In this document: piece by piece, positions 1 through 64,000 of the stretch
How positions within the stretch are numbered: the first letter of the stretch is position 1
Layout of the letters: every line of letters begins with the position of its first letter
Origin: Scenedesmus sp. PABB004
Taxonomy: Eukaryota
Length of the DNA: 64,000 bases
Reading direction: 5' to 3'
Assembly (NCBI GenBank): GCA_014905635.1
Contig: CM026548.1
Span: forward strand, 124,001-188,000
Made by a program: the position numbers and the translations under genes
Notes under the pieces: model-generated
Seen by the model: the letters and a program-made list of their open reading frames with translations, nothing else
What the model was told of the DNA's origin: nothing
Databases searched by the model: none

Positions 1-1110
1 GCGAGGCGGCGCTGCAGGGCGAGCTGGAGCAGGTGGGCGGGGCGGCGGCGGCGCGCGCGCCGCCCGGCGGGCAGCAGCTGCGCGCGGCCGCGCGGCTGCG
101 GCGGCCGAGCCCCCCGCCGCGTCCCGCGCCCGCAGGCGCGCCGCGAGCTGGCGGACATGCAGCAGCAGGTGGCTGGCGCGGCCGCGCAGGCGGAGGCCGC
201 CGCCGCCGCCGCGCTGGGCGCGCAGCGCGAGGCCGACGAGGCGGCGCGCCAGCTGGGCGACGCGCGGGGCGAGGGGGCGCGCCTCAAGGAGCAGCTGGCT
301 GCGCAGGTCAGCGCGGCGGCGTCCGCGTCGGCGCGGGCTGCCACGCTGGAGGCGCAGCTGGAGGCGGAGCGCGCGGGGCAGTCGGCCGCCGCGGCGGACG
401 AGGCGGCGCGGGCGGCCGACCTCGAGCGCATGGTCGCGGCCGCGGTCGCGGCGCGCGAGGACGCGGCGGCGCGCCAGGTCGCAGACGCGCAGGCGGAGCT
501 GCAGAAGGCGCTGGAGCGCGCCGACGCGGCGGCGGCGCGCGCGGCGCTGGCTGAGCAGGCCAAGATTGAGCTCACGCTGGCGCTCGCCGAGGCGGCCGAG
601 GCCAGGGCGCGCGACGTCGACACCCACCACGTCGACGGCCACCCCGCGTCGCCGCGCGCCGGCGCCGGCGCCGGCGCGCCCGACGGCGGTGGCGGCGCGG
701 GCGGCGGCGACGCCGAGGGCGGGCCGGCGCCGCGGCGCGGCGACGGCGGCGGCGGCGAGGGCCTGCCCGACGGCGCGACGGTGGTGCAGGCGAGCGAGCT
801 GGAGGCCCTGCTCACGCGCGCGCAGGAGGCGGAGCTCGCGGCGGCGGTGCAGACGCGCCGCGCGGCGGCGGCGGAGGCCGAGGGCGACGCCCTGCGCGCG
901 CGGCTGGCGGAGTGTGAGAAGCAGGTGCATGACCTGGGCTGGCAGGTGCGCATGGTCGCGGCGGTCGACCCGGTCACCATCGGCGGCGGCCGCGGCGGCC
1001 GCGGCGGCCCCGGCGGCCCCGGCGGCGGCGGCGCCGGCGGCGGCGCTGCGGGCGGCGGCTGGTTCGGCGACATGCTCGGCTGCGGCGCCAACTTTGTGCG
1101 CCACAAGTAG
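1..1110 (+). CDS. 3' part of an Ala/Glu-rich coiled-coil protein of unknown function (5' end outside window)
   Basis: Exon 1-32, GT-AG intron 33-135, final exon 136-1110. Heptad-like sequence (e.g. LRARLAECEKQVHDLGWQV), ends WFGDMLGCGANFVRHK-TAG. Confidence 0.7.
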   Translation, partial: ARRRCRASWSRWAGRRRRARRPAGSSCARPRGCGGRAPRRVPRPQARRELADMQQQVAGAAAQAEAAAAAALGAQREADEAARQLGDARGEGARLKEQLAAQVSAAASASARAATLEAQLEAERAGQSAAAADEAARAADLERMVAAAVAAREDAAARQVADAQAELQKALERADAAAARAALAEQAKIELTLALAEAAEARARDVDTHHVDGHPASPRAGAGAGAPDGGGGAGGGDAEGGPAPRRGDGGGGEGLPDGATVVQASELEALLTRAQEAELAAAVQTRRAAAAEAEGDALRARLAECEKQVHDLGWQVRMVAAVDPVTIGGGRGGRGGPGGPGGGGAGGGAAGGGWFGDMLGCGANFVRHK

Positions 1111-1369
1111 CCGGCGGCTACTGCGCGGCGGCGTGTGCGCGCGGCGCGCGTGACCCCCCTCGCCGGCCGCGACCGCCGGCGCGGCGCGCGCGGTGTGGGA
1201 AGCTGCAGCCCGGCCGCGCACGCCGTCGTGGGCGGGCGTTTGGAGCGCACGGGCCAATTCGTGTGCAAAACCTCGCTGAACCCTGGGCCAGCCGGATCAC
1301 AACGCGCAGTCGCCCGCACGGCGCCGCCCCGCCCCCGCCACACTCCGCGCCCGCCCCGCCACACGCCTC
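1041..1369 (+). repeat. Direct repeat copy 1 (~329 bp): last ~22 codons and stop of gene 1 plus downstream intergenic DNA
   Basis: Matches 3233-3561 at a constant offset of 2192; about 4 substitutions, all near the 3' end. Confidence 0.95.
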
Positions 1370-1481
1370 ATCGCCTCGGTCGAACGAGGGGCTCTCGCTT
1401 GTAGGCTGCAGGGCTTCGGTTCGATACGCCGGCACCCCGCCCGCGCGCGCCAGCGGCGGCAGCAGCGGCGCGCGTCGCCAG

Positions 1482-3122
1482 ATGGCGGCGGCGGCCCCCG
1501 GAGCCGCGCCGGCCTCGCCCAACGGCCGCTGCGTGGCCATCATCAACCCCGCGGGTGCGCTCGCAGCTGGGGAGGCCCGGGTAGGCTAGGCAGCGGCGCA
1601 GCAGCAGCGACGCCCGACGCCTGTGCGCCGCCCTGCCCGCGCTCAGGCGCCGCTGAGCGAGCGGCGAAGCTCTGGCATCGAGTCAGGCCTATCGTGGCTC
1701 GGGAGCTGGCTGGCAAGGTTCGGCGCGCGCCCGCCGCGTGGCGGCGCGCGGCCTGCTGTGGGGCGCACGCACGGCTCGCCGCGCCAGCTGCGCCGCCTGC
1801 CGCGCGCAGCTGGAGCTGGACGAGCTACTGACGTCTGGCCCCGGCGACGCGGCGGCGCTGGCCGCGGAGGCGGCGCGGCGCGGCGCGGCGGTCGTGCTCG
1901 CGGTCGGCGGCGACGGCACGCTGCACGAGGTCGCCAACGGCCTGCTGGCCGCGGCACCGCGCAGCGGCGCGCCCCCGCCGGCGCTGGCTGTGCTGCCGAT
2001 GGGCACGGGCTGTGACTTTGCGCGCGGGATGGGCTGGGGCGCGCAGGGCGGCGAGGCGGGCGCGCTGGACGCGTGCCGGCGCATCACGGGGGCCGGCGGC
2101 AGGCGCTGGACGTCGGGCGCGTGACGCTCCGCCGCCCGCAGCAGCAGCAGCAGCAGCAGCAGCAACCGCAGCAGCCGCAGCAGCAGCAGCCGCAGCACCA
2201 GGCGCAGCCGCCGCCAGCGCCAGCGCCGCGTGCGCTGGTCACGCACTTTGTCAACGTCGCCAGCTGCGGCGCCGGCGCCGACGCGGGGACCTATGTGGGC
2301 CGCTGGAAGCGCCTGGGCGGCCTCGGTGCGCGCCACCCGCCCCGCCGACGCCGCGGCGCGCGAGCGCGGGGGCGGGCCTGGCGGCCGCAGCTGCGGACGC
2401 GCCTGCTGCGGCGCGAGCCTCGCGTCGAGCGCTCCACGGCGAGCCGCCCCCGCCGCGGCCGCGCGGCGCGCAGCGTACCACGTCGCGGCCGCGCAGGCCC
2501 TGCTGCGCTACGAGCCGATCACCGTGGAGGTGCGGCGCCGGGCGCAGGGGCGCCGCCGGCGCGCGCGCAGCTGCGCGGCGGCGCAGCGAGACGACGCGGC
2601 GTGCGCTGCCGCGCCGCGCCGGTGCCCAGGCGTCGTTCGACGGCGGCCCGCCCCGCGCGCTGGAGGCGCTGACGATCTTGGTGCTCGGCAACGGCGGCGT
2701 GTGGGGCGGCGGCATGCGCGTGCTGCCGCGCGCCGACCCGCGCGACGGGCAGCTCGACGCCGTCGCGATGCAGGGCCTGGGCCTGGCAGACTTTGTGGCC
2801 AAAGGCGCGCGGGCGCGCAGGGGTGGCGCGTCGCCCACGCGGGCGCGCCCCCGCCGTGCGCGCGCGCGCCGGCCGGCCGCCGCCCCCCCCCCCACACACA
2901 CACCCACCGCCGCACTGCCGCACCCGCGCAGGCCACCTGCTGCGCAGCGGCCGGTACGAGGGCGTGCGCGGCGTGACCCCGCTGCCGCGGTGGCGCACGC
3001 TGCGCGTGGCCGCGGCGGGCGGCGCCCCCGCGCCAAACTGGGAGCTCGACGGCGAGCTGCAGGGCCGCTGGGCGGAGGCGGAGGTGGAGGTGCTGCCCGG
3101 CGCGCTCTCGCTGTGCGTGTGA
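1482..3122 (+). CDS. YegS/BmrU-type diacylglycerol/lipid kinase family protein (6 exons, apparent 1-nt frameshift at ~2088-2092)
   Basis: Motifs [63 protein letters not shown]. Introns 1555-1646, 1718-1809, from 2326, 2530-2629 and a GC-AG intron 2805-2931. Confidence 0.88.
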
Positions 3123-3232
3123 GAGCGGCGGAGGCTCCGCCGCGGAGCGGACGGGCGCCCGTCCGCCTGCCTCGAGGCGCGCGTGCTGCGGCGGAGGCGA
3201 CGCCGGCCGTGCCGCGGAGCGCACGCCGCCAC

Positions 3233-3561
3233 CGGCGCTGCGGGCGGCGGCTGGTTCGGCGACATGCTCGGCTGCGGCGCCAACTTTGTGCGCCACAAGT
3301 AGCCGGCGGCTACTGCGCGGCGGCGTGTGCGCGCGGCGCGCGTGACCCCCCTCGCCGGCCGCGACCGCCGGCGCGGCGCGCGCGGTGTGGGAAGCTGCAG
3401 CCCGGCCGCGCACGCCGTCGTGGGCGGGCGTTTGGAGCGCACGGGCCAATTCGTGTGCAAAACCTCGCTGAACCCTGGGCCAGCCGGATCACAACGCGCG
3501 GTCGCCCGCAGCGCGCCGCCCCGCCCCCGCCACACTCCGCGCCCGCCACGCCACACGCCTC
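3233..3561 (+). repeat. Direct repeat copy 2: orphan 3' fragment of gene 1 plus the psbR upstream region
   Basis: Near-identical to 1041-1369; ends 30 nt before the psbR ATG; contains a CCAAT. Confidence 0.95.
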
Positions 3562-3591
3562 CCCGCCTCCTCGCCCCAACCGCTCGCCAAA

Positions 3592-4743
3592 ATGGCCGCT
3601 GTCGCGCAGAAGGCCATGATCGGCCAGGTGCAGGGCATGAGCCTGCAGAGGTGCGCGTCGCGTGATGCGTGAAGATGCGGACGCGTCGGCGCCGGCGCGG
3701 GCGCTGGCGCGACGGCGAGGGCGGGGCGCGGGCGATGCGGCATCGCGCGGCAGGGTGTCCCGGGCCCGGCGCGCGCCATTGCAGGCTGCCGCGGCGCACG
3801 GACGCGCATGGCGGCCGTCCCCGCTCACTGCGGCCGCCCCCGCCCCGCGCCCGTCGCGCGCGACGACAGGACCGCGCGTCGCAGCGTGATCAGCAAGAGC
3901 GGTGCGCAGCGCGCGCGCCGGGGCGTGCCGGGCGGGCGGGAGCGCGGATCTGCGCGCCCGAGGCGCCACCGCGCCGCGGGGCAGCAATGGGCCCGCGGGC
4001 GTGGGGAGCCGGGATGGCGCGCGATGGGCCCCCGGCGCGCGCGCACGGGCGTCGCTTGACGCCGCCGGCGCTCCCCCGCGCGCCCAGGTGGCGGCAAGAT
4101 CGACATCACCAAGGTCGGCCTCAACAGCATCGAGGAGGGCGTGGTGAAGCAGAACCTCATGGGCAAGTCCCGCTTCATGGGCAAGAAGGGCTGGGTGGAC
4201 TCCCAGGGCCGCAAGGGCAAGGTGCGCGCCCGGGAGAGGGGTGGAGGGGGCCCCAGGCTGCCGGGCGGCCGGGGCGATGACGGGCGCCGCGCGAGCGTGG
4301 TGCTGCCGCGGCGCTGCTGCGCGTGCGGCGGTGGCGGCGGTTGCTGCGGCGCCCGCGCCCGCGCCCACGCGCGCTGCGCGTCCCCCGCCCCTCCAGGGCA
4401 AGGGCGTGTACCAGTTTGCCGACAAGTATGGCGCCAACGTGGACGGCTACAGCCCCATCTACACGCCCGACCTCTGGACCGAGGGCGGCGACACCTACAA
4501 GCTCGGCACCAAGGGCCTCATCGCCTGGTGCGGCGCGGCGCCCGCGCGCGCTGCTGCTGGGCCAGCCAGCGCTGCGGGGCCTGCGCGCGCGCGCGAGAGA
4601 GAGAGAGCCGCCCGTCGACCGCCGACCGCGCTGACCGCGCGCGCTCCGCGCCTCGTCTGCGAGCGCGCAGGGCGGGCCTGGTGCTGGTGCTGCTGACGAT
4701 CGGCATCAACCTCATCCTCTCCACCAGCCAGCTGGGTGCTTAA
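3592..4743 (+). CDS. psbR: Photosystem II 10 kDa protein PsbR, nuclear-encoded (5 exons)
   Basis: Transit peptide MAAVAQKAM..., hallmark [28 protein letters not shown]-terminal TM helix, TAA at 4741. Confidence 0.95.
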
Positions 4744-5137
4744 GCGCAGCCGCGCTTCTGCAGACGCCCATGTAGCTTGTAGCTGAGCTGAGCGCGGGGG
4801 CGGCAGGCAGCGGCGGCCCGCTGCGGCCCCCGCGGGCAGACGCGGCGGCCCGCGCGCGCGCGCGCGCGCGGGCCGCGGCGCTGCCGAGTAGCGCGGCGCG
4901 CGGCGGCCCCCGCGAGGGGTCCGCGCGTGCGCGAGCGCATTTTGTGCCCGAGCCGCAGCAGACGTGCAGCGTGAGGGGAGGCGGAGTGTCGGCCGGGGAG
5001 GCGCGAGCGCGCCCGTCCCTGGGTGTCGGTCGGTCCGCCGCGCGGGCGCGCAGCAGCGGCTGCGACGCCCCGCGGCCCAGGAGGAGGAGTGCGCCCTGCA
5101 GGGGCGCCGCCGCGGCCGCGGCGTGTAGGGTTGAGCC

Positions 5138-5142
5138 TGTAA
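5138..5142 (+). terminator. Putative chlorophyte poly(A) signal TGTAA for psbR
   Basis: TGTAA about 400 nt downstream of the stop; the motif is rare in this GC-rich DNA. Confidence 0.55.
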
Positions 5143-5227
5143 ATCGAGCGTGCCCACCGGTCGGTTCGTCTGGGCAGCTGGCGGCAACAGCACACGCGCG
5201 CGCGCTCGAGCGCCCAGAGCTTAGCTC

Positions 5228-5232
5228 TTACA
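5228..5232 (-). terminator. Putative poly(A) signal TGTAA for biotin synthase
   Basis: TTACA on the + strand about 115 nt downstream of the stop. Confidence 0.55.
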
Positions 5233-5345
5233 CAGCGCCAGCTGGCCGCGCGGCGCTCCGGTCCGGCCCCTCTTGCCCTCCCCCGGCCCAAGAGCAGGCC
5301 CCCCTGCGCCGGTCGTGGCTATGATACACCGCGCCGCCCGCGGCC

Positions 5346-7490
5346 TCACGCGGTCGCGCGCGCGGCCGCCTTGTCGCTGCCGCAGCCGCCGCCGCAGCAG
5401 CCGCCGCCGGCGGCCTCGGCCGCCGCGGCGCCCGCGCCCGCGGCCGCGGCGGGCGCGCTGAAGTCGCGGCTCGTCTCGCCGCCGGCGGGGTAGCCCATGA
5501 ACGCGGGCCGCGAGGTCAGGCCGAGCGCGGCGAAGAGCGCGGCGTCCTCGTCGCGGTCGTTGTTGGCGGTCGTGAGCAGCTTGTCGCCGTCAAACACGCT
5601 GTTGGCGCCCGCGAGGAACGCGAGCGCCTGCTCGCCGGGCGAGAGGTCGAGCCGGCCCGCCGAGAGGCGCACGACCGTGCGCGGCATCACGACGCGCGCC
5701 GTCGCGACGCAGCGCACGAGGTCGAGCCCCGACGGCGGCGCCGCGTCCTGCAGCGGCGTGCCCTTCACCGCGACGAGGCGGTTGATCGGCACGCTCTCGG
5801 GGTGCTCCGGCAGCGTCGCGAGCGTGAGCAGCAGCCCCACGCGGTCCTGCTCGCCCTCGCCCAGCCCGATGATGCCGCCCGCGCACACGCTGATGCCCGC
5901 GTCGCGCACCGCCGCGAGCGTCGACAGCCGGTCCTCGTACCTGCCGGGGGGCGCGCGGCCGCGTGGGCGCGCGGTGCCGGCCGGGCGCGGCCCCGCAGCG
6001 CCGCAGCCGCGCGCCGCGCGCCGCGCGCCGCGGCGGGGCTCAGGCTGGTGCTGAGGCTGGTGCTCACTTGCGCGTGGTCGTGATCTTGCCGTAGTACTCT
6101 GGGCTGGTGTCGAGGTTGTGGTTGTACGCGGTCAGCCCAGCCGCGCGCAGCTGCTGTGCCTGCTCCGGCGTCAGCATGCCCAGCGTCGTGCACACCTGGC
6201 GCGCGCGCGCGGCGCGCGGCGCGCGGCACGGGCGGGCGTGGGCGGCGGCGCCCGCCGGCGGGCCGGCGCGGCGCGGCCGCCGCGCTCGTCGCCGGCGCGC
6301 CCGCGGCGCGGCGCACCTCCATGCCGAGCCCCCGGATGCGGCGCACCATCTCCAGCACGCGCTCCCACTGCCGCGGCCCCACCTGCCGCAGCGGCGGCAC
6401 GCGCAGGCCGTGAGGCGGGGCGGCGGCGGCGGTGGCCAACGCTGCGGCCGCCCGCGCGGCGGGTCGCGCACCTGGGAGGGCCCGCGCCACGCGGCGCCCA
6501 TGCAGAAGCGCGTGCTGCCGGCCTCCTTGGCGCGCAGCGCCGCCTGCGTGGGCGCGCGGGGCGGCGTCTCGGCTCCGCCGCCGGCCCCGCCGCCGCCTGC
6601 TCCCCGGCGCCGCGCGGCAGCCGCGCCCGGCCCCCAGCGCTGCCCCGCCCGCCGCTCTGCTGCACGCCGCCCGGGCACACAGCGCCCCTACACGCGCAGC
6701 CGCTCTGCACACGGCACAGCCCGCTCCCCCCACCCACACACGCGCACACACAGCGCGCACACAGCGCACACACGCGCGCGCGCACCTCGTAGACTGGCTC
6801 CAGGTCCATGAGCTTCTCCGCCTTGAGCCCCGTGTCGGCGCTCCAGTGGCTGCTCTGGCTGCAGTAGCTGCAGTTCTCGGGGCAGCCGCCCGTCTTGATG
6901 CTCAGCAGCGTGCACCGCTGGACCTGCGCGGCAGCGGCGGCGGCGCGCGTGGGGTGGGGCGGGCGCGGGCGCGGCGCGCCGCCGCTGCGCGGCCGCCGCT
7001 GCGCGGCCGCCGCTGCGCGGCCGCCGCTGCGCGGCCGCCGCTGTTTGTCGGCCCCGCGCCGCCGCACCATCGCGGGGTCGTTGTACATGCGGTGCACCGT
7101 CGCGGCCTTGTAGACGAGGTCGATGAGCGGCGTGTCGTAGACGGCCGTGACCTCCTCGCGCCTGCAGGAGAGCAACCGCCGGCAGCGGCCGCGCGGTGAG
7201 CAGCGGCGGCGGGCGCGGCGCGGCGCAGCGTGGGGCCGCCGCCGGCGCGCGCCGTCTGCCTGCGGCACTCACGTCCAGTCGGTGCGCACCACGCCCAGCT
7301 CGCGCAGCCAGCGGGGCCCCGCGGGCGGCGGGTGCGGGGCGGGCTGCTCGTCCAACGCCGGCAGCGGCTGCGCGGCCGCCGCTGGGCCGCTGGCGTTGGC
7401 CAGGCCACGGTGGAGGCTCCAGGCGGCCGCCAGGCGCCCGGGGGCGCCCGCGGCCGCCGCCTGGCGCGCCTGGAGCAGCAGGGCGGCCAT
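5346..7490 (-). CDS. BIO2: Biotin synthase, radical SAM, probably mitochondrial (7 exons)
   Basis: [21 protein letters not shown] (CxxxCxxC), [59 protein letters not shown]. Confidence 0.97.
6981..7043. repeat. 14-nt tandem repeat (GCCGCTGCGCGGCC) x ~4.5 inside a BIO2 intron
   Basis: Directly visible tandem units. Confidence 0.85.
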
Positions 7491-7982
7491 CTGTCGGCGC
7501 TGCGAGGTCGGTGCGGGCCGCACTGGCCACCGCCGCGCCGGGTGAATCAGAGGAAGCGAGCCCGCAGCGATCGGGGCGGCAATGCGCGCGTTTGCGTCGC
7601 GGCGCGGCGCAGGCGTTGTCGCAGCACGCGCCCGAACCCCAGCCAGCCCTGAGCAGCGCTCGCCCTCAGGAGCGCGTCCATCGATCCCCCCACCGCACGC
7701 CCGCCAGCCGCCCCGCGCGGAGCCGCGCACGGCAGCACAGCAGCTGGGCAGCAGCACCGCTGCGTGCCCCGCACGAGCCCCCTCTCCGCGAGCCCCCGCC
7801 GCGAGCTCCGGCCCTCGCTCGCGCCCCGGATCTCCACCAGCGACCCCGCCGCGGCCGCGGCAGCGCAGGCGGCGGCCAGCCGGGCGCGGCGGCCGCAGAG
7901 CAGCGCCACCCGCCGCCCGCCGCCGCCTGCCGCCGCCCCGCTGCGGCGGCAGCCGGCGCGGCGGCGCCCCGGCGGCGGCGCC

Positions 7983-9609
7983 ATGCAGCTCTGGGGCGGC
8001 GGCTTCGTGCCGGCGTTCGCGCAGCTGGCGGTCGTGTACTACGGCCTCGCCGCGCTGCTGCACTGGGGCGTGCCCGCGCTCGCGGCCGTGCGCGGCATCC
8101 AGGACGCGCCGCGCAAGCCTGGCGAGGTGGCGCGCGACGCGATCAACAGCCTCGGTGCGGCGGCGGCAGCGCGGCGCGCGCGGCGGCGGCGGCGGCGGCG
8201 CTGGGCAGCGCGGCCAGCAACGCGCGCCGCTGACCCCACCCCGCACGCGCCCCGCGGCCGCCGCAGGGCCCATCGCCGTCAAGGCGGGCGTGTGGACGGT
8301 CGTGGAGGCGCTGCACGCGCGCGGCCTGGGCAAGCTCTACGCCGGGCCCGTCACCGGCGCGGGCGAGGTGCGCCCGCGCACAGCGCCGGCGCTGTGTGGC
8401 GCCGCCTGCGTCGGTTTCCCGCCCCCGCGCACGCGCGCGCCCCGCTGGGGCGTGCTCACCTCGCCGCGTCCGCGCCACGCTGCGCCGCGCCGTGCTGCGC
8501 CGTGCTGTGCGCGCTGTGCGCGGCCAGGTGCTGTACATGCTGGGCTGCGTCGTCGCGCTGGACTACCTGCACGACGCCTGGTTCTACTGGACACACCGCC
8601 TCCTGCACTGGCGCCCCCTCTACCGCTGGGTGCACTGGGAGCACCACAGGTGCGCTGACGCCGCGCCGCCGCCGCCGCTGTGCTGTGCACCGCCGCGCGG
8701 GCGGCCCGCGCACGCGCGCACACATGCCCCGCGAACACACACGCCGCGCGCAACCTATCCACGCAGGTCGACGTCGCCGTCGGCGTTCACGGGCTACGCC
8801 TTCCACGTCGCCGAGGCGGGCCTGGTGTTTGCCAACGAGGTCATCGTGGCCTTCCTCTTCCCCCTGCACATGGGCCTGCACCGCTGCTACCACCTCGCAA
8901 CGACCGCCATCCACGAGGGTGCGGCGCGAGGGCTCCGCAGGGCGGCGGCGGCGCGACGACGCAGTGCCCGCGCGCGCCCGCCGCCGGCGCGTGCGCCCTG
9001 ACGGCCGCCCCGCGCCGCGCCGTGCCTGCCTCCGCGCCATGCCGGTCCCTCCCTCCCCCCCCCCCCGGCAGCGGGTCACGTGGGGTATGAGATGTCGCCC
9101 TTCATCCCGACGCTCGAGGGCGTCGCGGCGCTCGCGGCGCACGGCCTGCGCGGCTCGCCCGCGCTCAACACGGTGCAGCACCACGACATGCACCACCGGT
9201 GCGCGCCGCCGCGCCGCCGCCGCCGCCGCCGCTGACCCGCTAATCCCACCCCACGCCGCCGCCGCCTGTCACCAACACGCCGCCGCCTGCCACACCCGCG
9301 CGCACGCTCACCACGCTCACCACCACGCCACCGCCCGCCCACCGTCCGCCTGCCCGCCCACCTTCCGTCCGCCGCCCCCGCCCGCCCAGCTTCCCGCGGT
9401 CCCACTTCTCCCTCTACTTCACGCACTGGGACCGCTGGATGGGCACGCTGCACCCCAAGTACGAGGCGGGGCTCTTCCGCTACTTTGAGCACCCCCACGC
9501 CGCCAGCGCCGGCGCCAGCGGCGGGAGCGGCAACAGCGGGAGCGGCGGCGGGAGCGGCGGCGGGAGCGGCGGCGGCGGCGGCGGCGGGGACAGCTGCAGC
9601 GGCAGCTGA
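7983..9609 (+). CDS. Sterol desaturase / fatty-acid hydroxylase superfamily protein, C5-sterol desaturase-like (6 exons)
   Basis: His boxes HDAWFYWTHRLLH, VHWEHH, HHDMHH; HFSLYFTHWDRWMGT; Gly/Ser tail; TGA at 9607. Confidence 0.88.
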
Positions 9610-9905
9610 CGCAGCGCCCTCGCGAGCGCGCGTGCGGGCGCAGGCTGGACAGCAGCAGCAAGAGCAGCGGCCGTTGCGCGAGAAACCCAACCCCCGGGAC
9701 GCCCCCGCGGCCCTCGGTCGCGGGGCAGCTGTCCCTCCACCCTCATTCTTTGCCATGGTCGGTCGCGGGCTGCACGGCCATTGCTGTGCACGTGCCTGTT
9801 TGTCGGCTGGCGCGGCGGGCGGGCGGCGGTGGCAGAGCGTGCCGAGCAGTAAGCCCACCGCGCGTCGTCTGCGTTGTTGCCGCCACGCTACCACCACACG
9901 CCAGC

Positions 9906-12900
9906 TCAGCCATCCTGCGGCGGCCGCCAGTCCAGCGGCACGTGCACCGCACCCAGCGCTCCCCCGCGGCCGTCCCCGCCGCCGCCGGTCTGCGCCGCCG
10001 CCCAGGCGCGGGCCAGCCGCGCGTGCAGCAGGGCCGCCCCGAGCGGCCGCGGCGGCTCGCCGCTGCTGTGCATGGCCGCCGGGCATGCCAGCAGCAGCTG
10101 CTGCTCCCGCGCGGCGGTGCCGCCGTCGGGGCACTCACCACGTGGCTGCACGCAGGGCGTCAGCGCCAGCGGCCGCTGCAGCGCCCCGGGCCAGCGCGCG
10201 CCGCCCGGCGGCGGCTGCACCAGCCACGCGCCCAGCAGCAGGCGCGCGGGCTGCGCCGCCGGTGACTGCTCGCCGCCGTCCTCGCCGTGGGCCGGCGGGT
10301 CGGGCGGCACCACGACTCCGCTGCAGCTGCCGCCGGCCGCTGTGGCGCCTCGCAGCCAGCCGTCCAGCGCGACGTGGGCCGCCCAGAGCTCGCCGCTCAC
10401 GCCCGCGGGCTTGCCGCCGCCGCCGCTGCCGCCGCCGCCGCCGTCGCCGCCGCCAGGGGCCTGCTCCACAGTGTGCGTGGCCAGCCAGCGCTGCCATGCC
10501 GCGTCCGTGCGCGCCAGCAGGAGCGGCGGCAGCACCTCGCGTGCCATGTCAGTGCCGTCCTGGCCCAGCAGGCGCTGCGAGGGGGCAAGGGGGCGCGGCG
10601 ACGCGGCGGTTAGGGCGCACGGCCGGCGCGGCCGGCCGCGCCCCGCACGCCGCCCTCGCCACACCTGCGCCGCCGCCACCGCCAGCAGCTGATCGCCCTC
10701 GAGCCGCTGCCACGCGCCGCCGGCCAGGCCAACCAGCAGCCAGCCCAGGGCCGCGACGTCCAGCGCGCCCAGCACCGCGAGGCCCCACAGCGCGCGCACC
10801 GCCTCGGCGGCGCTCAGCGGCCGGCGCGCCGCGCGGCGCCGGCGCCGGCGCTCCGCGGCGTCGCCGGCTGCGTCGGCGGCCGTGCCTGAGCCATCGCCGT
10901 CGCCATCGCCGCCCCCGTCGCCGCCGCCGGCGGTCGCCAGCAGCAGCGCCTCCGCCACCGGCGCCAACGCCCCCGGCGGCGGCGCAGCGCCGAGCTGCGC
11001 GCTGGCAAACAGCAGCGCCACCAGCTCGCTCGGCGGCAGGCGCGCGGCGGGGTCATCGGCCCACGCCGCCGCCGCGAGCGCGGGCAGCACCTGCGGCCCC
11101 GGGTGGTGCGCCAGCACCGCGAGGGCGCCCAGCACCGCCGTTGCGTCGCGCGCGCGCTCGGCAGGCGGCTGCTCTGCCTCCTCTCCGAGCGCGAGCAGCA
11201 GCGCCGGCCCCAGCGCGGACAGCGTGGCCTGCGGCGGCGCGAAGCCCAGCTCCACGTGGGCGCGCAGCAGCGCAGCCGCGTGGCCCAGGCTCCAGTGGCA
11301 GTATGCTGACCCCGGGCCGCCGTAGCCGCCGCCGGGCGCGTGGCGCAGCTCCACCGCCGCCGCCGCGGCGCGGGCCGCCTGCAGGTCGAGCGCGGACAGC
11401 AGCTCCGGCACCGCGACGCTCCGGTGGCGGCGTGGCAGCGCCGCAAACGCGCCGGCGACCGCGGCGAGCTGCGCGGGGCTGCTCGGCGCCTGCACGTGCC
11501 GTGCGCGCACGCGCTTGGCCAGCCAGCCCGCGACCGCGTCAAACAGGCGCGGCGCGGGGCCGTCGGCATAGTCGAGCTGCGCGTAGCTGGTCACCAGGCT
11601 GACCACGCCCTCCACGCTGAAGCAGCTCCCGCCGCCCGCGCTGTGGCGGTTGGACAGCTGGCGGTAGGCCTCGTGCGCGACCGCGTCGAGCAGCGGCGCC
11701 GTGCCGGCGCCGCGGTGCCCCGCCGCCGCGAGGCCCGCCAGCGCGTCGGCGAGGTCGTCGGCGTGGAACGGGTCCAGCAGCGCCGAGCCAGACGCGCCGC
11801 CGGCGCGCACCAGGCCCGGCGGCGGCTCCTCGGTGTTGTTCGAGTACCGGACGAGCGCCGCGACGTGCCCCGCGAGCCGGCCGACGCACGCGCCGCGCGC
11901 CGCCGGCGCGGCGCCCGCGCCGCGCTGCAGGCGCTCCAGCTGCCCGCACGCCCAGAGCAGCGAGACCGCGTCCTGGCCGCGGCGGCAGCAGATGGCGGCG
12001 GCGGCGGGCGTCGGCGGCAGCCCGCGTCGGCCGCAGGACGCGGCGGCGCGCGCGCTCACCCCGCGCGACAGGGTGGCGAGGTCGCAGCTGCCGCCCACGG
12101 CGGCGACCGCGTCCACCAGCGTCACGCAGCCGGGGCTGAGGTACCAGCAGGGCTGCTGCTGCTCGCCGGGGGCGCGGCTGCAGTCGAGCGCGTGCACGGC
12201 GAGCGCGAACGCCATGTCCGCAACGGCGCTGACGCTCGCGCTCGCCGCGCGCTGCGCCTGCTGCGGCGGTCCCTGCTGCTGCGGCCCTCGCTGCGCCGCC
12301 TCCTGCAGCTGCGCCGTGAGGGCCGCCGCCGCCGCCGCCGCAATGCCCGGCAGCGCCGCGTGCGCCTCGGCCGCGCCGCCCGGCCACTCTGCGCGCTCGT
12401 GCAGCTGCACCAGCAGCCGGAAGAGCAGCCGCACCCAGTGCGCCGCGCGCCAGGGTAGGTCGCCCGAGGTCTCGGCCAGCTCCAGCAGCGCCTCAGGGCC
12501 GTCGGCGGCCGCCAGCTCCGACATGAGCGCCTCGGCGCTCGGGCCAGCTGCTGCTGGCGCGCTCGCCCCGCCGCCCGCCGCCGCGCCCGCGCCGCCGCGC
12601 TCGCCCTCGTGCGAGCCCCAGTACCAGTCGTGCTCGGCGGGCTGGCAGGGGCACGGGCGGGGTGGAGTGCGTGAGCCGCGTGAGCGATGGCAGCAGCGGC
12701 AGCGGCGCGCGAGGGTTGTCGCCCCGGCGGCGCCTGCTGCGCGGTGCAACTGTCCCACGCGCCCCCACCTGCACCACGCGCATCCAGCGGTTGCTCGGTG
12801 GAGCGGCCGCCGCCAGGAGGCGCCACGGCGCGCAGCGGCGGCGGCGACATCCGCTGCTGCCGCCCGCGGCGCCGGCGCGCGTCGCTGGGGGCGGCGCCCT

Positions 12901-12909
12901 GCATCGCAT
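9906..12909 (-). CDS. Helical-repeat (OPR-like) protein, probably an organellar RNA-binding protein (~4 exons)
   Basis: Degenerate repeats such as FHADDLADALAGLAAAGH, FSVEGVVSLVTSYAQLDY, LPPSELVALLFASAQLGAAPP, LSAAEAVRALWGLAVLG. Transit-like N-terminus MRCRAPPPATR joins PAEHDWYW in phase 0. Confidence 0.6.
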
Positions 12910-13035
12910 CGCGCTGCAGAGCTGCGAGGTGCACGTCGTGCTGGCACGAGCTGGGCGAGAGCTGGCTGGCGAGCCGCACCCCGCGGCGAGCGCCGGCCGC
13001 TGCGCGCACGGCGCAGGGGCCGCCGCGAGCGGCGC

Positions 13036-13040
13036 TTACA
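13036..13040 (-). terminator. Putative poly(A) signal TGTAA for the ACS-like gene
   Basis: TTACA on the + strand about 100 nt past the stop. Confidence 0.55.
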
Positions 13041-13138
13041 GGGAGAGCACCACTCGCGCGCAGGCCGCACGCCTAAGGAATTGACTCGGGGAGCCGCTGC
13101 GCCTAACACAAAAAAAAGCCCTGACGCGCCGCCGCGCG

Positions 13139-15183
13139 TCAGCTCGCCGCCGGGGCGCGCGCCGCGCGGAAGTCGTCGACCGCCGCGACGATGCGCCGCA
13201 CCGCCTCCGGCAGGCTCTCCGTGGGCGGCCAGGCGAAGCAGATTCGGAAAAAGCCGGGCTCGGCCGCGGCGCAGCAGGAGCCTGCGCGCGGTGCGGCGGC
13301 GGCGGGCGGCTCACGGACGGGGCGAGCGGCGGCGCGCCGTGCCTCCGCCGCCGGGCAGGTGCGTGCCGCCGCTGCGGCAAGGGGCGCGGCTCACCGGGCG
13401 TGAGCAGGACCTTGTGCTGCTCGACCATGCAGCGCCACAGCGCGTCCTCGTCCGCCCAGCTGCCGGCGCCGCCGTCGAACGCGGCGCGCAGGTCCACCCA
13501 GCAGAACATGGCGGCCACCGCGGGCACGTGCGGGATGCCGGCCGCGTCCAGCGCGCCTGCGCACCGAACGCAGCGGCGGCGGCTGAGCGGCGGCCGGGCG
13601 CGCGCGCGGCGCCGAGGCTGGGCGCGACGGCCGCGCTGCTGCGCAGCGACGCGCGCACCCGTGAGGCTCTCGTACGCTGCCCGGAGGCGGGCCCGGTTGG
13701 TTTGGAAGAAGCCGGCCAGCCAATCCTTGTCGCCCAGCAGCGACGCGAGCGCCCACTGCAACGGCGCGGGCGTGCTGCGCACGGCGCGCGGGTGGCGGCG
13801 CCGCGGGCCGCGTGGGGACGCCGCGCCGGCCCGACGCTGCAGCCCCACGCGCGCCGCAGTGCCGCGGCAGCGCCACCCCGCCGCCGGCGCCGCACCTGCA
13901 AAAGTACGAAGCGTTGTCTATCGCGCGGTTGAGCGCCTCGTTGCGGCTCCACAGGCAGCCGACGCGCAGCCCGCTCGCGCAAAAGTCCTTTGACATGCCA
14001 AACACCACGTGCACCAGCGAGTCTGGGCGCGAGCGCAGCGGCGCCAGCGGCGGCGGCGGCGCGGGGCACTCAGCGCCATGCGCGCGCGGCGCGCGGCCGG
14101 GCCGCTGCTTGCCGGCGAGCAAGCGACCGCGTACGCACCCGCGAGGCCGCCGTCGGGCCAGCCGGCCGCCTCCTGCGTGACCAGCTGCGCGGCGCTGATG
14201 AACTCGGCGCGCTCGTCAAAGACCGAGTTGGCGTAGATCTCATCACTGATGCAGTGCACGCGGTTGGCGAGGCACCAGCGCACCATGCTGCGCAGCTGCG
14301 CGCGGCTGAGCAGCGTGCCCTGCGGGTTGGAGGGGTGCGTGAAGAGCAGCGCCGCGACCGGCTGCCCCGCCGCCGCGGCCGCGGCCGCCGCGGCGTCGAG
14401 CGCGGCCCCGTAGTCCTGGTCGCACGCGTCCAGCTGCACGGGGCGCGCCGTGACCGCGTTGCGGATCTGCGGGGCCCGACACGCGCGCGCGCAGGCGGCG
14501 GGCAGCGCGTCAGCGCGCGCGCGTGCAGCTGCCCAGGCGGCGCAACACACGCCGCGCCGCGCGCCGCGCGCCGCACCTCCAGGTCGTTGGGAAACGCAGC
14601 GTACCAGGGCGCCGGGATGAGCACGCCCGCGCCCGGGGGCGCGAGGCAGTGGAACAGCACGTCCAGCACGCTGCCCGCGCCGCTCAGCACGCTGAGCTCC
14701 TGCGGCTGCACGGGCACGCCGGCCATGAACGTGTCACGCAGCAGCCCCACCAGCGCGGCGCGCAGCTCGGGAATGCCCCGCATGTCCTGGTAGTGCAGCA
14801 GGTGCTCCGGGAACGCGCCGCCGTGCTTCGCGAGCCCCGCCGCGACCAGGTCACACGAGAGCCGGTTCTCCGCCACCACGCACGCGATCGTGCCGCCGGG
14901 GTTGTCGGCCGACCTGCGCCGGCGGCGGCGCCAGGGGGCTCAGACGGCGGCCGCCGTCGGCGCCCGGCCCCAGCGAGCGACGGCAGCAGCGACCGCTGCT
15001 CCTGGCGCCGCTGCCGCGCGCTGCTGTGCTGCCTGCGCTGCCTGCTGCAGCTTCGGAGGAGGAGCGGGAGGTGCTGACAACGCACCACTGATCGTTGAGG
15101 GCGGCCGCGAACGCAGACCAGTACGGCAGCGCCGGCTGCAGGGCTCGAGCGGCGCGCGGCGCCAGGAACCCATCGCTGGCCAT
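13139..15183 (-). CDS. ACC-synthase-like PLP-dependent class I/II aminotransferase (7 exons)
   Basis: VAENRL, HYQDMRG, PAPWYAAFPND, THPSNPQG, ISDEIYANSVF, GMSKDFCASGLRVG (PLP lysine), EPGFFRICFA. Confidence 0.9.
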
Positions 15184-15323
15184 GCTGGCGAGCCTGCAGG
15201 GCGCTCACAGTGCGGATCTGGGGGGAGTGGACCGCGAGCTTTCGGCTGTTGCGCGAAAGGGGCCGCGGGCGGCTTTACTCGCGCGCCGGTCACTTTTCGG
15301 GTTCCGCAGCACTCGACGCCCGC

Positions 15324-15361
15324 TCACTGGCTCTGGGGTTTCACTGGCTCTGGGGTTTCAC
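15324..15361. repeat. 17-nt tandem duplication (TCACTGGCTCTGGGGTT x2) overlapping the VIR3 stop codon
   Basis: Copies at 15324-15340 and 15341-15357, followed by TCAC. Confidence 0.9.
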
Positions 15362-17272
15362 GCCCTCGATGATCTGCACCACGGCGTCCACGGGGTCGCC
15401 GCGCGCGATCGCCTCCTGCACGGCTTGGTGCTCCGCGCTGCGGGCGTGGCGCGGCGCGGTCAGTGTGTGCCGCCTGTCGAGCGTCACTTCCCCCCCCCCC
15501 GCCCACCCCCCCCACACACACACGCGCGCGCAAGCACACCTGTACTGCTTCAGCAGCGCGGCGGCGCGCCACACCGCCCAGCGCGTGATGTTCTGCTGCT
15601 GCGCCGCGCTGAGCTTGGTCCGGCTGCGCAGCAGGATGCGCTGCAGGTCGCTCAGGTCGGCCGTCTGGCCCATCACCTCATCGTACCGCAGCCCCTCCGC
15701 CGCGATGCCTGCGGCGGCAGCGCGTGCAGGGTGCGGCGCGCGCGTTTGCCGGGCAACGCGGCGCGGCGACGCGCGGCGCGCGCGCGGCGCGCGGGGCGCG
15801 GCGCGCCGCCGCGCCCGCACCCGCGACCGCGACGACGGAAAGCGCGTCGATCTCGGCGTCGCTCAGGTCCCGCGTGATTATGCGCGCCTGCAGCCTGCGG
15901 GCACGGCGCGGCGGCGCGGCGGCGCGGCGCGTGCGGCGCGTGCGGCACGGCGTCAGCGCGGGCCCCTTGGCTGCGCCGCGCCGCCGCCGGCCTGGACGCG
16001 CGCGCGCGGCGCCAACGCCGGCGCCGGCGCCGCCGGCCGCACGACACGCACTTGGCCTCCGCAAACTCAACGTGCTCCTTGCCGATGCCGAGGCCGTAGT
16101 TGGTCACCGGCACGCCCATGAGGTAGCCTGCGGGCGGGCGGGTGCGCGCGTGTGTGAGCGAGCGCGCGGCCAGCGCACGCAACGCGGCGCGCCGCAGCAG
16201 ACGCGGCGGGGGCGGCCCACCGAGCAGCAGGTGCGCTGCCTCGTGCGCGACGACGCGGTCGCGGTAGTCCGGAAAGACCTGGCTGAACTTGTCAATGAAG
16301 ACCTGGGCGGAAGGAGAAGGGTTCAAGGCAGAAGAGAGGCAGGGGAGCGGGACGGGCGTGGCCGGGCGGCAGGTGCGGCGGGCGCGGCGGGCGCGGCGGG
16401 CGCGGCGGGCGCGGCGCGCCCTGGGCGGCGGCGGCGGGCGCCCACCTGCAGCAGCCCTGGCGCGGTTGAGCCGATCGCCAGGACGACGAGGACGGTGCTG
16501 CCGATGAGGTAGCTGCTGAAGAATCCCCAATCGCCGGGCAGTTGCCCCGCGGCGACGGCGAGCACGCTCACCACGCCTGGTGCGGGGGTGGGCGCGGGCG
16601 CGGCGTGGGCGCGGCGTGCATGCGGGGCCGCGGCGTGGGCCGCGCGCCGCCCTGGCGGCTCACCGACGGTGGTGTAGAGGAACGCGGCGTCGTTGCGCAC
16701 GCTGCGCGGCGGCCGGGCGGGCGCGCGGCGCGGACGCGCTCGGCGCGGCGGCGGGGCGCGCAGCCTTGCGCGCGGCGCGGCGTGTGTCGCGCCTGGGCGT
16801 GGCGATGGTGTCGGGCGACTTGATACCCATCTGCTTCAGCTCGCCCATGAACACGTTGCGCCGCGCGGCGGGGCCGCCCGCGTCGCCGCCGGCCTCGTCG
16901 GGCGCCTCGGCGCCCCACTTGGGGACGAGGCCGGCCGCCTTGAGCGTGTTCATGGCGCGCAGCACGTCGGCGCTGTACTCAAACTTCTGCGGCGGCGCGC
17001 GGCGCCCGCGGCGGCGCCCGCGGTGTGGGACGCAGGCGGGCGGGCGGCTGCTGCCGCCGCGCAAGGCGCACCATGCTGGGCGGCGCCTTCTTGAAGGCCG
17101 CGCAGGACGCCTGGAGCTCGCCGAAGAGCACGGCGCGGTCGGCGGTGGCGGCGCTGCTGCTGCGCGCGGGCCCGCCGCGCTGGCGCAGCGCCGGCGCGCC
17201 GGGCGCGGCGCGCCGGCTGCAGGGAGCCGGCGGGCGCGTGCCAAACGGCGCTGGGGCGCGGAGGAGCTGCAT
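15341..17272 (-). CDS. VIR3: Chloroplast M41-like zinc metalloprotease, VIRESCENT3 homolog (9 exons)
   Basis: SVRNDAAFL, QLPGDWGFF, PDYRDRVVAHEAAH (HExxH), IGKEHV, AAEGLRYDEVMGQTADL, QQQNITRWA. One GC-AG intron at 16702-16792. Confidence 0.9.
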
Positions 17273-17608
17273 TGCGGGGGACAGCCTGGCGCGGGTGGTG
17301 GCTGGACAGAAGCGGGTGGAGCGCGTGACGGCACGGCAGGCGGATCGGAGAGGTGTGGAGAGTGTCAAAGCGGCCGGCGCGCTGGCTGCTCGGCGGCGCA
17401 GCGGGCTGTGGGAGCTCAAAGCCCGCGGTCCGAACCGCCCAGCACCCGCAACGCACTCGTCCGCCCGCCCCACAGTCGCCCCGTCACCAGGCCGCCCACG
17501 AGCCCCCGCTGATCGAGCCTCCGCGCCTCGGCGGCGGCAGCGACAGCAGCAGCGGCGTCAGCAGCAGCGGCGTGGGCGAGCGCAGCCGCCCCCGATCGCC
17601 CGGCCGCG

Positions 17609-19778
17609 ATGCGGCGCGGTGCCTGCGCCCTGGCCGCCGCGGCGGCCGCGCAGCGGGCGCTGGCGGGGCAGGTCTGGGCGGCGGCGGGCGGTGCGGCGTG
17701 GCAGCAGCCGACGCGCTGCTCGCTCCACGCCGGCGCGGGCCCCGGCGGCGACGGCCCGCCCGCGGAGCTCTTCGACCGGTGCGCGGCGGGCGGCAGCCGG
17801 CGCCGCGCGCGCCGCCCGGCGGCGCCGTGCCGACGCTGCGCGCGGGGGCCCGGCCGCGCCGCCCGCGCAGGCAGCGCAAGGCGGCGCAGCGCGACCGCGC
17901 GGCGGCGCTGCGGTGCGCGCTGCACCGCCCCGACCCGCTGCTGCGGCACATCACCGAGCGCCTGCTCGACCGGCTCGAGGACTGCGTCGCGCGCTTCCCG
18001 ACCGCGCTCGTGCTCGGCGGCGCGGGCGAGGTCGTCGCGGAGGGCCTCGCCGGCGGGCGCGCCGGCGTGCGCCGCGTCATCCACATGGACACGAGCCCCG
18101 CGATGCTCGCGCTCGCGCGGGTGCGCGCCGCGCGCGCGCGCGGGGCGCGGGCGGCGCAGGCCGCGCGGCGCGCGGCGCCCCGCGCGGCGCTGGCGGCGCG
18201 TCGACGCGCCGGCGCCGCCGGCGCGCTGATGCTTCTTGCAGGAGCGCGCGGCCGAGTACGTCGCGCGGCACCCGCACAGCAGCTGGCCGGAGACCTCCTA
18301 CGTGCTCGCCGACGAGGAGCACCTCCCCCTCGCGCCGGGCAGCGTCGACCGTGAGCCCGATGCGTGGCGCCGCCGTGTGCCGCGGCGCCGCGCGCGACCG
18401 CCCGCGGCCGGACGGCGCGCGCGCCCGCCGACGGCGAACGCGCCCGCCCGCCCGCCCGCGCGCGCCGCAGTGGTGGTGAGCTGCCTGGGGCTGCACTGGG
18501 TGAACGATGTGCCGGTGAGCGCGCCGCCGCCGCGGGCCGGCCCCGCCCGCAGCGACCGGCCGCGGCGTCAGCGCCAGCGCCCGCGCCAGCGCGGCACCGT
18601 CCCTCTAGTCGGTGGCTGGCCGAAGTTGTGGCCTGCCCGCTGTAAAAGGCGACGAACAGCGAAGCAGCCCGCGGCGGCGCGCGGCCGCCTCACGGCGCCG
18701 CGCGGCGCCGCGGGGGTGTGGTGAACAGTGGTGTGCTGGCGAGGCCAGCAGCACACGGCTACAACTGCACGCACATGCCGGGGCCGGGCCGTCCGGGGGC
18801 GCGCCGCGCCGCAGCGGCCGGGCCCCGCGCCGCCGCGCCACGCGCGCTGCGCCCACCGCGCCGCGCCGCGCCGCGCCGCGCAGGGCGCGCTGGCGCAGGT
18901 GCGCCGCGCGCTCAAGCCAGACGGCCTCTTCCTGGGCGCGATGCTGGGCGGCCAGACGCTGCAGGTGCGCCCGGCGAGCCGGCCCGCGCGCGCCTCGCTC
19001 GCTCGCTCGCCGGTCGGCGCGGCGCGGCGCGGTGCGGCGCGGCACGGCATGGCGCGGCGCCGAGGCGCCCCGCCCGCGCCGCCCGGCGCGCCGCAGGAGC
19101 TGCGCATCTCCTGCAGCCTCGCGCAGCAGGAGCGCGAGGGCGGCGTGTCGCCGTTTGTCTCGCCGCTCGCGCAGGTGCGCGACGCGGGCAACCTGCTCAC
19201 GCGCGCGGCGCTCGCGCTGCCCACGGTGGACGTCGACACCTTTGTGATGCGCTACAGCGGCGCGGCCGCGCTCGTCAGCCACCTGCGGCTCATGGCCGAG
19301 GGCGCGGCGCTGCGCGTGGCGTCGCGCGGCGCGCTGCGCCGCGACACCGCGCTCGCGGCGGCAGCGGCCTACCAGGCGCTCTACTGCGACGAGGAGGAGG
19401 CGGAGGGCGACCACATCGCCGCGACGTACCAGGCGCGCGCGGCGCAGCCGCGCGCCGGCGGCGGAGCCCACTCGCAGCTCGCCGCGGCGGTCGGGCGCGG
19501 CGCGCCACCGAGACCGACCCTGCCGCCGCCGCCGCCTCTGCTTCTTCCGCTCCTGCTGCCGCGTCGTCGTGTGTCGTGCTGGCCCGCCGCAGGTCATCTT
19601 CATGACGGGGTGGTGCCCCAGCAGCAGCACGCCGCGCGCCGCGGCGCGCGGCAGCGGCACCGTGAGCTTCCAGGAGATGGCCGCCGCGCTCGCCGCGCGG
19701 GGAGCGACCGCGGGCAGCGCCGGTGGCGACGGCGAGGGCGGCGGCGAGCCGGCGGCGGGCAGCGGGGGCGGCGCCTGA
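17609..19778 (+). CDS. NDUFAF5: Mitochondrial complex I assembly factor NDUFAF5, SAM-dependent methyltransferase fold (7 exons)
   Basis: LFDR|QRKAAQRDRAA, RLLDRLEDC, DEEHLP, LGLHWVNDVP, LKPDGLF, EREGGVSPFVSP, ATYQ|VIFMTGW. GC-AG intron at 19433-19592. Confidence 0.93.
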
Positions 19779-20102
19779 GCGGGGCGACGCAGGAGTTGAG
19801 CCCTGCGCGAACGAACGCCGGCCGCTGCGACCGCCCGCCGCTCGCGGAACACTCGCACCAATCGCCGAGCTGTCGCAGCAGCAGAGCCAACGCAGCTCGA
19901 GCGGGCTAGACACCCCACACTGCTGCCGCTGCTGCCGCTGCCGCAGCGGCCGCGCAGTCGCATGGCACCGTGATCGCGCCCCGCGTCCGCCTGTGACGCG
20001 TGCCCCCGACGCGCCGACGCGGCAGCGGCTGCCGCGGCGGCGGCACCGCGCGTGGGCGACGGCGGCAGCAGCAGCGCGCGACGCGAGCCACCTCGCGCCG
20101 CG

Positions 20103-21090
20103 ATGGCGGGCAGCCGGTTCCTGGCGGCGCTGCCACACCGCATGGAGGCGGTGCGCCAGTTCACCCCCAGGTGTGTGCCCGCAACGGCCGTGGCCAGCCT
20201 CGCGGGCAGCCGCCGCTCGTCGAGCGCTTCCGCCGCCGCGCGGCCCTGGATCGCAAGCAGGTCGGAAAACCCTCGCCGCTGCCCCCCCCCCCTCTCCCCT
20301 GCAGCTGGTTCACGGTCAGCATGGGCACCGGCAGCCTGGGCGTGACTATCGCCGCGTTCCCCTTTCGCTTCGCCGGCCAGCAACCCATCGCGTGGGCGTT
20401 CTGGTGGCTCGCCGCCCTCCAGTTCATCGCCTGCTCGGCGCTGCTCGCCGGCCGCGCGCTGCTCTTCCCCGTCACCCTGCTCAAGCTCTTTGCCCACCCC
20501 AACCAATCCCTCTTCCTCGGCGCCATCCCCATGGCCCTCAGCACGATATCAAACGGCGTGGTCATCTTCTGGACGCCGCAGTGAGCCGCGCCGCGCGGCA
20601 CGCGCCGCGCGCCGCACGCCGCCGCCGCCGGCGCGGCGCCGCGCCACCGCCCGCGCTGCGCGCGCGCCAGGCCCGGCCACGCCGCCCGCGCACGCTCCCG
20701 CGCCCGCGCCCGCGCCCGCGTGCGCACGCACGCGCAGCTTTGGCTTCTCGGCCACCACCGCCGCGCACGTCCTGTTCTGGGTCAACCTGCCGTGCGTCCT
20801 CCTGTGCATCCTGCTCATGCCGCTGACCATGTTCATCATCCACACCCACGAGTCGCACACCATGTCCGCCGCGTGGCTCCTGCCGGTCGTGCCCGCCGTC
20901 GTCGCAGCAAACTCGGCCGGCGTCATCGCCTCGGCGCTGCCACCGGAGGCCGCCGAGGCGGCGGTCGGGCTCTTATACGTCGGTGGGTGCCCCCAGCGCC
21001 GCGGCGGCGGGGCGCGGCGGCGGGGCGCGAGCGTGCGCGTGCTCGCCCGCGTCCAGCCCCGGCACCCACCGCGCCGCGCCCACCGCGCCG

Positions 21091-21126
<36 letters not shown>

Positions 21127-22354
21127 GCGTGGCGCTGCTGGGGATCGGCTTCCTGCTCGCCTATCAGGTGCCGGGGGGAGGCGGGCGGGGAGGGCCGCCG
21201 CCGCGCCGCCAAGCGCCGCCGCGCCAAGCGCCCGCCTGGCGAGCGCCTTCCCTTCCAGCGCCCGCCCGCCTCCCGCGCCCGCCCGCCTCCCGCCCGCCCT
21301 CCTCCCGCCCTCCTCCCGCCCACCTCCCTGCCCCACACAGGTGACGACGATCTACTACAACCGCCTCGCCTTGCATTGCTTGCCGGCACGGGAGGTGATC
21401 ATCAGCAGCTTCCTGCCCGTGAGCCCCATGGCCATGACGGCGTGGTGCGGCGCCGCCTCGGCCTCACGCTGCGCCGCGCGCGGCCGCGCCCGCCGCCGCA
21501 CGCGTGCCGGGCCCGGGCGGACGGGCAGCCGCGCTGCGCTCGCCGCCGCCGCGCAGGGCCGTGTTGAACCTCTCGGCCGCGGCGTCGCACGCTCTCGTCG
21601 ACTACGGCCGCGCCCACCCCGCCCACGCGCTGCTCGACCCCAACTGTGAGCCGCCGCGCCGGCGCGGCGGCGCGCGCGCCGCCCGGGCGCGCGCCTCGGA
21701 CCGCCACGCGCGCGCACCCGCGCGGGCCTCGAACCACCGCCGACGACACCACCGCAGGGCTGGCGAGCATGGCGCCCGGGTGGGCGGCGGTGTCGAGCGC
21801 GCTGGGGCTCTTCCTCTGGGGCTTTTCGACGTGGTGGCTCCTCGTGGCCGTCGCGAGCGTGAGCACCCTGTGTCGGACTGGTATTCCGTTCAACCTCGGC
21901 TGGTGGGGCAGCGTCTTCCCAGTTGGCGTCTGGACTGGTGGGCGGCGCCGCGGGGGCGCGTGCTCAAGCATACGCGCGCCGCGCGCGCGGCGCGCCGCCC
22001 GGCCCGACTCGGCCGACTTTTCCCCGCGCAGGCGTGACGCTGCATCTGGGGCGCGTGACGCACAGCAGCGCGCTGACCGCGATAGGCACGGGAGCGGTCT
22101 GCGTTCATGCTGGGCTCTGGCTCGCGGTCGCGACCCTGACCGCGCACCGCGGCTGGACCGGGCGCCTGTTTCACGCGCCGTGCCTGGCGTCCCCGGACGC
22201 GTGCGCGCTGCGCAGCCCGTCTGGGGAGGAGGACGGCGTCGAGGACGCGTGCAGCGTCGACCGGCACCTCTCGCAGGCGGCGTACGCCCGGCCCGAGTGC
22301 AGCAGCGACGGCGCCGCGCGCGGCGCGACCAGCCCCGCCGGCGCGGCGGCTTGA
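20103..22354 (+). CDS. TDT/SLAC1-superfamily transporter, Ssu1 sulfite-efflux / C4-dicarboxylate transporter-like (8 exons)
   Basis: FTPS|WFTVSMGTG, HPNQSLFLGAIPMALSTI, AAWLLPVVP, YYNRLALHCLP, PFNLGWWGSVFPVG, LFHAPCL; about 10 TM segments. Confidence 0.88.
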
Positions 22355-22679
22355 TGACGCAGGCGTTCGCCGCTGCGAACTTGCTGCTCTCCCTGGCTCT
22401 GCCGCTGGCGGGCATGGCCATGGCCTGGCCCCCAGACGCCCCACGCCGCGCAGGGAAGATCCGTTTGGATTAGCCGCCACCCGTCGGTGCTCGCCGGCCC
22501 GCCGCCCCGCGGTCTGAACGGTGCCGGCGCCTCGCACCCGCGCCGTCTGGACGGGAAGAGACCTGCGGACTGTCTCAAGTGGTTGCCTGGCCCTGCTCTG
22601 CACTGCCGCCGATTGATCGCGGTCCACACCGCCGGCACCTCTGTCACACATGCTCGCCTGCCGCTCCGTCATACATCGC

Positions 22680-22684
22680 TGTAA
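22680..22684 (+). terminator. Putative poly(A) signal TGTAA for the TDT gene
   Basis: About 325 nt downstream of the stop. Confidence 0.5.
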
Positions 22685-22805
22685 CTTGCGTGACGCAGCC
22701 CCCCGCCGCCCGCTGGTGGTACACGCGCCGCGCGCTGCAGCTGCGCAGCATGCCCCCCCCCCTCCCGCCCCACGCCGCGATGACACCCGCACGCGCCCGC
22801 GCGCC

Positions 22806-23717
22806 TCACCGCCGGCGGCCCGAGCCGAGCAGCACGCCGAGCGCGACCGCCGCGACCGCGCCCGCGACGCCGAGGCCGAGCAGGCCGTCCTTGACCACGC
22901 GCTCGTCGACGTCGCCCTTGAGCGCAGCGCCCTGCCGGAAGTCAGGGTAGTCCTGCAAGCGGCGCGGCGCGGCGCGCGCGGGGTGGGGCGGGCGGCGGGC
23001 CAAGCGGGCCGCGCGGGGGCCTCGACAGCCGCCGGCGGCGCGCGGCGGCGGCGCGCGCGCCTGCAGCAGCGACGTGAGCGTGCGCCGCGCGTCGAGGCAG
23101 CGCCCGAGCTTGAACTGCGCGACTGCGCGCCGGAGCGCGGCGGCGCGGGCGGCCGCGCGTCGGCGGCCGGGCGCGCGCCGAGCGCTTGCGGCCCTGCGAG
23201 CAGCGCCCCCCCCCCCCCCCCCCGCCTGTCCTGCCCTGCACGTCCGCGTCCACGTCCACGTCCACGCACCGGCGAGGTAGTAGCGGAGCTCGCGGTCCTG
23301 GTCCTGCGTGCGCTGGTCGTTGTCCAGCGCGGCGGCCGCCAGGTCGGCGCCGCGCTGCTGGTGCGCCCGGCTGTCGGCGTGCACGAGCGCCCAGATGAGC
23401 CTGCGCGAGACGCGGGCGGCGGCAGCGGCGGCGCGGCAGCGGGGGTTGGCGACGGCCCGTGGCGGCGCGCGGCGCCGCACATGCACGCCCATGGCAGTCC
23501 CGAGCGTGCCGCCAGTCGACAGCGCGAGGCGGCAAAGCCGGGAGGACGGCCGTTCGCCGCCGCCGCCGCTGCGAGGCGTGTGCGAGGCGCGGGGCGTGCC
23601 TGCGCACCTGCACTTGGCCGCCTCGAGCTCCGATGGGCTCCCCGATTCAAACGCCGCGCTGTACTCGGCCTGGAAGGAGTGCACCTGGTCGTCGGTCGTG
23701 GCGGGCAGGCGCTCCAT
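22806..23717 (-). CDS. FIS1: Mitochondrial/peroxisomal fission protein FIS1 (4 exons)
   Basis: RLIWALVH, RELRYYLAVAQFKLG, PDFRQ...VKDGLLGLG, tail anchor ending GRRR. GC-AG intron at 22953-23060. Confidence 0.93.
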   Translation of the reverse strand: MERLPATTDDQVHSFQAEYSAAFESGSPSELEAAKCRCAGTPRASHTPRSGGGGERPSSRLCRLALSTGGTLGTAMGVHVRRRAPPRAVANPRCRAAAAAARVSRRLIWALVHADSRAHQQRGADLAAAALDNDQRTQDQDRELRYYLAGAWTWTWTRTCRAGQAGGGGGGAARRAASARRAPGRRRAAARAAALRRAVAQFKLGRCLDARRTLTSLLQARAPPPRAAGGCRGPRAARLARRPPHPARAAPRRLQDYPDFRQGAALKGDVDERVVKDGLLGLGVAGAVAAVALGVLLGSGRRR

Positions 23718-23919
23718 TTTTTGCTGCGCGGCAGCGCCTTGCTGCTGTGCGTGTCTGCTCAGTCGCAGGGAGCAGACGTGGCGGCAGGGGCAGGACACGT
23801 GTGGAGCTGCGGGCGTGCGTGAGCGGTCGACCCGCGCTGCTGCGGCGCGGTCGACCGAGGGTTCAACACCCAGCCCTGCCGCGTCACAACGCAAACCTCC
23901 CCCGCCGCCGCCCCGGGCA

Positions 23920-24450
23920 TCAGGCCGCCGCGCCGTCAAGGCCGTGCACGGCAAGGAACGCGCCGCCGGCGCCGCGCGCCACGCCCAGCTCCGCCGTCAC
24001 CGCGCCGAGGTCGAGCGCGCCGTACAAATGCGGGAACAGTGGCGCCTCGCCGCCGCCGGCGCCCAGCGCGGGCGTCGCGCCCACCGGCGCCGCGGGCTCA
24101 AACGCCACTGGGCTGCTCAGCGCCTTGCTGTCGATCGCGAGCACCAAGAACTCGCCCGGCACGTCCTTGTAAAAATGGTTTGCGACGCCCAGCAGCAGCG
24201 CCGCGTCCTTGGTGAGGTGGATGAAGCCGTCGGCCTGCGGCGCGGCGGCGGCGGCGCCTCGGCACGCGGCGGCGGCTCGGCGCCAGCCGCGGCGCCAGCC
24301 GCAGCGCACACACAGGCTCACCTCGTACGTCGGCGGCATGTATGGCCGGCCCTCGGCCTTGCAGCGCGCCCACAGCGGCGCCTGGACGAGGTGGTAGAGC
24401 GTGCCGTGGTCGGTGCCCGGCGCCGCCGTGCCGGGCGGCGGCGCGGCCAT
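23920..24450 (-). CDS. DUF952 family protein (2 exons)
   Basis: LYHLV...W, DGFIHLT, VANHFY, LVLAID, FPHLYGAL. Confidence 0.88.
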   Translation of the reverse strand: MAAPPPGTAAPGTDHGTLYHLVQAPLWARCKAEGRPYMPPTYEVSLCVRCGWRRGWRRAAAACRGAAAAAPQADGFIHLTKDAALLLGVANHFYKDVPGEFLVLAIDSKALSSPVAFEPAAPVGATPALGAGGGEAPLFPHLYGALDLGAVTAELGVARGAGGAFLAVHGLDGAAA

Positions 24451-24760
24451 GTGTCGGCCCCGCTGGCAGCTCAGACTGCTGCCGCCAATCTCTTGAATGC
24501 AAGAGACGGTGAGGGCGCGCTCTCTGCGGGACGATTGATGTCTAGAGTAGTCGCCGAAGCCTCAAAACAGCGGCCGCCGGACTGCCGCCGTGCGCGCCAG
24601 CCGCAAAACCAGGCGGCGGCACGCCCCGCGCACGCCCCACAACTGTACGAGCCAGCCACGGCGCTGCGCCGCGGCCACGCCGCAGGGATTGCCCGCAGCC
24701 CGCCGCTCGCCGCCGCTGCTCGCCGCCGGCCGCTGGCCGCCGCCGCGACAGCAGCGCGCC

Positions 24761-26918
24761 ATGGCGGCCGAGCTGCGTGAGGGACGTGAGCAGGCGCAGC
24801 ACCCGGACCAGCAGCAGCAGGCGCAGCAGCAGGACCAGCACCAGGCGCGCAGCCGGCCGCGGGCGCGGGCGCGCGGGGCGGGGCGCGCCGCCGCGCCGGA
24901 GGCGCGCTGCCCGTACATCATCGCCCACAAGGGCCGCCCGTGCGGCTGGCCGGTCAAGCCCGGCGCGGCGCACTGCGGGCACCACGTGTTTGCGGCGACG
25001 GGCGGCGGCCCGCGCCGCGTGCCCTGCCCCGCCAACCCGCGGCACGACGTGCCCGCGTCCGAGCTGGAGGCGCACCTGCGCGTGTGCCCCGACGCGGTGC
25101 TTGCGGCCGCCGCGCGGGCGCAGCCCTACTTCAGCGAAAACCTGAACGCGGGCGACCGCGGCGGCGCCGGCGCGGAGGGCGACGGCGCGGAGGGCCGCAG
25201 CGCGGCGGAGCTCGCGGCCGAGGCGTGCGCCTCGTTCCTGGGCGGCACCGCCGCGGCGCGCCAGGCGGCGGTCGTGGCGGCGGGGCCGGCGTGGTTCGCC
25301 GCCCTCGTGGCCAAGGTGTGTGCGTGGCGTGGGGGATGGCGGCTGCGCGCTCAGAGCGGCGCCGCCGGCCGGGCCGCGCCCACTGCGCCTCCGCCGATGC
25401 CGCCGCCGCCGCAGATCGACGCCGCGCACGCCGCGCTGAGCGCGGCGCACCCGCTCTCGCGCCGCCTGCTCGGCGGCTGCGGCGACGGCGACGACGCGCT
25501 GCGCGCGCGCGCCCGCGCGCGTGACCCGCTGATGCCGTTTGACGCGAAGCACGCCGCGCAGTATGCCTCGCTCGTCGGTGAGGCAGGACCTCTTTGCTTT
25601 GGGGGGACAGGGCACAGTGGCGGCGCCGCCCCCGCCGCCGGCGTCCGCCGCCGGCCCACGCCCCAGCCCACCGCCCGGCGCGGCGCGCGCCGCAGGCAAC
25701 ATGGCCGAGGCGGGCCTGCTGGCCGAGCCGCAGCGGACCGTGTTTGTCGAGCTCGGCGCGGGCAAGGCGCTGCTCAGCGCCTGGCTGCACGGCGAGTGCG
25801 GCGCGGGCGAGCTGGTGCTGCTCGACCGCCAGGGCAGCTTCACCAAAAAGGTGCGCCCCCGCTCGCGCCACGCGCTGGCCGGCGCGGCCCGCGCGCCGCG
25901 CGGCGCGCGCGCTCAGCGCCGCCGCCGCCGCCCCGCCGCGCAACGCCAGGCCGACCGGCGGCTGCGGCACACGGCGCTGACGCGCGCCGCGGTGGACCTC
26001 AAGGACGTGGCGCTGCTGCCGCTGCTCGCGCTGCACGTGGGCGGGCGCCAGCAGGGGCAGGAGCAGGCACAGGAGCCGCAGCAGGCGCAGCAGCAGGAGC
26101 AGCAGCAGCAGCAGCAGGCGCAGGCGCCCGAGCAGGTCGCTCGCAGCCGTGGCGGCCTCGTCTGCTGCCCCGCTGCGCCGCGCGCGCTGGGGCGGGAGGG
26201 GGCCGTGCCGTGGGTGGCGCACGGGAAGCACCTCTGCGGCGCCGCGACCGACTTTGCGCTGCGCGCGTGCCTCCACGCGGCGCAGCAGGCGCAGCAGCAG
26301 GCGCAGCAGCAGGCGCAGCAGCAGGCGCAGCAGCAGGCGCAGCAGCAGGCGCAGCAGCAGGCGCAGCAGGCGCAGCAGGCGGGGCAGGCCGGGCAGGCGC
26401 AGCAGGCGCAGCAGGCGCAGCAGCAGGCGGGGGAGGCGGCCGGCGGCGCGGGCGACCGCTTCGTGCTTCGCGGCGTCGCGATCGCGACCTGCTGCCACCA
26501 CCGCTGCGGCTGGCGGGCCTTTGTCGGCAAGGAGGCACTGGCGGCGCACGGCCTCGGACGGGCCGAGTTTGAGGCCATCGCCTGGCTCAGTAGTTGGGCG
26601 GTGTGCGGGCACGAGGCCCCGGCCGCGCTGAGCATGGCGACGGCGCAGCGCGGCGACGCGGACGCGGGCGCCGGCGCCGGCTACCACCCGGCGCAGCTGC
26701 TGGACCGCGAGAGCCGCATGGCGCTGGGGCTGCGCTGCAAGCAGCTGCTGGACGCCGCGCGCTGCGCGTGGGCGGCCGGCGTGCTCGCGCCAGCGCTCGG
26801 GGCGGCGGGCGCCACGCGCGCCGCGGCGGGCGCGCGGCGCGTGACGTACGTTGACGCATCGATGACGGGAGAGAACGCGCTGCTGCTGGTGGCCGGCGCT
26901 GGCGGGCAGGGCTGCTGA
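24761..26918 (+). CDS. TRM13: tRNA:m4X 2'-O-methyltransferase TRM13 (4 exons)
   Basis: CCCH finger (RCPYII...CGHH), CHHC finger (RVPCPANPRH...HLRVC), FVELGAGKALLS, KHLCGAATDFALR, IATCCHHRC, YVDASMTGENALL. Confidence 0.93.
26281..26427 (+). repeat. Coding (GCGCAGCAGCAG)n repeat giving an AQQQ insertion within the TRM13 methyltransferase domain
   Basis: Visible 12-nt and 9-nt tandem units. Confidence 0.9.
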
Positions 26919-27394
26919 CGCGGCGGCGGGTGCGGGCTCCGAGGCGTCGTCGTCGCCGGTTGCTCCTCCGCAAGGGATCCCTTGCGCGCCGCGGGCCGCG
27001 CTGGCAATAGCGCTCGCTCGCTCGCTTGCCTGATCGCTCGCTCGCTCGCCCGGAAAATCACCGCCACAGACGTCAACTGATGGCCGTACGAGAGAGACAC
27101 GAAACAGATGCGCTGTGCGCACACAGACAGACACACACGGCGGCTGCAGCAGCACGCGCGCCGGCTGACACCCGCGCTCCCCCCTCGCCACACACACAAG
27201 ATGCCGCGTCATGAGCGGCCGAGCAGCCCGCCGACGCCGCAAGAGCATCCCATGGCAGCCGCGGCAAGCCCGGCGCCGCGCTGAACGCGCCGGGCCGGCT
27301 CGCGGCGGCGGCCTGGGAAAAAGCGCCGCGCACGCGCGCGCGCGCAAGCCAGAGGGTGCTGTGAATGCCAGCACCCAGCGATCGCCCCCCGCGC

Positions 27395-30057
27395 TCAGGC
27401 GCTGGGCCCGCTGCCGCCGCCGGCGTCCATGAGGCTCCCGGGCGGCACGAGGCCGGCCATGCCCAGCCAGGCCGCCGCGGCAGCCTGCTGCTGCTGCTGT
27501 TGCTGCTGGTGCTGCGCCTGCTGCACCACGGCCTGCTGCTGCTGCTGGCGCTGCTGCTGCATGGCCATCGCCACCTGCATGCCGAGCTGCCCGCTCGCGA
27601 GCGACTGCTGCAGCATCAGCTGCTCCTGCAGCTGCAGCTGCAGCGCCTGCTGCATGCTGCCCGGCGGGAAGCCCGGCAGCAGCCCCGCCCACGCGGGCAC
27701 GCCAAACAGCGCCGGAAAGCCGTCGCCGCCAGCGCTGCTAGCCGCGCCGCCGCCGGCGCCCGCGGCCGAGGCTGCCGGCGCGGCGGCGTGGCCCTTGCCG
27801 CCGCCCGCGCGGTGCGCGTGGTTGCCGCGCGTGTGGTGCCCGCCGTGCCCGCCGCCGTGGCGGCTGCCGCCGCCGCCGCCGCCGGCTCCGTGGTGGTGGT
27901 GCCCGCCGCCCTGCCCGCCGGCGGCCTTGGCGGCGGCGGTGCCGCGGTGCCACGGCGCGGTGGGGCTGGAGAGCAGCACGCGCAGCGAGTGGCGCCAGCA
28001 GACCTCGGTAGCGTCCGCCACCTCCTGCGCGCTGGCCGCCTGCTGGCCCCCGCTCGCCCCGAGCTGCACCTTGGCCCCCCCGCGGTCGCGCCGGATCTGG
28101 TCCTGCGCGAGCTGCAGGAGGTGCTGGTGCACGTCCACGCGCACATCCGCCGGCAGGCCGCCCACGAGGCGTCCCACGTCCTCCAACAGCGCCTCCTCCT
28201 CCGCCGTCGGCGGCGGCGCCGCCGCGGGGCCGCCGCCGCCGCCGCCGCTGCCGCCGCTGCCGCCGCTGCCGCCGCTGCCCTCCTCGCCCGACAGCTGCAT
28301 CGACGCGAGCAGCTGCTGCGCGTCGGAGTAGTCCTGGCCGTGCGGGCCGCTGTGCTGGCTGTGCTGCCCGCCGTGCTGCGCCGCCACGTCCGCCGGCGGC
28401 AGCAGCTGGAAGTAGGCCATCTGCGCGAGGAGGGCCTGCTGCGCCGCCGCCGCGTCGCCGCCCGCCGCCGCGCCGTCCGCCGCGGGCCACTGCGGCCAGT
28501 TGACGAGCACCGACGCCGCGCCGGGCAGCATGCCCAGCATCGCCGCCGCGCCGGGCCCCGCCGCGGCGGCCTGCTGCAGCAGCGCGACCGGGAGCTGGCC
28601 GGCGAGCTGCGCGGCGCCGGCGCCGCCGTGCTCGGGGAGCAGCGGGCTCGCGCCCGCGCCGCCAGACGGCTGGGGCAGGTCGATGACCGGCTGCGCCGCG
28701 GCCGCGGCTGCGTCGAGGCCCGCCTCGCCGCCCTGGTCGCCGCGCGCGAGCTTGGCCGCCGCCGCCGCGGGCACCGTGGCGGCCGCCGCCGCGGCGGGGT
28801 CGAGGCCGTCGCCCGCCCCGGGGTCCTCCTGCTTGACGCGCACCTGCTGCTCCACCCACCAGGCGCCGGCCTGCTGCTGCTGGCCCTGCTGCTGCGGCTC
28901 GGCCTGGCCGGCGGCAGCGGCGCCCTGCAGGCTGCCGGAGCCGAGGGTGGCCTTGTCGCTGCCAGACGTCTCGCTCGCCGACGCCGTGCGCCGCGCCGCC
29001 AGGCCCTGCTGCTGCTGCTCCTGCTCGCCGTTCATGGCCCCGCCAGGCGTCAGCATGAACTGTCGGCCGCGGCCGCGGCAGCGGTGGCGGCGGCGGCGGC
29101 GGCGGCAGCGTGAGAGACAGCGCCGGCGGCCGCGAGGGAGCGAGACCGGCAGCGGCAGCGCCCGGCGCACCGTCAGCGCCAGCTGTCCCTGCTGCGCAGC
29201 TCCCGGCGTCTGCGCGTCGCCCAGCTGCGCCAGGCCCGCGCCGTGGCTGCCAGGCAGCTCCACGGGCGGCGGCGGCGGCATGCTGCCCGCCGCGTCGGTC
29301 GAGGTGGTCCGGGCCGCCTTGTAGGGCTGCGGGGCGGCAGGGGCGGTGGCGCGTCGCTGGCTGCGCGCGGCGAGCCCGGGCGGGCGCTGGCTGGCTGGCC
29401 CCTGGCAAGGCCCCGCGCCACGGCCCTCCCGCGCAGCCGTGCCCGCGCGCGCACCTGTATCGAGTCGACGCTGCCCGCCGCGCCGCGCTTGCGGCCGCCT
29501 GAGCTCGAGCGCCCGTCGTCGCCGCCGCCGACGCCCCAGGCGCCGAGCAGGGGCATGCCGCCAATCGCGCCGTACTGCGACGCCGACTGCACCGGCCCCG
29601 CCATGCCCGCCGCCGCGGCGGCCGCCGCCGCCGCCGCCGCGGCCGCGCCGTTGGCGGTGAGCCAGCTGCTGGCCTGGGCGCCCATGACCGACTGCAGCCA
29701 CTCCCACGCCGGGTTGGCGCCGGGCGGCGCGAGCGCCGGCGGCGCGCCGGCCGCGGCCGCCGCGGCGGCCGCCGCCGCCGCCGCCGCCGCCGCCGACGGC
29801 GGCAGGAAGGGGCTGCCGCTCAGCGCACCCAGCGCGCCCAGCGCGCCCAGCAGGCCGACGGGGTTGCCCGGCGGGCCGCCGGGGAACCCGGGCGGCATTA
29901 GCCGCAGGCCCAGCGGCCCCGCGGCGCCGGCCGCCGCCGCTGCCGCTGCCGCGCCGCCGCCGACCTGCTGCACGCCCAGCACGCCAAACGCTGCCATGGC
30001 ATCGGCCGCGTCCTGGCCCTGCTGCTGCTGCGCCTGCAGCTGCTGCTGCTGCTGCTG

Positions 30058-30112
<55 letters not shown>

Positions 30113-31447
30113 TTCTGCTGCTGCTGGGGCGGCGGCTGCATGCCCGCCGCCGCCGCCGCCGCCGAGGGCGGCGCGCCGCCGCCTGCGCCGTCCGCGCTCG
30201 GCTGCAGCAGGTTGTGGTGGCGCAGCAGCTGGTTCTTAAAGCTCTCGAGCCGCTGGAACCGCATCAGCAGCGTCTGCTGCTGCGCCACGATCGCCCGGAA
30301 TTGCTCGTGCAGGGCGGCCATGGGGTTTCCCTGCGCGCAAGGCAGGGGTCGGGGGGTCTAAGATCCGTTGCGCGCCCGGCACGGCCGTCGCGCGCAGCGG
30401 CCCCCAGGCGCACCGACTGCTGCAGCAGCTGCTCCGATAGCTGCAGGCTGAGCTCTGTCGCGTCCGTGTCGGCGTCAAACGTCTGCTTGCTCAGGTCGCC
30501 GGCGACTGCGGCGGGCGGCGGCACAGAGTCGGGCAACAGGCGACGCGCAGCGCCGCGCGCGCGCCCCGGCTGGTGCCGCGCCGGCGGTGGCAGGGCGCGC
30601 CCCCGTGGCGGTGCCACTCACGCATGCCCTGCAGCGCCGCAAGCGGCGGCACCGACGGCGGCAGCGGCGGCAGGGCGCCGCCGCCGTACTGCCGCTGCCG
30701 TCGCGCGCCGCCGTCTTGCGGCGCCCGGAAGCGCTGCTGCACCGACAGCTCCGGCATGTCCTGGCTGATGCTGCTCGGCACCTGCTGCAGGCTGCAGGAG
30801 CGGTTCAGGGCCGCCTCCACAAAGTCGGGGCCGCCGCGGCGGTCAAACCCGTCCCTGCGCGCGGCGCGGCGCGGCGCGGCGCGGCGGGGCGGGGCGGGGC
30901 GCGCGGCGCGCGGTGGGCGCGCGCCGCTGGTGCTGCGCGTGCACCGCCGCCGGCGCCGCCGCGCCGCGGCCGTCGCTGCGGCGCCGCCGCGCCGCCGACT
31001 GCGCCGAGCGCTGCTGCTGCGCGCGGCGTCGCCGCCGCACGCCGCCGCCGCGGCGCTGCCGCTCGGCCGCCGCGCGGCCGTTCTCGCGCGTCCGGGGCGC
31101 GGGCGCTCCGGGCGCGGGGCGGGCCGCGCGCCGCTGGCGCCCCCGCCCGCGATCGGCCCGCCTCACCGCCAGGCCTGGCCCGCGTCTCCTGGCACCCCTG
31201 GGACCTCTGCCGGCTCGCTGCCGGCGCGGGAGGGGAGGAGCTGGTCGCCAAAGACATCCTCGGTGGCGTTTTGAAAGTCCTGCGCCCCCAGCGCGCGACG
31301 TGAGCGGCGGAGCACCCGGCATGCGCCCGCCGGCGCGCGCGCGGGGCTCCCCCGGACCTGGTAGTCGGGCCAGGCGGTGTTGAGCTCGTCGATGTTCTCC
31401 AGGAACGCCAGGTCGCTCGCCTGCGCCTCCACCGCCGGGTCCGCCAT
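27395..31447 (-). CDS. Large Q/A/G-rich, probably nuclear protein with a coiled coil and weak LNK-like blocks (~7 exons)
   Basis: Spliced model MADPAVEAQ...WPDYQ|DFQNATEDVF..., GNPMAALHEQFR (coiled coil), polyQ, RKR, EEEALLEDVGRLVGGLPADVRVDVHQHLLQLAQ; consistent GT-AG junctions; stop at 27395. Confidence 0.7.
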
Positions 31448-31845
31448 CGTCTTGCCCGGCGCGCCCGCCTCACGGCCCGGGCGGCGCGCCCGGGTCGCGG
31501 AGGGCCGGCCGGAGGATCTCGCGCGGGCGGCCGCTGAACATTCTGGCGCGCCTGGTGCTGGGCTCTGCCGCGTCGCCGCCGCTGCTGCTCTGGGCCGCGA
31601 TCCAGAGAGGGCTGGCCGCCCCAGCTCGGTGGGGAGGCCGGGAGTGGTGGCACGGCGGCGGGCGGCGGCGGGCGCGTTTGCGGCGGCGGCGGCGCGTCGG
31701 GGCGGGGTTCCGCTGCTGTTGCGCGCCGCGCGCCGCCGCCGCCGCCGCGCGCGCCCTGCCCGCCCGCCCGGCCCGGCGGTCGGCCACACTCGGGTAGGTC
31801 GGGCAGTGGCCGTGGCGGGGCTCCAGGGAGCCGGGAGGCGCCGCC

Positions 31846-33249
31846 ATGCTGAACAACAGCAAGCGCGATGTCTCGACGGAGCAGAACGAGCGCCACCGCC
31901 GCGTGCTGGCGGCGGTGCTCAAGTCGGAGGGCAACCGCACCTGCGCCGACTGCGGGGCGCGCAACCCGACCTGGGCGAGCGTGAACCTGGGCGTCTTCGT
32001 GTGCTTGACCTGCAGCGGCATCCACCGCAGCCTGGGCGTGCACATCTCGCAGGTGCGGTCGTGCAACCTGGACACCTGGATCCCCCGGCAGGTCGAGTTC
32101 GTGCGCGCCATGGGCAACGCGCGCGCCAACGCGTTCTGGGAGGCCCAGCTGCCCGACCACTTTGCCCGCCCCCCCGGCGGCCAGCCCAACGCCGAGCTCG
32201 CGGCCTTCATCCGCGCAAAGTACGAGGCCAGGCGCTACGCAGCCTCAGACGCGCCGCCGCCGGACATCCACAACTACGTCGGCCACCCCTACGTGCCCGC
32301 GGCGGCGCCTCCGCCAGCAGCAGCGGACGCGCCGCCGGCGCCGACGCAGCCGCCCGCCAGCGGCGCCAGCAGCAGCGCGGGCACGCCGGCGCCGCAGGCG
32401 GACCTGCTGAGCCTGCACGCGCCGCCGCCGAGCGCGGGGCGCGCCGCCGCACCCGCGGCGGCCGATCCCTTTGACTTCCTGGCGGGCAGCGCGAGCAGCT
32501 CCCCCGCGCCCGCGCCCGCTGCGGGCGGCGGCGGCGGCCTGAGCCTGCTGGACCACGACGACTGGGGCGACTTTGCCTCGGCGCCGGGCGCGGGCACGAG
32601 CGGCGGCGGCGGCGCCGACCCCTTTGCCGCCTCGGCGCCGTCGTTTGCGAGCTCGGCGAGCGCCGGGGCGGCGGCGCCGCCGCCGCAGCAGGTGCAGCAG
32701 CCGGCGGCGCAGCAGCAGCCGCCGCCGCAGCAGCAGCAGCAGCAGCACGCGCCGCCAGGGCCGAGCGCAGACCCCTTTGCCGCGCTCGGCGGCGGCCAGC
32801 TGACGAGCAGCAGCCCCGCGGCGCCGGCGGCGGGCGGCGACCCCTTTGCCGCGGCGGGCGGGCACGACCTCATCGGCAGCCTGATGAGCGTGTCGGTCAG
32901 CAGCACGACCGCGCCCGGCCTGCTCGCGGCCGCGCCGTCCGAGGGCTCGGCGAGCGGCAGCGCGGGCGGCGCGCCGCCGGCGGCGGCGCCGCGCTCACAC
33001 AGCCGCAGCAGCAGCGCGGGCGGCGCGCGGCACACGGCGGAGGACATACTCAAGCTCTACGACGCGCCGCAGCCGGTGCGGGGCGTGCCGCCCGCGCACC
33101 GCGAGGCGTACGCGTTCGGCGCCCCCGCGCCGGCCGGCGCGCCGGCGTTCAGCCACTCGCCGCACTCGGCGATGGTCGCGCCCGCCGCGGCGCGTGGCGG
33201 CAGCGCGCTCGGGGGCAACGGCGGCGGCCCGCTGGGCGGACTCATGTGA
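31846..33249 (+). CDS. ArfGAP of the SMAP/AGD5 type, intronless
   Basis: CADC-x16-CLTC zinc finger, [35 protein letters not shown] and WGDF motifs; EDILKLY. Confidence 0.95.
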
Positions 33250-33516
33250 GCAGCTGCGCAGCTGAGCAGCTGCGCATGCGGGCGGGCCGGGGGGGACTCA
33301 TGTGTTACGCGACGCGACCGCGGTCCGGCGGCCGCACAAGAAAGCACTGCAGACCCCAGCCGACCGACCCCCGCCCAGCCCGTGTATATGGTACATGCAA
33401 GCTGCCGCGGCCCACGCGCGCCGCGCCCGCCGCGGGGCGATCGTCCGCCCCGCTGGCACTGCTGCAGCCGCAGCCGCTGCCAGCGCTCGGCCGCTGCCAG
33501 CGCTCGGCCGCGCCGC

Positions 33517-36500
33517 TCACGCGCGCGCCGGCGCCGCCGCCGGCTTGGGCGCCGGCGGCGTGGCGAACGTCGCGAGGTACGCGTGCGCCGCCTTGACCTC
33601 GGCGCGCCGCTTGGAGCCGCCCCACTTGAGCTCCGCCGCCATGAGCTCCGCGACCTGCGCGCGGGGCCGCACCCGCCGCGGGCGCAGCGCCACGTGGGCG
33701 CGAGCGCGGCGCGCGGCGCGCGGCGCGCCCTCCCTCCCTCCCTCCGCGCGCCGCGCCCGCCCTCCCTCCCGCCGGCGCACCCGCGGCACCGCCGCCTGCG
33801 CGGCCTTGGCGTCCAGGAAGGCGAGGCGCGTGCGGCGCGCGAGGAAGTCGGTCACGCTCACGCAGTACTCCTGCCTGCGAGCCGCCAGGCCCGCCCCGGC
33901 ACAGCACGGCGCGCGTGGGACGCCGCGCTGCGCCGCCGCCAAGCCGCCGCCGCGGGCGCGCGCCGCCCCGCGCCGCGTGCGCGCGCGCTGCGCGGCGGGT
34001 GCTGCCGCCGCTGCTGCCGCTGTGACGCGCCCACCTGCACGCGTGCAGCACCTCTGCCTCAAGGTAGGGGTGCCCCTGCACCAGCAGCCCGCCCAGCTTC
34101 TCCGCCGCGGCGAGCGCGAGCACCTTTGGCGCCTGGTCGCCGTACGCGGCCGCGAGGTGCCGCGCGACCGGCGGGCTCGCGGCGGCGCTGCCCGGCAGCA
34201 GGCCGCTCGCCTGCTGCGCGACCTGCGGCGCCGCCGGTGGCGGCGGTGCGGCGCGCGTCAGCGCGACGCGGCGGCTCGCCACGCGGCGGCGCCCCGCCCC
34301 GGCGCCCCGCCGCCGCGCGCGCCGCCGCGTCACCTGCGCGGTCAGCGTGTTCGTGAAGCCGCGCGCGCCCAGCAGGCGCAGGTTGGGCGTCGCGCACTGG
34401 TGCGCCACGCTGAGCTTGCCCGTGGCGAGCGCGGCGTCGACCGCGTCCTGCGCCATGCGGCGGTACGTCGTCCACTTGCCGCCTGCGGCGCGGGGCGACG
34501 CGCGGAGGCGGAGTGCGGCGCGGAGGGGCCCGGCGCGTCAGCGCACCAGCGAGCGAGCGCGGCGGCGGGAGAGGCGGCGACGGGCCGGGGCGCTGCCCGC
34601 GTGTCGCACCGGTGATGGTGATGAGGCCGTTGGGCTCGCTGAAGATGACGTGGTCCCGGCTGATGCCCGCCGTGGCGCCGCCGGCGCCGGCGGTCGGGTC
34701 GGCCGCGAGCGGGCGGATGCCGCTCCACGTCGACAGCACGTCCTCGCGGCGCACCTGGCGGCGCGGCGCGCGCGGTCGCGCGGGTCGGCGGCGGCCGCGC
34801 GGGCGCGCCGCCGCCGCCGTCGCCCCGCGGCCCGCCGACTGACGCCCCCGGCGCTCCAGCCCCTCGAGCCCCTCCTGTCCTGTCTTACCCCCCTGCCCTG
34901 CACCCCTCCCTTAAACCCCGCTCCCCTGAACCCCCTCCCCTGAACCCTAACCACCCACGCACCGTGATGGCCAGGTAGTCGGCGATCGCGTCCAGTATGA
35001 ACGCCACGTCAGCGCCGCTCGCCGACGGCGCGTCGAGCACGCCGCACGGCGCGTCGGTCGTGCCCGCGATGACCGCGCCCTGGAAGGGCAGCAGGAACAC
35101 GACGCGCCCGTCCTGCGCGCGCACGCGGCGGTGGGCGCGGCGCGGCGGCGGCGTCGGCGCACGGCGCGCGGCGCACGTGGCAGCACCCCCCCCCTCCCCT
35201 GCCCCCCGCGCCGCGCCGCGCCGCGCCGCGCCGCGCCGCGCCGCGCCTTGGTCTTGGGCACGATCAGGCCGGTCCCCGCCGCGCCGTACCACTCGGGCAG
35301 GGTGACGTGCGCGCCGCTGCTCGCCGTGACCGCCGGCGCCGCGTTGGGCTCACCCAGGCGGCGCACGCTGTCCACGTATGGGCCTGCCGCGGCGGCAGGG
35401 GTGGCGCGGCCGGGGTGGCGCGGCGCGTGGGCGTGGGCGCGGCAGGCCCTGGCCCTCCCGCGGCGGCCGCCCCGGGGCGGCGCTGCGCCGCCGCGCGCGG
35501 CGCGCGCACCCGCGGCGTTGATGACGACCCGGGCGTGCACGTCAAACTTGCGCCCCGACTGCTTGTCGCGGCAGTGCGCGCCGACGACCTGCCCCGCCGC
35601 GTCCTGCAAGCGCGCGCGCGCGAACGCGGCGGCGGCGGCGGGGGGGCTCGGCGGGCGGCGCCCCCCGGGCCGCCTGCTGGCGCTGCCGCGGGCGTGCGGC
35701 GCGCCGCCGCACCCGGATGAGGCCGGTGGCCTCCACGTAGTTTGCGACCGCCGCGCCCGCCGCCGCGGCGGTGGTCGCGAGCGCCACGTTGAGCCGCGCG
35801 TCGTCAAAGGCGCCGTCATAATACAGAATCTGACGCGCCACCGCCGCGGCGGACGGCAGGCGGGCGGCAGGCAGGGAGGGAGGGAGGCGCGTCGCCGGGG
35901 GTGCGCGGCGGCCGCGGTGGCGGCGGGCCACGCGCGCTGCGCGGCGCGGGGCTGGCGCGCACCGCGCCCTTGAGGCTCGCGCCGCCGGGGCTGGCCTCCG
36001 CGAGCGTGGGCAGACGGCGCAGCGACTCGGCGGGCGGGAGGTACCTGCTCATTGCCAGGTTGCGACCCACTGGCGCACGGCACGGCACGGGTGGCGCGGG
36101 GCGGCGCGGCAGGCGGGTGGGCGCGCGTCGAGGCGGCGGGGGCGGAAGGGAGGGGGCGGCCGCGCGGCACTGCTGCGCTGGTAGCAGTAGAGCTGCGCGT
36201 CGGCGCCGCGGCAGCAGCAGCGGCGCTCACGCGCGACGAGGTCGTACGCCTTGAGCCCCGCCCAGTAGAAGGGGACCTCCCACCACTTGAAGCAGGGCAT
36301 GAGGATGGGCAGCGTGGACGTGAGGTGCGGCGCGTTGTCCAGCAGCGCGCGCCGCTCCTGCGGGGCGCGGCGCAGCGCGGGCGGCGGCGCAGCGCGCGCG
36401 GTCGGCCGCCTGCGCCGCGCGTCGCGCGCAGCGCGCGGCGCCCGTTGTCGCTGCCGCCGCGCCTGCAGGGCCTCGTAGACGAGCTTGAGCTGGCCCAGGT

Positions 36501-36949
36501 CGAGGCCGAAGACCGCCTTCTCCAGGTAGCGCACGCCGCCGTGCACGAGCTTGGTGCTCTTGCTGCTCGTCCCCGACCCAAAGTCGGCGCGCTCGATCAT
36601 CGCCGTGCGCAGGCCGCTGCGGCCGCGGCGGCGCGGCGGCAGCGGTTGCGGCCAGGCGCCACGGCGGCGCGGCGGTTGCCGGGGCCCGCCGCTGCTGCGC
36701 TGCGCCGCGCGCGCACCGCGTCGCGGCGTCGAGCGCGATGCCGGAGCCCGTCGCGCCGCCGCCGATGACGAGCAGGTCGAAGGGCGCGGCCCGGCTGGTG
36801 GACAGGGCCTTCACGTGCGCCGCGCGGCTGGGGAGGGCGGTGGCGAGCTGCACATCGCTGCCGTGCCCGTCGTCCGCGTTCAGCAGGATGCCGCCGCCCG
36901 CGCCGATGCCCAGCACGCCCAGCCAGGGCGCCAGCCGGCTGCTCAGCAT
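33517..36949 (-). CDS. SDP6: Mitochondrial FAD-dependent glycerol-3-phosphate dehydrogenase, SDP6/GUT2 (~14 exons)
   Basis: DLLVIGGGATGSGIALDAATR, GTSSKSTKLVHGGVRYL, YYDGAFDDARLN, INAAGPY, DGRVVFLLP, WSGIRPL, ITGGKWTTYRRMA, DFLARRTRL. GC-AG introns at 35113-35246 and 36358-36462. Confidence 0.96.
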
Positions 36950-37270
36950 GGCGAGCGAGCTGGCGCGCGGCGAGCGAGCGGGGTGTCGGTTGCGAGAGCC
37001 CGAGCGCCTGCGCCTGGCGCCTGGGGCCGCCCGCGCTCCGTGCGATCGCGGGGAGGACGAGGCGAGACACGTGCCGCGACCGAGGAGGCCGGCGCCACGG
37101 CCGACAGTCCCCGCATGCGCCGCGCAGCCTCCAGGGTCTGCCGCTGCTGTTCTGCTGCCGCGCGTGCTCGTCCCTGCGCCAGCCCTCCCTCCACCGCTCG
37201 GTGCTGGCAGACCCTCCCGCACGTTCCCTCGGAGCGGCACGCCAGCGCCCCACGCCTGGCGCAGCACAGG

Positions 37271-38177
37271 ATGCTGGCGCGCGCCACGCGGGCCTGCCCG
37301 CGCGCAGGCCGCCCCACGGCCGTCCCCCGGCCGCAGCGGGCGCTGTCAGCTTCCGTGCCGCGGCGGCGGCAGCTGCTGCGCGCCAGCGCAGGTGCGGGGG
37401 CGCCGCAAAAGCAGCAGCGGCCTCCCCGGCCCCCTGCGCCGCGGTCGGGGTCCGCGGCGCTCCTCACGCGTGGGACTACGGCCACAACGCGCCACGCCGG
37501 ACGGGCGGCGGCCCATGCGCGCCGCCGACCGCGCGACCCGCCGCCGACCGCGCGACGCGCTGCTGCTGCGCCGTGCGCCGCCGAGCGCGTGGCCGCCGAC
37601 CGCGCGACCCGCTGCTGCGCCGACCGCGCCCGCCGCCCGCGCCCGCTCCCCCACCCGCCGCCCGCAGACGCGGCGGCGCCCCCCGCGCCGGCGGTGGCGC
37701 CGCAGGAGGCGATCACGCTGACCGACGCCGCGCTCGCGCACATCCGCAAGATGCGCGCCGAGGCGGGCGGCGAGGCGCTGCTGCTGCGCGTCGGCGTGAA
37801 GCAGGGCGGCTGCAGCGGCCTCTCCTACGTGATGGACTTTGAGGCGGAGGCCAACCTCGCGGTGCGGCGCCACCAGCGCGCGCGTCGCGCGACCCGCGCG
37901 GCGGCCCAGCGGCGCGTCGCGCGCCGCGCGAGCGGCTCCGTCGCCCCCCGCCGACGGCGGCCGCCCTGGCGCTCTGCTGCTGCCGGCCCCGACGGTGCAG
38001 GCCGACGACTACGTCATCCAGCACGAGGGCTTCAAGCTCGCGGTCGACCCGAAGAGCCTGCTTTACCTGTTTGGCCTGCGGCTCGATTTTAGCGACGCGC
38101 TCATCGGCGGCGGCTTCCAGTTCCACAACCCCAACAGCACGGACGCGTGCGGCTGCGGCAAGAGCTTCGGCGTGTGA
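37271..38177 (+). CDS. Plastid A-type Fe-S cluster carrier protein IscA/SufA (3 exons)
   Basis: Transit peptide; ITLTDAA, LRVGVKQGGCSGLSY, DPKSLLYLFG, DALIGGGF, CGCGKSF. Confidence 0.95.
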
Positions 38178-38572
38178 GGGCTGGCCGCCGCTGTCGAGAG
38201 CGCACGCGCTGCAGCAGCAGCGCCCGCAGCGCGCGGCGAGAACCCAACCCGTGTACAACAGAGCCGGCGGCGGTGCAACGAGCCGGAGGGCGGCCGCCCG
38301 GCCGCGATCAGCCGACCGCGAGGCAAGCCCGGCCGCCCGACTGCCCGCCGCTCAAACTCGAGCTCACGCTCCCCGCGCGCCCGCATGCGCCGCCGCACTC
38401 CACGCGCGCGTCACTCGCCGAGTGCAGCTTCACACGCGTGGCCCGCGCGACGGGCGCGCACGCCCGCGCCGCAGCAGTCGTCGCAGCGCGCGGGCGCCCC
38501 GCCCGGGGCCGCTCCAGCGCGCCGCCCCGCGCGGCTCTTTGTCCCGCGGTAGCGGCGGTGGTGCCTCCCACC

Positions 38573-40997
38573 ATGGAGGCCAAGGCCGCCGACGGCGCGC
38601 CTGGGGGGATGAGCGAGGAAGACAAATTTGCGGAGCGCCGGCGAGACGTGCTGGTGCTCGTGCTGCGCTTCCTGGTCGACTGTGGCTTCCCCGCCGCCTA
38701 CCAGACGCTCGTCGGCGAGGCGGGCGTGAGCCTGGAGCAGGTGCGCGGCGCGGCGCGGCGGGCGGTCGAGTCGCCGCCGCTGCTGCGCGCGCGCGCGCGC
38801 CGCGCCGCGGGCGGCGGCGCCGCGGCCGCCCCGCCGCGCCCGGGGCCGTGGGCCACGCGTCCTGCCAGGCTCCGGGGGCAGCGCCGCCGCGCCGGCGCCG
38901 CCGCGCATCGACGCCGGCGCTGCGCGCCCTGCAGGCGGACGCGGCGGACAACATCGACCTCATGACCATCGTGCAGGAGTTTGTGGACTTTTACTTCACG
39001 CGCTTTGGCCGCTACCCGAAGCTCATCCGCCACAACACCTGGGCGCCGCCGCCGGCGAGCCTGGCGGTGCGCGTGCGCGGCGCGCGCGTGCGCACGCGCG
39101 CGCCTGTGCGCGCGGCCCGGCCCGGCCCGGCCCGGCCCTCACGCGCGCCCACGCGCCTCGCTGCCCGCCGGCCCCGCCCGCGCGCCGCAGATGCTGATGC
39201 TGCAGGCGCAGCAGCAGCAGGCGCAGGCGCAGCCGCAGCAGGCGGAGGCGGCCGTGGCGGGCGCGGCCGTGCTGCAGGCGGTCTCTGCCGCAGCAGCCGC
39301 CGCCGCCGCTGCGGCCCAGCAGCAGCTGCCGCTGCCGGAGGGCCCCGGCGGCTGCCCCGCGCTGCTCATGGCGCAGCCCGCGATCGCGGCGCTCCCGCCG
39401 GGCGCGCTGCCGCCGCCGGCGCTCTGCGGCGGCATGTTCGCGCCGCCGCCACCTGCCTCGCTGCCCATGCCCGCGTCGCTGTCGGCCGGCAGCGACTGCA
39501 GCATGCAGCTCAGCGCCACGCCGCGCGGCCAGCCGTGCGCGGTGCAGAGCGTGGCGCACGCGCCCGCGGCCGCCGCGGGCTCGCCGCTCGACGCGCCGCT
39601 GGTGGCGGTGCGGGTCAAGGACGAGTCGCCAGAGTCGGCGACGCAGCACGCGCCGCAGCGGGCGCTGCAGGACGCGCTGCAGCGACCGCAGGAGCCGCAG
39701 GGCGCGGCGCCGGGCGCGCGGGGCGGCGTGCTGAGCGGCAGGCCGCTGCAGCAGCAGCCGCAGCTGGCGGCGGCGCAGGTGCAGGCGCAGCAGCTGGACG
39801 CACAGCACGCGCAGCCGCCGCCAGCGCCCTACCCGCACCCGACCTACGCCCAAGGCACCACGTACAAGCTGGGCCCGCCGCTGGTGGAGGGGCCGCTGTC
39901 GCAGGTGCGCACGCAGCGGCTGCCGCGCCGCCGCGCCGCGGGGGAGGGGGGAGGGGGCACCTGGCCCGGCGTGCTGGGCGCTCACTCACGCCTGCGCGCC
40001 CCCGCCCGCGCCCGCGCGTCAGGACGGCCTCGTCGCGGTGCTGTCGGCGGTGCAGCCCGGCGCGGCGCCGAGCCGGCACCTGTCGTTCCGCATCCCCGCG
40101 CGCCCCAAGGCGGCCAAGCGCAGCGACCGCCTCGCCGCGAGCGAGGTGCAGGAGGAGGCGATGTACGCGCTGGTCGGCTGTGCCGACGTGGGCTGGAGCG
40201 CGCGCAACATCAGCCCCGCGACGCGCGCGTTCCTGGAGGCCCACTACGGCATTGACCGCGGCCTCGTGACGACGTTCTTCAAGAACCGCAGCCAGCGGCG
40301 GCCCCACAACCCGCTGGAGGGCCAGACGGGCGTCATCCTGCCGGGCAAGCGCCGCAGCGCGACCGCCGGAGCGGCCGGCCCGCAGCCGGGCGGCGGCGGC
40401 GGCGGCGGCGCGCAGCCGGGCGGCGGCGGCGGGGCCAAGGCGCCCAGCCGCGGCGGCGGCGGCCCCACCGGCAAGCGCAAGAAGGCGCGCGGCGCGTCGC
40501 ACGCGGCCGGCGGCGCGGCGGGCGCGCGGGCGCCCGGGGCGGAGCTGCCGCCTCTGCAGCTGCCGGGCCTGCCCAGCCTGGCGCCGGCGGCGCGCGTGGG
40601 GCTGCCGGGCGGCGCGGACGCGGACCCGCAGCCGGGCGCGGCGCAGCAGCAGGAGCTGGGCGCGGCAGGCGCGGCGGCCGCGGCGGCGCCGCACGCCCCG
40701 CCGCCCATCGCGACGGCGCAGCCGCTGACGCCGCTGGGGCTGCCCGTGTCGCCGCTGACCTGCGGCGCGGGCGGCGGCGGCGCGGGCAGCGGCGGCGCGA
40801 GCTACGCGGCCCTGCTTGGCTTCCCGGGCCTGGCCAGCCCCCCCGGCGGCCAGGGCGGCCTGGCGGGCCTCGCCGGCGCGATGAGCCTGCCGGCCGGCCT
40901 CGACGGCGACCTCGCTGACGAGCTCGACGCGGCGGCGGCCGACATCGTGCTCGCCGGCGGCGGGCTGTGCTCGCCCTGCGCCGGCTTCAGCGCCTGA
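38573..40997 (+). CDS. Protein with an N-terminal KATNAL2-like LisH module and a C-terminal homeodomain-like region (4 exons)
   Basis: ERRRDVLVLVLRFLVDCGFPAAYQTLVGEAG...ADNIDLMTIVQEFVDFYFTRFGRYPKL; later AKRSDRL...QEEAMYAL...VGW...YGIDRGLVTTFFKNRSQRR; NLS-like KRKKAR. Confidence 0.7.
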
Positions 40998-41254
40998 CGC
41001 GCGCGGCCGGGGCGCGCCGCGGGGCGCGGGACGCTCAACCCCCTGGGGGCGCGCCGCCTGCTTGTACAGTGTGTGTGGCGTGCGCCGTGCGCCCTCGGCG
41101 TGTACAGCCGGCGTCGCATGCGGGGGCGGTCAAACAGGGCGGGGCGGTGCGCGCTGTGCAAGCGTGGCGGCTGAACTTGGCCTCGGGGGGGGGGGGGGGG
41201 AGTGGGTCGGGGCGCGGCCGGGTCAGGACGGGCGCAAGTGATGCGTTGACCGCA

Positions 41255-41259
41255 TGTAA
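41255..41259 (+). terminator. Putative poly(A) signal TGTAA for the LisH gene
   Basis: About 260 nt downstream of the stop. Confidence 0.5.
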
Positions 41260-41462
41260 CACACGCAATAACGGTCCGCCCCGCCGCACGAGCGCGACAG
41301 TCACGTGCCGCGCCCGTCTCCCGGGCGTGTCGGAGCGCCGAAACGCGGCCGAGCCTCTGGTCAACGCCGCCGCCCGCGCCGGTCAACGCGCTGCCGCCGC
41401 TGTCGCGCCGCAGCGCGCCGCCCTCGAACTGGCACAAAGCAGCGCCACAAACGCCACGAGCC

Positions 41463-42749
41463 ATGGAGACGCATGCCAGCACAACTGTGGCGCTGGCGTT
41501 TGGGGCGCGGCAGCTGCCGAAGCTCGTGGAGGCGCTCGAGCTGCCCGCGGAGGCGCTCCCCCAGCCGGAGCGCGCGCGTGCGCTGGCGCTGCTGCTGGGC
41601 GGCCTCGCGGCGCCGGAGGCCAAAGTGCAGGCGGTGCAGGCTGGCGCGCTGCCGCCGCTGCTCACCTGGCTGGCGCATCCGGCCAGCAGCGACGGCGTCG
41701 CGCGCGCGGCGTGCGCGTGCATCGCGAGCATCGCCGCGCTCCGCCAGGGCCGCGCCGCGCTCGCGGACGCGGGCGGCGTGGCGGTGCTCACCGCGGCGCT
41801 CGCGACGGTGCCCGACTCGGCGGCCGCCGCGCTCCGGGTGCGCGAGCGGCGGGGGCTGGGCGGGTGCCGCCCGCCGCGCGGCGCCAGTGCGCGCGCTGCG
41901 TGCACGCGGCGGCGCGCTGCCCACGCCGCCGCCGTCGGCGCGCGCGCAGGTGCTGGCGAGCTCTGCCGACGGCGCCGCCGCGCTGCGCGCGTCGCCCGTC
42001 GCGGTCACAGCGGCGCTGGTGGGGCTGGCGGGCGCGCCGGGCAGCACCCACGCGGCCGCCGCCGACGCGTGTGCCTGCCTCGCCGACCTCTGCCGCGGCG
42101 ACGAGGGCGCGTGCCTCGAGGCGCTGGCCTGCGAGGCACCCGCGTGCCTGGCGGCGCTGGCCGGGCGCGCGCTGCGCCACGGCAGCGCGCCCGCTGGCGG
42201 CACGGGCCCAGGCCTGCTGCACGGCGCGGTGCGAGCGCTGCTCTCCATCGCCCAGCACGGCGGGCCCGGCCGGGCGCATCTGCGCGAGGCGGGCTGCATC
42301 GCGGTGCTGGCGCGCGCGCTGGGCTCGCCGGACGGCGCCGCGCAGAGCGTCGCGGCCGCCTGCCTCGCGGCGCTGAGCATCGACGCGGACAGCAAGCTCC
42401 CGGTCATGGTGGAGGCGGGGCCGGCGCTGATCGCGCTGCTGCGCGGCGGGCCCCGGTGAGCGAGCGGCGCGCGCGCGGCGCCGCGCCGCACCACTGCGTG
42501 AGGACGGCCGCACCACGGCGCGGGGTCGTCCCCGACGCAGCCGTGACACCGAGCGTTCGCCACCGCCGCCGCCGCCGGCAGGGCGCCGCGCGGTCCGCGC
42601 GGTCCGCGCTCACGTGCGCCGCGGAGGACCTGCACGCGCGGCGCAAGCTGGAGCTCGCGCTCGGCCGCGAGCTGGCGGTGCTGCTCGGCCCGCTCCCCGC
42701 GCCGCCGCCCGACTACCACACGCTGGTGTGGAGCGCGGCCGACGGCTGA
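41463..42749 (+). CDS. Armadillo-repeat protein, radial spoke protein 14 (RSP14/RSPH14)-like (3 exons; phase conflict at the last intron)
   Basis: VALAFGARQLPKLVEAL resembles the RSPH14 N-terminus; ARM repeats such as AVQAGALPPLLTWL and LREAGCIAVLARAL. Confidence 0.65.
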   Translation: METHASTTVALAFGARQLPKLVEALELPAEALPQPERARALALLLGGLAAPEAKVQAVQAGALPPLLTWLAHPASSDGVARAACACIASIAALRQGRAALADAGGVAVLTAALATVPDSAAAALRVRERRGLGGCRPPRGASARAACTRRRAAHAAAVGARAGAGELCRRRRRAARVARRGHSGAGGAGGRAGQHPRGRRRRVCLPRRPLPRRRGRVPRGAGLRGTRVPGGAGRARAAPRQRARWRHGPRPAARRGASAALHRPARRARPGASARGGLHRGAGARAGLAGRRRAERRGRLPRGAEHRRGQQAPGHGGGGAGADRAAARRAPVSERRARGAAPHHCVRTAAPRRGVVPDAAVTPSVRHRRRRRQGAARSARSALTCAAEDLHARRKLELALGRELAVLLGPLPAPPPDYHTLVWSAADG

Positions 42750-42792
42750 CTGCCCGCGCCGCGGGGGCTGGTCGGGTTGGCGGTCGGGGCGG

Positions 42793-42827
42793 GGGCAGGG
42801 CAGGGCAGGGCAGGGCAGGGCAGGGCA
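42793..42827. repeat. (GGGCA)n microsatellite in the 84-bp gap between two convergent stop codons
   Basis: About 7 units visible. Confidence 0.9.
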
Positions 42828-42833
42828 CAACTG

Positions 42834-43448
42834 TTACGGCTTGATGACCACGGTGCAGGGCCCGGCGATGTCGGACGGCTCGCGCACAAGCACCAGCCCC
42901 TCGACCTCGTCCCTGCTCGCCGTCGGCAGTCGGCCGCGGCGCTGCGCGGCGCCTTGGCTCGACAGGCTGCCCCCAGCTGCAGAGACGCCCGACAGGCCGC
43001 CCTCCAGCGGCTTCCCCGCCTCGGCCGCGCTGTCGCTGCGCCCCGGGCCGCCGCCAGCCACGCGCGCCGCCGGCGTCTGCGCGGCGCGCCGCCGGCCGCA
43101 GCGCAGCAGCGCCGCCCACGCGAGCGAGACGAGCCAGCCCGCGCCGACGAGGCCGGCGCAGATCGCAAACATGATCTGCCCGCCCAGCCGGCCCATGAGC
43201 AGCCCGCCGAGCAGGCTGCCCACGCCCTGGCCGATGCCCACGTAGGTCGCCTGGAAGATGCCCTGCATCGTCGCCTGCAGCCCGTGCTGCGCGAGCTGCT
43301 TGCTCTTGATCGTCCCCGCGCCCCACCCCGCCGCGTACGTCGCGCCGTGCAGCAGCTGCACCGGCAGCACCGTCCAGGGGCTGCCCCTGGGGTTGGGTTC
43401 GAGGCGCGCGCCGGGCGGCGGGGGCAGGGCGGCGCGCGTCAGCATGCC

Positions 43449-43518
<70 letters not shown>

Positions 43519-45252
43519 GCGCGCGCGCGCGCGCTGTGAGAGCCAGCGGCCGCCGCGGCGCGCACCAGAGCGGGAGCAGTGCGTAGCAGGCAAGGCGCAC
43601 GCTGTAGGTGATGACGCTGATGTGGATGAGGGCGTCGAGGCTGATGAAGCGCAGTATCTCCTTCTGGTAGTGGAACGCAGGGAACTCGGCGATGCAGTCC
43701 ACCTGGAGGCCAGGGGCCGGGGGAGGGTTTAGGCGGCGACCAGCGCAGCGCCGGCGGCGGCACTGCGCATGCGGCCCGCCCGCGCGCGTCGGCGCCGCGG
43801 CCCGCGCGCGCGCGCGGGGGCCTGTGGGTGCGCACCCCAAGCGCCCGCGCCGCGCAGCGCACCGTGATGCTGAGGCCCATGAGCAGCGCCGACGCGCCCA
43901 TCTCCTGCAAGAGGATGAAGAGGTATGACTGGTAGATCCCCAGGCCAAAGCCCTGCAGCATGCTCTGCCACAGGAACAGCCACACCTCGCCCGAGCTCAG
44001 CAGCAGGCGCAGCTTGCCGGAGAACGACAGCGACGCGGCGGCCCGCGCGCGCGCCGCCGCGTCGTCGCGCACCTCGCCGCGCGGCGGCGGCGGCTCGGCC
44101 GACATCACCGCGTCCACGCCGGCGCTGCCGCAGCTGCTGCTGCAGCTGCCACCGCCGCACGCGCGGGGCGGCTGCTCCGCGTCGCCCTTGCCCCCCGGCA
44201 GCGCGGCTTGGCTGGCGCTGCCATGCTCCGCCCCCTGCTGCTCCGCCAGCTCCTCCTTGTGCGCCTGCTCCTCCTTTTGCTCAGAAGCATGCTGCTGCTG
44301 CTTGGTCGCGCCAAACCTCATCACCCACGACGCCGCCACGCAGGGTGCGGTGATGATGGCGCTGGTGAAGAACCCCGCGGCCATGCCCCAGCGGCTGATG
44401 ATCGCGCCCGCCGCGCTGCTCCAGCCGCCCCAGCCCAGCGCGCCCCTGCGGCGGCCGGCGCGGCGCGGCGCGGCGCGTCGCGGCGGCGCGGCCCGCGCCC
44501 GCCCGCGCTGGGGCGGGCTCCAGGCGCCCCACGCGCGCCCCGCCCACGCCCGCCCCGTGCGCGCGCCGCAGCTGCCGCCGCCGCACCACGCCCGAATCTT
44601 GCCGTAGTCCCCGTCGGCCTCGCAGTTGGACATGACGATGGCGTCGCACATCACTGCCGCGCGGCGCGCGCGCAGCCACGCGGTGATGTGCGGCGCCGCG
44701 GCTGCCGGGCGGCGCGGCGGGCACGCGCGCGCGCGCCGTGCCGTGCCGCGCGCCCCGCAGCACGCGTCGCGCCGCAGCGCAGCACGCGTCGCACCCGTGA
44801 CGGGCGAGGTGACAAACTGGTTGGCGATGACGAGCGCGAGGAAGCCGCCAAAGCCGCTGACCCACACGAGCCCGAGCCGCGACGCCGTCGACGCGACGAG
44901 CACGGCCGCGAGGATCGCGCGGTGCGCGGACAGGCGGTCGGCGGCGGCGGACCACATGAACGACGACGGCACCGACACCCACTGCCGCGCCGCGGAGATG
45001 ACACCGATCTGGGCATCGCTAAGGCCGCGCTGCTTGAAGTAGACGTTGAAGTAGGGCGTGATGGACGCCAGCCCCGCCCTGGACGGACGCGCGGCGCGCG
45101 GACGCGGCGGCGGCGCGTGACGCGGCGCGGCGCGGGGTCGCCGCGCGCGGTGCGGCTTCGAACTGGGGCTGCTGCGGCCACGGCTGCTGCGCCGCGCACC
45201 AGTAGAAGGTGTACCAGACCTTCCCCAGCAGGTAAAAGTGCTTGGTCTGCAT
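42834..45252 (-). CDS. MFS transporter, MFSD6 / MFS_1-like (~6 exons)
   Basis: PYFNVYFKQRGLSDAQIG, WSAAADR, YGKIRAWGALGWG, AEFPAFHY, PWTVLPVQLLHG, ATMQGIFQATYVGIGQGVGSLLGG. Confidence 0.9.
43449..43515. repeat. (GCG)~22 intronic trinucleotide microsatellite
   Basis: Perfect run inside an intron of the MFS gene. Confidence 0.95.
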
Positions 45253-45796
45253 CCCGGTGGGCGCGTGACGTGCTGCTTGCTGCTGGCGGGCGAAGCGCTG
45301 CGCAGCGGCGAAGGAACAGCAGCGCCAGCGGGTGCCGCCGCGCGGCTGCGCTGGGCGCGCCACCCAGCGCGCTTCTTGACACGCGCTGAGCGCGGCAGGA
45401 GGTGCTGGCAGGACTGCGGGTGGCTCCGGGGCGGCGGGAGCAGCCGCAGGTCTCGTCGGCAGCAGCGGCGGCACCGCACAGGGGCTGCTCGCTGCGCGCG
45501 GCCGAGCTGGCGGCGCGCGAACAGCAGGAGTGGGTTTAAGTGGGTTTTTGACGAACTTCTGCGCTGTCCTCGAGCAGTCACTTTTTTGCCGCGTCCAGCG
45601 GCCGGCGGCCGCGCGCGCCTTGTCCGTGCCAGAGCGGCGGCCTCCTGTCCGTGAAAGAGCGACGGCTTCGTCGGGCAGCAGGTCGGCAGCAGCGGCGCCG
45701 CAGGTGCCGGCGGCACCAGGGCCAGCTCAGCTGCGGCCGAGCCGTCCGCGCCGCTGGGCACGCGCCCTCCCCAGCGCGATCAGACCAGGGAGCGCC

Positions 45797-47765
45797 ATGG
45801 CGACGTCTTCCTCGGACAGCGGGCTGTCCTTTGTCGCGCGCCGGACGAGCTCGCTTGTCCTGGGCCTGCTGGAGCCCAGCTTCATGCGGGCGCAGCAGAG
45901 CTTCGCGGGGTGCTTGGGACTCGCCGCTGGGGGCGGCAGCGGCCCTTCTTCGCGCAGCACCAGTGCCGCCGACTGCGCGGCGGCGCGGCCGCGGCGGGAC
46001 GAGCGCGGGCGACCGCTGCCCATCCGCGGCGGCGTCGGCGGCGGCGACCCGAGCGTCCGGGGCGTCGCCCGGCTGGCCGGCTACGCGCTCGCCGCGGCCG
46101 CGTACCTGGCGGCGCTCGCGACGCTCGGCGCCGGTCACTCGCGCTGGCTGAGCTGGTGCCTGCTGCTTGGCGAGCTCGTCGCCGCGCTGCGCGTGGTGCA
46201 CCACTGCCTCCACTTTGTGCGGCGGCCGCAGCACTACGTGCCGCAGTCGGAGCTGCTGTGCCACAATCACTACACCTTCCACGTGGTCATCGTCATCCCC
46301 TGCTACAACGAGCCGCTCGCCCTCGTCGCGCCGACCGTGCTCGCCGCCGCCGCCGCGGCGCTGCCGCCGGGCTGCACGCGCGAGCTCTGGCTCTGCGACG
46401 ACGGCCAGGTGCGCCGCCGCACGGCGCACGGCGCGGCGCGGCGCGGGGCGGGGGCCGGCCGCGCCGCGCCGCCGGCACGTGGCCGGGTCTGACCGGGGCG
46501 CGCGCGGTCGCCGCAGGACCCCGCCAAGGCCGCGTGGGTGGCGGGCCTCGCGCTGCCGGACTGCCCCGCGCGCTACTCGTCCGGCCGGCCCAAGGCCCCG
46601 TGCCGCAACGGCAAGTCGTGCAACATGAACTGGGCCCTGACGCAGGCGATCTACCCACACTATCCCGCCCAGGACGTGCCCAACCACCACGTGCTCACCT
46701 TCTTCGACGCCGACCAGGCGCGGCGCGGCGCGGCGCGGCGCGGCGCCAGGCTGGGCCGGGCCGGGCCGGGGCCGCCCAGCCGGCGCCGCGGCGCGGCGCG
46801 GCGACGGCCCGCACAGGCGCCCTGCCCAGGCGGCCCGCCGACCCCCCCCCCCCCTCCGCGCGCGCCGCAGGTGTGCGAGCCCGACTTTTTCCTGCTCACG
46901 CTGCCGTACCTGGTCTCCGCGCGCGACGCGCTGGTGCAGTGCCCGCAGGTGCGCCGGCGCGCGCCCCGCGCGCGCGCGCGCGCGCGCCCCGCGCGACGCG
47001 CCGCTGCCTCCTCACCTCGACACCCCGCCCCCGCGCGGCCCAACCCCTGAGCACACAGAGCTTTGTGAACTACTGGTCCGACGCGGACGTGCTGGACCAC
47101 AGCGCGCGGCTCAAGTGGGTCTGTCGAGACGGCATGGTCCGCCGCCTCGGCGGCCTGCACTGCAACGGCAGCGGCCTCGTCGTGCGCGCGCGGTGAGCGG
47201 CGCGCCTCAGCACCGCGCTCGCACGCCGGCGCCACGCGCGCGCGCGGGACGCACGCTCACGCGCTGGCACTCGCGCGCTGGCACCCGCCGCCAGGGCGCT
47301 CGCGCGCATTGGGTGGTGGCCTGACTGGACTGTGTGCGAGGACAACATGATGGCCATGCTCCTGCAGCGCCGCGGGTACCGCGGATACTTTGTCAATGCG
47401 CGCGTCGCGACCGGCCAGGCACGCACGCGGCGCACGCACGCGGCGCACGACGCAGGCCTGGTGCCGGCGCCGCGCGCCTGCCCGCGCGGCGCCGCGACGC
47501 GCGGTGGGAGAGGGCTGAGCGCCGCGCCGCGCCGCGCCGCGCCGCGCCGCGCAGGTGCCCGAGACGGTCGCGGACAGCTTTGAGCAGCGCGGGCGGTTCA
47601 TCAAGGGCTACATCACCAACACCCTGGGCCGGCGCGGCATGTGCTGGGACGGCGCGCAGCCGCGCCTGCTGCGGCTGCTGGGCAACGCGCTCACGCGGGA
47701 CCTCTACATCGTCGCCGTGCCCCTGCTGCTGCTGCCGCCGGCGCTGGGGCTGCTCGTGGCGCCGC

Positions 47766-47814
<49 letters not shown>

Positions 47815-48823
47815 GGCGGCGGCGGCGTTCACCATCCACCCGCTGCTGCCCTGGGCCTGGCTATTGCACTACGCCTCGGCACAGGTGCGTGCGTGCATGC
47901 GTGTGGCCGGCCAGGCGGGCACCTGCCAGCGTCGGCGGGGAGGCGCGCCCGCAGCGCGCGCTGCCGCAGCCCTGGCGCGGCGCCGCCGCCGCGCCCCGAC
48001 GCGCGCGCGCGCCGCCCGCCGCCCCGCCCCGCCCCGCCCCGCCCCGCAGTTTGTGCTGCAGCGCAACGTGCTGCGCAAGTTTGCCTCCAGCACGGTGTGG
48101 ACCAACTGGCTGTCAAACCTCCTCGCGACGCACCTGTACTGGCCCCTCACGCTCGCGTGCTTTGCACAGGTGCTGCACGCCGACTTCATCCGGCGGCAGC
48201 CCCTCGAGTTCAGCGTCACGCCCAAGCGCGCGTCGCTCGCCGGCGCGGGCGCGCCGCGCGCCGACGACCTCGCTGACGAGACGGCGGACGACCTCGACGG
48301 CGTGCGCGTGGCAGACCCCGTGGAGCAGCGGCGGGCGCTGCAGAGCGCCTCCCTGCTGCTGAGCAGGCCGCCGCCCTCGTCCGAGCACGAGTCGGCGCAG
48401 CGCTCGCTGAGCGACGAGCTCGCCACGGGCGGCGAGCACAAGGCGGACGTGCCGGGCCTGTACGTGGACGCGACTGACGCTGCCTGGGGCGGCGCCGCGC
48501 GCGGCGGGGGCAGCTACACGTACCGCGGCTGCCCCGGGGACGAGGCCTTCCCCTGGCGCTGGGTGTGGGTGCACGCGCTGGTGCTGCTGGCGAGCCTCGC
48601 GGCGGCCGCAGAGGGCGCGTGGGCGCTCGCGACGCAGCCCGGCGTGGCCGCGGCGCCGGTCGCGGTGCAGGTGCTGTGGTGCCTGCACAACTGCGTCGCG
48701 CCCGCCATGCTGCTCGCGCGCGCGTGGCGCGGCGACACGCCGGCGCTGCGCCGCGCGTGCCGGGCGGTGCCGCGCGTCATGGTCGCCGCCGGCGCCGCGA
48801 CCTGGCTGTCGCTCGTGCTGTGA
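45797..48823 (+). CDS. Processive GT2 glycosyltransferase, cellulose synthase (BcsA/CesA)-like (7 exons)
   Basis: Two N-terminal TMs, IPCYNEP, LCDDG, GKSCNMNWAL, FDADQ, LVQCPQSF, CNGSG, VCED, QRGRF, C-terminal TMs, FSVTPK. GC-AG introns at 46718-46870 and 47419-47554. Confidence 0.88.
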
Positions 48824-49258
48824 GGGGGTCAGGTCTGCTGACCAGCACCACTTGGTTGCTTTCGACGCGCGTGAACTCCCCACATGTGCACTCACCGTTT
48901 CATTGTGTGATGTGATCGCACAGAAGAACAGTCATAATCAGAACAACATGGTGATGTTGTGCAACATGCCAGCCTGGTCGCAACTTGAGATTGCCACGAT
49001 CATCAGCGTGGCGTGGGGGTGGGCATGGTCAAATGGGGCGGGTTTTTTCTGACGGAAAGCGACTGACGCGGCCGGCGCGCTGTGACGCGCTGGGGCTCAG
49101 GGCCCGGGGCCTGCGGCGGCGCGCCCGCCGCGCAGCTCCCCCAGGGCCCCTGCAGTCCTCTGCTCGATCGGCGGCGCAGCGGTGTGCCAGCAGCAGCAGC
49201 AGCAGCAGGGGCAGCGGCGCCGCCCACGCTGCCGCCGCCAGTGCTGCCCACGCAGCCG

Positions 49259-49999
49259 ATGGCCCTGCGAGCCGCCACCTGCTGCTCCTCGCGCGCGCTC
49301 AGCTCCGCGCGCGCCCTGCTGCGTGCGGGACCGCTGCGTCCGGCGCGGTCGAGCGCCGCACCGCTGCGCGCGATGGCCGCCGCCGCCGGCGCCGCCCCGG
49401 GGCCCAAGGTGGGCGCCCGCCCTCCCCGCGTCGCCTCCGCCGCGCTCGCGCCGCGCCGGCCGGCCGGCTGCGCACGCGAGCGCGGCGGCGGTGACGCCCG
49501 CCGCTGCCGCTGCTGCGGGCGGGGCGCCCCGCCGCGGCTGGTCCTCCTCTTCTCCGGCGCAGTACCACATCCTCAAGTACGACTACGTCCCCGACATCCT
49601 GGAGCGCCGGGGCCCGTACCGCGAGGCGCACCTCGCGGGCGCGCAGGCAAAGCTGGCCGCCGGGCAGCTCGTCATGGCAGGTCTGGCGGAGCCGCCCCGC
49701 CGCTGCGCGCGCGCTCTGGCGCCCCGCCGCGCCGCCGCGCATGGCGCCGGCCGCCGCGCGTGCGGCCGCCGCCACGCGTGCGCCCGCGCCGCCGCCACGC
49801 CCCCGCCGACACCCGCGCGCGCTGCCGCCGCCGCGCCGCAGGCGCCGCGGGCGACCCCGTGGTGGGCGCTGTGTTCATCTTCAAGGACGCCAGCCGGGCG
49901 GAGATCGAGGCGTTTGTCGCGGCCGACCCGTACGTGGCGGCGGGGCTCGTCCCCGCCTGGACCATACAGCCCTACGCAGTCGTCGTGGGCAGCCCCTGA
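49259..49999 (+). CDS. YciI (YCII-related) protein with an organellar transit peptide (3 exons)
   Basis: YDYVPDILERRGPYREAHL, MAGA, GAVFIF, FVAADPYVAAGLV. Confidence 0.9.
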   Translation: MALRAATCCSSRALSSARALLRAGPLRPARSSAAPLRAMAAAAGAAPGPKVGARPPRVASAALAPRRPAGCARERGGGDARRCRCCGRGAPPRLVLLFSGAVPHPQVRLRPRHPGAPGPVPRGAPRGRAGKAGRRAARHGRSGGAAPPLRARSGAPPRRRAWRRPPRVRPPPRVRPRRRHAPADTRARCRRRAAGAAGDPVVGAVFIFKDASRAEIEAFVAADPYVAAGLVPAWTIQPYAVVVGSP

Positions 50000-50085
50000 C
50001 AGGCGCCGCCGCGGGCGGAGAGCCGCGCCGCGCCGCCGAGAGCCGAGCGGGCTGCGCTGCGGCGCGGGAGGCGCGCCGACGCCTG

Positions 50086-50090
50086 TTACA
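50086..50090 (-). terminator. Putative poly(A) signal TGTAA for the CDK gene
   Basis: First TTACA I found on the + strand downstream of the CDK stop, about 1.8 kb away. Confidence 0.4.
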
Positions 50091-51726
50091 CCAGACCGAG
50101 CCAAGTGCAGGGGATCATGGGATCATGGCACGAGCGCCCCACACAGACCAGGCACGCCATGCCTGCACACGCGATTGATCGACGGCCGGGCAGCGGCTGC
50201 GTTCGTGGACCGCGCGCTCGCTTGCTTGCGCCGCCCCCGGGACAGGACCGATGCACCCCCATCGCCAGCCCGATCGCGCCCCCGCGTACACCCCCCTGCA
50301 CACGCCCCGCGCTCGTCCGCTCGTCTGCAGCGTGCCCGGCCGGCAGGGCCGGGGTGACGGGGCCGCCGCCGCGGTGCCCGCGCACGCGCGCGGCTGCGGC
50401 GGCAGCCGCCGGCCGCTGCGCTGCGGGCGCCGGCCAGGCTTCATTCGGTGCGACCAGCAACTGGGCGGTGCAGCTTGCTTGCTTGCTGTCGCGGCGTGAC
50501 CAAAATGTGGGGTGCGGGGGTGGGATCGCTGCCTGGGTGGATCGCGCGCGCGCCGACAAGCAAACAACGATAGAGAGGCGTGCCATCACGCGCGCCGCGG
50601 CGGCGGCCGCCCGCCGCGGGCGCCATTGCCAGTGCTGCGCGCCGATGCCGGCGACGCCGTTGCGGGCAGGCACTCGCGCGTGGGCAGCGGAGCACCCGCG
50701 CGCTGCGCGCTGCGCGCCCAAGCCAGCCGCGGCGCCCCGGCCGCTTAAGGCTCGTCATCCTGCGGCGCCGCACCTGCGGGCGCGCGCGAGAGGAGCCTGC
50801 GCACGCCGGCGGCGGCGGCACCACGGCAGCACCGCGCAGGGGGGCGGGCGGCTGGGTCGGCCGCCGCCGTGACGGGACCGTGGCGGCGGCCTCACGGCCC
50901 GCCCGAAGCTGCTGGTAGAAAGGCAGCCACGCGACCGGGCAACGACCACGGCGCACAGAGAAAGGGAGAGAAGAGAGAGAGACAGGGGGGCTCCAGCGCG
51001 GCGACGCGCTGCGCGGCGCGTGCCGGCGCAGCCCACAGTCGACAACACGACATGACACGGTGGCAACAACAACGCCCCGATGCTGCTCGGCAGCATCATC
51101 AACACAAACGCACACAACCACGCACGCCACCGGCCCCGCCCAGTTCTGACAATCACCACCAAGAGCGGGCAGACAGACGCGCGCCGCGTGGGCGGCCCGT
51201 TGCTGCGCGCGGCGCCCGCGCCCCGCCTGCCTGCCTGCGTGCCTGCCCAGGAAGCAGGCCCGCCCGCGCACCCCGCCGCAAGCTGCTCGCGAGCTGCTCG
51301 GCAGCGGGCCGCCGCGGGCGCCAGCCCGGCGCGCGCCGGCGGCGATGGTGTGTGTGCCGCCGCATGCGCGCGCCGCAAAGGAATGGAGGGTCTCAAAGAT
51401 GTTGTGCGTGCGAGGTGTGGTCGGCGGCAGCGTCGACCCCACCCGCCACGAATCGACACCTGCCGCGCCGCCCGCTGTTCCTGCCGTTCGCGCCGCCCGC
51501 TGGCTGCTGATGGGCCCGCAGCTCTGCCTACGCCTGGCGCCCCCCTCCCCCTGCCCGCCGCCTGCCTAGCCTACCATATCAGTGAGAATCTGAAGCTGAA
51601 CAAAGTTGGGGCCGCTGGACGGCCCCGCTGGCTCACGCCGGGACGTCAACAACAATCACTGCCCGGCACCCACATGCACCGCGCGTGAACACGTGTGAGC
51701 GCAGGGCAGCCGGCGCGGCGGCGCCG

Positions 51727-51819
51727 GCGCGCGGCTCACGCCCGCGCGCGGCTCACGCCCGCGCGCGCCGCGGCCACGCCCGCGCGCGGCTCACGCCCGC
51801 GCGCGCCGCGGCCACGCCC
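51727..51819. repeat. Minisatellite of 17-21 nt units (GCGCGCGGCTCACGCCC and a variant) just downstream of the CDK stop
   Basis: About 5 imperfect tandem units. Confidence 0.85.
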
Positions 51820-51892
51820 AGCCGGGCCCGATCGCAGGGCGCCGTTGGGCCGAGGCCAGGGCAGCGCAGCGCGCGCGCAGCCCCTCGGTGCT

Positions 51893-52092
51893 TCAGGCCG
51901 GCAGCGGCTGGTGCACCTGCTGCTGCGGCAGGAACTGAGGGGGACCGCCGGCCGGCAGGGCGGCGATGGGAACGCTGGCCCACGCGCCCGGCGCCGCCGC
52001 CGGCGCCTGCGGCGGCTGCAGCGGCGGCAGGCCGTACCCGACCGCTGCCGCCTGCTGCGCTGCCGCCTGCTGTGCTGCCGCCGCTGCCTGCG

Positions 52093-52127
<35 letters not shown>

Positions 52128-54103
52128 AGCGCAAACTGCTGCAGCTGCGCGTGCTGCTGCGGCTGGTGCAGCATGGTCTGCTGCATTGCCGCCTGCAGCT
52201 GCTGCTGCTGGTGGTGCTGCTGGTGGTGCTGGTTCGCCTGCATCTGCAGGCCCCGCCCGCCCAGCGGCATGGGGCACGGGCCTGGCGGCACGCGCGGCCC
52301 GCCGCCGCCGCCGTCGCCTGCCGGCCCCGCGCCGGCGCCGGCCGCCGCCGCGGGGGCGCCGAGCGCCTGCGCGGCGCGCAGGTCGTCAAACCAGGGGTGC
52401 TTGAGCGCCTGGCCCGCGGTGATGCGCGCCTCCGGGTTGTACGCCAGCAGCCCCGCCAGCAGGTCGAGGCCCGCCGCGTCGCCCGCCAGGCGCGGCGCGA
52501 GCTGCGCCCAGGGCTTGGGCGCCCAGCGGGGGAAGTTGGTCCGGTAGTGCGCCAGCCGCTCCACGCCCGCCCACACGTGGTCGGTCGGCGTGCCGAGCGC
52601 CTCAAACACCTGCGCACCGGCGGCGGCGGACGCGGCCAGCGCCACACGGCCAGTGGGCGCGCCGCGCCGCTGCGCCGCGTGCACGCCGTCCCGCGGCCTC
52701 GTCCGCCGCCGCCGCCGCCGCTGCCAAAGCTGCCGCCGCTGCGCTGCGCCGCGCTGCGCCGCCGGCGCGCGCCTTGTGCAGCAGTCCGATCTCGCTCTCC
52801 GCGCGGAAGAGCGGCTCGCGGTTGAGCATCTCCGCAAAGATGCAGCCGACGCTCCAGAGGTCGATCGCGGCGGAGTAGCTGCTCACGCCGAGCAGCAGCT
52901 CCGGCGCGCGGTACCAGAGCGTGACGACCTTGTCGGTGTAGGCCTTGAACGGCGGCAGGAAGCTGCGCGCGAGGCCAAAGTCGGCGACCTTGACGCGCGC
53001 GCGGCTCGCGTCGACGAGCACGTTCTGGGGCTTGAGGTCGCGGTGCATCACGCAGCGCATGTGCGCGTGGTGCACGGCGAGCAGGATCTGGTGCAGGTAC
53101 GACTGCGTGCGGGCGCGCGCGGCGCGCGGCGTGAGGCGCGTGAGGCGCGTGCGGCGCCGCAGGCAGCGGGACGGCCGGCCGCCGACCGCCGCCCGCCGGC
53201 GCGGCGCGCGGCGCACCTTGATCTGCCACAGCTCCAGCAGCTTCTCGCCGTCGAGCAGGTCGCGCAGGTCGCAGTCGAGGCACTCGAGCACGACGTAGAC
53301 GTTGTTGGTGCCAAAGCCGTAGATGATGTCCTTCAGCCTGCACGGCGCGCGGCGCGCGGTGGGCGCGCGGCGCGCGGTGAGCGCGCTGCGGCGCCGCGGC
53401 GGCCCCGGCCCCAGCGGCGGCGCGCGCACTCGACGATGTTGGCGTGCCGCAGCTCCTTGAGCAGCGAGATCTCCCGCAGCGTCGAGGAGGGCAGGCCCTG
53501 CTCGTCAAAGCCGAAGCGCAGCTTCTTCAGCGCGATGACCTCGTCCGTCTCGCGGTTGCGTGCCTTGTACACCACGGCGTAGCTGCCGCTGCCCAGCTCC
53601 TGCAGCCGCTCGTAGCGGTACTTCTGCGCGCGCGCCGGGCGTGCCCGGGGCCTGGGCGCGCGCGGCGCGGGCGCCAACCCCCGGCTGCAAGCGGCGGGCG
53701 GGCCCGTTCGCGCCGAGGCGGGCGCGGCGCCGGCCGCCGCGGCGCCCCCGGCCGGCGATCGCTGCGGGGGTGCTCCTGCGCGCGGCGCGGGCACCTGGAG
53801 GAGCAGGGAGAAGGAGCCGAGGTCCACCGACCCGCCAAAGCCGTGCTCGCTCCAACCAAACTGCTGCAGGATGCCCAGCAGCGCGCCCTTGGCGTCGTAC
53901 TTGAGCGCCTCCCTGATGAACGGGCCCAGCAGCTCGTCCGCGGCGCGGGCATCGATCGATGGGAGCTTGAGCCGCCTGATTTGCTCCAGCAGCGACTGCA
54001 GCGGGCTGGCGCGCTGATCCGGCGCACGGCCCCGCTTGCGGCTGGCATCGGCGCTCGGGCTGGGCGTGGCGCGCTTGCTGGCGGGCCCGCCCTGGAGCTG
54101 CAT
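51893..54103 (-). CDS. Cyclin-dependent kinase with a PSSTLRE motif, ~100-aa N-terminal extension and Q-rich tail (5 exons)
   Basis: LGSGSYAVVYKA, IALKK, GLPSSTLREISLLKEL, HRDLKPQN, DFGLAR, YTDKVVTLWYRAPE. GC-AG intron at 52610-52772. Confidence 0.93.
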
Positions 54104-54836
54104 CGCGCGCCCCTGGCGCGCTAGGGGCGGCGGCTGGGCGATGACATGGAGGGCCGCGCCGTGCCGGAGTGGTGGGGCGGCGCAGCGGGGGCGCAGCGGC
54201 GCCGGTGGGGCGGGGACCAGGGCTTCACACGGAAGTTGGCCGATCGCGGCGCCCCCGCGCCCTGGCGCTGCTGCGGGAGGCTCGAGAGCGACTGTTGACC
54301 AGCTAGGGGGGAGCGCCGGGCCGGCGGCCGGGCTGGCTAACCTGCCAGGCATTAGCCGTGGCCTGGTCGCCCTGGCCCGGCGCCCTGCCGCCCCTCCCGC
54401 CCTGCGGCGAGCGTGAGCCTCCGCATCAGCAGCCAGCCAGCGGCCCGGGCGCGCACGGGCGGCCTGGCCGCGGCGGCGACCCGCGCGCGTCGGGGTGACG
54501 CTTGCCGTCGTCGCCGCGCGGTTTTTGAGGTTGAGGCTTGCCTGCGCTGCCTCCGCTCGACCACCACACACACCCGCACCGCCCGGCCCGCCCGCACGCA
54601 CCGCCGCCGCGCGCGCTGGCTGCAAGGCCGCCGCTGCTGCCACGCGGCCGCTGCCACGCCGCCGCCGCCACGCCGCCCTGATCGCGCGTGCGCCTCGCCG
54701 TGCGCAGCGGCCGGCCCTGGGCGCGCGCTGGTGCTGCCGGCCGCGCGGAGCGGCGGCGCCGAGCAGCGCAGCACAGCCCTCAGTCGCCGCAGGCGCTCCG
54801 CTCGCCGCCTGTGGCCCCGCCGGCCAGCGCGGCGCC

Positions 54837-55664
54837 ATGCTGCGCGCCAGCTCGTGCGCTGTGCTGCCGGCCGCGGCCCGCGCGCTGGCGAGCGCCGCCG
54901 GCGGCGCCTGGCGCGGCGGCGCGTCGGCCGCGCCGCTCGCGGCGTCGGCGTCGCCGCTGGAGCAGCGCGACAGCATCGCGCTGCGGGGCCTGGTGTTCCA
55001 CGGCCACCACGGCTGTCTGAAGGAGGTGCGGCGCGCGGCGCCGGGCAGCAGCAGCAGCGGCCGGGCGCGCTGCGCGGCGGCAGAGCCCGCGATGCTGTCG
55101 GTCGCGCCCGGGCGCGCAGGAGAACGCGCTGGGGCAGAAGTTTGTGGTCGACGCGACGCTGTGGGCCGACCTCGCGGCCGCGGGGCGCAGCGACCAGCTG
55201 CAGGACACGCTCGACTACGCCGCGGTGTACAAGTGGGCGGCGCCCGGCGCAGCGCGCCCGCCTAGCGCCCGCGGGCCCGACCCCCGCGCCGCGTGCAGCC
55301 GCGCGGCACGGCCGCCGCGCGCGGCCAGCCGCCACGCCGCGCCGCCGCGCCGCCGCGCCGCCTCGCGCAGCGAGATCCGGCGCGTGGTGGAGGGCCCGCC
55401 GCGCGCGCTGCAGGAGGCCGTCGCCGAGGAGGCGGCCGCCGCGCTGCTGGCGCTTGACCGGCGCGTCGCGGCGGTGCGGGTCTACATCCGCAAGCCCCAT
55501 GTCGCGCTGCCGGGCGTGCTCGAGTCCGTGGGTGCGCGGCCGGGGGCGCGCGGGCGCTGCCGCCGCGCCGGAGCACGGAGCGCGCGGCCGACGCTGCGCT
55601 GCGCGCCGCCGCTGCGCTGCACGCCACAGGCGTCGACATCTTCCGGCGGCGAGCGGGCGACTGA
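54837..55664 (+). CDS. folB: Dihydroneopterin aldolase with an N-terminal extension (4 exons)
   Basis: DSIALRGLVFHGHHG...E|ENALGQKFVVD, SDQLQDTLDY, LQEAVAE, VYIRKPHVAL...V|GVDIFR. Confidence 0.92.
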
Positions 55665-55695
55665 AACCCTGCCCGATCGCGCCGCTGACTGCAGC

Positions 55696-55700
55696 TGTAA
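55696..55700 (+). terminator. Putative poly(A) signal TGTAA for folB
   Basis: About 30 nt after the stop. Confidence 0.45.
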
Positions 55701-57036
55701 TCCCTCATTACCCATCTTTGTGCCCGCCCGTCTGCCAACTGCGCGCCCGCCCGCATGGGCAGTGCTGCCGTCGTGAACCGGCCGCATGCGCGCGTTCGTG
55801 CATGTGCGGCCACCCACGCCCTCGCCTCGCAGGCGGGCCCGCACGCGCCCTCGCCCTCGCGCAGTCCTGCGCAACGCGGTCACATGCGCGTCTGCATCAG
55901 TGCCGCCGCCGCGCGTTGAGCATGGTGCATGGTGATGAGAACAAAGACAAGGCTCCATCCCGCTGGTGGCGCCGGCGGCCCTCTTCGAGCAGCAGTGCCG
56001 CCCAAGCCCTGGGCCCTGTAGATCTGGTGCAAGTGCATCTTGCTGGACAAAGGACAGCCGTCGCACCCACGCGTTGAGTCGGAAGCGTCAAACAGCAGCG
56101 TCAGACACCCCGCGCCCGCGCAGCCGGCCGGCACCCATTGGTTTCACCAAACCGCGCCACCACGCCGCAGTCGGCAGACGCCCGGCGTGCAGCCGCCGCG
56201 CATGCGTTCGGCGCCCGGCGCGGCGCGCGAGGGCACGCCGCCCGCGGGCAGCACCCGTGCCGTGCGCGCGCCGCCGCCGGGCGCTGACCGGCCGGCGGCT
56301 GCTTGCCTGACTGTGCGTGACAGCAAGTGCTTCCAAACGATTCGCGAGGCCCGCTGCCGCGGCAGCGATCGCGCACGCCCACGAGCTTGGCGCGCAAGGC
56401 TGCATGCACAAGCCGCTGCAGTGGCGTGCTCAAAGCGCCAGCGCTCGCCGCCGCACACATCCACACCATTCCGGCGCCCTCAGCGGCGCGCACGCGCGAC
56501 ACGCCGTCCGGCCGCGCTCAGCCAGCCGCGTACAGGTTCGCCCTCCTCGCCGTGGTTGCTTGGTGGTGTGACCGTGGCAGCGGCGCCGATGATGCGAGCG
56601 CCGCCGCGCCAGGGACGCCGTGGCAGGGGAGGGGGGAGGGTCCTGGGCGCCCCTGGCGCGCGCACGGGCGCGCCGCTGCCAACACCGCACGACGACGGCC
56701 GCGCCCTCTGCACGCCGCCTGCACGCCGCCAGCACGCCGCCAGCACGCCGCCAGCAGCCTCGGCGCGGGCCGCGGGGCGACTGCGCCGGCGCGCCGCGCC
56801 TGGCGGCCAGAGAGAGCTGCGCGCACAGGCCGCCCCGCCCTTGCTGCCAGCTGGGCACCACGGGCCCCCGCTCGCGGCCGCACTCGCTCTGCTCAGCGCG
56901 AGGCCGATCGAGCAGTGGCCCCGCCCTCACGCCTCCATGCCGACCTGCCCGGCTCTGCCCCAGCCCTGCTGCCGTCACCCCTCCCCCGTCGCCCCTTCCC
57001 CTCCCCTGCGCTCCCGACCCGCCGACCTCCGCGGCC

Positions 57037-60000
57037 TCAGAAGAAGGGGCTCGGCCTGCCGAGCCGGCCGCCGCCCTGGCCGCCGTTCTGAAACACAAAG
57101 CCGCCGCCGCCCGGCATGCCGTCCAGGCCGGGCGCGCCGCCCAGGCCGCCCGGCCCGCCGCCCAGGCCGCCGGGCCCCCCAGGCCCTGCAGCACCTGCTG
57201 GCCGTCCAGGCCCGCGAGCCCGCCGCCCTTGGGCGTGGCGGCGCCGCCGCCGCCAAAGCCGCCGAGCGGTCCGCCATAGGTGAGGCCCGGCGGGTCGGCG
57301 CCGCCGCCGCCGCCGGCGCCGCCGCCCTCCACGCTGCCGACGCTCGCGGGGCCGCGGAAGCCGCCAAAGGCGCCGCCGCCGAGCAGGCCGCCGCCGCCGA
57401 GGCCGCCCGGGGCGCCGCCGCCGCCGCCGCCGCCGCTGGCGCCGCCGTCGCCAATGACGCCCATGCCGAGGCTGAAGCCGCCCAGCGCGGGCAGCGAGGG
57501 GTCCATGGCGCTGCGGCCGAGGCTGTTGGCGCCGAGGCCGCCCAGGCCGGTCGAGCCGGACGACGGCGGCCCCGACGCGCCAAAGCCGCCGCCGCCGCCG
57601 CCGCCACCGCCGCCCGGGAAGAGCGCGCCGACGCCGCCCTGGCCGCCGGGCAGCGGGCCGCTGCCGCCGCTGAGGCGCGGCTGCTGCGCCAGCAGGCCGC
57701 CGCCGTCCAACATGCCGGGCTGCTGCTGCGGCGGCGGCGTGCCCTGGCCCTGCTGCATGAAGAGCTGCTGGCCCTGCTGCCCGAGCTGGCCGAGCGTGGG
57801 CTGCGGCGGGCCGTGCTGGGGCGGCTGGCCCTGCTGCTGCCCGAGCAGCCCGCCCTGCAGCTGCTGCACCATGGCGGCCGAGAGCGCCATGCCGCCGCCG
57901 CCGAGGCCCTGCTGCTGCGGCATCTGCATCTGCATGCCGCCGCCCGAGAGCGCCAGCCCCTGGCTGAGCGCGAGCAGCTGCTGGTGCTGCTGGTGCAGGG
58001 CGTGCTGGGCCTGCTGCTGCTGCTGCGCCTGCTGCTGCTGCTGCATGCCCTGCAGCTGCATGAGCATGTCCTGCTGCGCCGCCGAGACCGCGGGGTGGCC
58101 AAACTGCTGCTCCATGAAGCCGCCCTGCTGCTGCGCCGCGAGCTGTGCCTGCTGCGCGGCGGCCTGCTGCTGGAGCTGCTGCAGCTGCTGCTGCTGCTGG
58201 TACTGCAGCTGCTGCTGCGCCTGCTGCGCCTGCAGCTGCTGCTGCAGCGCCGCGGCCTGCGCCTGCGCCTGCTGCTGCGCCTGCAGCTGCGCCTGCAGCT
58301 GCGCCTGCTGCTGCTGCGCCTGCTGCTGCTGCAGCTGCGCCTGCAGCTGCTGCTGCATCGCCTGCTGCTGCATCTTCTGGCGCTGCAGCTGCATGGCCGA
58401 CGACTGCGCGCCGCCGTAGAACTGCGCCGCGCCGCCGCCCTGGCCCGCGGGCAGCAGCTCTCCGTTGGGGCCGAGCATGAAGACGCCCTGGCTGGTCTGG
58501 ATCGTCTGCATGGGCTGCTGCGCCTGCGCCTGCGCCTGCTGCTGCGCCTGCTGGAACTGCGCAAACTGCTGCTGCTGCGCCGCCTGCTGCTGCTGCTGCG
58601 CCTGCAGCTGCTGCTGCTGCTGCTGCTGCAGCGCAAACTGCTGCAGCTGCATGTGCTGCTGCTGCGGCTGCTGCTGCAGCATCGCCTGCTGGAACGCGGG
58701 CTGCTGCGCCATGACCTGCTGCTGCTGGCGCTCCGGGACGAGCACCTGGCGCCCGTCGGCGGTCGTGAGCAGCACCATGCCGCCCTGCCCGGCGCCGCCG
58801 GGCGCGCCGAGCCCGCCGCCGCCCTGCACCTGCATGGGCATGCCCTGGAGCACCACCATCTGCTGCTGCTGCCCGCCGGGCCGCACCATCTGCTGCTGCG
58901 GCGAGGGCTGCTGCTGCTGCTGCTGCACGATCACGTAGCCCGGCGGCGCGACGAGCTGCTGCGCGCCCATCGCGGGCCGCGCCCCCTGCTGCTGCATCAT
59001 GAGCCCGCCGGGCGTGACAAACTGCAGCCCGCCGGCGGGCCGCGGCCCGCCGAGGCCCGGCTGGCCAACCAGCTGGTACGGCTGCCCGCCGCCGCCCGGC
59101 GCGGCGCGCACGATCTGGCCGTGCTGGTTGACCAGCACGCTGCCCGGGGGCAGCTCCAGGAGCTCCCCGCCGGGGCCGTAGCCCGCGCGGGGGCGCACAC
59201 CGGGCACCGTCGGCCGCATGCCCGCGCCCACGCCGGCGGGCAGGAACATCGGCCGCCCCGCGACGCCGGGCACCAGGCCCGGCCGCCCCGCGGGCCCGCG
59301 CGGGAACGCGCCGGGGAAGCCCTGCGAGGCGGCCATGGCGTACACGGGCGACATGCCGCCGCTGCCGGGGCCGATGGGCATGTGGCCCATGCCGGGCACC
59401 AGCCCGCCGCTCGCGGCGTGGCCGGGCATGAGCCCCAGCCCCGGCTGCCCGGGGCGCAGCTGCAGCAGCGCGTCGCCCGCGCCCGCGGCGCCGGCCGCCG
59501 CCGCGGGCGCGGGCGCGCCGGGCGCGGCGCCGCGGCCGGCCGCGGCGAGCTTGATCACGAGCCGCACCAGCTTCCGCTCCTCGGCCGGCGGCGGCGGCGG
59601 TGCGGGCGTGATGCGCAGCCGCACGCGCACGTCGGGCACGACCGGCTCCGGCGCCAGCGGCGTGAGGCGCAGCCGCACGGCGGGCTCGCCGTCGGGGCCG
59701 GCGGCCACCTCGAGCGCCGCGGCGAGCAGGCGCTGGGGCGGGGCCGCGTCAAAGACCTCGAGCGCCACGCGCAGCAGCGGCGGGTCCTCCAGCACGAGCT
59801 GGACGCTCAGCGGCTGCGCCGCGGCGCCGGCGCCGGCCGCGGCCTGCGGGGCGGCGCGGGCGGTGGTCGGCGCGCGCGCGCGGGCGGGCGCGCGTGCCAG
59901 CTGCGTCGGCGTGCCGCGCCGCCGCGCGGCGCAGCGGCGCGCCTGCAGCGCCGCGTGGTGCAGCCGGAAGGTGTCGGTGAACGCCTCGGCGCCCGCCAGC

Positions 60001-60953
60001 TGCAGCAGCAGGTCGGGCAGGCCCGGCGCGTGCGCGATGTTCAGCGCGTCGCCCACGGCCGCCACGGTGCGGATGCTCTCCAGCGGCAGCATCAGCCTGC
60101 GGCGCGCGGCGGCGGCGCGGCCAGGGCCTTGCAGGACGGGCGCGCGCGCACGCCCGCGCGCTTGCAGGACGGGGCGCGCGGTTGCTTGCAGGACGGCGGC
60201 GGGGCGGTTGCGCACCTGTACTGCTGCGCATCCATGATGTGGATGCCGCGGCTGTTGAGCCCCAGCACGACGCTGGCGGGGAGGTGGAGCTCGTGCCCGC
60301 CCGACAGCACGTGCGCGGGGCCGAGCGTGAGGCACGCGCCTGCGAGGCAGCGCGGCGCGGCGGCGCCACGCGCGGGTGGGTGGGGCCCCGCCCGGCGCGC
60401 GCCGGCACGGGGGCGGGGTGCGCGCAGCGCCGCCGCCGCCGCCGCCGCCGCCACTGCCGCGCCGCCGCCGCGCACCCGACGGCCAGCAGGACGCCATCTG
60501 CAGCACCACCGCGTGCTGGCCCTGCTTGACGAGGTGCTGCAGCAGGTTGGCGTCGGCCTGGGGCGGGTAGCGCCCGATGCAGACGTCCGCCGCGACCTGC
60601 GCCGCCGTGAGGCTGAGCACCGCCTGGTTCTGCTCGAGCGCCGCCGGCGTGCCGCCGAAGACCGCGCGCACGAGCAGCAGCGGCGCGGCCTCGCCGGGCG
60701 TCGCGGCCTTGTGCAGGCGGTCGCCGGCGGCGAGCAGCGTCGCGCCCTTGAGCAGCGTGAGCGCGTCGGTCGTGTTTGGCGCGTGCGCGTCGGGCCGGCA
60801 CAGCGTGAAGAGCGCCGCCGCCTCCGGGAAGCGCCAGATCTCGGCGATGACCTGCACGATGTCGCGCACGCGCGTGTCGGGCTCGCACCGCACCACAAAC
60901 GGCTGCACGCCGCTGCTGAACGTGACCACGCGCAGCAGCCCATTTTCGTCCAT
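57037..60953 (-). CDS. FERM-like domain protein with long Q-rich and G-rich low-complexity tails (apparent 1-nt frameshift at 57175-57180)
   Basis: Ubiquitin-like lobe (FVVRCEPDTRVRDIVQVIA...FTL), acyl-CoA-binding-protein-like lobe (LTAAQVAADVCIGRYP), PH-like lobe (VVLGLNSRGIHIMD...LESIRTV); polyQ at ~58000-58730. The 3' end is inferred from a frame correction. Confidence 0.65.
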
Positions 60954-61781
60954 CGCGCCGATCGCGCAGCCGCGCGCGCAGGCGGCGCCCAGGCTCCTGC
61001 TCGGCGCGGGGGCGGCGCGCATGGACGGCGCGGGCGGGCGGGCGGGGGCGGGCGGCGGCATGGGACCCAGCGAGCAGCAGCGCCCAGCGAGCCGCCGCAG
61101 CGCCCACGGCTGCTCCGGCGCGGACGTGACCCTCACGGCGCCGGGGCGCGCGGCGCCACGCCACGCCGCGCCGCGTGCGCGCGGGGCCGCCGCGCACCTC
61201 GTGAAGGGTGCTGCTCCGGCCGAGCCTAGCGCCCGCCCATGCCCGGGCCGGGCGTGGGGTGATGATCAGCGCCGCCGAGACGCGCCCGCGCCACGCGCCG
61301 CTGCGGCCGGCCGGCCGGGGGCGCTGCCGCTGCCTCCGCTGCCTCCTCGGCCGCCCCGAGGCGACGCAGCGTCTTCGGGGGGCCCTGAACCTCCGGGCCG
61401 CCGCGATGTGGCGTGATGGGCGCCGGCGGGCCTTGAGGCGCGCGGCCAGCGGGCAGGGCGGCAGGCACGGCGGGGTCCAATCAACCGCCCGCGGCCCCGC
61501 GCGCGCCCGCGCCACGCTCGTCGGCAGGCCCGCGCACCGCAGCACCGCCGCCGCCGCGTGCGCAGCGATCAGGCCGCGCAGCCAACAACAGCGCCGCCGC
61601 GTTCGAGCGCGCAGCGCCGCCGTCGCCGCGGAGCGCACCGCACAGCGGGCAGGCGGCAAGCTTGCCCCACACACCCGCCCGCGGGGCTTGGCCAGCGGGC
61701 CCCGCCGCCGGGCCGCCGCGGCGGGCGCGCCGCGCCCAGCGGCGGTCGCGCGCCCGCGCTGCTGCTCGCGTCGCGGGCGCG

Positions 61782-61933
61782 ATGGACGGCGCGGGCGAGC
61801 AGCCGCAGGCCAAGCGCCAGCGCCTGGCCGACGGAGAGGGCGAGCCACAGGCGCCCGGCGGCGCCGGCGACGGCGCGGGCGCAGCGGCCGAGGGCGGCGC
61901 GCAGCCGGCGGCGGCAGGCGCGCCGTCGGAGCT

Positions 61934-61966
<33 letters not shown>

Positions 61967-64000
61967 GCAGCAGCAACCAACGGACCAGCAGCAGCAGCAG
62001 CAGCAGCAGGAGCGGCCAGCGGGCCAGCAGGAGCCCCAGCCGCCGCAGCCGCCGCAGCCGGTGCCGACGTGGCGCACGCCTCAGGCGGGCCTCGCGCCCG
62101 CGCCCGCGGGCGGCACCGTCGGCGCGTACTCTCAGCGCGAGGACCACCTAATGCGCCAGGAGGCGGCGGGGGACATCGAGTTTGCGTACGTCCTCAACGA
62201 CGGCAGCCCCACCAACATGATGCGGTGCGGCGCGGCGGCGCGCGGCGCGGCGCGGCGCGGCGCGGGCGGGGCCCGCCGCGCCCGCGGCGGCGGCCCGCGC
62301 GACGCCCGCCTTGACGACGCGCGCGCCCGCGCGCGCGCCCGCCCGCGGCGGGGCAGGCTGATGGGCCTGAAGGGCATCTTCAGCAAGCAGCTGCCCAACA
62401 TGCCGCGCGAGTACATCTGCCGCCTGCTGCTCAACCGCCGGCACCGCTCGTGCGCGCTCGTGTCGCGCGGCGGCACCGTGCTCGGCGGCATCACGTGGCG
62501 CGTCTTCGCGCAGCAGGTGCGGCGCACCTGCCCGCGGCGCGGCCCCGGCGCGGCGCGCGGCGCGCGGCGCGCGCGTCGGTGCTCGCGCCGCCCCGGCATG
62601 CACGCCGGCGCCGCCGGGGCCGCCCCCACACACGCGCACCCCCGCCCCCCCCCCCCACCACCACCACCACCTCCCTCTCCCCGCCGGCCCCGCGCAGGGC
62701 TTTGGCGAGATCGCGTTCTGCGCCGTCGCGGCGAGCCAGCAGGTGCGGGGGTTTGGCACGCGGCTGATGAACGCGACCAAGGCCCTCGCGCGCGACGTGG
62801 ACGGCCTGCACTTCTTCCTCACCTACGCCGACAACAACGCGGTCGGCTACTTTGCAAAGCAGGCGCGCACGGAGAGGGGACCGCGGCGCGCGGGGAGGAC
62901 CACGGCCGCGGCGCGGCGCGGCGCGGGGCGGACCACGGCCGCGGCCGCGGCGCGGCACGCGGCGCGCGCGCGCGCGCGCGCGCGCGCGGCGCAGGGCGTG
63001 TGGGGCGCGGCGGCGCGTGGCGCGGCGGCGCGTCGCGGGGCGCGGCGGCGCGACAGGCCGGCGGCCGCCGCCGCCGCGCGCGCGTGTGGCAGGGCTTTAC
63101 GCGCGAGATCACGCTGCGGCGCGAGGCGTGGCTGGGGTACATCAAGGACTATGACGGCGGCACGCTCATGGAGTGCGTGATCCACCCCAAGGTCCCCTAC
63201 GCCGACCTGGTCAGCCTCTTCAAGGCGAGGCGGACAAGGCGCCGGCGCGGGCGCGCGGCCGGACAGCGCGGGCGCGGGCGCGGGCGGCCGGGCAGCGCGG
63301 CGGGCGGTGTGGCGGGCCTCCGGCGCGCCGCCGGATGCTGACGCGTGCCGTGTGCCGCTGTGCCTGCAGGTCCAGCGGGACTACCTGGACGGCCAGATCC
63401 GGCAGTACAGCAACAGGCGCGGGGAGAGGGGCCGGGCGGGCGCACGCCGCTGGCAGCGCGGGCGCGTCGGCGCCGCCCGTCCGCGTGCCCCCGCGCACGC
63501 CCGCCCGCCCGCCCGCCCGCCGCCGCGCGCAGCCACGTGGTGCACGCCGGCATCGTGCGCGCGCGCCAGCCGCTCGGCCCGCCGCCGCATGCGCGGCACG
63601 CCGACATGGCCGTGCCGCTCGACCCGCTCGCGCTGCCGGGCGTCAAGGAGGCCGGCTGGACGCCGCCGGGGCAGCCCGGGTGCGGCGCGCGCGGCGCCGG
63701 TCGCGGCGCCTTGGTCCGGCGGCGGCGGCGCCGCAGGGGGCGGGGCAGCGGGGCTGCCCCCCCCCCCCACCCACACTCGCCCCGCCCACCCCGCGCCTCT
63801 GCCGTCCAGGTACCGCCTGGTGCTGCGCGACCACAGCGTCGTCGAGCCGACCCCCGCGCACCTGCACACCTACATGGGCGGTGCGCGCCGCCGCTGCGCC
63901 GCGTGTGCCCCGCCGCCTACGCACGCCGCCGCCGCCAACGCGCCGCCGCCGCCGCCGCCGCACACGCACCGCCGCCCGCGCGCTCCGCCGCCGCCGCGCT
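61782..64000 (+). CDS. GCN5: Histone acetyltransferase GCN5/HAG1 (3' end, including the expected bromodomain, outside window)
   Basis: [28 protein letters not shown]...[51 protein letters not shown]. Three GC-AG introns. Confidence 0.96.

Follow-up and report, generated by a model that had tools for sequence, protein, structure and literature searches.

The question raised by this locus is whether introns that begin with GC instead of GT are as frequent in it as inspection of its letters had suggested and, if so, whether such a frequency calls for a changed splicing machinery or only for compositional pressure on an ordinary one. The window, by which we mean the whole 64-kb stretch of Scenedesmus sp. 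PABB004 DNA that was analysed, has a GC content of 76-81% in all 16 of its 4-kb bins, and a genome of this name is listed at 78.5% GC in a table of PMC12571836. The sequence-only reading had claimed 13 AG/GC donors, mostly reading GCGCG. A script check together with a printout of the contexts found an exonic AG directly before the GC at all 13, GCGCG at +1 to +5 at 11 of them (47419 reads GCACG and 63225 reads GCGAG), and an AG acceptor 91-230 nt downstream of each. The 13 introns are as follows, a slash outside brackets marking the splice junction and the last entry the kind of support.

2805..2931, plus strand, DAGK/YegS-like kinase gene, 127 nt, AAG/GCGCGC ... GCAG/G, ab initio only
16702..16792, minus strand, HEAAH-motif membrane protein gene, 91 nt, CAG/GCGCGA, ab initio only
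19433..19592, plus strand, NDUFAF5-like methyltransferase gene, 160 nt, CAG/GCGCGC, homology
22953..23060, minus strand, Fis1 gene, 108 nt, in-frame, CAG/GCGCGC, partial homology
35113..35246, minus strand, mitochondrial glycerol-3-phosphate dehydrogenase (SDP6) gene, 134 nt, AAG/GCGCGG, homology
36358..36462, minus strand, SDP6 gene, 105 nt, in-frame, CAG/GCGCGG, homology
46718..46870, plus strand, GT2 glycosyltransferase gene, 153 nt, in-frame, CAG/GCGCGG, homology
47419..47554, plus strand, GT2 gene, 136 nt, CAG/GCACGC, homology
52610..52772, minus strand, CDK-like kinase gene, 163 nt, AAG/GCGCGC, homology
59844..59942, minus strand, large Q-rich protein gene, 99 nt, in-frame, CAG/GCGCGC, ab initio only, called probable in the sequence-only reading
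62863..63092, plus strand, GCN5 histone acetyltransferase gene, 230 nt, CAG/GCGCGC, homology
63225..63369, plus strand, GCN5 gene, 145 nt, AAG/GCGAGG, homology
63417..63532, plus strand, GCN5 gene, 116 nt, phase 2, CAG/GCGCGG, homology

Conserved exons had been said to force the GC donors. This stood for nine of the 13 (19433, 35246, 36462, 46718, 47419, 52772, 62863, 63225 and 63417), where homologues run gapless across the junction, and in part for 23060; the introns at 2805, 16792 and 59942 are predicted ab initio only. All nine were called GC-AG because only a GC-AG intron fits the homologue alignment, and sliding these junctions yields neither GT nor any other G-N..AG pair. At each of the 13 sites the closest frame-keeping GT alternative changes the protein by at least 4 residues, gained or lost, and no frame-keeping GT lies within 45 nt of 23060 or 52772. 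When a whole read-through ORF was used as query, low-complexity words left 3 matches among 8,000 candidates, and later queries were limited to regions.

In the NDUFAF5-like gene, the residues ATYQ/V(I/M)(F/Y)M(T/A)GW are gapless in 6 of 6 homologues tested, and the GT at 19490 that our hidden Markov model (HMM) chose instead of 19433 inserts 19 non-homologous residues. In SDP6, the orthologues P0002 and P0003 read PKTK/DGRVVF without a gap at 35246, where a GT-only model uses an in-exon GT and loses 5 conserved residues; at 36462 the orthologues read YEALQ/ERR, with a 35-residue gap exactly over the intron. The in-exon GT sites of this gene lie at 35261 and 36480. For the first GT2 intron, P0251 spans 46718 in one HSP with a single 51-residue gap exactly over the intron (DAD-Q/VCEPDFF), P0261 also spans it in one HSP that joins DAD/MVCKQDFF to the same exon, its gaps being scattered over the read-through of the intron, and 46717 is the end point of ten more HSPs. 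For the second, the HSPs of P0269, P0312 and P0329 stop at 47421-47427 and restart at 47552 with continuous query numbering over G(E/Q)(A/V)PE, a motif into which the GT at 47461 would put 14 extra residues. The exon upstream of 52772 corresponds to CDK1 7nj0_B 107-213, two more residues bring it to 215, and the downstream exon starts from 216. In GCN5, GYFxKQ/GFT(R/K)E is gapless at 62863 in 5 of 5 homologues, and P0006 and P0008 are gapless over DLVxxx(R/K)/(I/V)QKEYLD at 63225 and read (L/Y)SN-S-HVVH over the split AG/C serine codon at 63417, where the sole GT alternative deletes 4 residues. The 80 GCN5 loci returned from metagenomes were each one uninterrupted match, that is, intronless and picoalga-like.

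The Fis1 exon upstream of 23060 ends in LLQ, in the alignment with human Fis1 (1pc2_A) the exon downstream starts right after the LLQ of that protein, and the Pfam Fis1_TPR_C coordinates fit; this support is partial because the 3' end of the intron also encodes LQ. Under a penalty on GC donors in the HMM, the introns at 23060 and 52772 survive -15 nats, the one at 59942 survives -12 nats, and those at 2805 and 16792 survive -8 nats. The exon upstream of 2805 matches Pfam YegS_C 51-98, and the nearest GT alternative would add 6 codons at a poor site (GGG/GTGGCG); Pfam returned no match for the downstream exon, no homologue spanning the junction was found, and PDB searches with both flanking DAGK exons gave no usable match. 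Pfam likewise returned no match for the exons flanking 16792, where the nearest GT alternative costs 9 codons, or for those of the Q-rich protein gene at 59942, where the 60 nt on either side resemble coding sequence and the interior does not.

We then have 13 GC-AG introns among 134 in the window (9.7%, 95% CI 5.3-16%), the denominator being 121 GT introns from the ab initio HMM, after removal of two misplaced ones, plus the 13; this HMM is home-made and error-prone, with at least 3 misplaced donors (19490, 47461 and one in SDP6), and spurious introns may be present in the denominator. Counting the homology-forced sites only gives a floor of 9/134 (6.7%), and the intron count of the sequence-only reading gives 13/115 (11.3%). 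Against an expectation of 1.2%, binomial p ranges from 4e-5, the value for 9/134, to 2e-9 across the three estimates. The proposed rate of about 11%, as opposed to about 1% in most eukaryotes, is close to what we obtain, with a scope of one 64-kb window from which the genome may differ. GC-AG introns exist here, their boundaries are GC-AG and their share is far above 1%, as predicted from homology and the ab initio model. Their lengths match those of GT introns in distribution (medians 134 and 127 nt), and 4 of 13 are in-frame and stop-free, as are 36 of 121 GT introns (about 30%). Further GC donors called by the HMM at 17208, 22341, 24845, 37277 and 54847 fall within unconserved termini, have weak flanks and were left uncounted. 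Another, at 2071, survives -12 nats; the frame shifts there by one base near 2098-2102, and it is probably a 1-nt indel and no intron.

In order to compare the two donor classes we scored their flanking positions. AG at -2/-1 is present in 13/13 GC donors compared to 39/121 GT donors (Fisher p = 1.6e-6), and in 9/9 of the homology-forced subset (p = 7.6e-5), which agrees with the greater reliance on exon ends that had been proposed. The GC donors carry +3G in 12/13, +4C in 12/13 and +5G in 13/13. As the sequence-only reading had it, they lack +4A and +6T (1/13 and 0/13, respectively) and GT donors are mostly GTGCG (67/121). GT donors are also mostly without +4A (21/121) and +6T (14/121), so that this shortage is not peculiar to GC donors; at both positions the local consensus differs from GTAAGT (+4C in 82/121 and +6C in 68/121 GT donors), and the difference is common to GC donors. 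With +1 and +2 left out, the median donor score is 3.95 for GC compared to 2.39 for GT donors (p = 2.8e-5), the local consensus (C/A)AG/GYGCG being matched better by the former, and the acceptor score is 3.55 for GC compared to 2.53 for GT introns (p = 0.006). The stronger remaining match at GC donors is the classic signature of compensation, a pattern that PMC1557818 likewise describes in animals and Arabidopsis for introns of this type. The U12-type motif given there, G(T/C)ATCC, has no counterpart here, ATCC at +3 to +6 occurring in 0 of the 13 donor contexts.

We consider it quite probable that these are ordinary U2-type GC-AG introns of an extremely GC-rich chlorophycean nuclear genome, produced by GC-biased pressure and requiring no change of machinery; the mutational cause and the normal snRNAs are the parts of this explanation that we infer. 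Strong GC-biased substitution would push the T at +2 of the 5' splice site to C, and +2C would survive only where all other positions already fit (C/A)AG/GYGCG. Pairing of U1 at -2, -1, +1 and +5, with a wobble at +3, may then suffice despite the mismatch at +2, and a stronger acceptor may contribute to the tolerance; the outcome would be the roughly 10% of GC-AG introns in the window with unaltered splicing machinery. The tie to extreme GC content that had been suggested is borne out by the composition of the window, where the C/T ratio in intron interiors is 4.76. In land plants, GC-AG and GT-AG introns stand at 1.2/98.7 at 36.3% genome GC (PMC6310983), which corresponds to a penalty factor of 0.021 on +2C. 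Multiplied by 4.76, this predicts 9.2% GC-AG introns compared to the 9.7% observed, a prediction that may be off by about twofold because genome-average GC stands in for neutral composition in plants. This suggests that +2C is penalised in the window about as heavily as in land plants. In the other GC-rich algae the share is 2- to 15-fold above what such a calculation gives, so that differences in rate between lineages must depend on more than GC content.

Variant U1 or U6 snRNA had been put forward as a possibility in the sequence-only reading. If the 5' end of U1, the ACAGAGA box of U6 or loop I of U5 had changed so as to fit GYGCGC, making GC donors nearly as good as GT donors, the shared departure from GTAAGT at +4 and +6 would be accounted for, but we regard such a change as improbable. 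With such a machinery, C:T at +2 should come near the neutral 4.76:1, and the actual ratio is 13:121. In addition, the need of GC donors for a perfect remaining consensus is how ordinary U1-dependent sites behave (PMC1557818), the plant-derived penalty already gives a share close to the observed one, and the U1 5' end appears canonical in GC-rich algae having more GC-AG introns: according to PMC3033335, the 5' end of the putative U1 RNAs of Aureococcus, Micromonas pusilla and Micromonas RCC299 is the consensus, AUACUUACCUG. An Rfam search of the 64 kb at the gathering threshold returned 0 matches of any kind, and thus no snRNA gene. The broader proposal that 5' splice-site recognition has been retuned, through a U1/U6/U5 variant or a protein factor that reads GYGCGC and not GURAGU, seems to us quite improbable. 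If it were true, the GC-AG share and the +4C/+6C preference would represent co-evolution of snRNAs and splice sites, beyond passive mutation pressure, in the most GC-rich class of eukaryotic genomes.

It is very unlikely that the 13 are mostly an artefact of calling, with AG/GC easy to find at 79% GC, most of the introns in truth starting with GT or being in-frame insertions that are not spliced out, and a true rate of about 1-3%. GC donors are easily over-called, as unconstrained HMM training on any G-N donor made clear by running away to 211 GC, 19 GG and 94 GT among 326 introns, and it was dropped as an estimator. The window also holds 2,922 occurrences of GCGCG, four of the 13 introns could be read through, and the HMM donor at 2071 proved an artefact. 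However, nine junctions are set independently by homologues from other species, and these suffice to exceed the 1.2% expectation. As a decoy control, the donor matrix was derived from GT sites alone, and GC, GG and GA were penalised equally. At -8 nats 11 GC donors survived, of which 10 had been claimed, compared to 0 GG and 0 GA, and at -5 nats there were 17 GC, 4 GG and 0 GA. Furthermore, an AG stands directly before only 57 of the 2,922 GCGCG, and claimed donors make up 11 of these 57. It is barely credible that the real donors are GU, the C at +2 being either a mistake of sequencing or assembly or a base converted to U by RNA editing: the probable frameshift near 2098-2102 means that the assembly is not error-free, but 13 independent T-to-C errors would be needed, all on +2 of the sites with the strongest flanking consensus, we know of no error mode hitting only that position of splice sites, and, to our knowledge, C-to-U editing of splice sites in nuclear pre-mRNA has not been established for green algae.

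Ordinary splicing under GC pressure also agrees with the known systems. GC-rich algae have been known for their many GC-AG introns since 2011, when shares of 39.6% in Aureococcus anophagefferens, 22.2% in Micromonas pusilla CCMP1545 and 7.7% in Chlorella sp. were reported and tied to high G+C (Iwata & Gotoh 2011, PMC3033335). Pelagophytes are also described as GC-AG-rich in a later preprint, which puts Aureococcus at 14-17% (bioRxiv 10.1101/2024.10.30.620910). The window resembles these cases, two of the species being green algae, in that it belongs to a GC-rich algal nuclear genome, has within its 64 kb a share of U2-type GC-AG introns well beyond 1% and keeps the AG acceptor; the authors of these papers ascribe the excess to genomic G+C. 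It differs in composition (about 79% compared to 65.9-69.5% GC), and its share of about 10% is below Aureococcus on either figure, below M. pusilla and near Chlorella. We found no prior report of abundant GC-AG introns in Scenedesmaceae or Sphaeropleales in the literature searched. In Emiliania huxleyi (65% GC genome), 56% of 241 curated junctions are given as GC, 9 of them verified by RT-PCR (PMC4028052). There too the shift from GT to GC is put down to high GC, the acceptor is canonical and GC was called only where obligatory; the Emiliania share is far above the composition prediction, whereas GC donors here are a minority of about 10%, at the best-matching sites only, as predicted from sequence. 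In animals and plants GC-AG introns make up about 0.4-1.2% (PMC1557818; PMC6310983). Those of the window are similar to them in that the +2 mismatch is offset by a better remaining 5' splice site, the U12 motif is absent and lengths are GT-like. They are unlike them in being about 8- to 25-fold more frequent and in having the consensus AG/GYGCG(C), not AG/GYAAGT.

A genome of about 79% GC is an extreme test of GC pressure on the most conserved intron dinucleotide. If a land-plant-like penalty holds genome-wide, it would separate this passive case from lineages such as Emiliania, Aureococcus and M. pusilla, whose GC-AG shares lie far above what composition predicts. In practice, gene finders restricted to GT would damage about one in ten introns here. 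In our GT-only HMM run both SDP6 GC donors were swapped for in-exon GTs and conserved residues were lost. Since some 30% of introns keep the frame and contain no stop, missed introns escape notice; the deposited SDP6 model, P0001, a protein given as from Scenedesmus sp. PABB004 to which the exons in the window are identical, retains one such intron of 111 nt as coding sequence.

Each of the 13 donors that the sequence-only reading had assigned to GC-AG introns, named here by its coordinate in the window, consists of an exonic AG followed by GC, with an AG acceptor 91-230 nt downstream. As that reading had claimed, most are GCGCG at positions +1 to +5 (11/13), the exceptions being 47419 (GCACG) and 63225 (GCGAG). 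It had also held that joining conserved exons requires these donors. We aligned homologues from other species to the window by tblastn, or compared the exons with solved structures, and found the requirement forced by homology at 9 of the 13 and partial at 23060; at 2805, 16792 and 59942 no spanning homologue was found. The nine forced donors are listed below; ^ marks the junction and P numbers denote homologous library proteins.

Homology across forced GC-AG junctions.
36462, SDP6 (mitochondrial glycerol-3-phosphate dehydrogenase): YEALQ^ERR, gapless in orthologues P0002 and P0003
35246, SDP6: PKTK^DGRVVF, gapless in orthologues P0002 and P0003
62863, GCN5: GYFxKQ^GFT(R/K)E across the junction in five homologues
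63225 and 63417, GCN5: ...(R/K)^(I/V)QKEYLD...SN-S-HVVH in P0006 and P0008
52772, CDK-like kinase: upstream exon matches CDK1 7nj0_B to residue 213, two more residues reach 215, downstream exon continues from 216
19433, NDUFAF5-like: ATYQ^V.FM.GW across the junction in 6/6 homologues
46718, GT2 (glycosyltransferase): spanned by single HSPs of P0251 and P0261
47419, GT2: P0269, P0312 and P0329 pass from 47418 to 47555 with no break in their residue numbers

At these nine junctions the sliding range is a few bases at most, and a G at +1 together with a 3' AG is found solely at the GC..AG position. For all 13 donors the closest frame-preserving GT alternative alters at least 4 residues, and there is no such GT within 45 nt of 23060 or 52772. 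Neighbouring GT sites elsewhere include 35261, 36480, 19490 and 47461. P0251 shows one 51-residue gap exactly over the 153-nt GT2 intron, and the gaps of P0261 are dispersed in the intron read-through. The GCN5 homologue P0006 is, as we infer from its name, transcript-derived. At 23060, in Fis1, the upstream exon has LLQ at its end, 1pc2_A matches the downstream exon from immediately after its own LLQ, and the Pfam coordinates fit; the homology support is nevertheless partial, the 3' end of the intron itself also encoding LQ. No homologue was found across 2805, 16792 or 59942 by Pfam on the exons, or in PDB for 2805. The deposited model P0001, named SDP6 [Scenedesmus sp. PABB004] by its source and 100% identical to the window over several exons, already splices at both SDP6 GC-AG introns, so the annotators' pipeline permitted GC-AG.

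Three further observations concern these proteins. In SDP6, a 111-nt in-frame, stop-free GT-AG intron (34223-34333, minus strand; GCAG^GTGACG ... CGCAG^GTC) is translated in P0001, adding 37 Arg/Ala-rich residues absent from P0002; here the annotation has probably kept an intron by mistake. The GT2 homologues P0392 and P0302 match the frames that read through the introns, not the spliced protein (47038-47760, plus strand), and may themselves be gene predictions left unspliced in other GC-rich genomes. In each of the best 80 GCN5 metagenome loci, a single match covers about 360-390 residues without interruption; the genes have no introns, which is expected of marine picoalgae, and intron-bearing relatives ranked below them.

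Since GC dinucleotides abound in DNA of 79% GC, with 2,922 copies of GCGCG on the two strands of the window, over-calling was controlled with a home-made HMM gene finder having Markov coding states of period 3, states for introns, and shadow states for the opposite strand. With G-N donors of every kind open to training, its calls inflated to 211 GC donors among 326 introns, and ab initio calling by itself is therefore untrustworthy. A GT-only version called 140 introns, whose consensus was AG^GTGCG, and replaced both SDP6 GC introns by in-exon GTs with loss of conserved residues. In later runs the donor matrix was trained on GT, and GC, GG and GA were admitted under one shared penalty.

Donors called by the HMM under the shared penalty.
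-5 nats: GC 17, GG 4, GA 0, GT 125
-8 nats: GC 11 (10 of them claimed), GG 0, GA 0, GT 130

Donors 2805, 16792, 59942 and 23060 were all retained at -8 nats. The HMM missed 19433 and 47419, where homology overrides a cheap in-frame GT. Five more HMM GC calls, in unconserved termini, were left out of the count. An HMM donor at 2071 was rejected as an artefact. It lies in a DAGK/YegS-like gene (2062-2112, plus strand) with a probable 1-nt frameshift: near 2098-2102 the reading shifts by a single base, from the frame of 2041 to that of 2100, and the HMM had spanned this discontinuity by calling a false GC-AG intron of 71 nt. The 10-nt sequence GCGCTGGACG occurs there as a direct repeat, its copies 41 nt apart. 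Both frames at the shift are family-like, which suggests a 1-nt assembly indel or a real frameshift.

Taking as the GT denominator 121 HMM introns, an approximate number from which two misplaced introns (those called in place of 19433 and 47419) had been taken out, the GC-AG share in this window is 13/134, or 9.7% (95% CI 5.3-16%), against roughly 11% as first claimed. The forced sites alone give a floor of 9/134 (6.7%), and the denominator of the sequence-only reading gives 13/115 (11.3%). Land plants are reported to have 1.2% GC-AG and 98.7% GT-AG introns in genomes averaging 36.3% GC (PMC6310983); every estimate differs strongly from 1.2% (p between 4e-5 and 2e-9). Judged from the sequence, the GC-AG excess in the window is real and well above chance.

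Among the GT introns, 53/121 are of 3n length, above the expected third, an excess that could be HMM bias. Introns of 3n length without a stop on read-through make up 36/121 of the HMM GT introns and 4/11 of those claimed GC introns that the HMM also called (4/13 overall by length). They arise because stop codons are scarce at 79% GC, and missed introns are consequently invisible to ORF-based checks.

Base counts at GT and GC donors.
-3 C/A: GT not reported, GC 13/13
-2 A: GT 46/121, GC 13/13
-1 G: GT 96/121, GC 13/13
+3 G: GT 115/121, GC 12/13
+4 C: GT 82/121, GC 12/13
+4 A: GT 21/121, GC 1/13
+5 G: GT 104/121, GC 13/13
+6 C: GT 68/121, GC 7/13
+6 T: GT 14/121, GC 0/13

The GC donors do lack the +4A/+6T match, and GT donors are mostly GTGCG (67/121), both as proposed earlier. 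AG at -2/-1 is present in 13/13 GC donors versus 39/121 GT donors (Fisher p = 1.6e-6), and in 9/9 of the homology-forced donors, a subset chosen independently of AG (p = 7.6e-5). With +1/+2 left out, the median donor score is 3.95 for GC and 2.39 for GT (p = 2.8e-5). Acceptors also score higher in GC introns (3.55 versus 2.53, p = 0.006), and median lengths do not differ (134 versus 127 nt). A U12-type motif is absent from all 13 GC donors. The GC donors thus form no separate class: they are the sites that match the local consensus best. U2-type GC-AG introns of other organisms are described in the same way, a better match at other positions offsetting the +2 mismatch to U1 (PMC1557818).

The window has a GC content of 76-81% in every 4-kb bin and no N; the genome under the name Scenedesmus sp. 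PABB004 is given as 39.8 Mb with 78.5% GC (PMC12571836). Relatives that appear among the homologues are less GC-rich, with about 57% in Scenedesmus sp. NREL 46B-D3 and Tetradesmus obliquus and 71.5% in Raphidocelis. The C/T ratio is 4.76 in intron interiors and 0.107 (13/121) at donor +2, so selection for T is still strong, with a factor of 0.023. By our arithmetic, a land-plant C/T of about 0.57 under strand symmetry gives a +2C factor of 0.021, and 0.021 x 4.76 predicts 9.2% GC-AG against the observed 9.7%, a rough estimate good to about a factor of two. The excess would then follow from base composition, and the agreement of this rough arithmetic indicates that no change of the splicing machinery is needed for the GC-AG share. 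The idea in the sequence-only reading that a variant snRNA may underlie the GC donors meets a published counter-example: Aureococcus (39.6% GC-AG) and Micromonas pusilla (22.2%) are rich in such introns, yet their putative U1 5' end is given as the unchanged AUACUUACCUG (PMC3033335).

GC-AG abundance in GC-rich algae is already known, and the window adds another case. Chlorella sp. is listed with 7.7% (PMC3033335). A 2024 preprint gives 14-17% in Aureococcus strains and about 14% in Pelagomonas, ascribed there to GC content (10.1101/2024.10.30.620910). Of 241 junctions curated in E. huxleyi, 56% are reported to be GC, and RT-PCR confirmed 9 of these (PMC4028052). Across genomes in general, a weak correlation of overall GC with the GC of splice sites has been reported (PMC7072748). 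Our literature search, within the text it returned, found no report of GC-AG frequency in Scenedesmaceae or Sphaeropleales. The window has the most extreme GC content, yet its GC-AG share is not above compositional expectation, unlike several less GC-rich algae where the share is much above it; this combination is its modest distinction.

Pfam was scanned against 132 six-frame ORFs picked by codon-position GC periodicity. The gene content is that of dense nuclear genes of a photosynthetic green-lineage organism, including PsbR, biotin synthase, SLAC1, Fis1, TRM13, ArfGAP, mitochondrial glycerol-3-phosphate dehydrogenase, IscA, an MFS transporter, a CDK-like kinase, FolB and GCN5. The 64-kb window has no Rfam match at the gathering threshold. 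At 24551-26569 (plus strand), a zf-U11-48K match (E = 3.4e-6) adjoins zf-TRM13_CCCH upstream of the TRM13 methyltransferase domain; we take it to be the CHHC zinc finger of TRM13 and not a minor-spliceosome protein, and it says nothing on U12 splicing. Otherwise conserved genes contain long stretches of low complexity, poly-Q and Q/A-rich (CAG/GCN repeats), for instance within the methyltransferase domain of TRM13 and at the C-terminus of the CDK-like kinase, which overwhelmed the first word-based homologue search.

Low-complexity runs.
57195-59843, minus strand
25533-26915, plus strand
27395-31447, minus strand
51917-52609, minus strand
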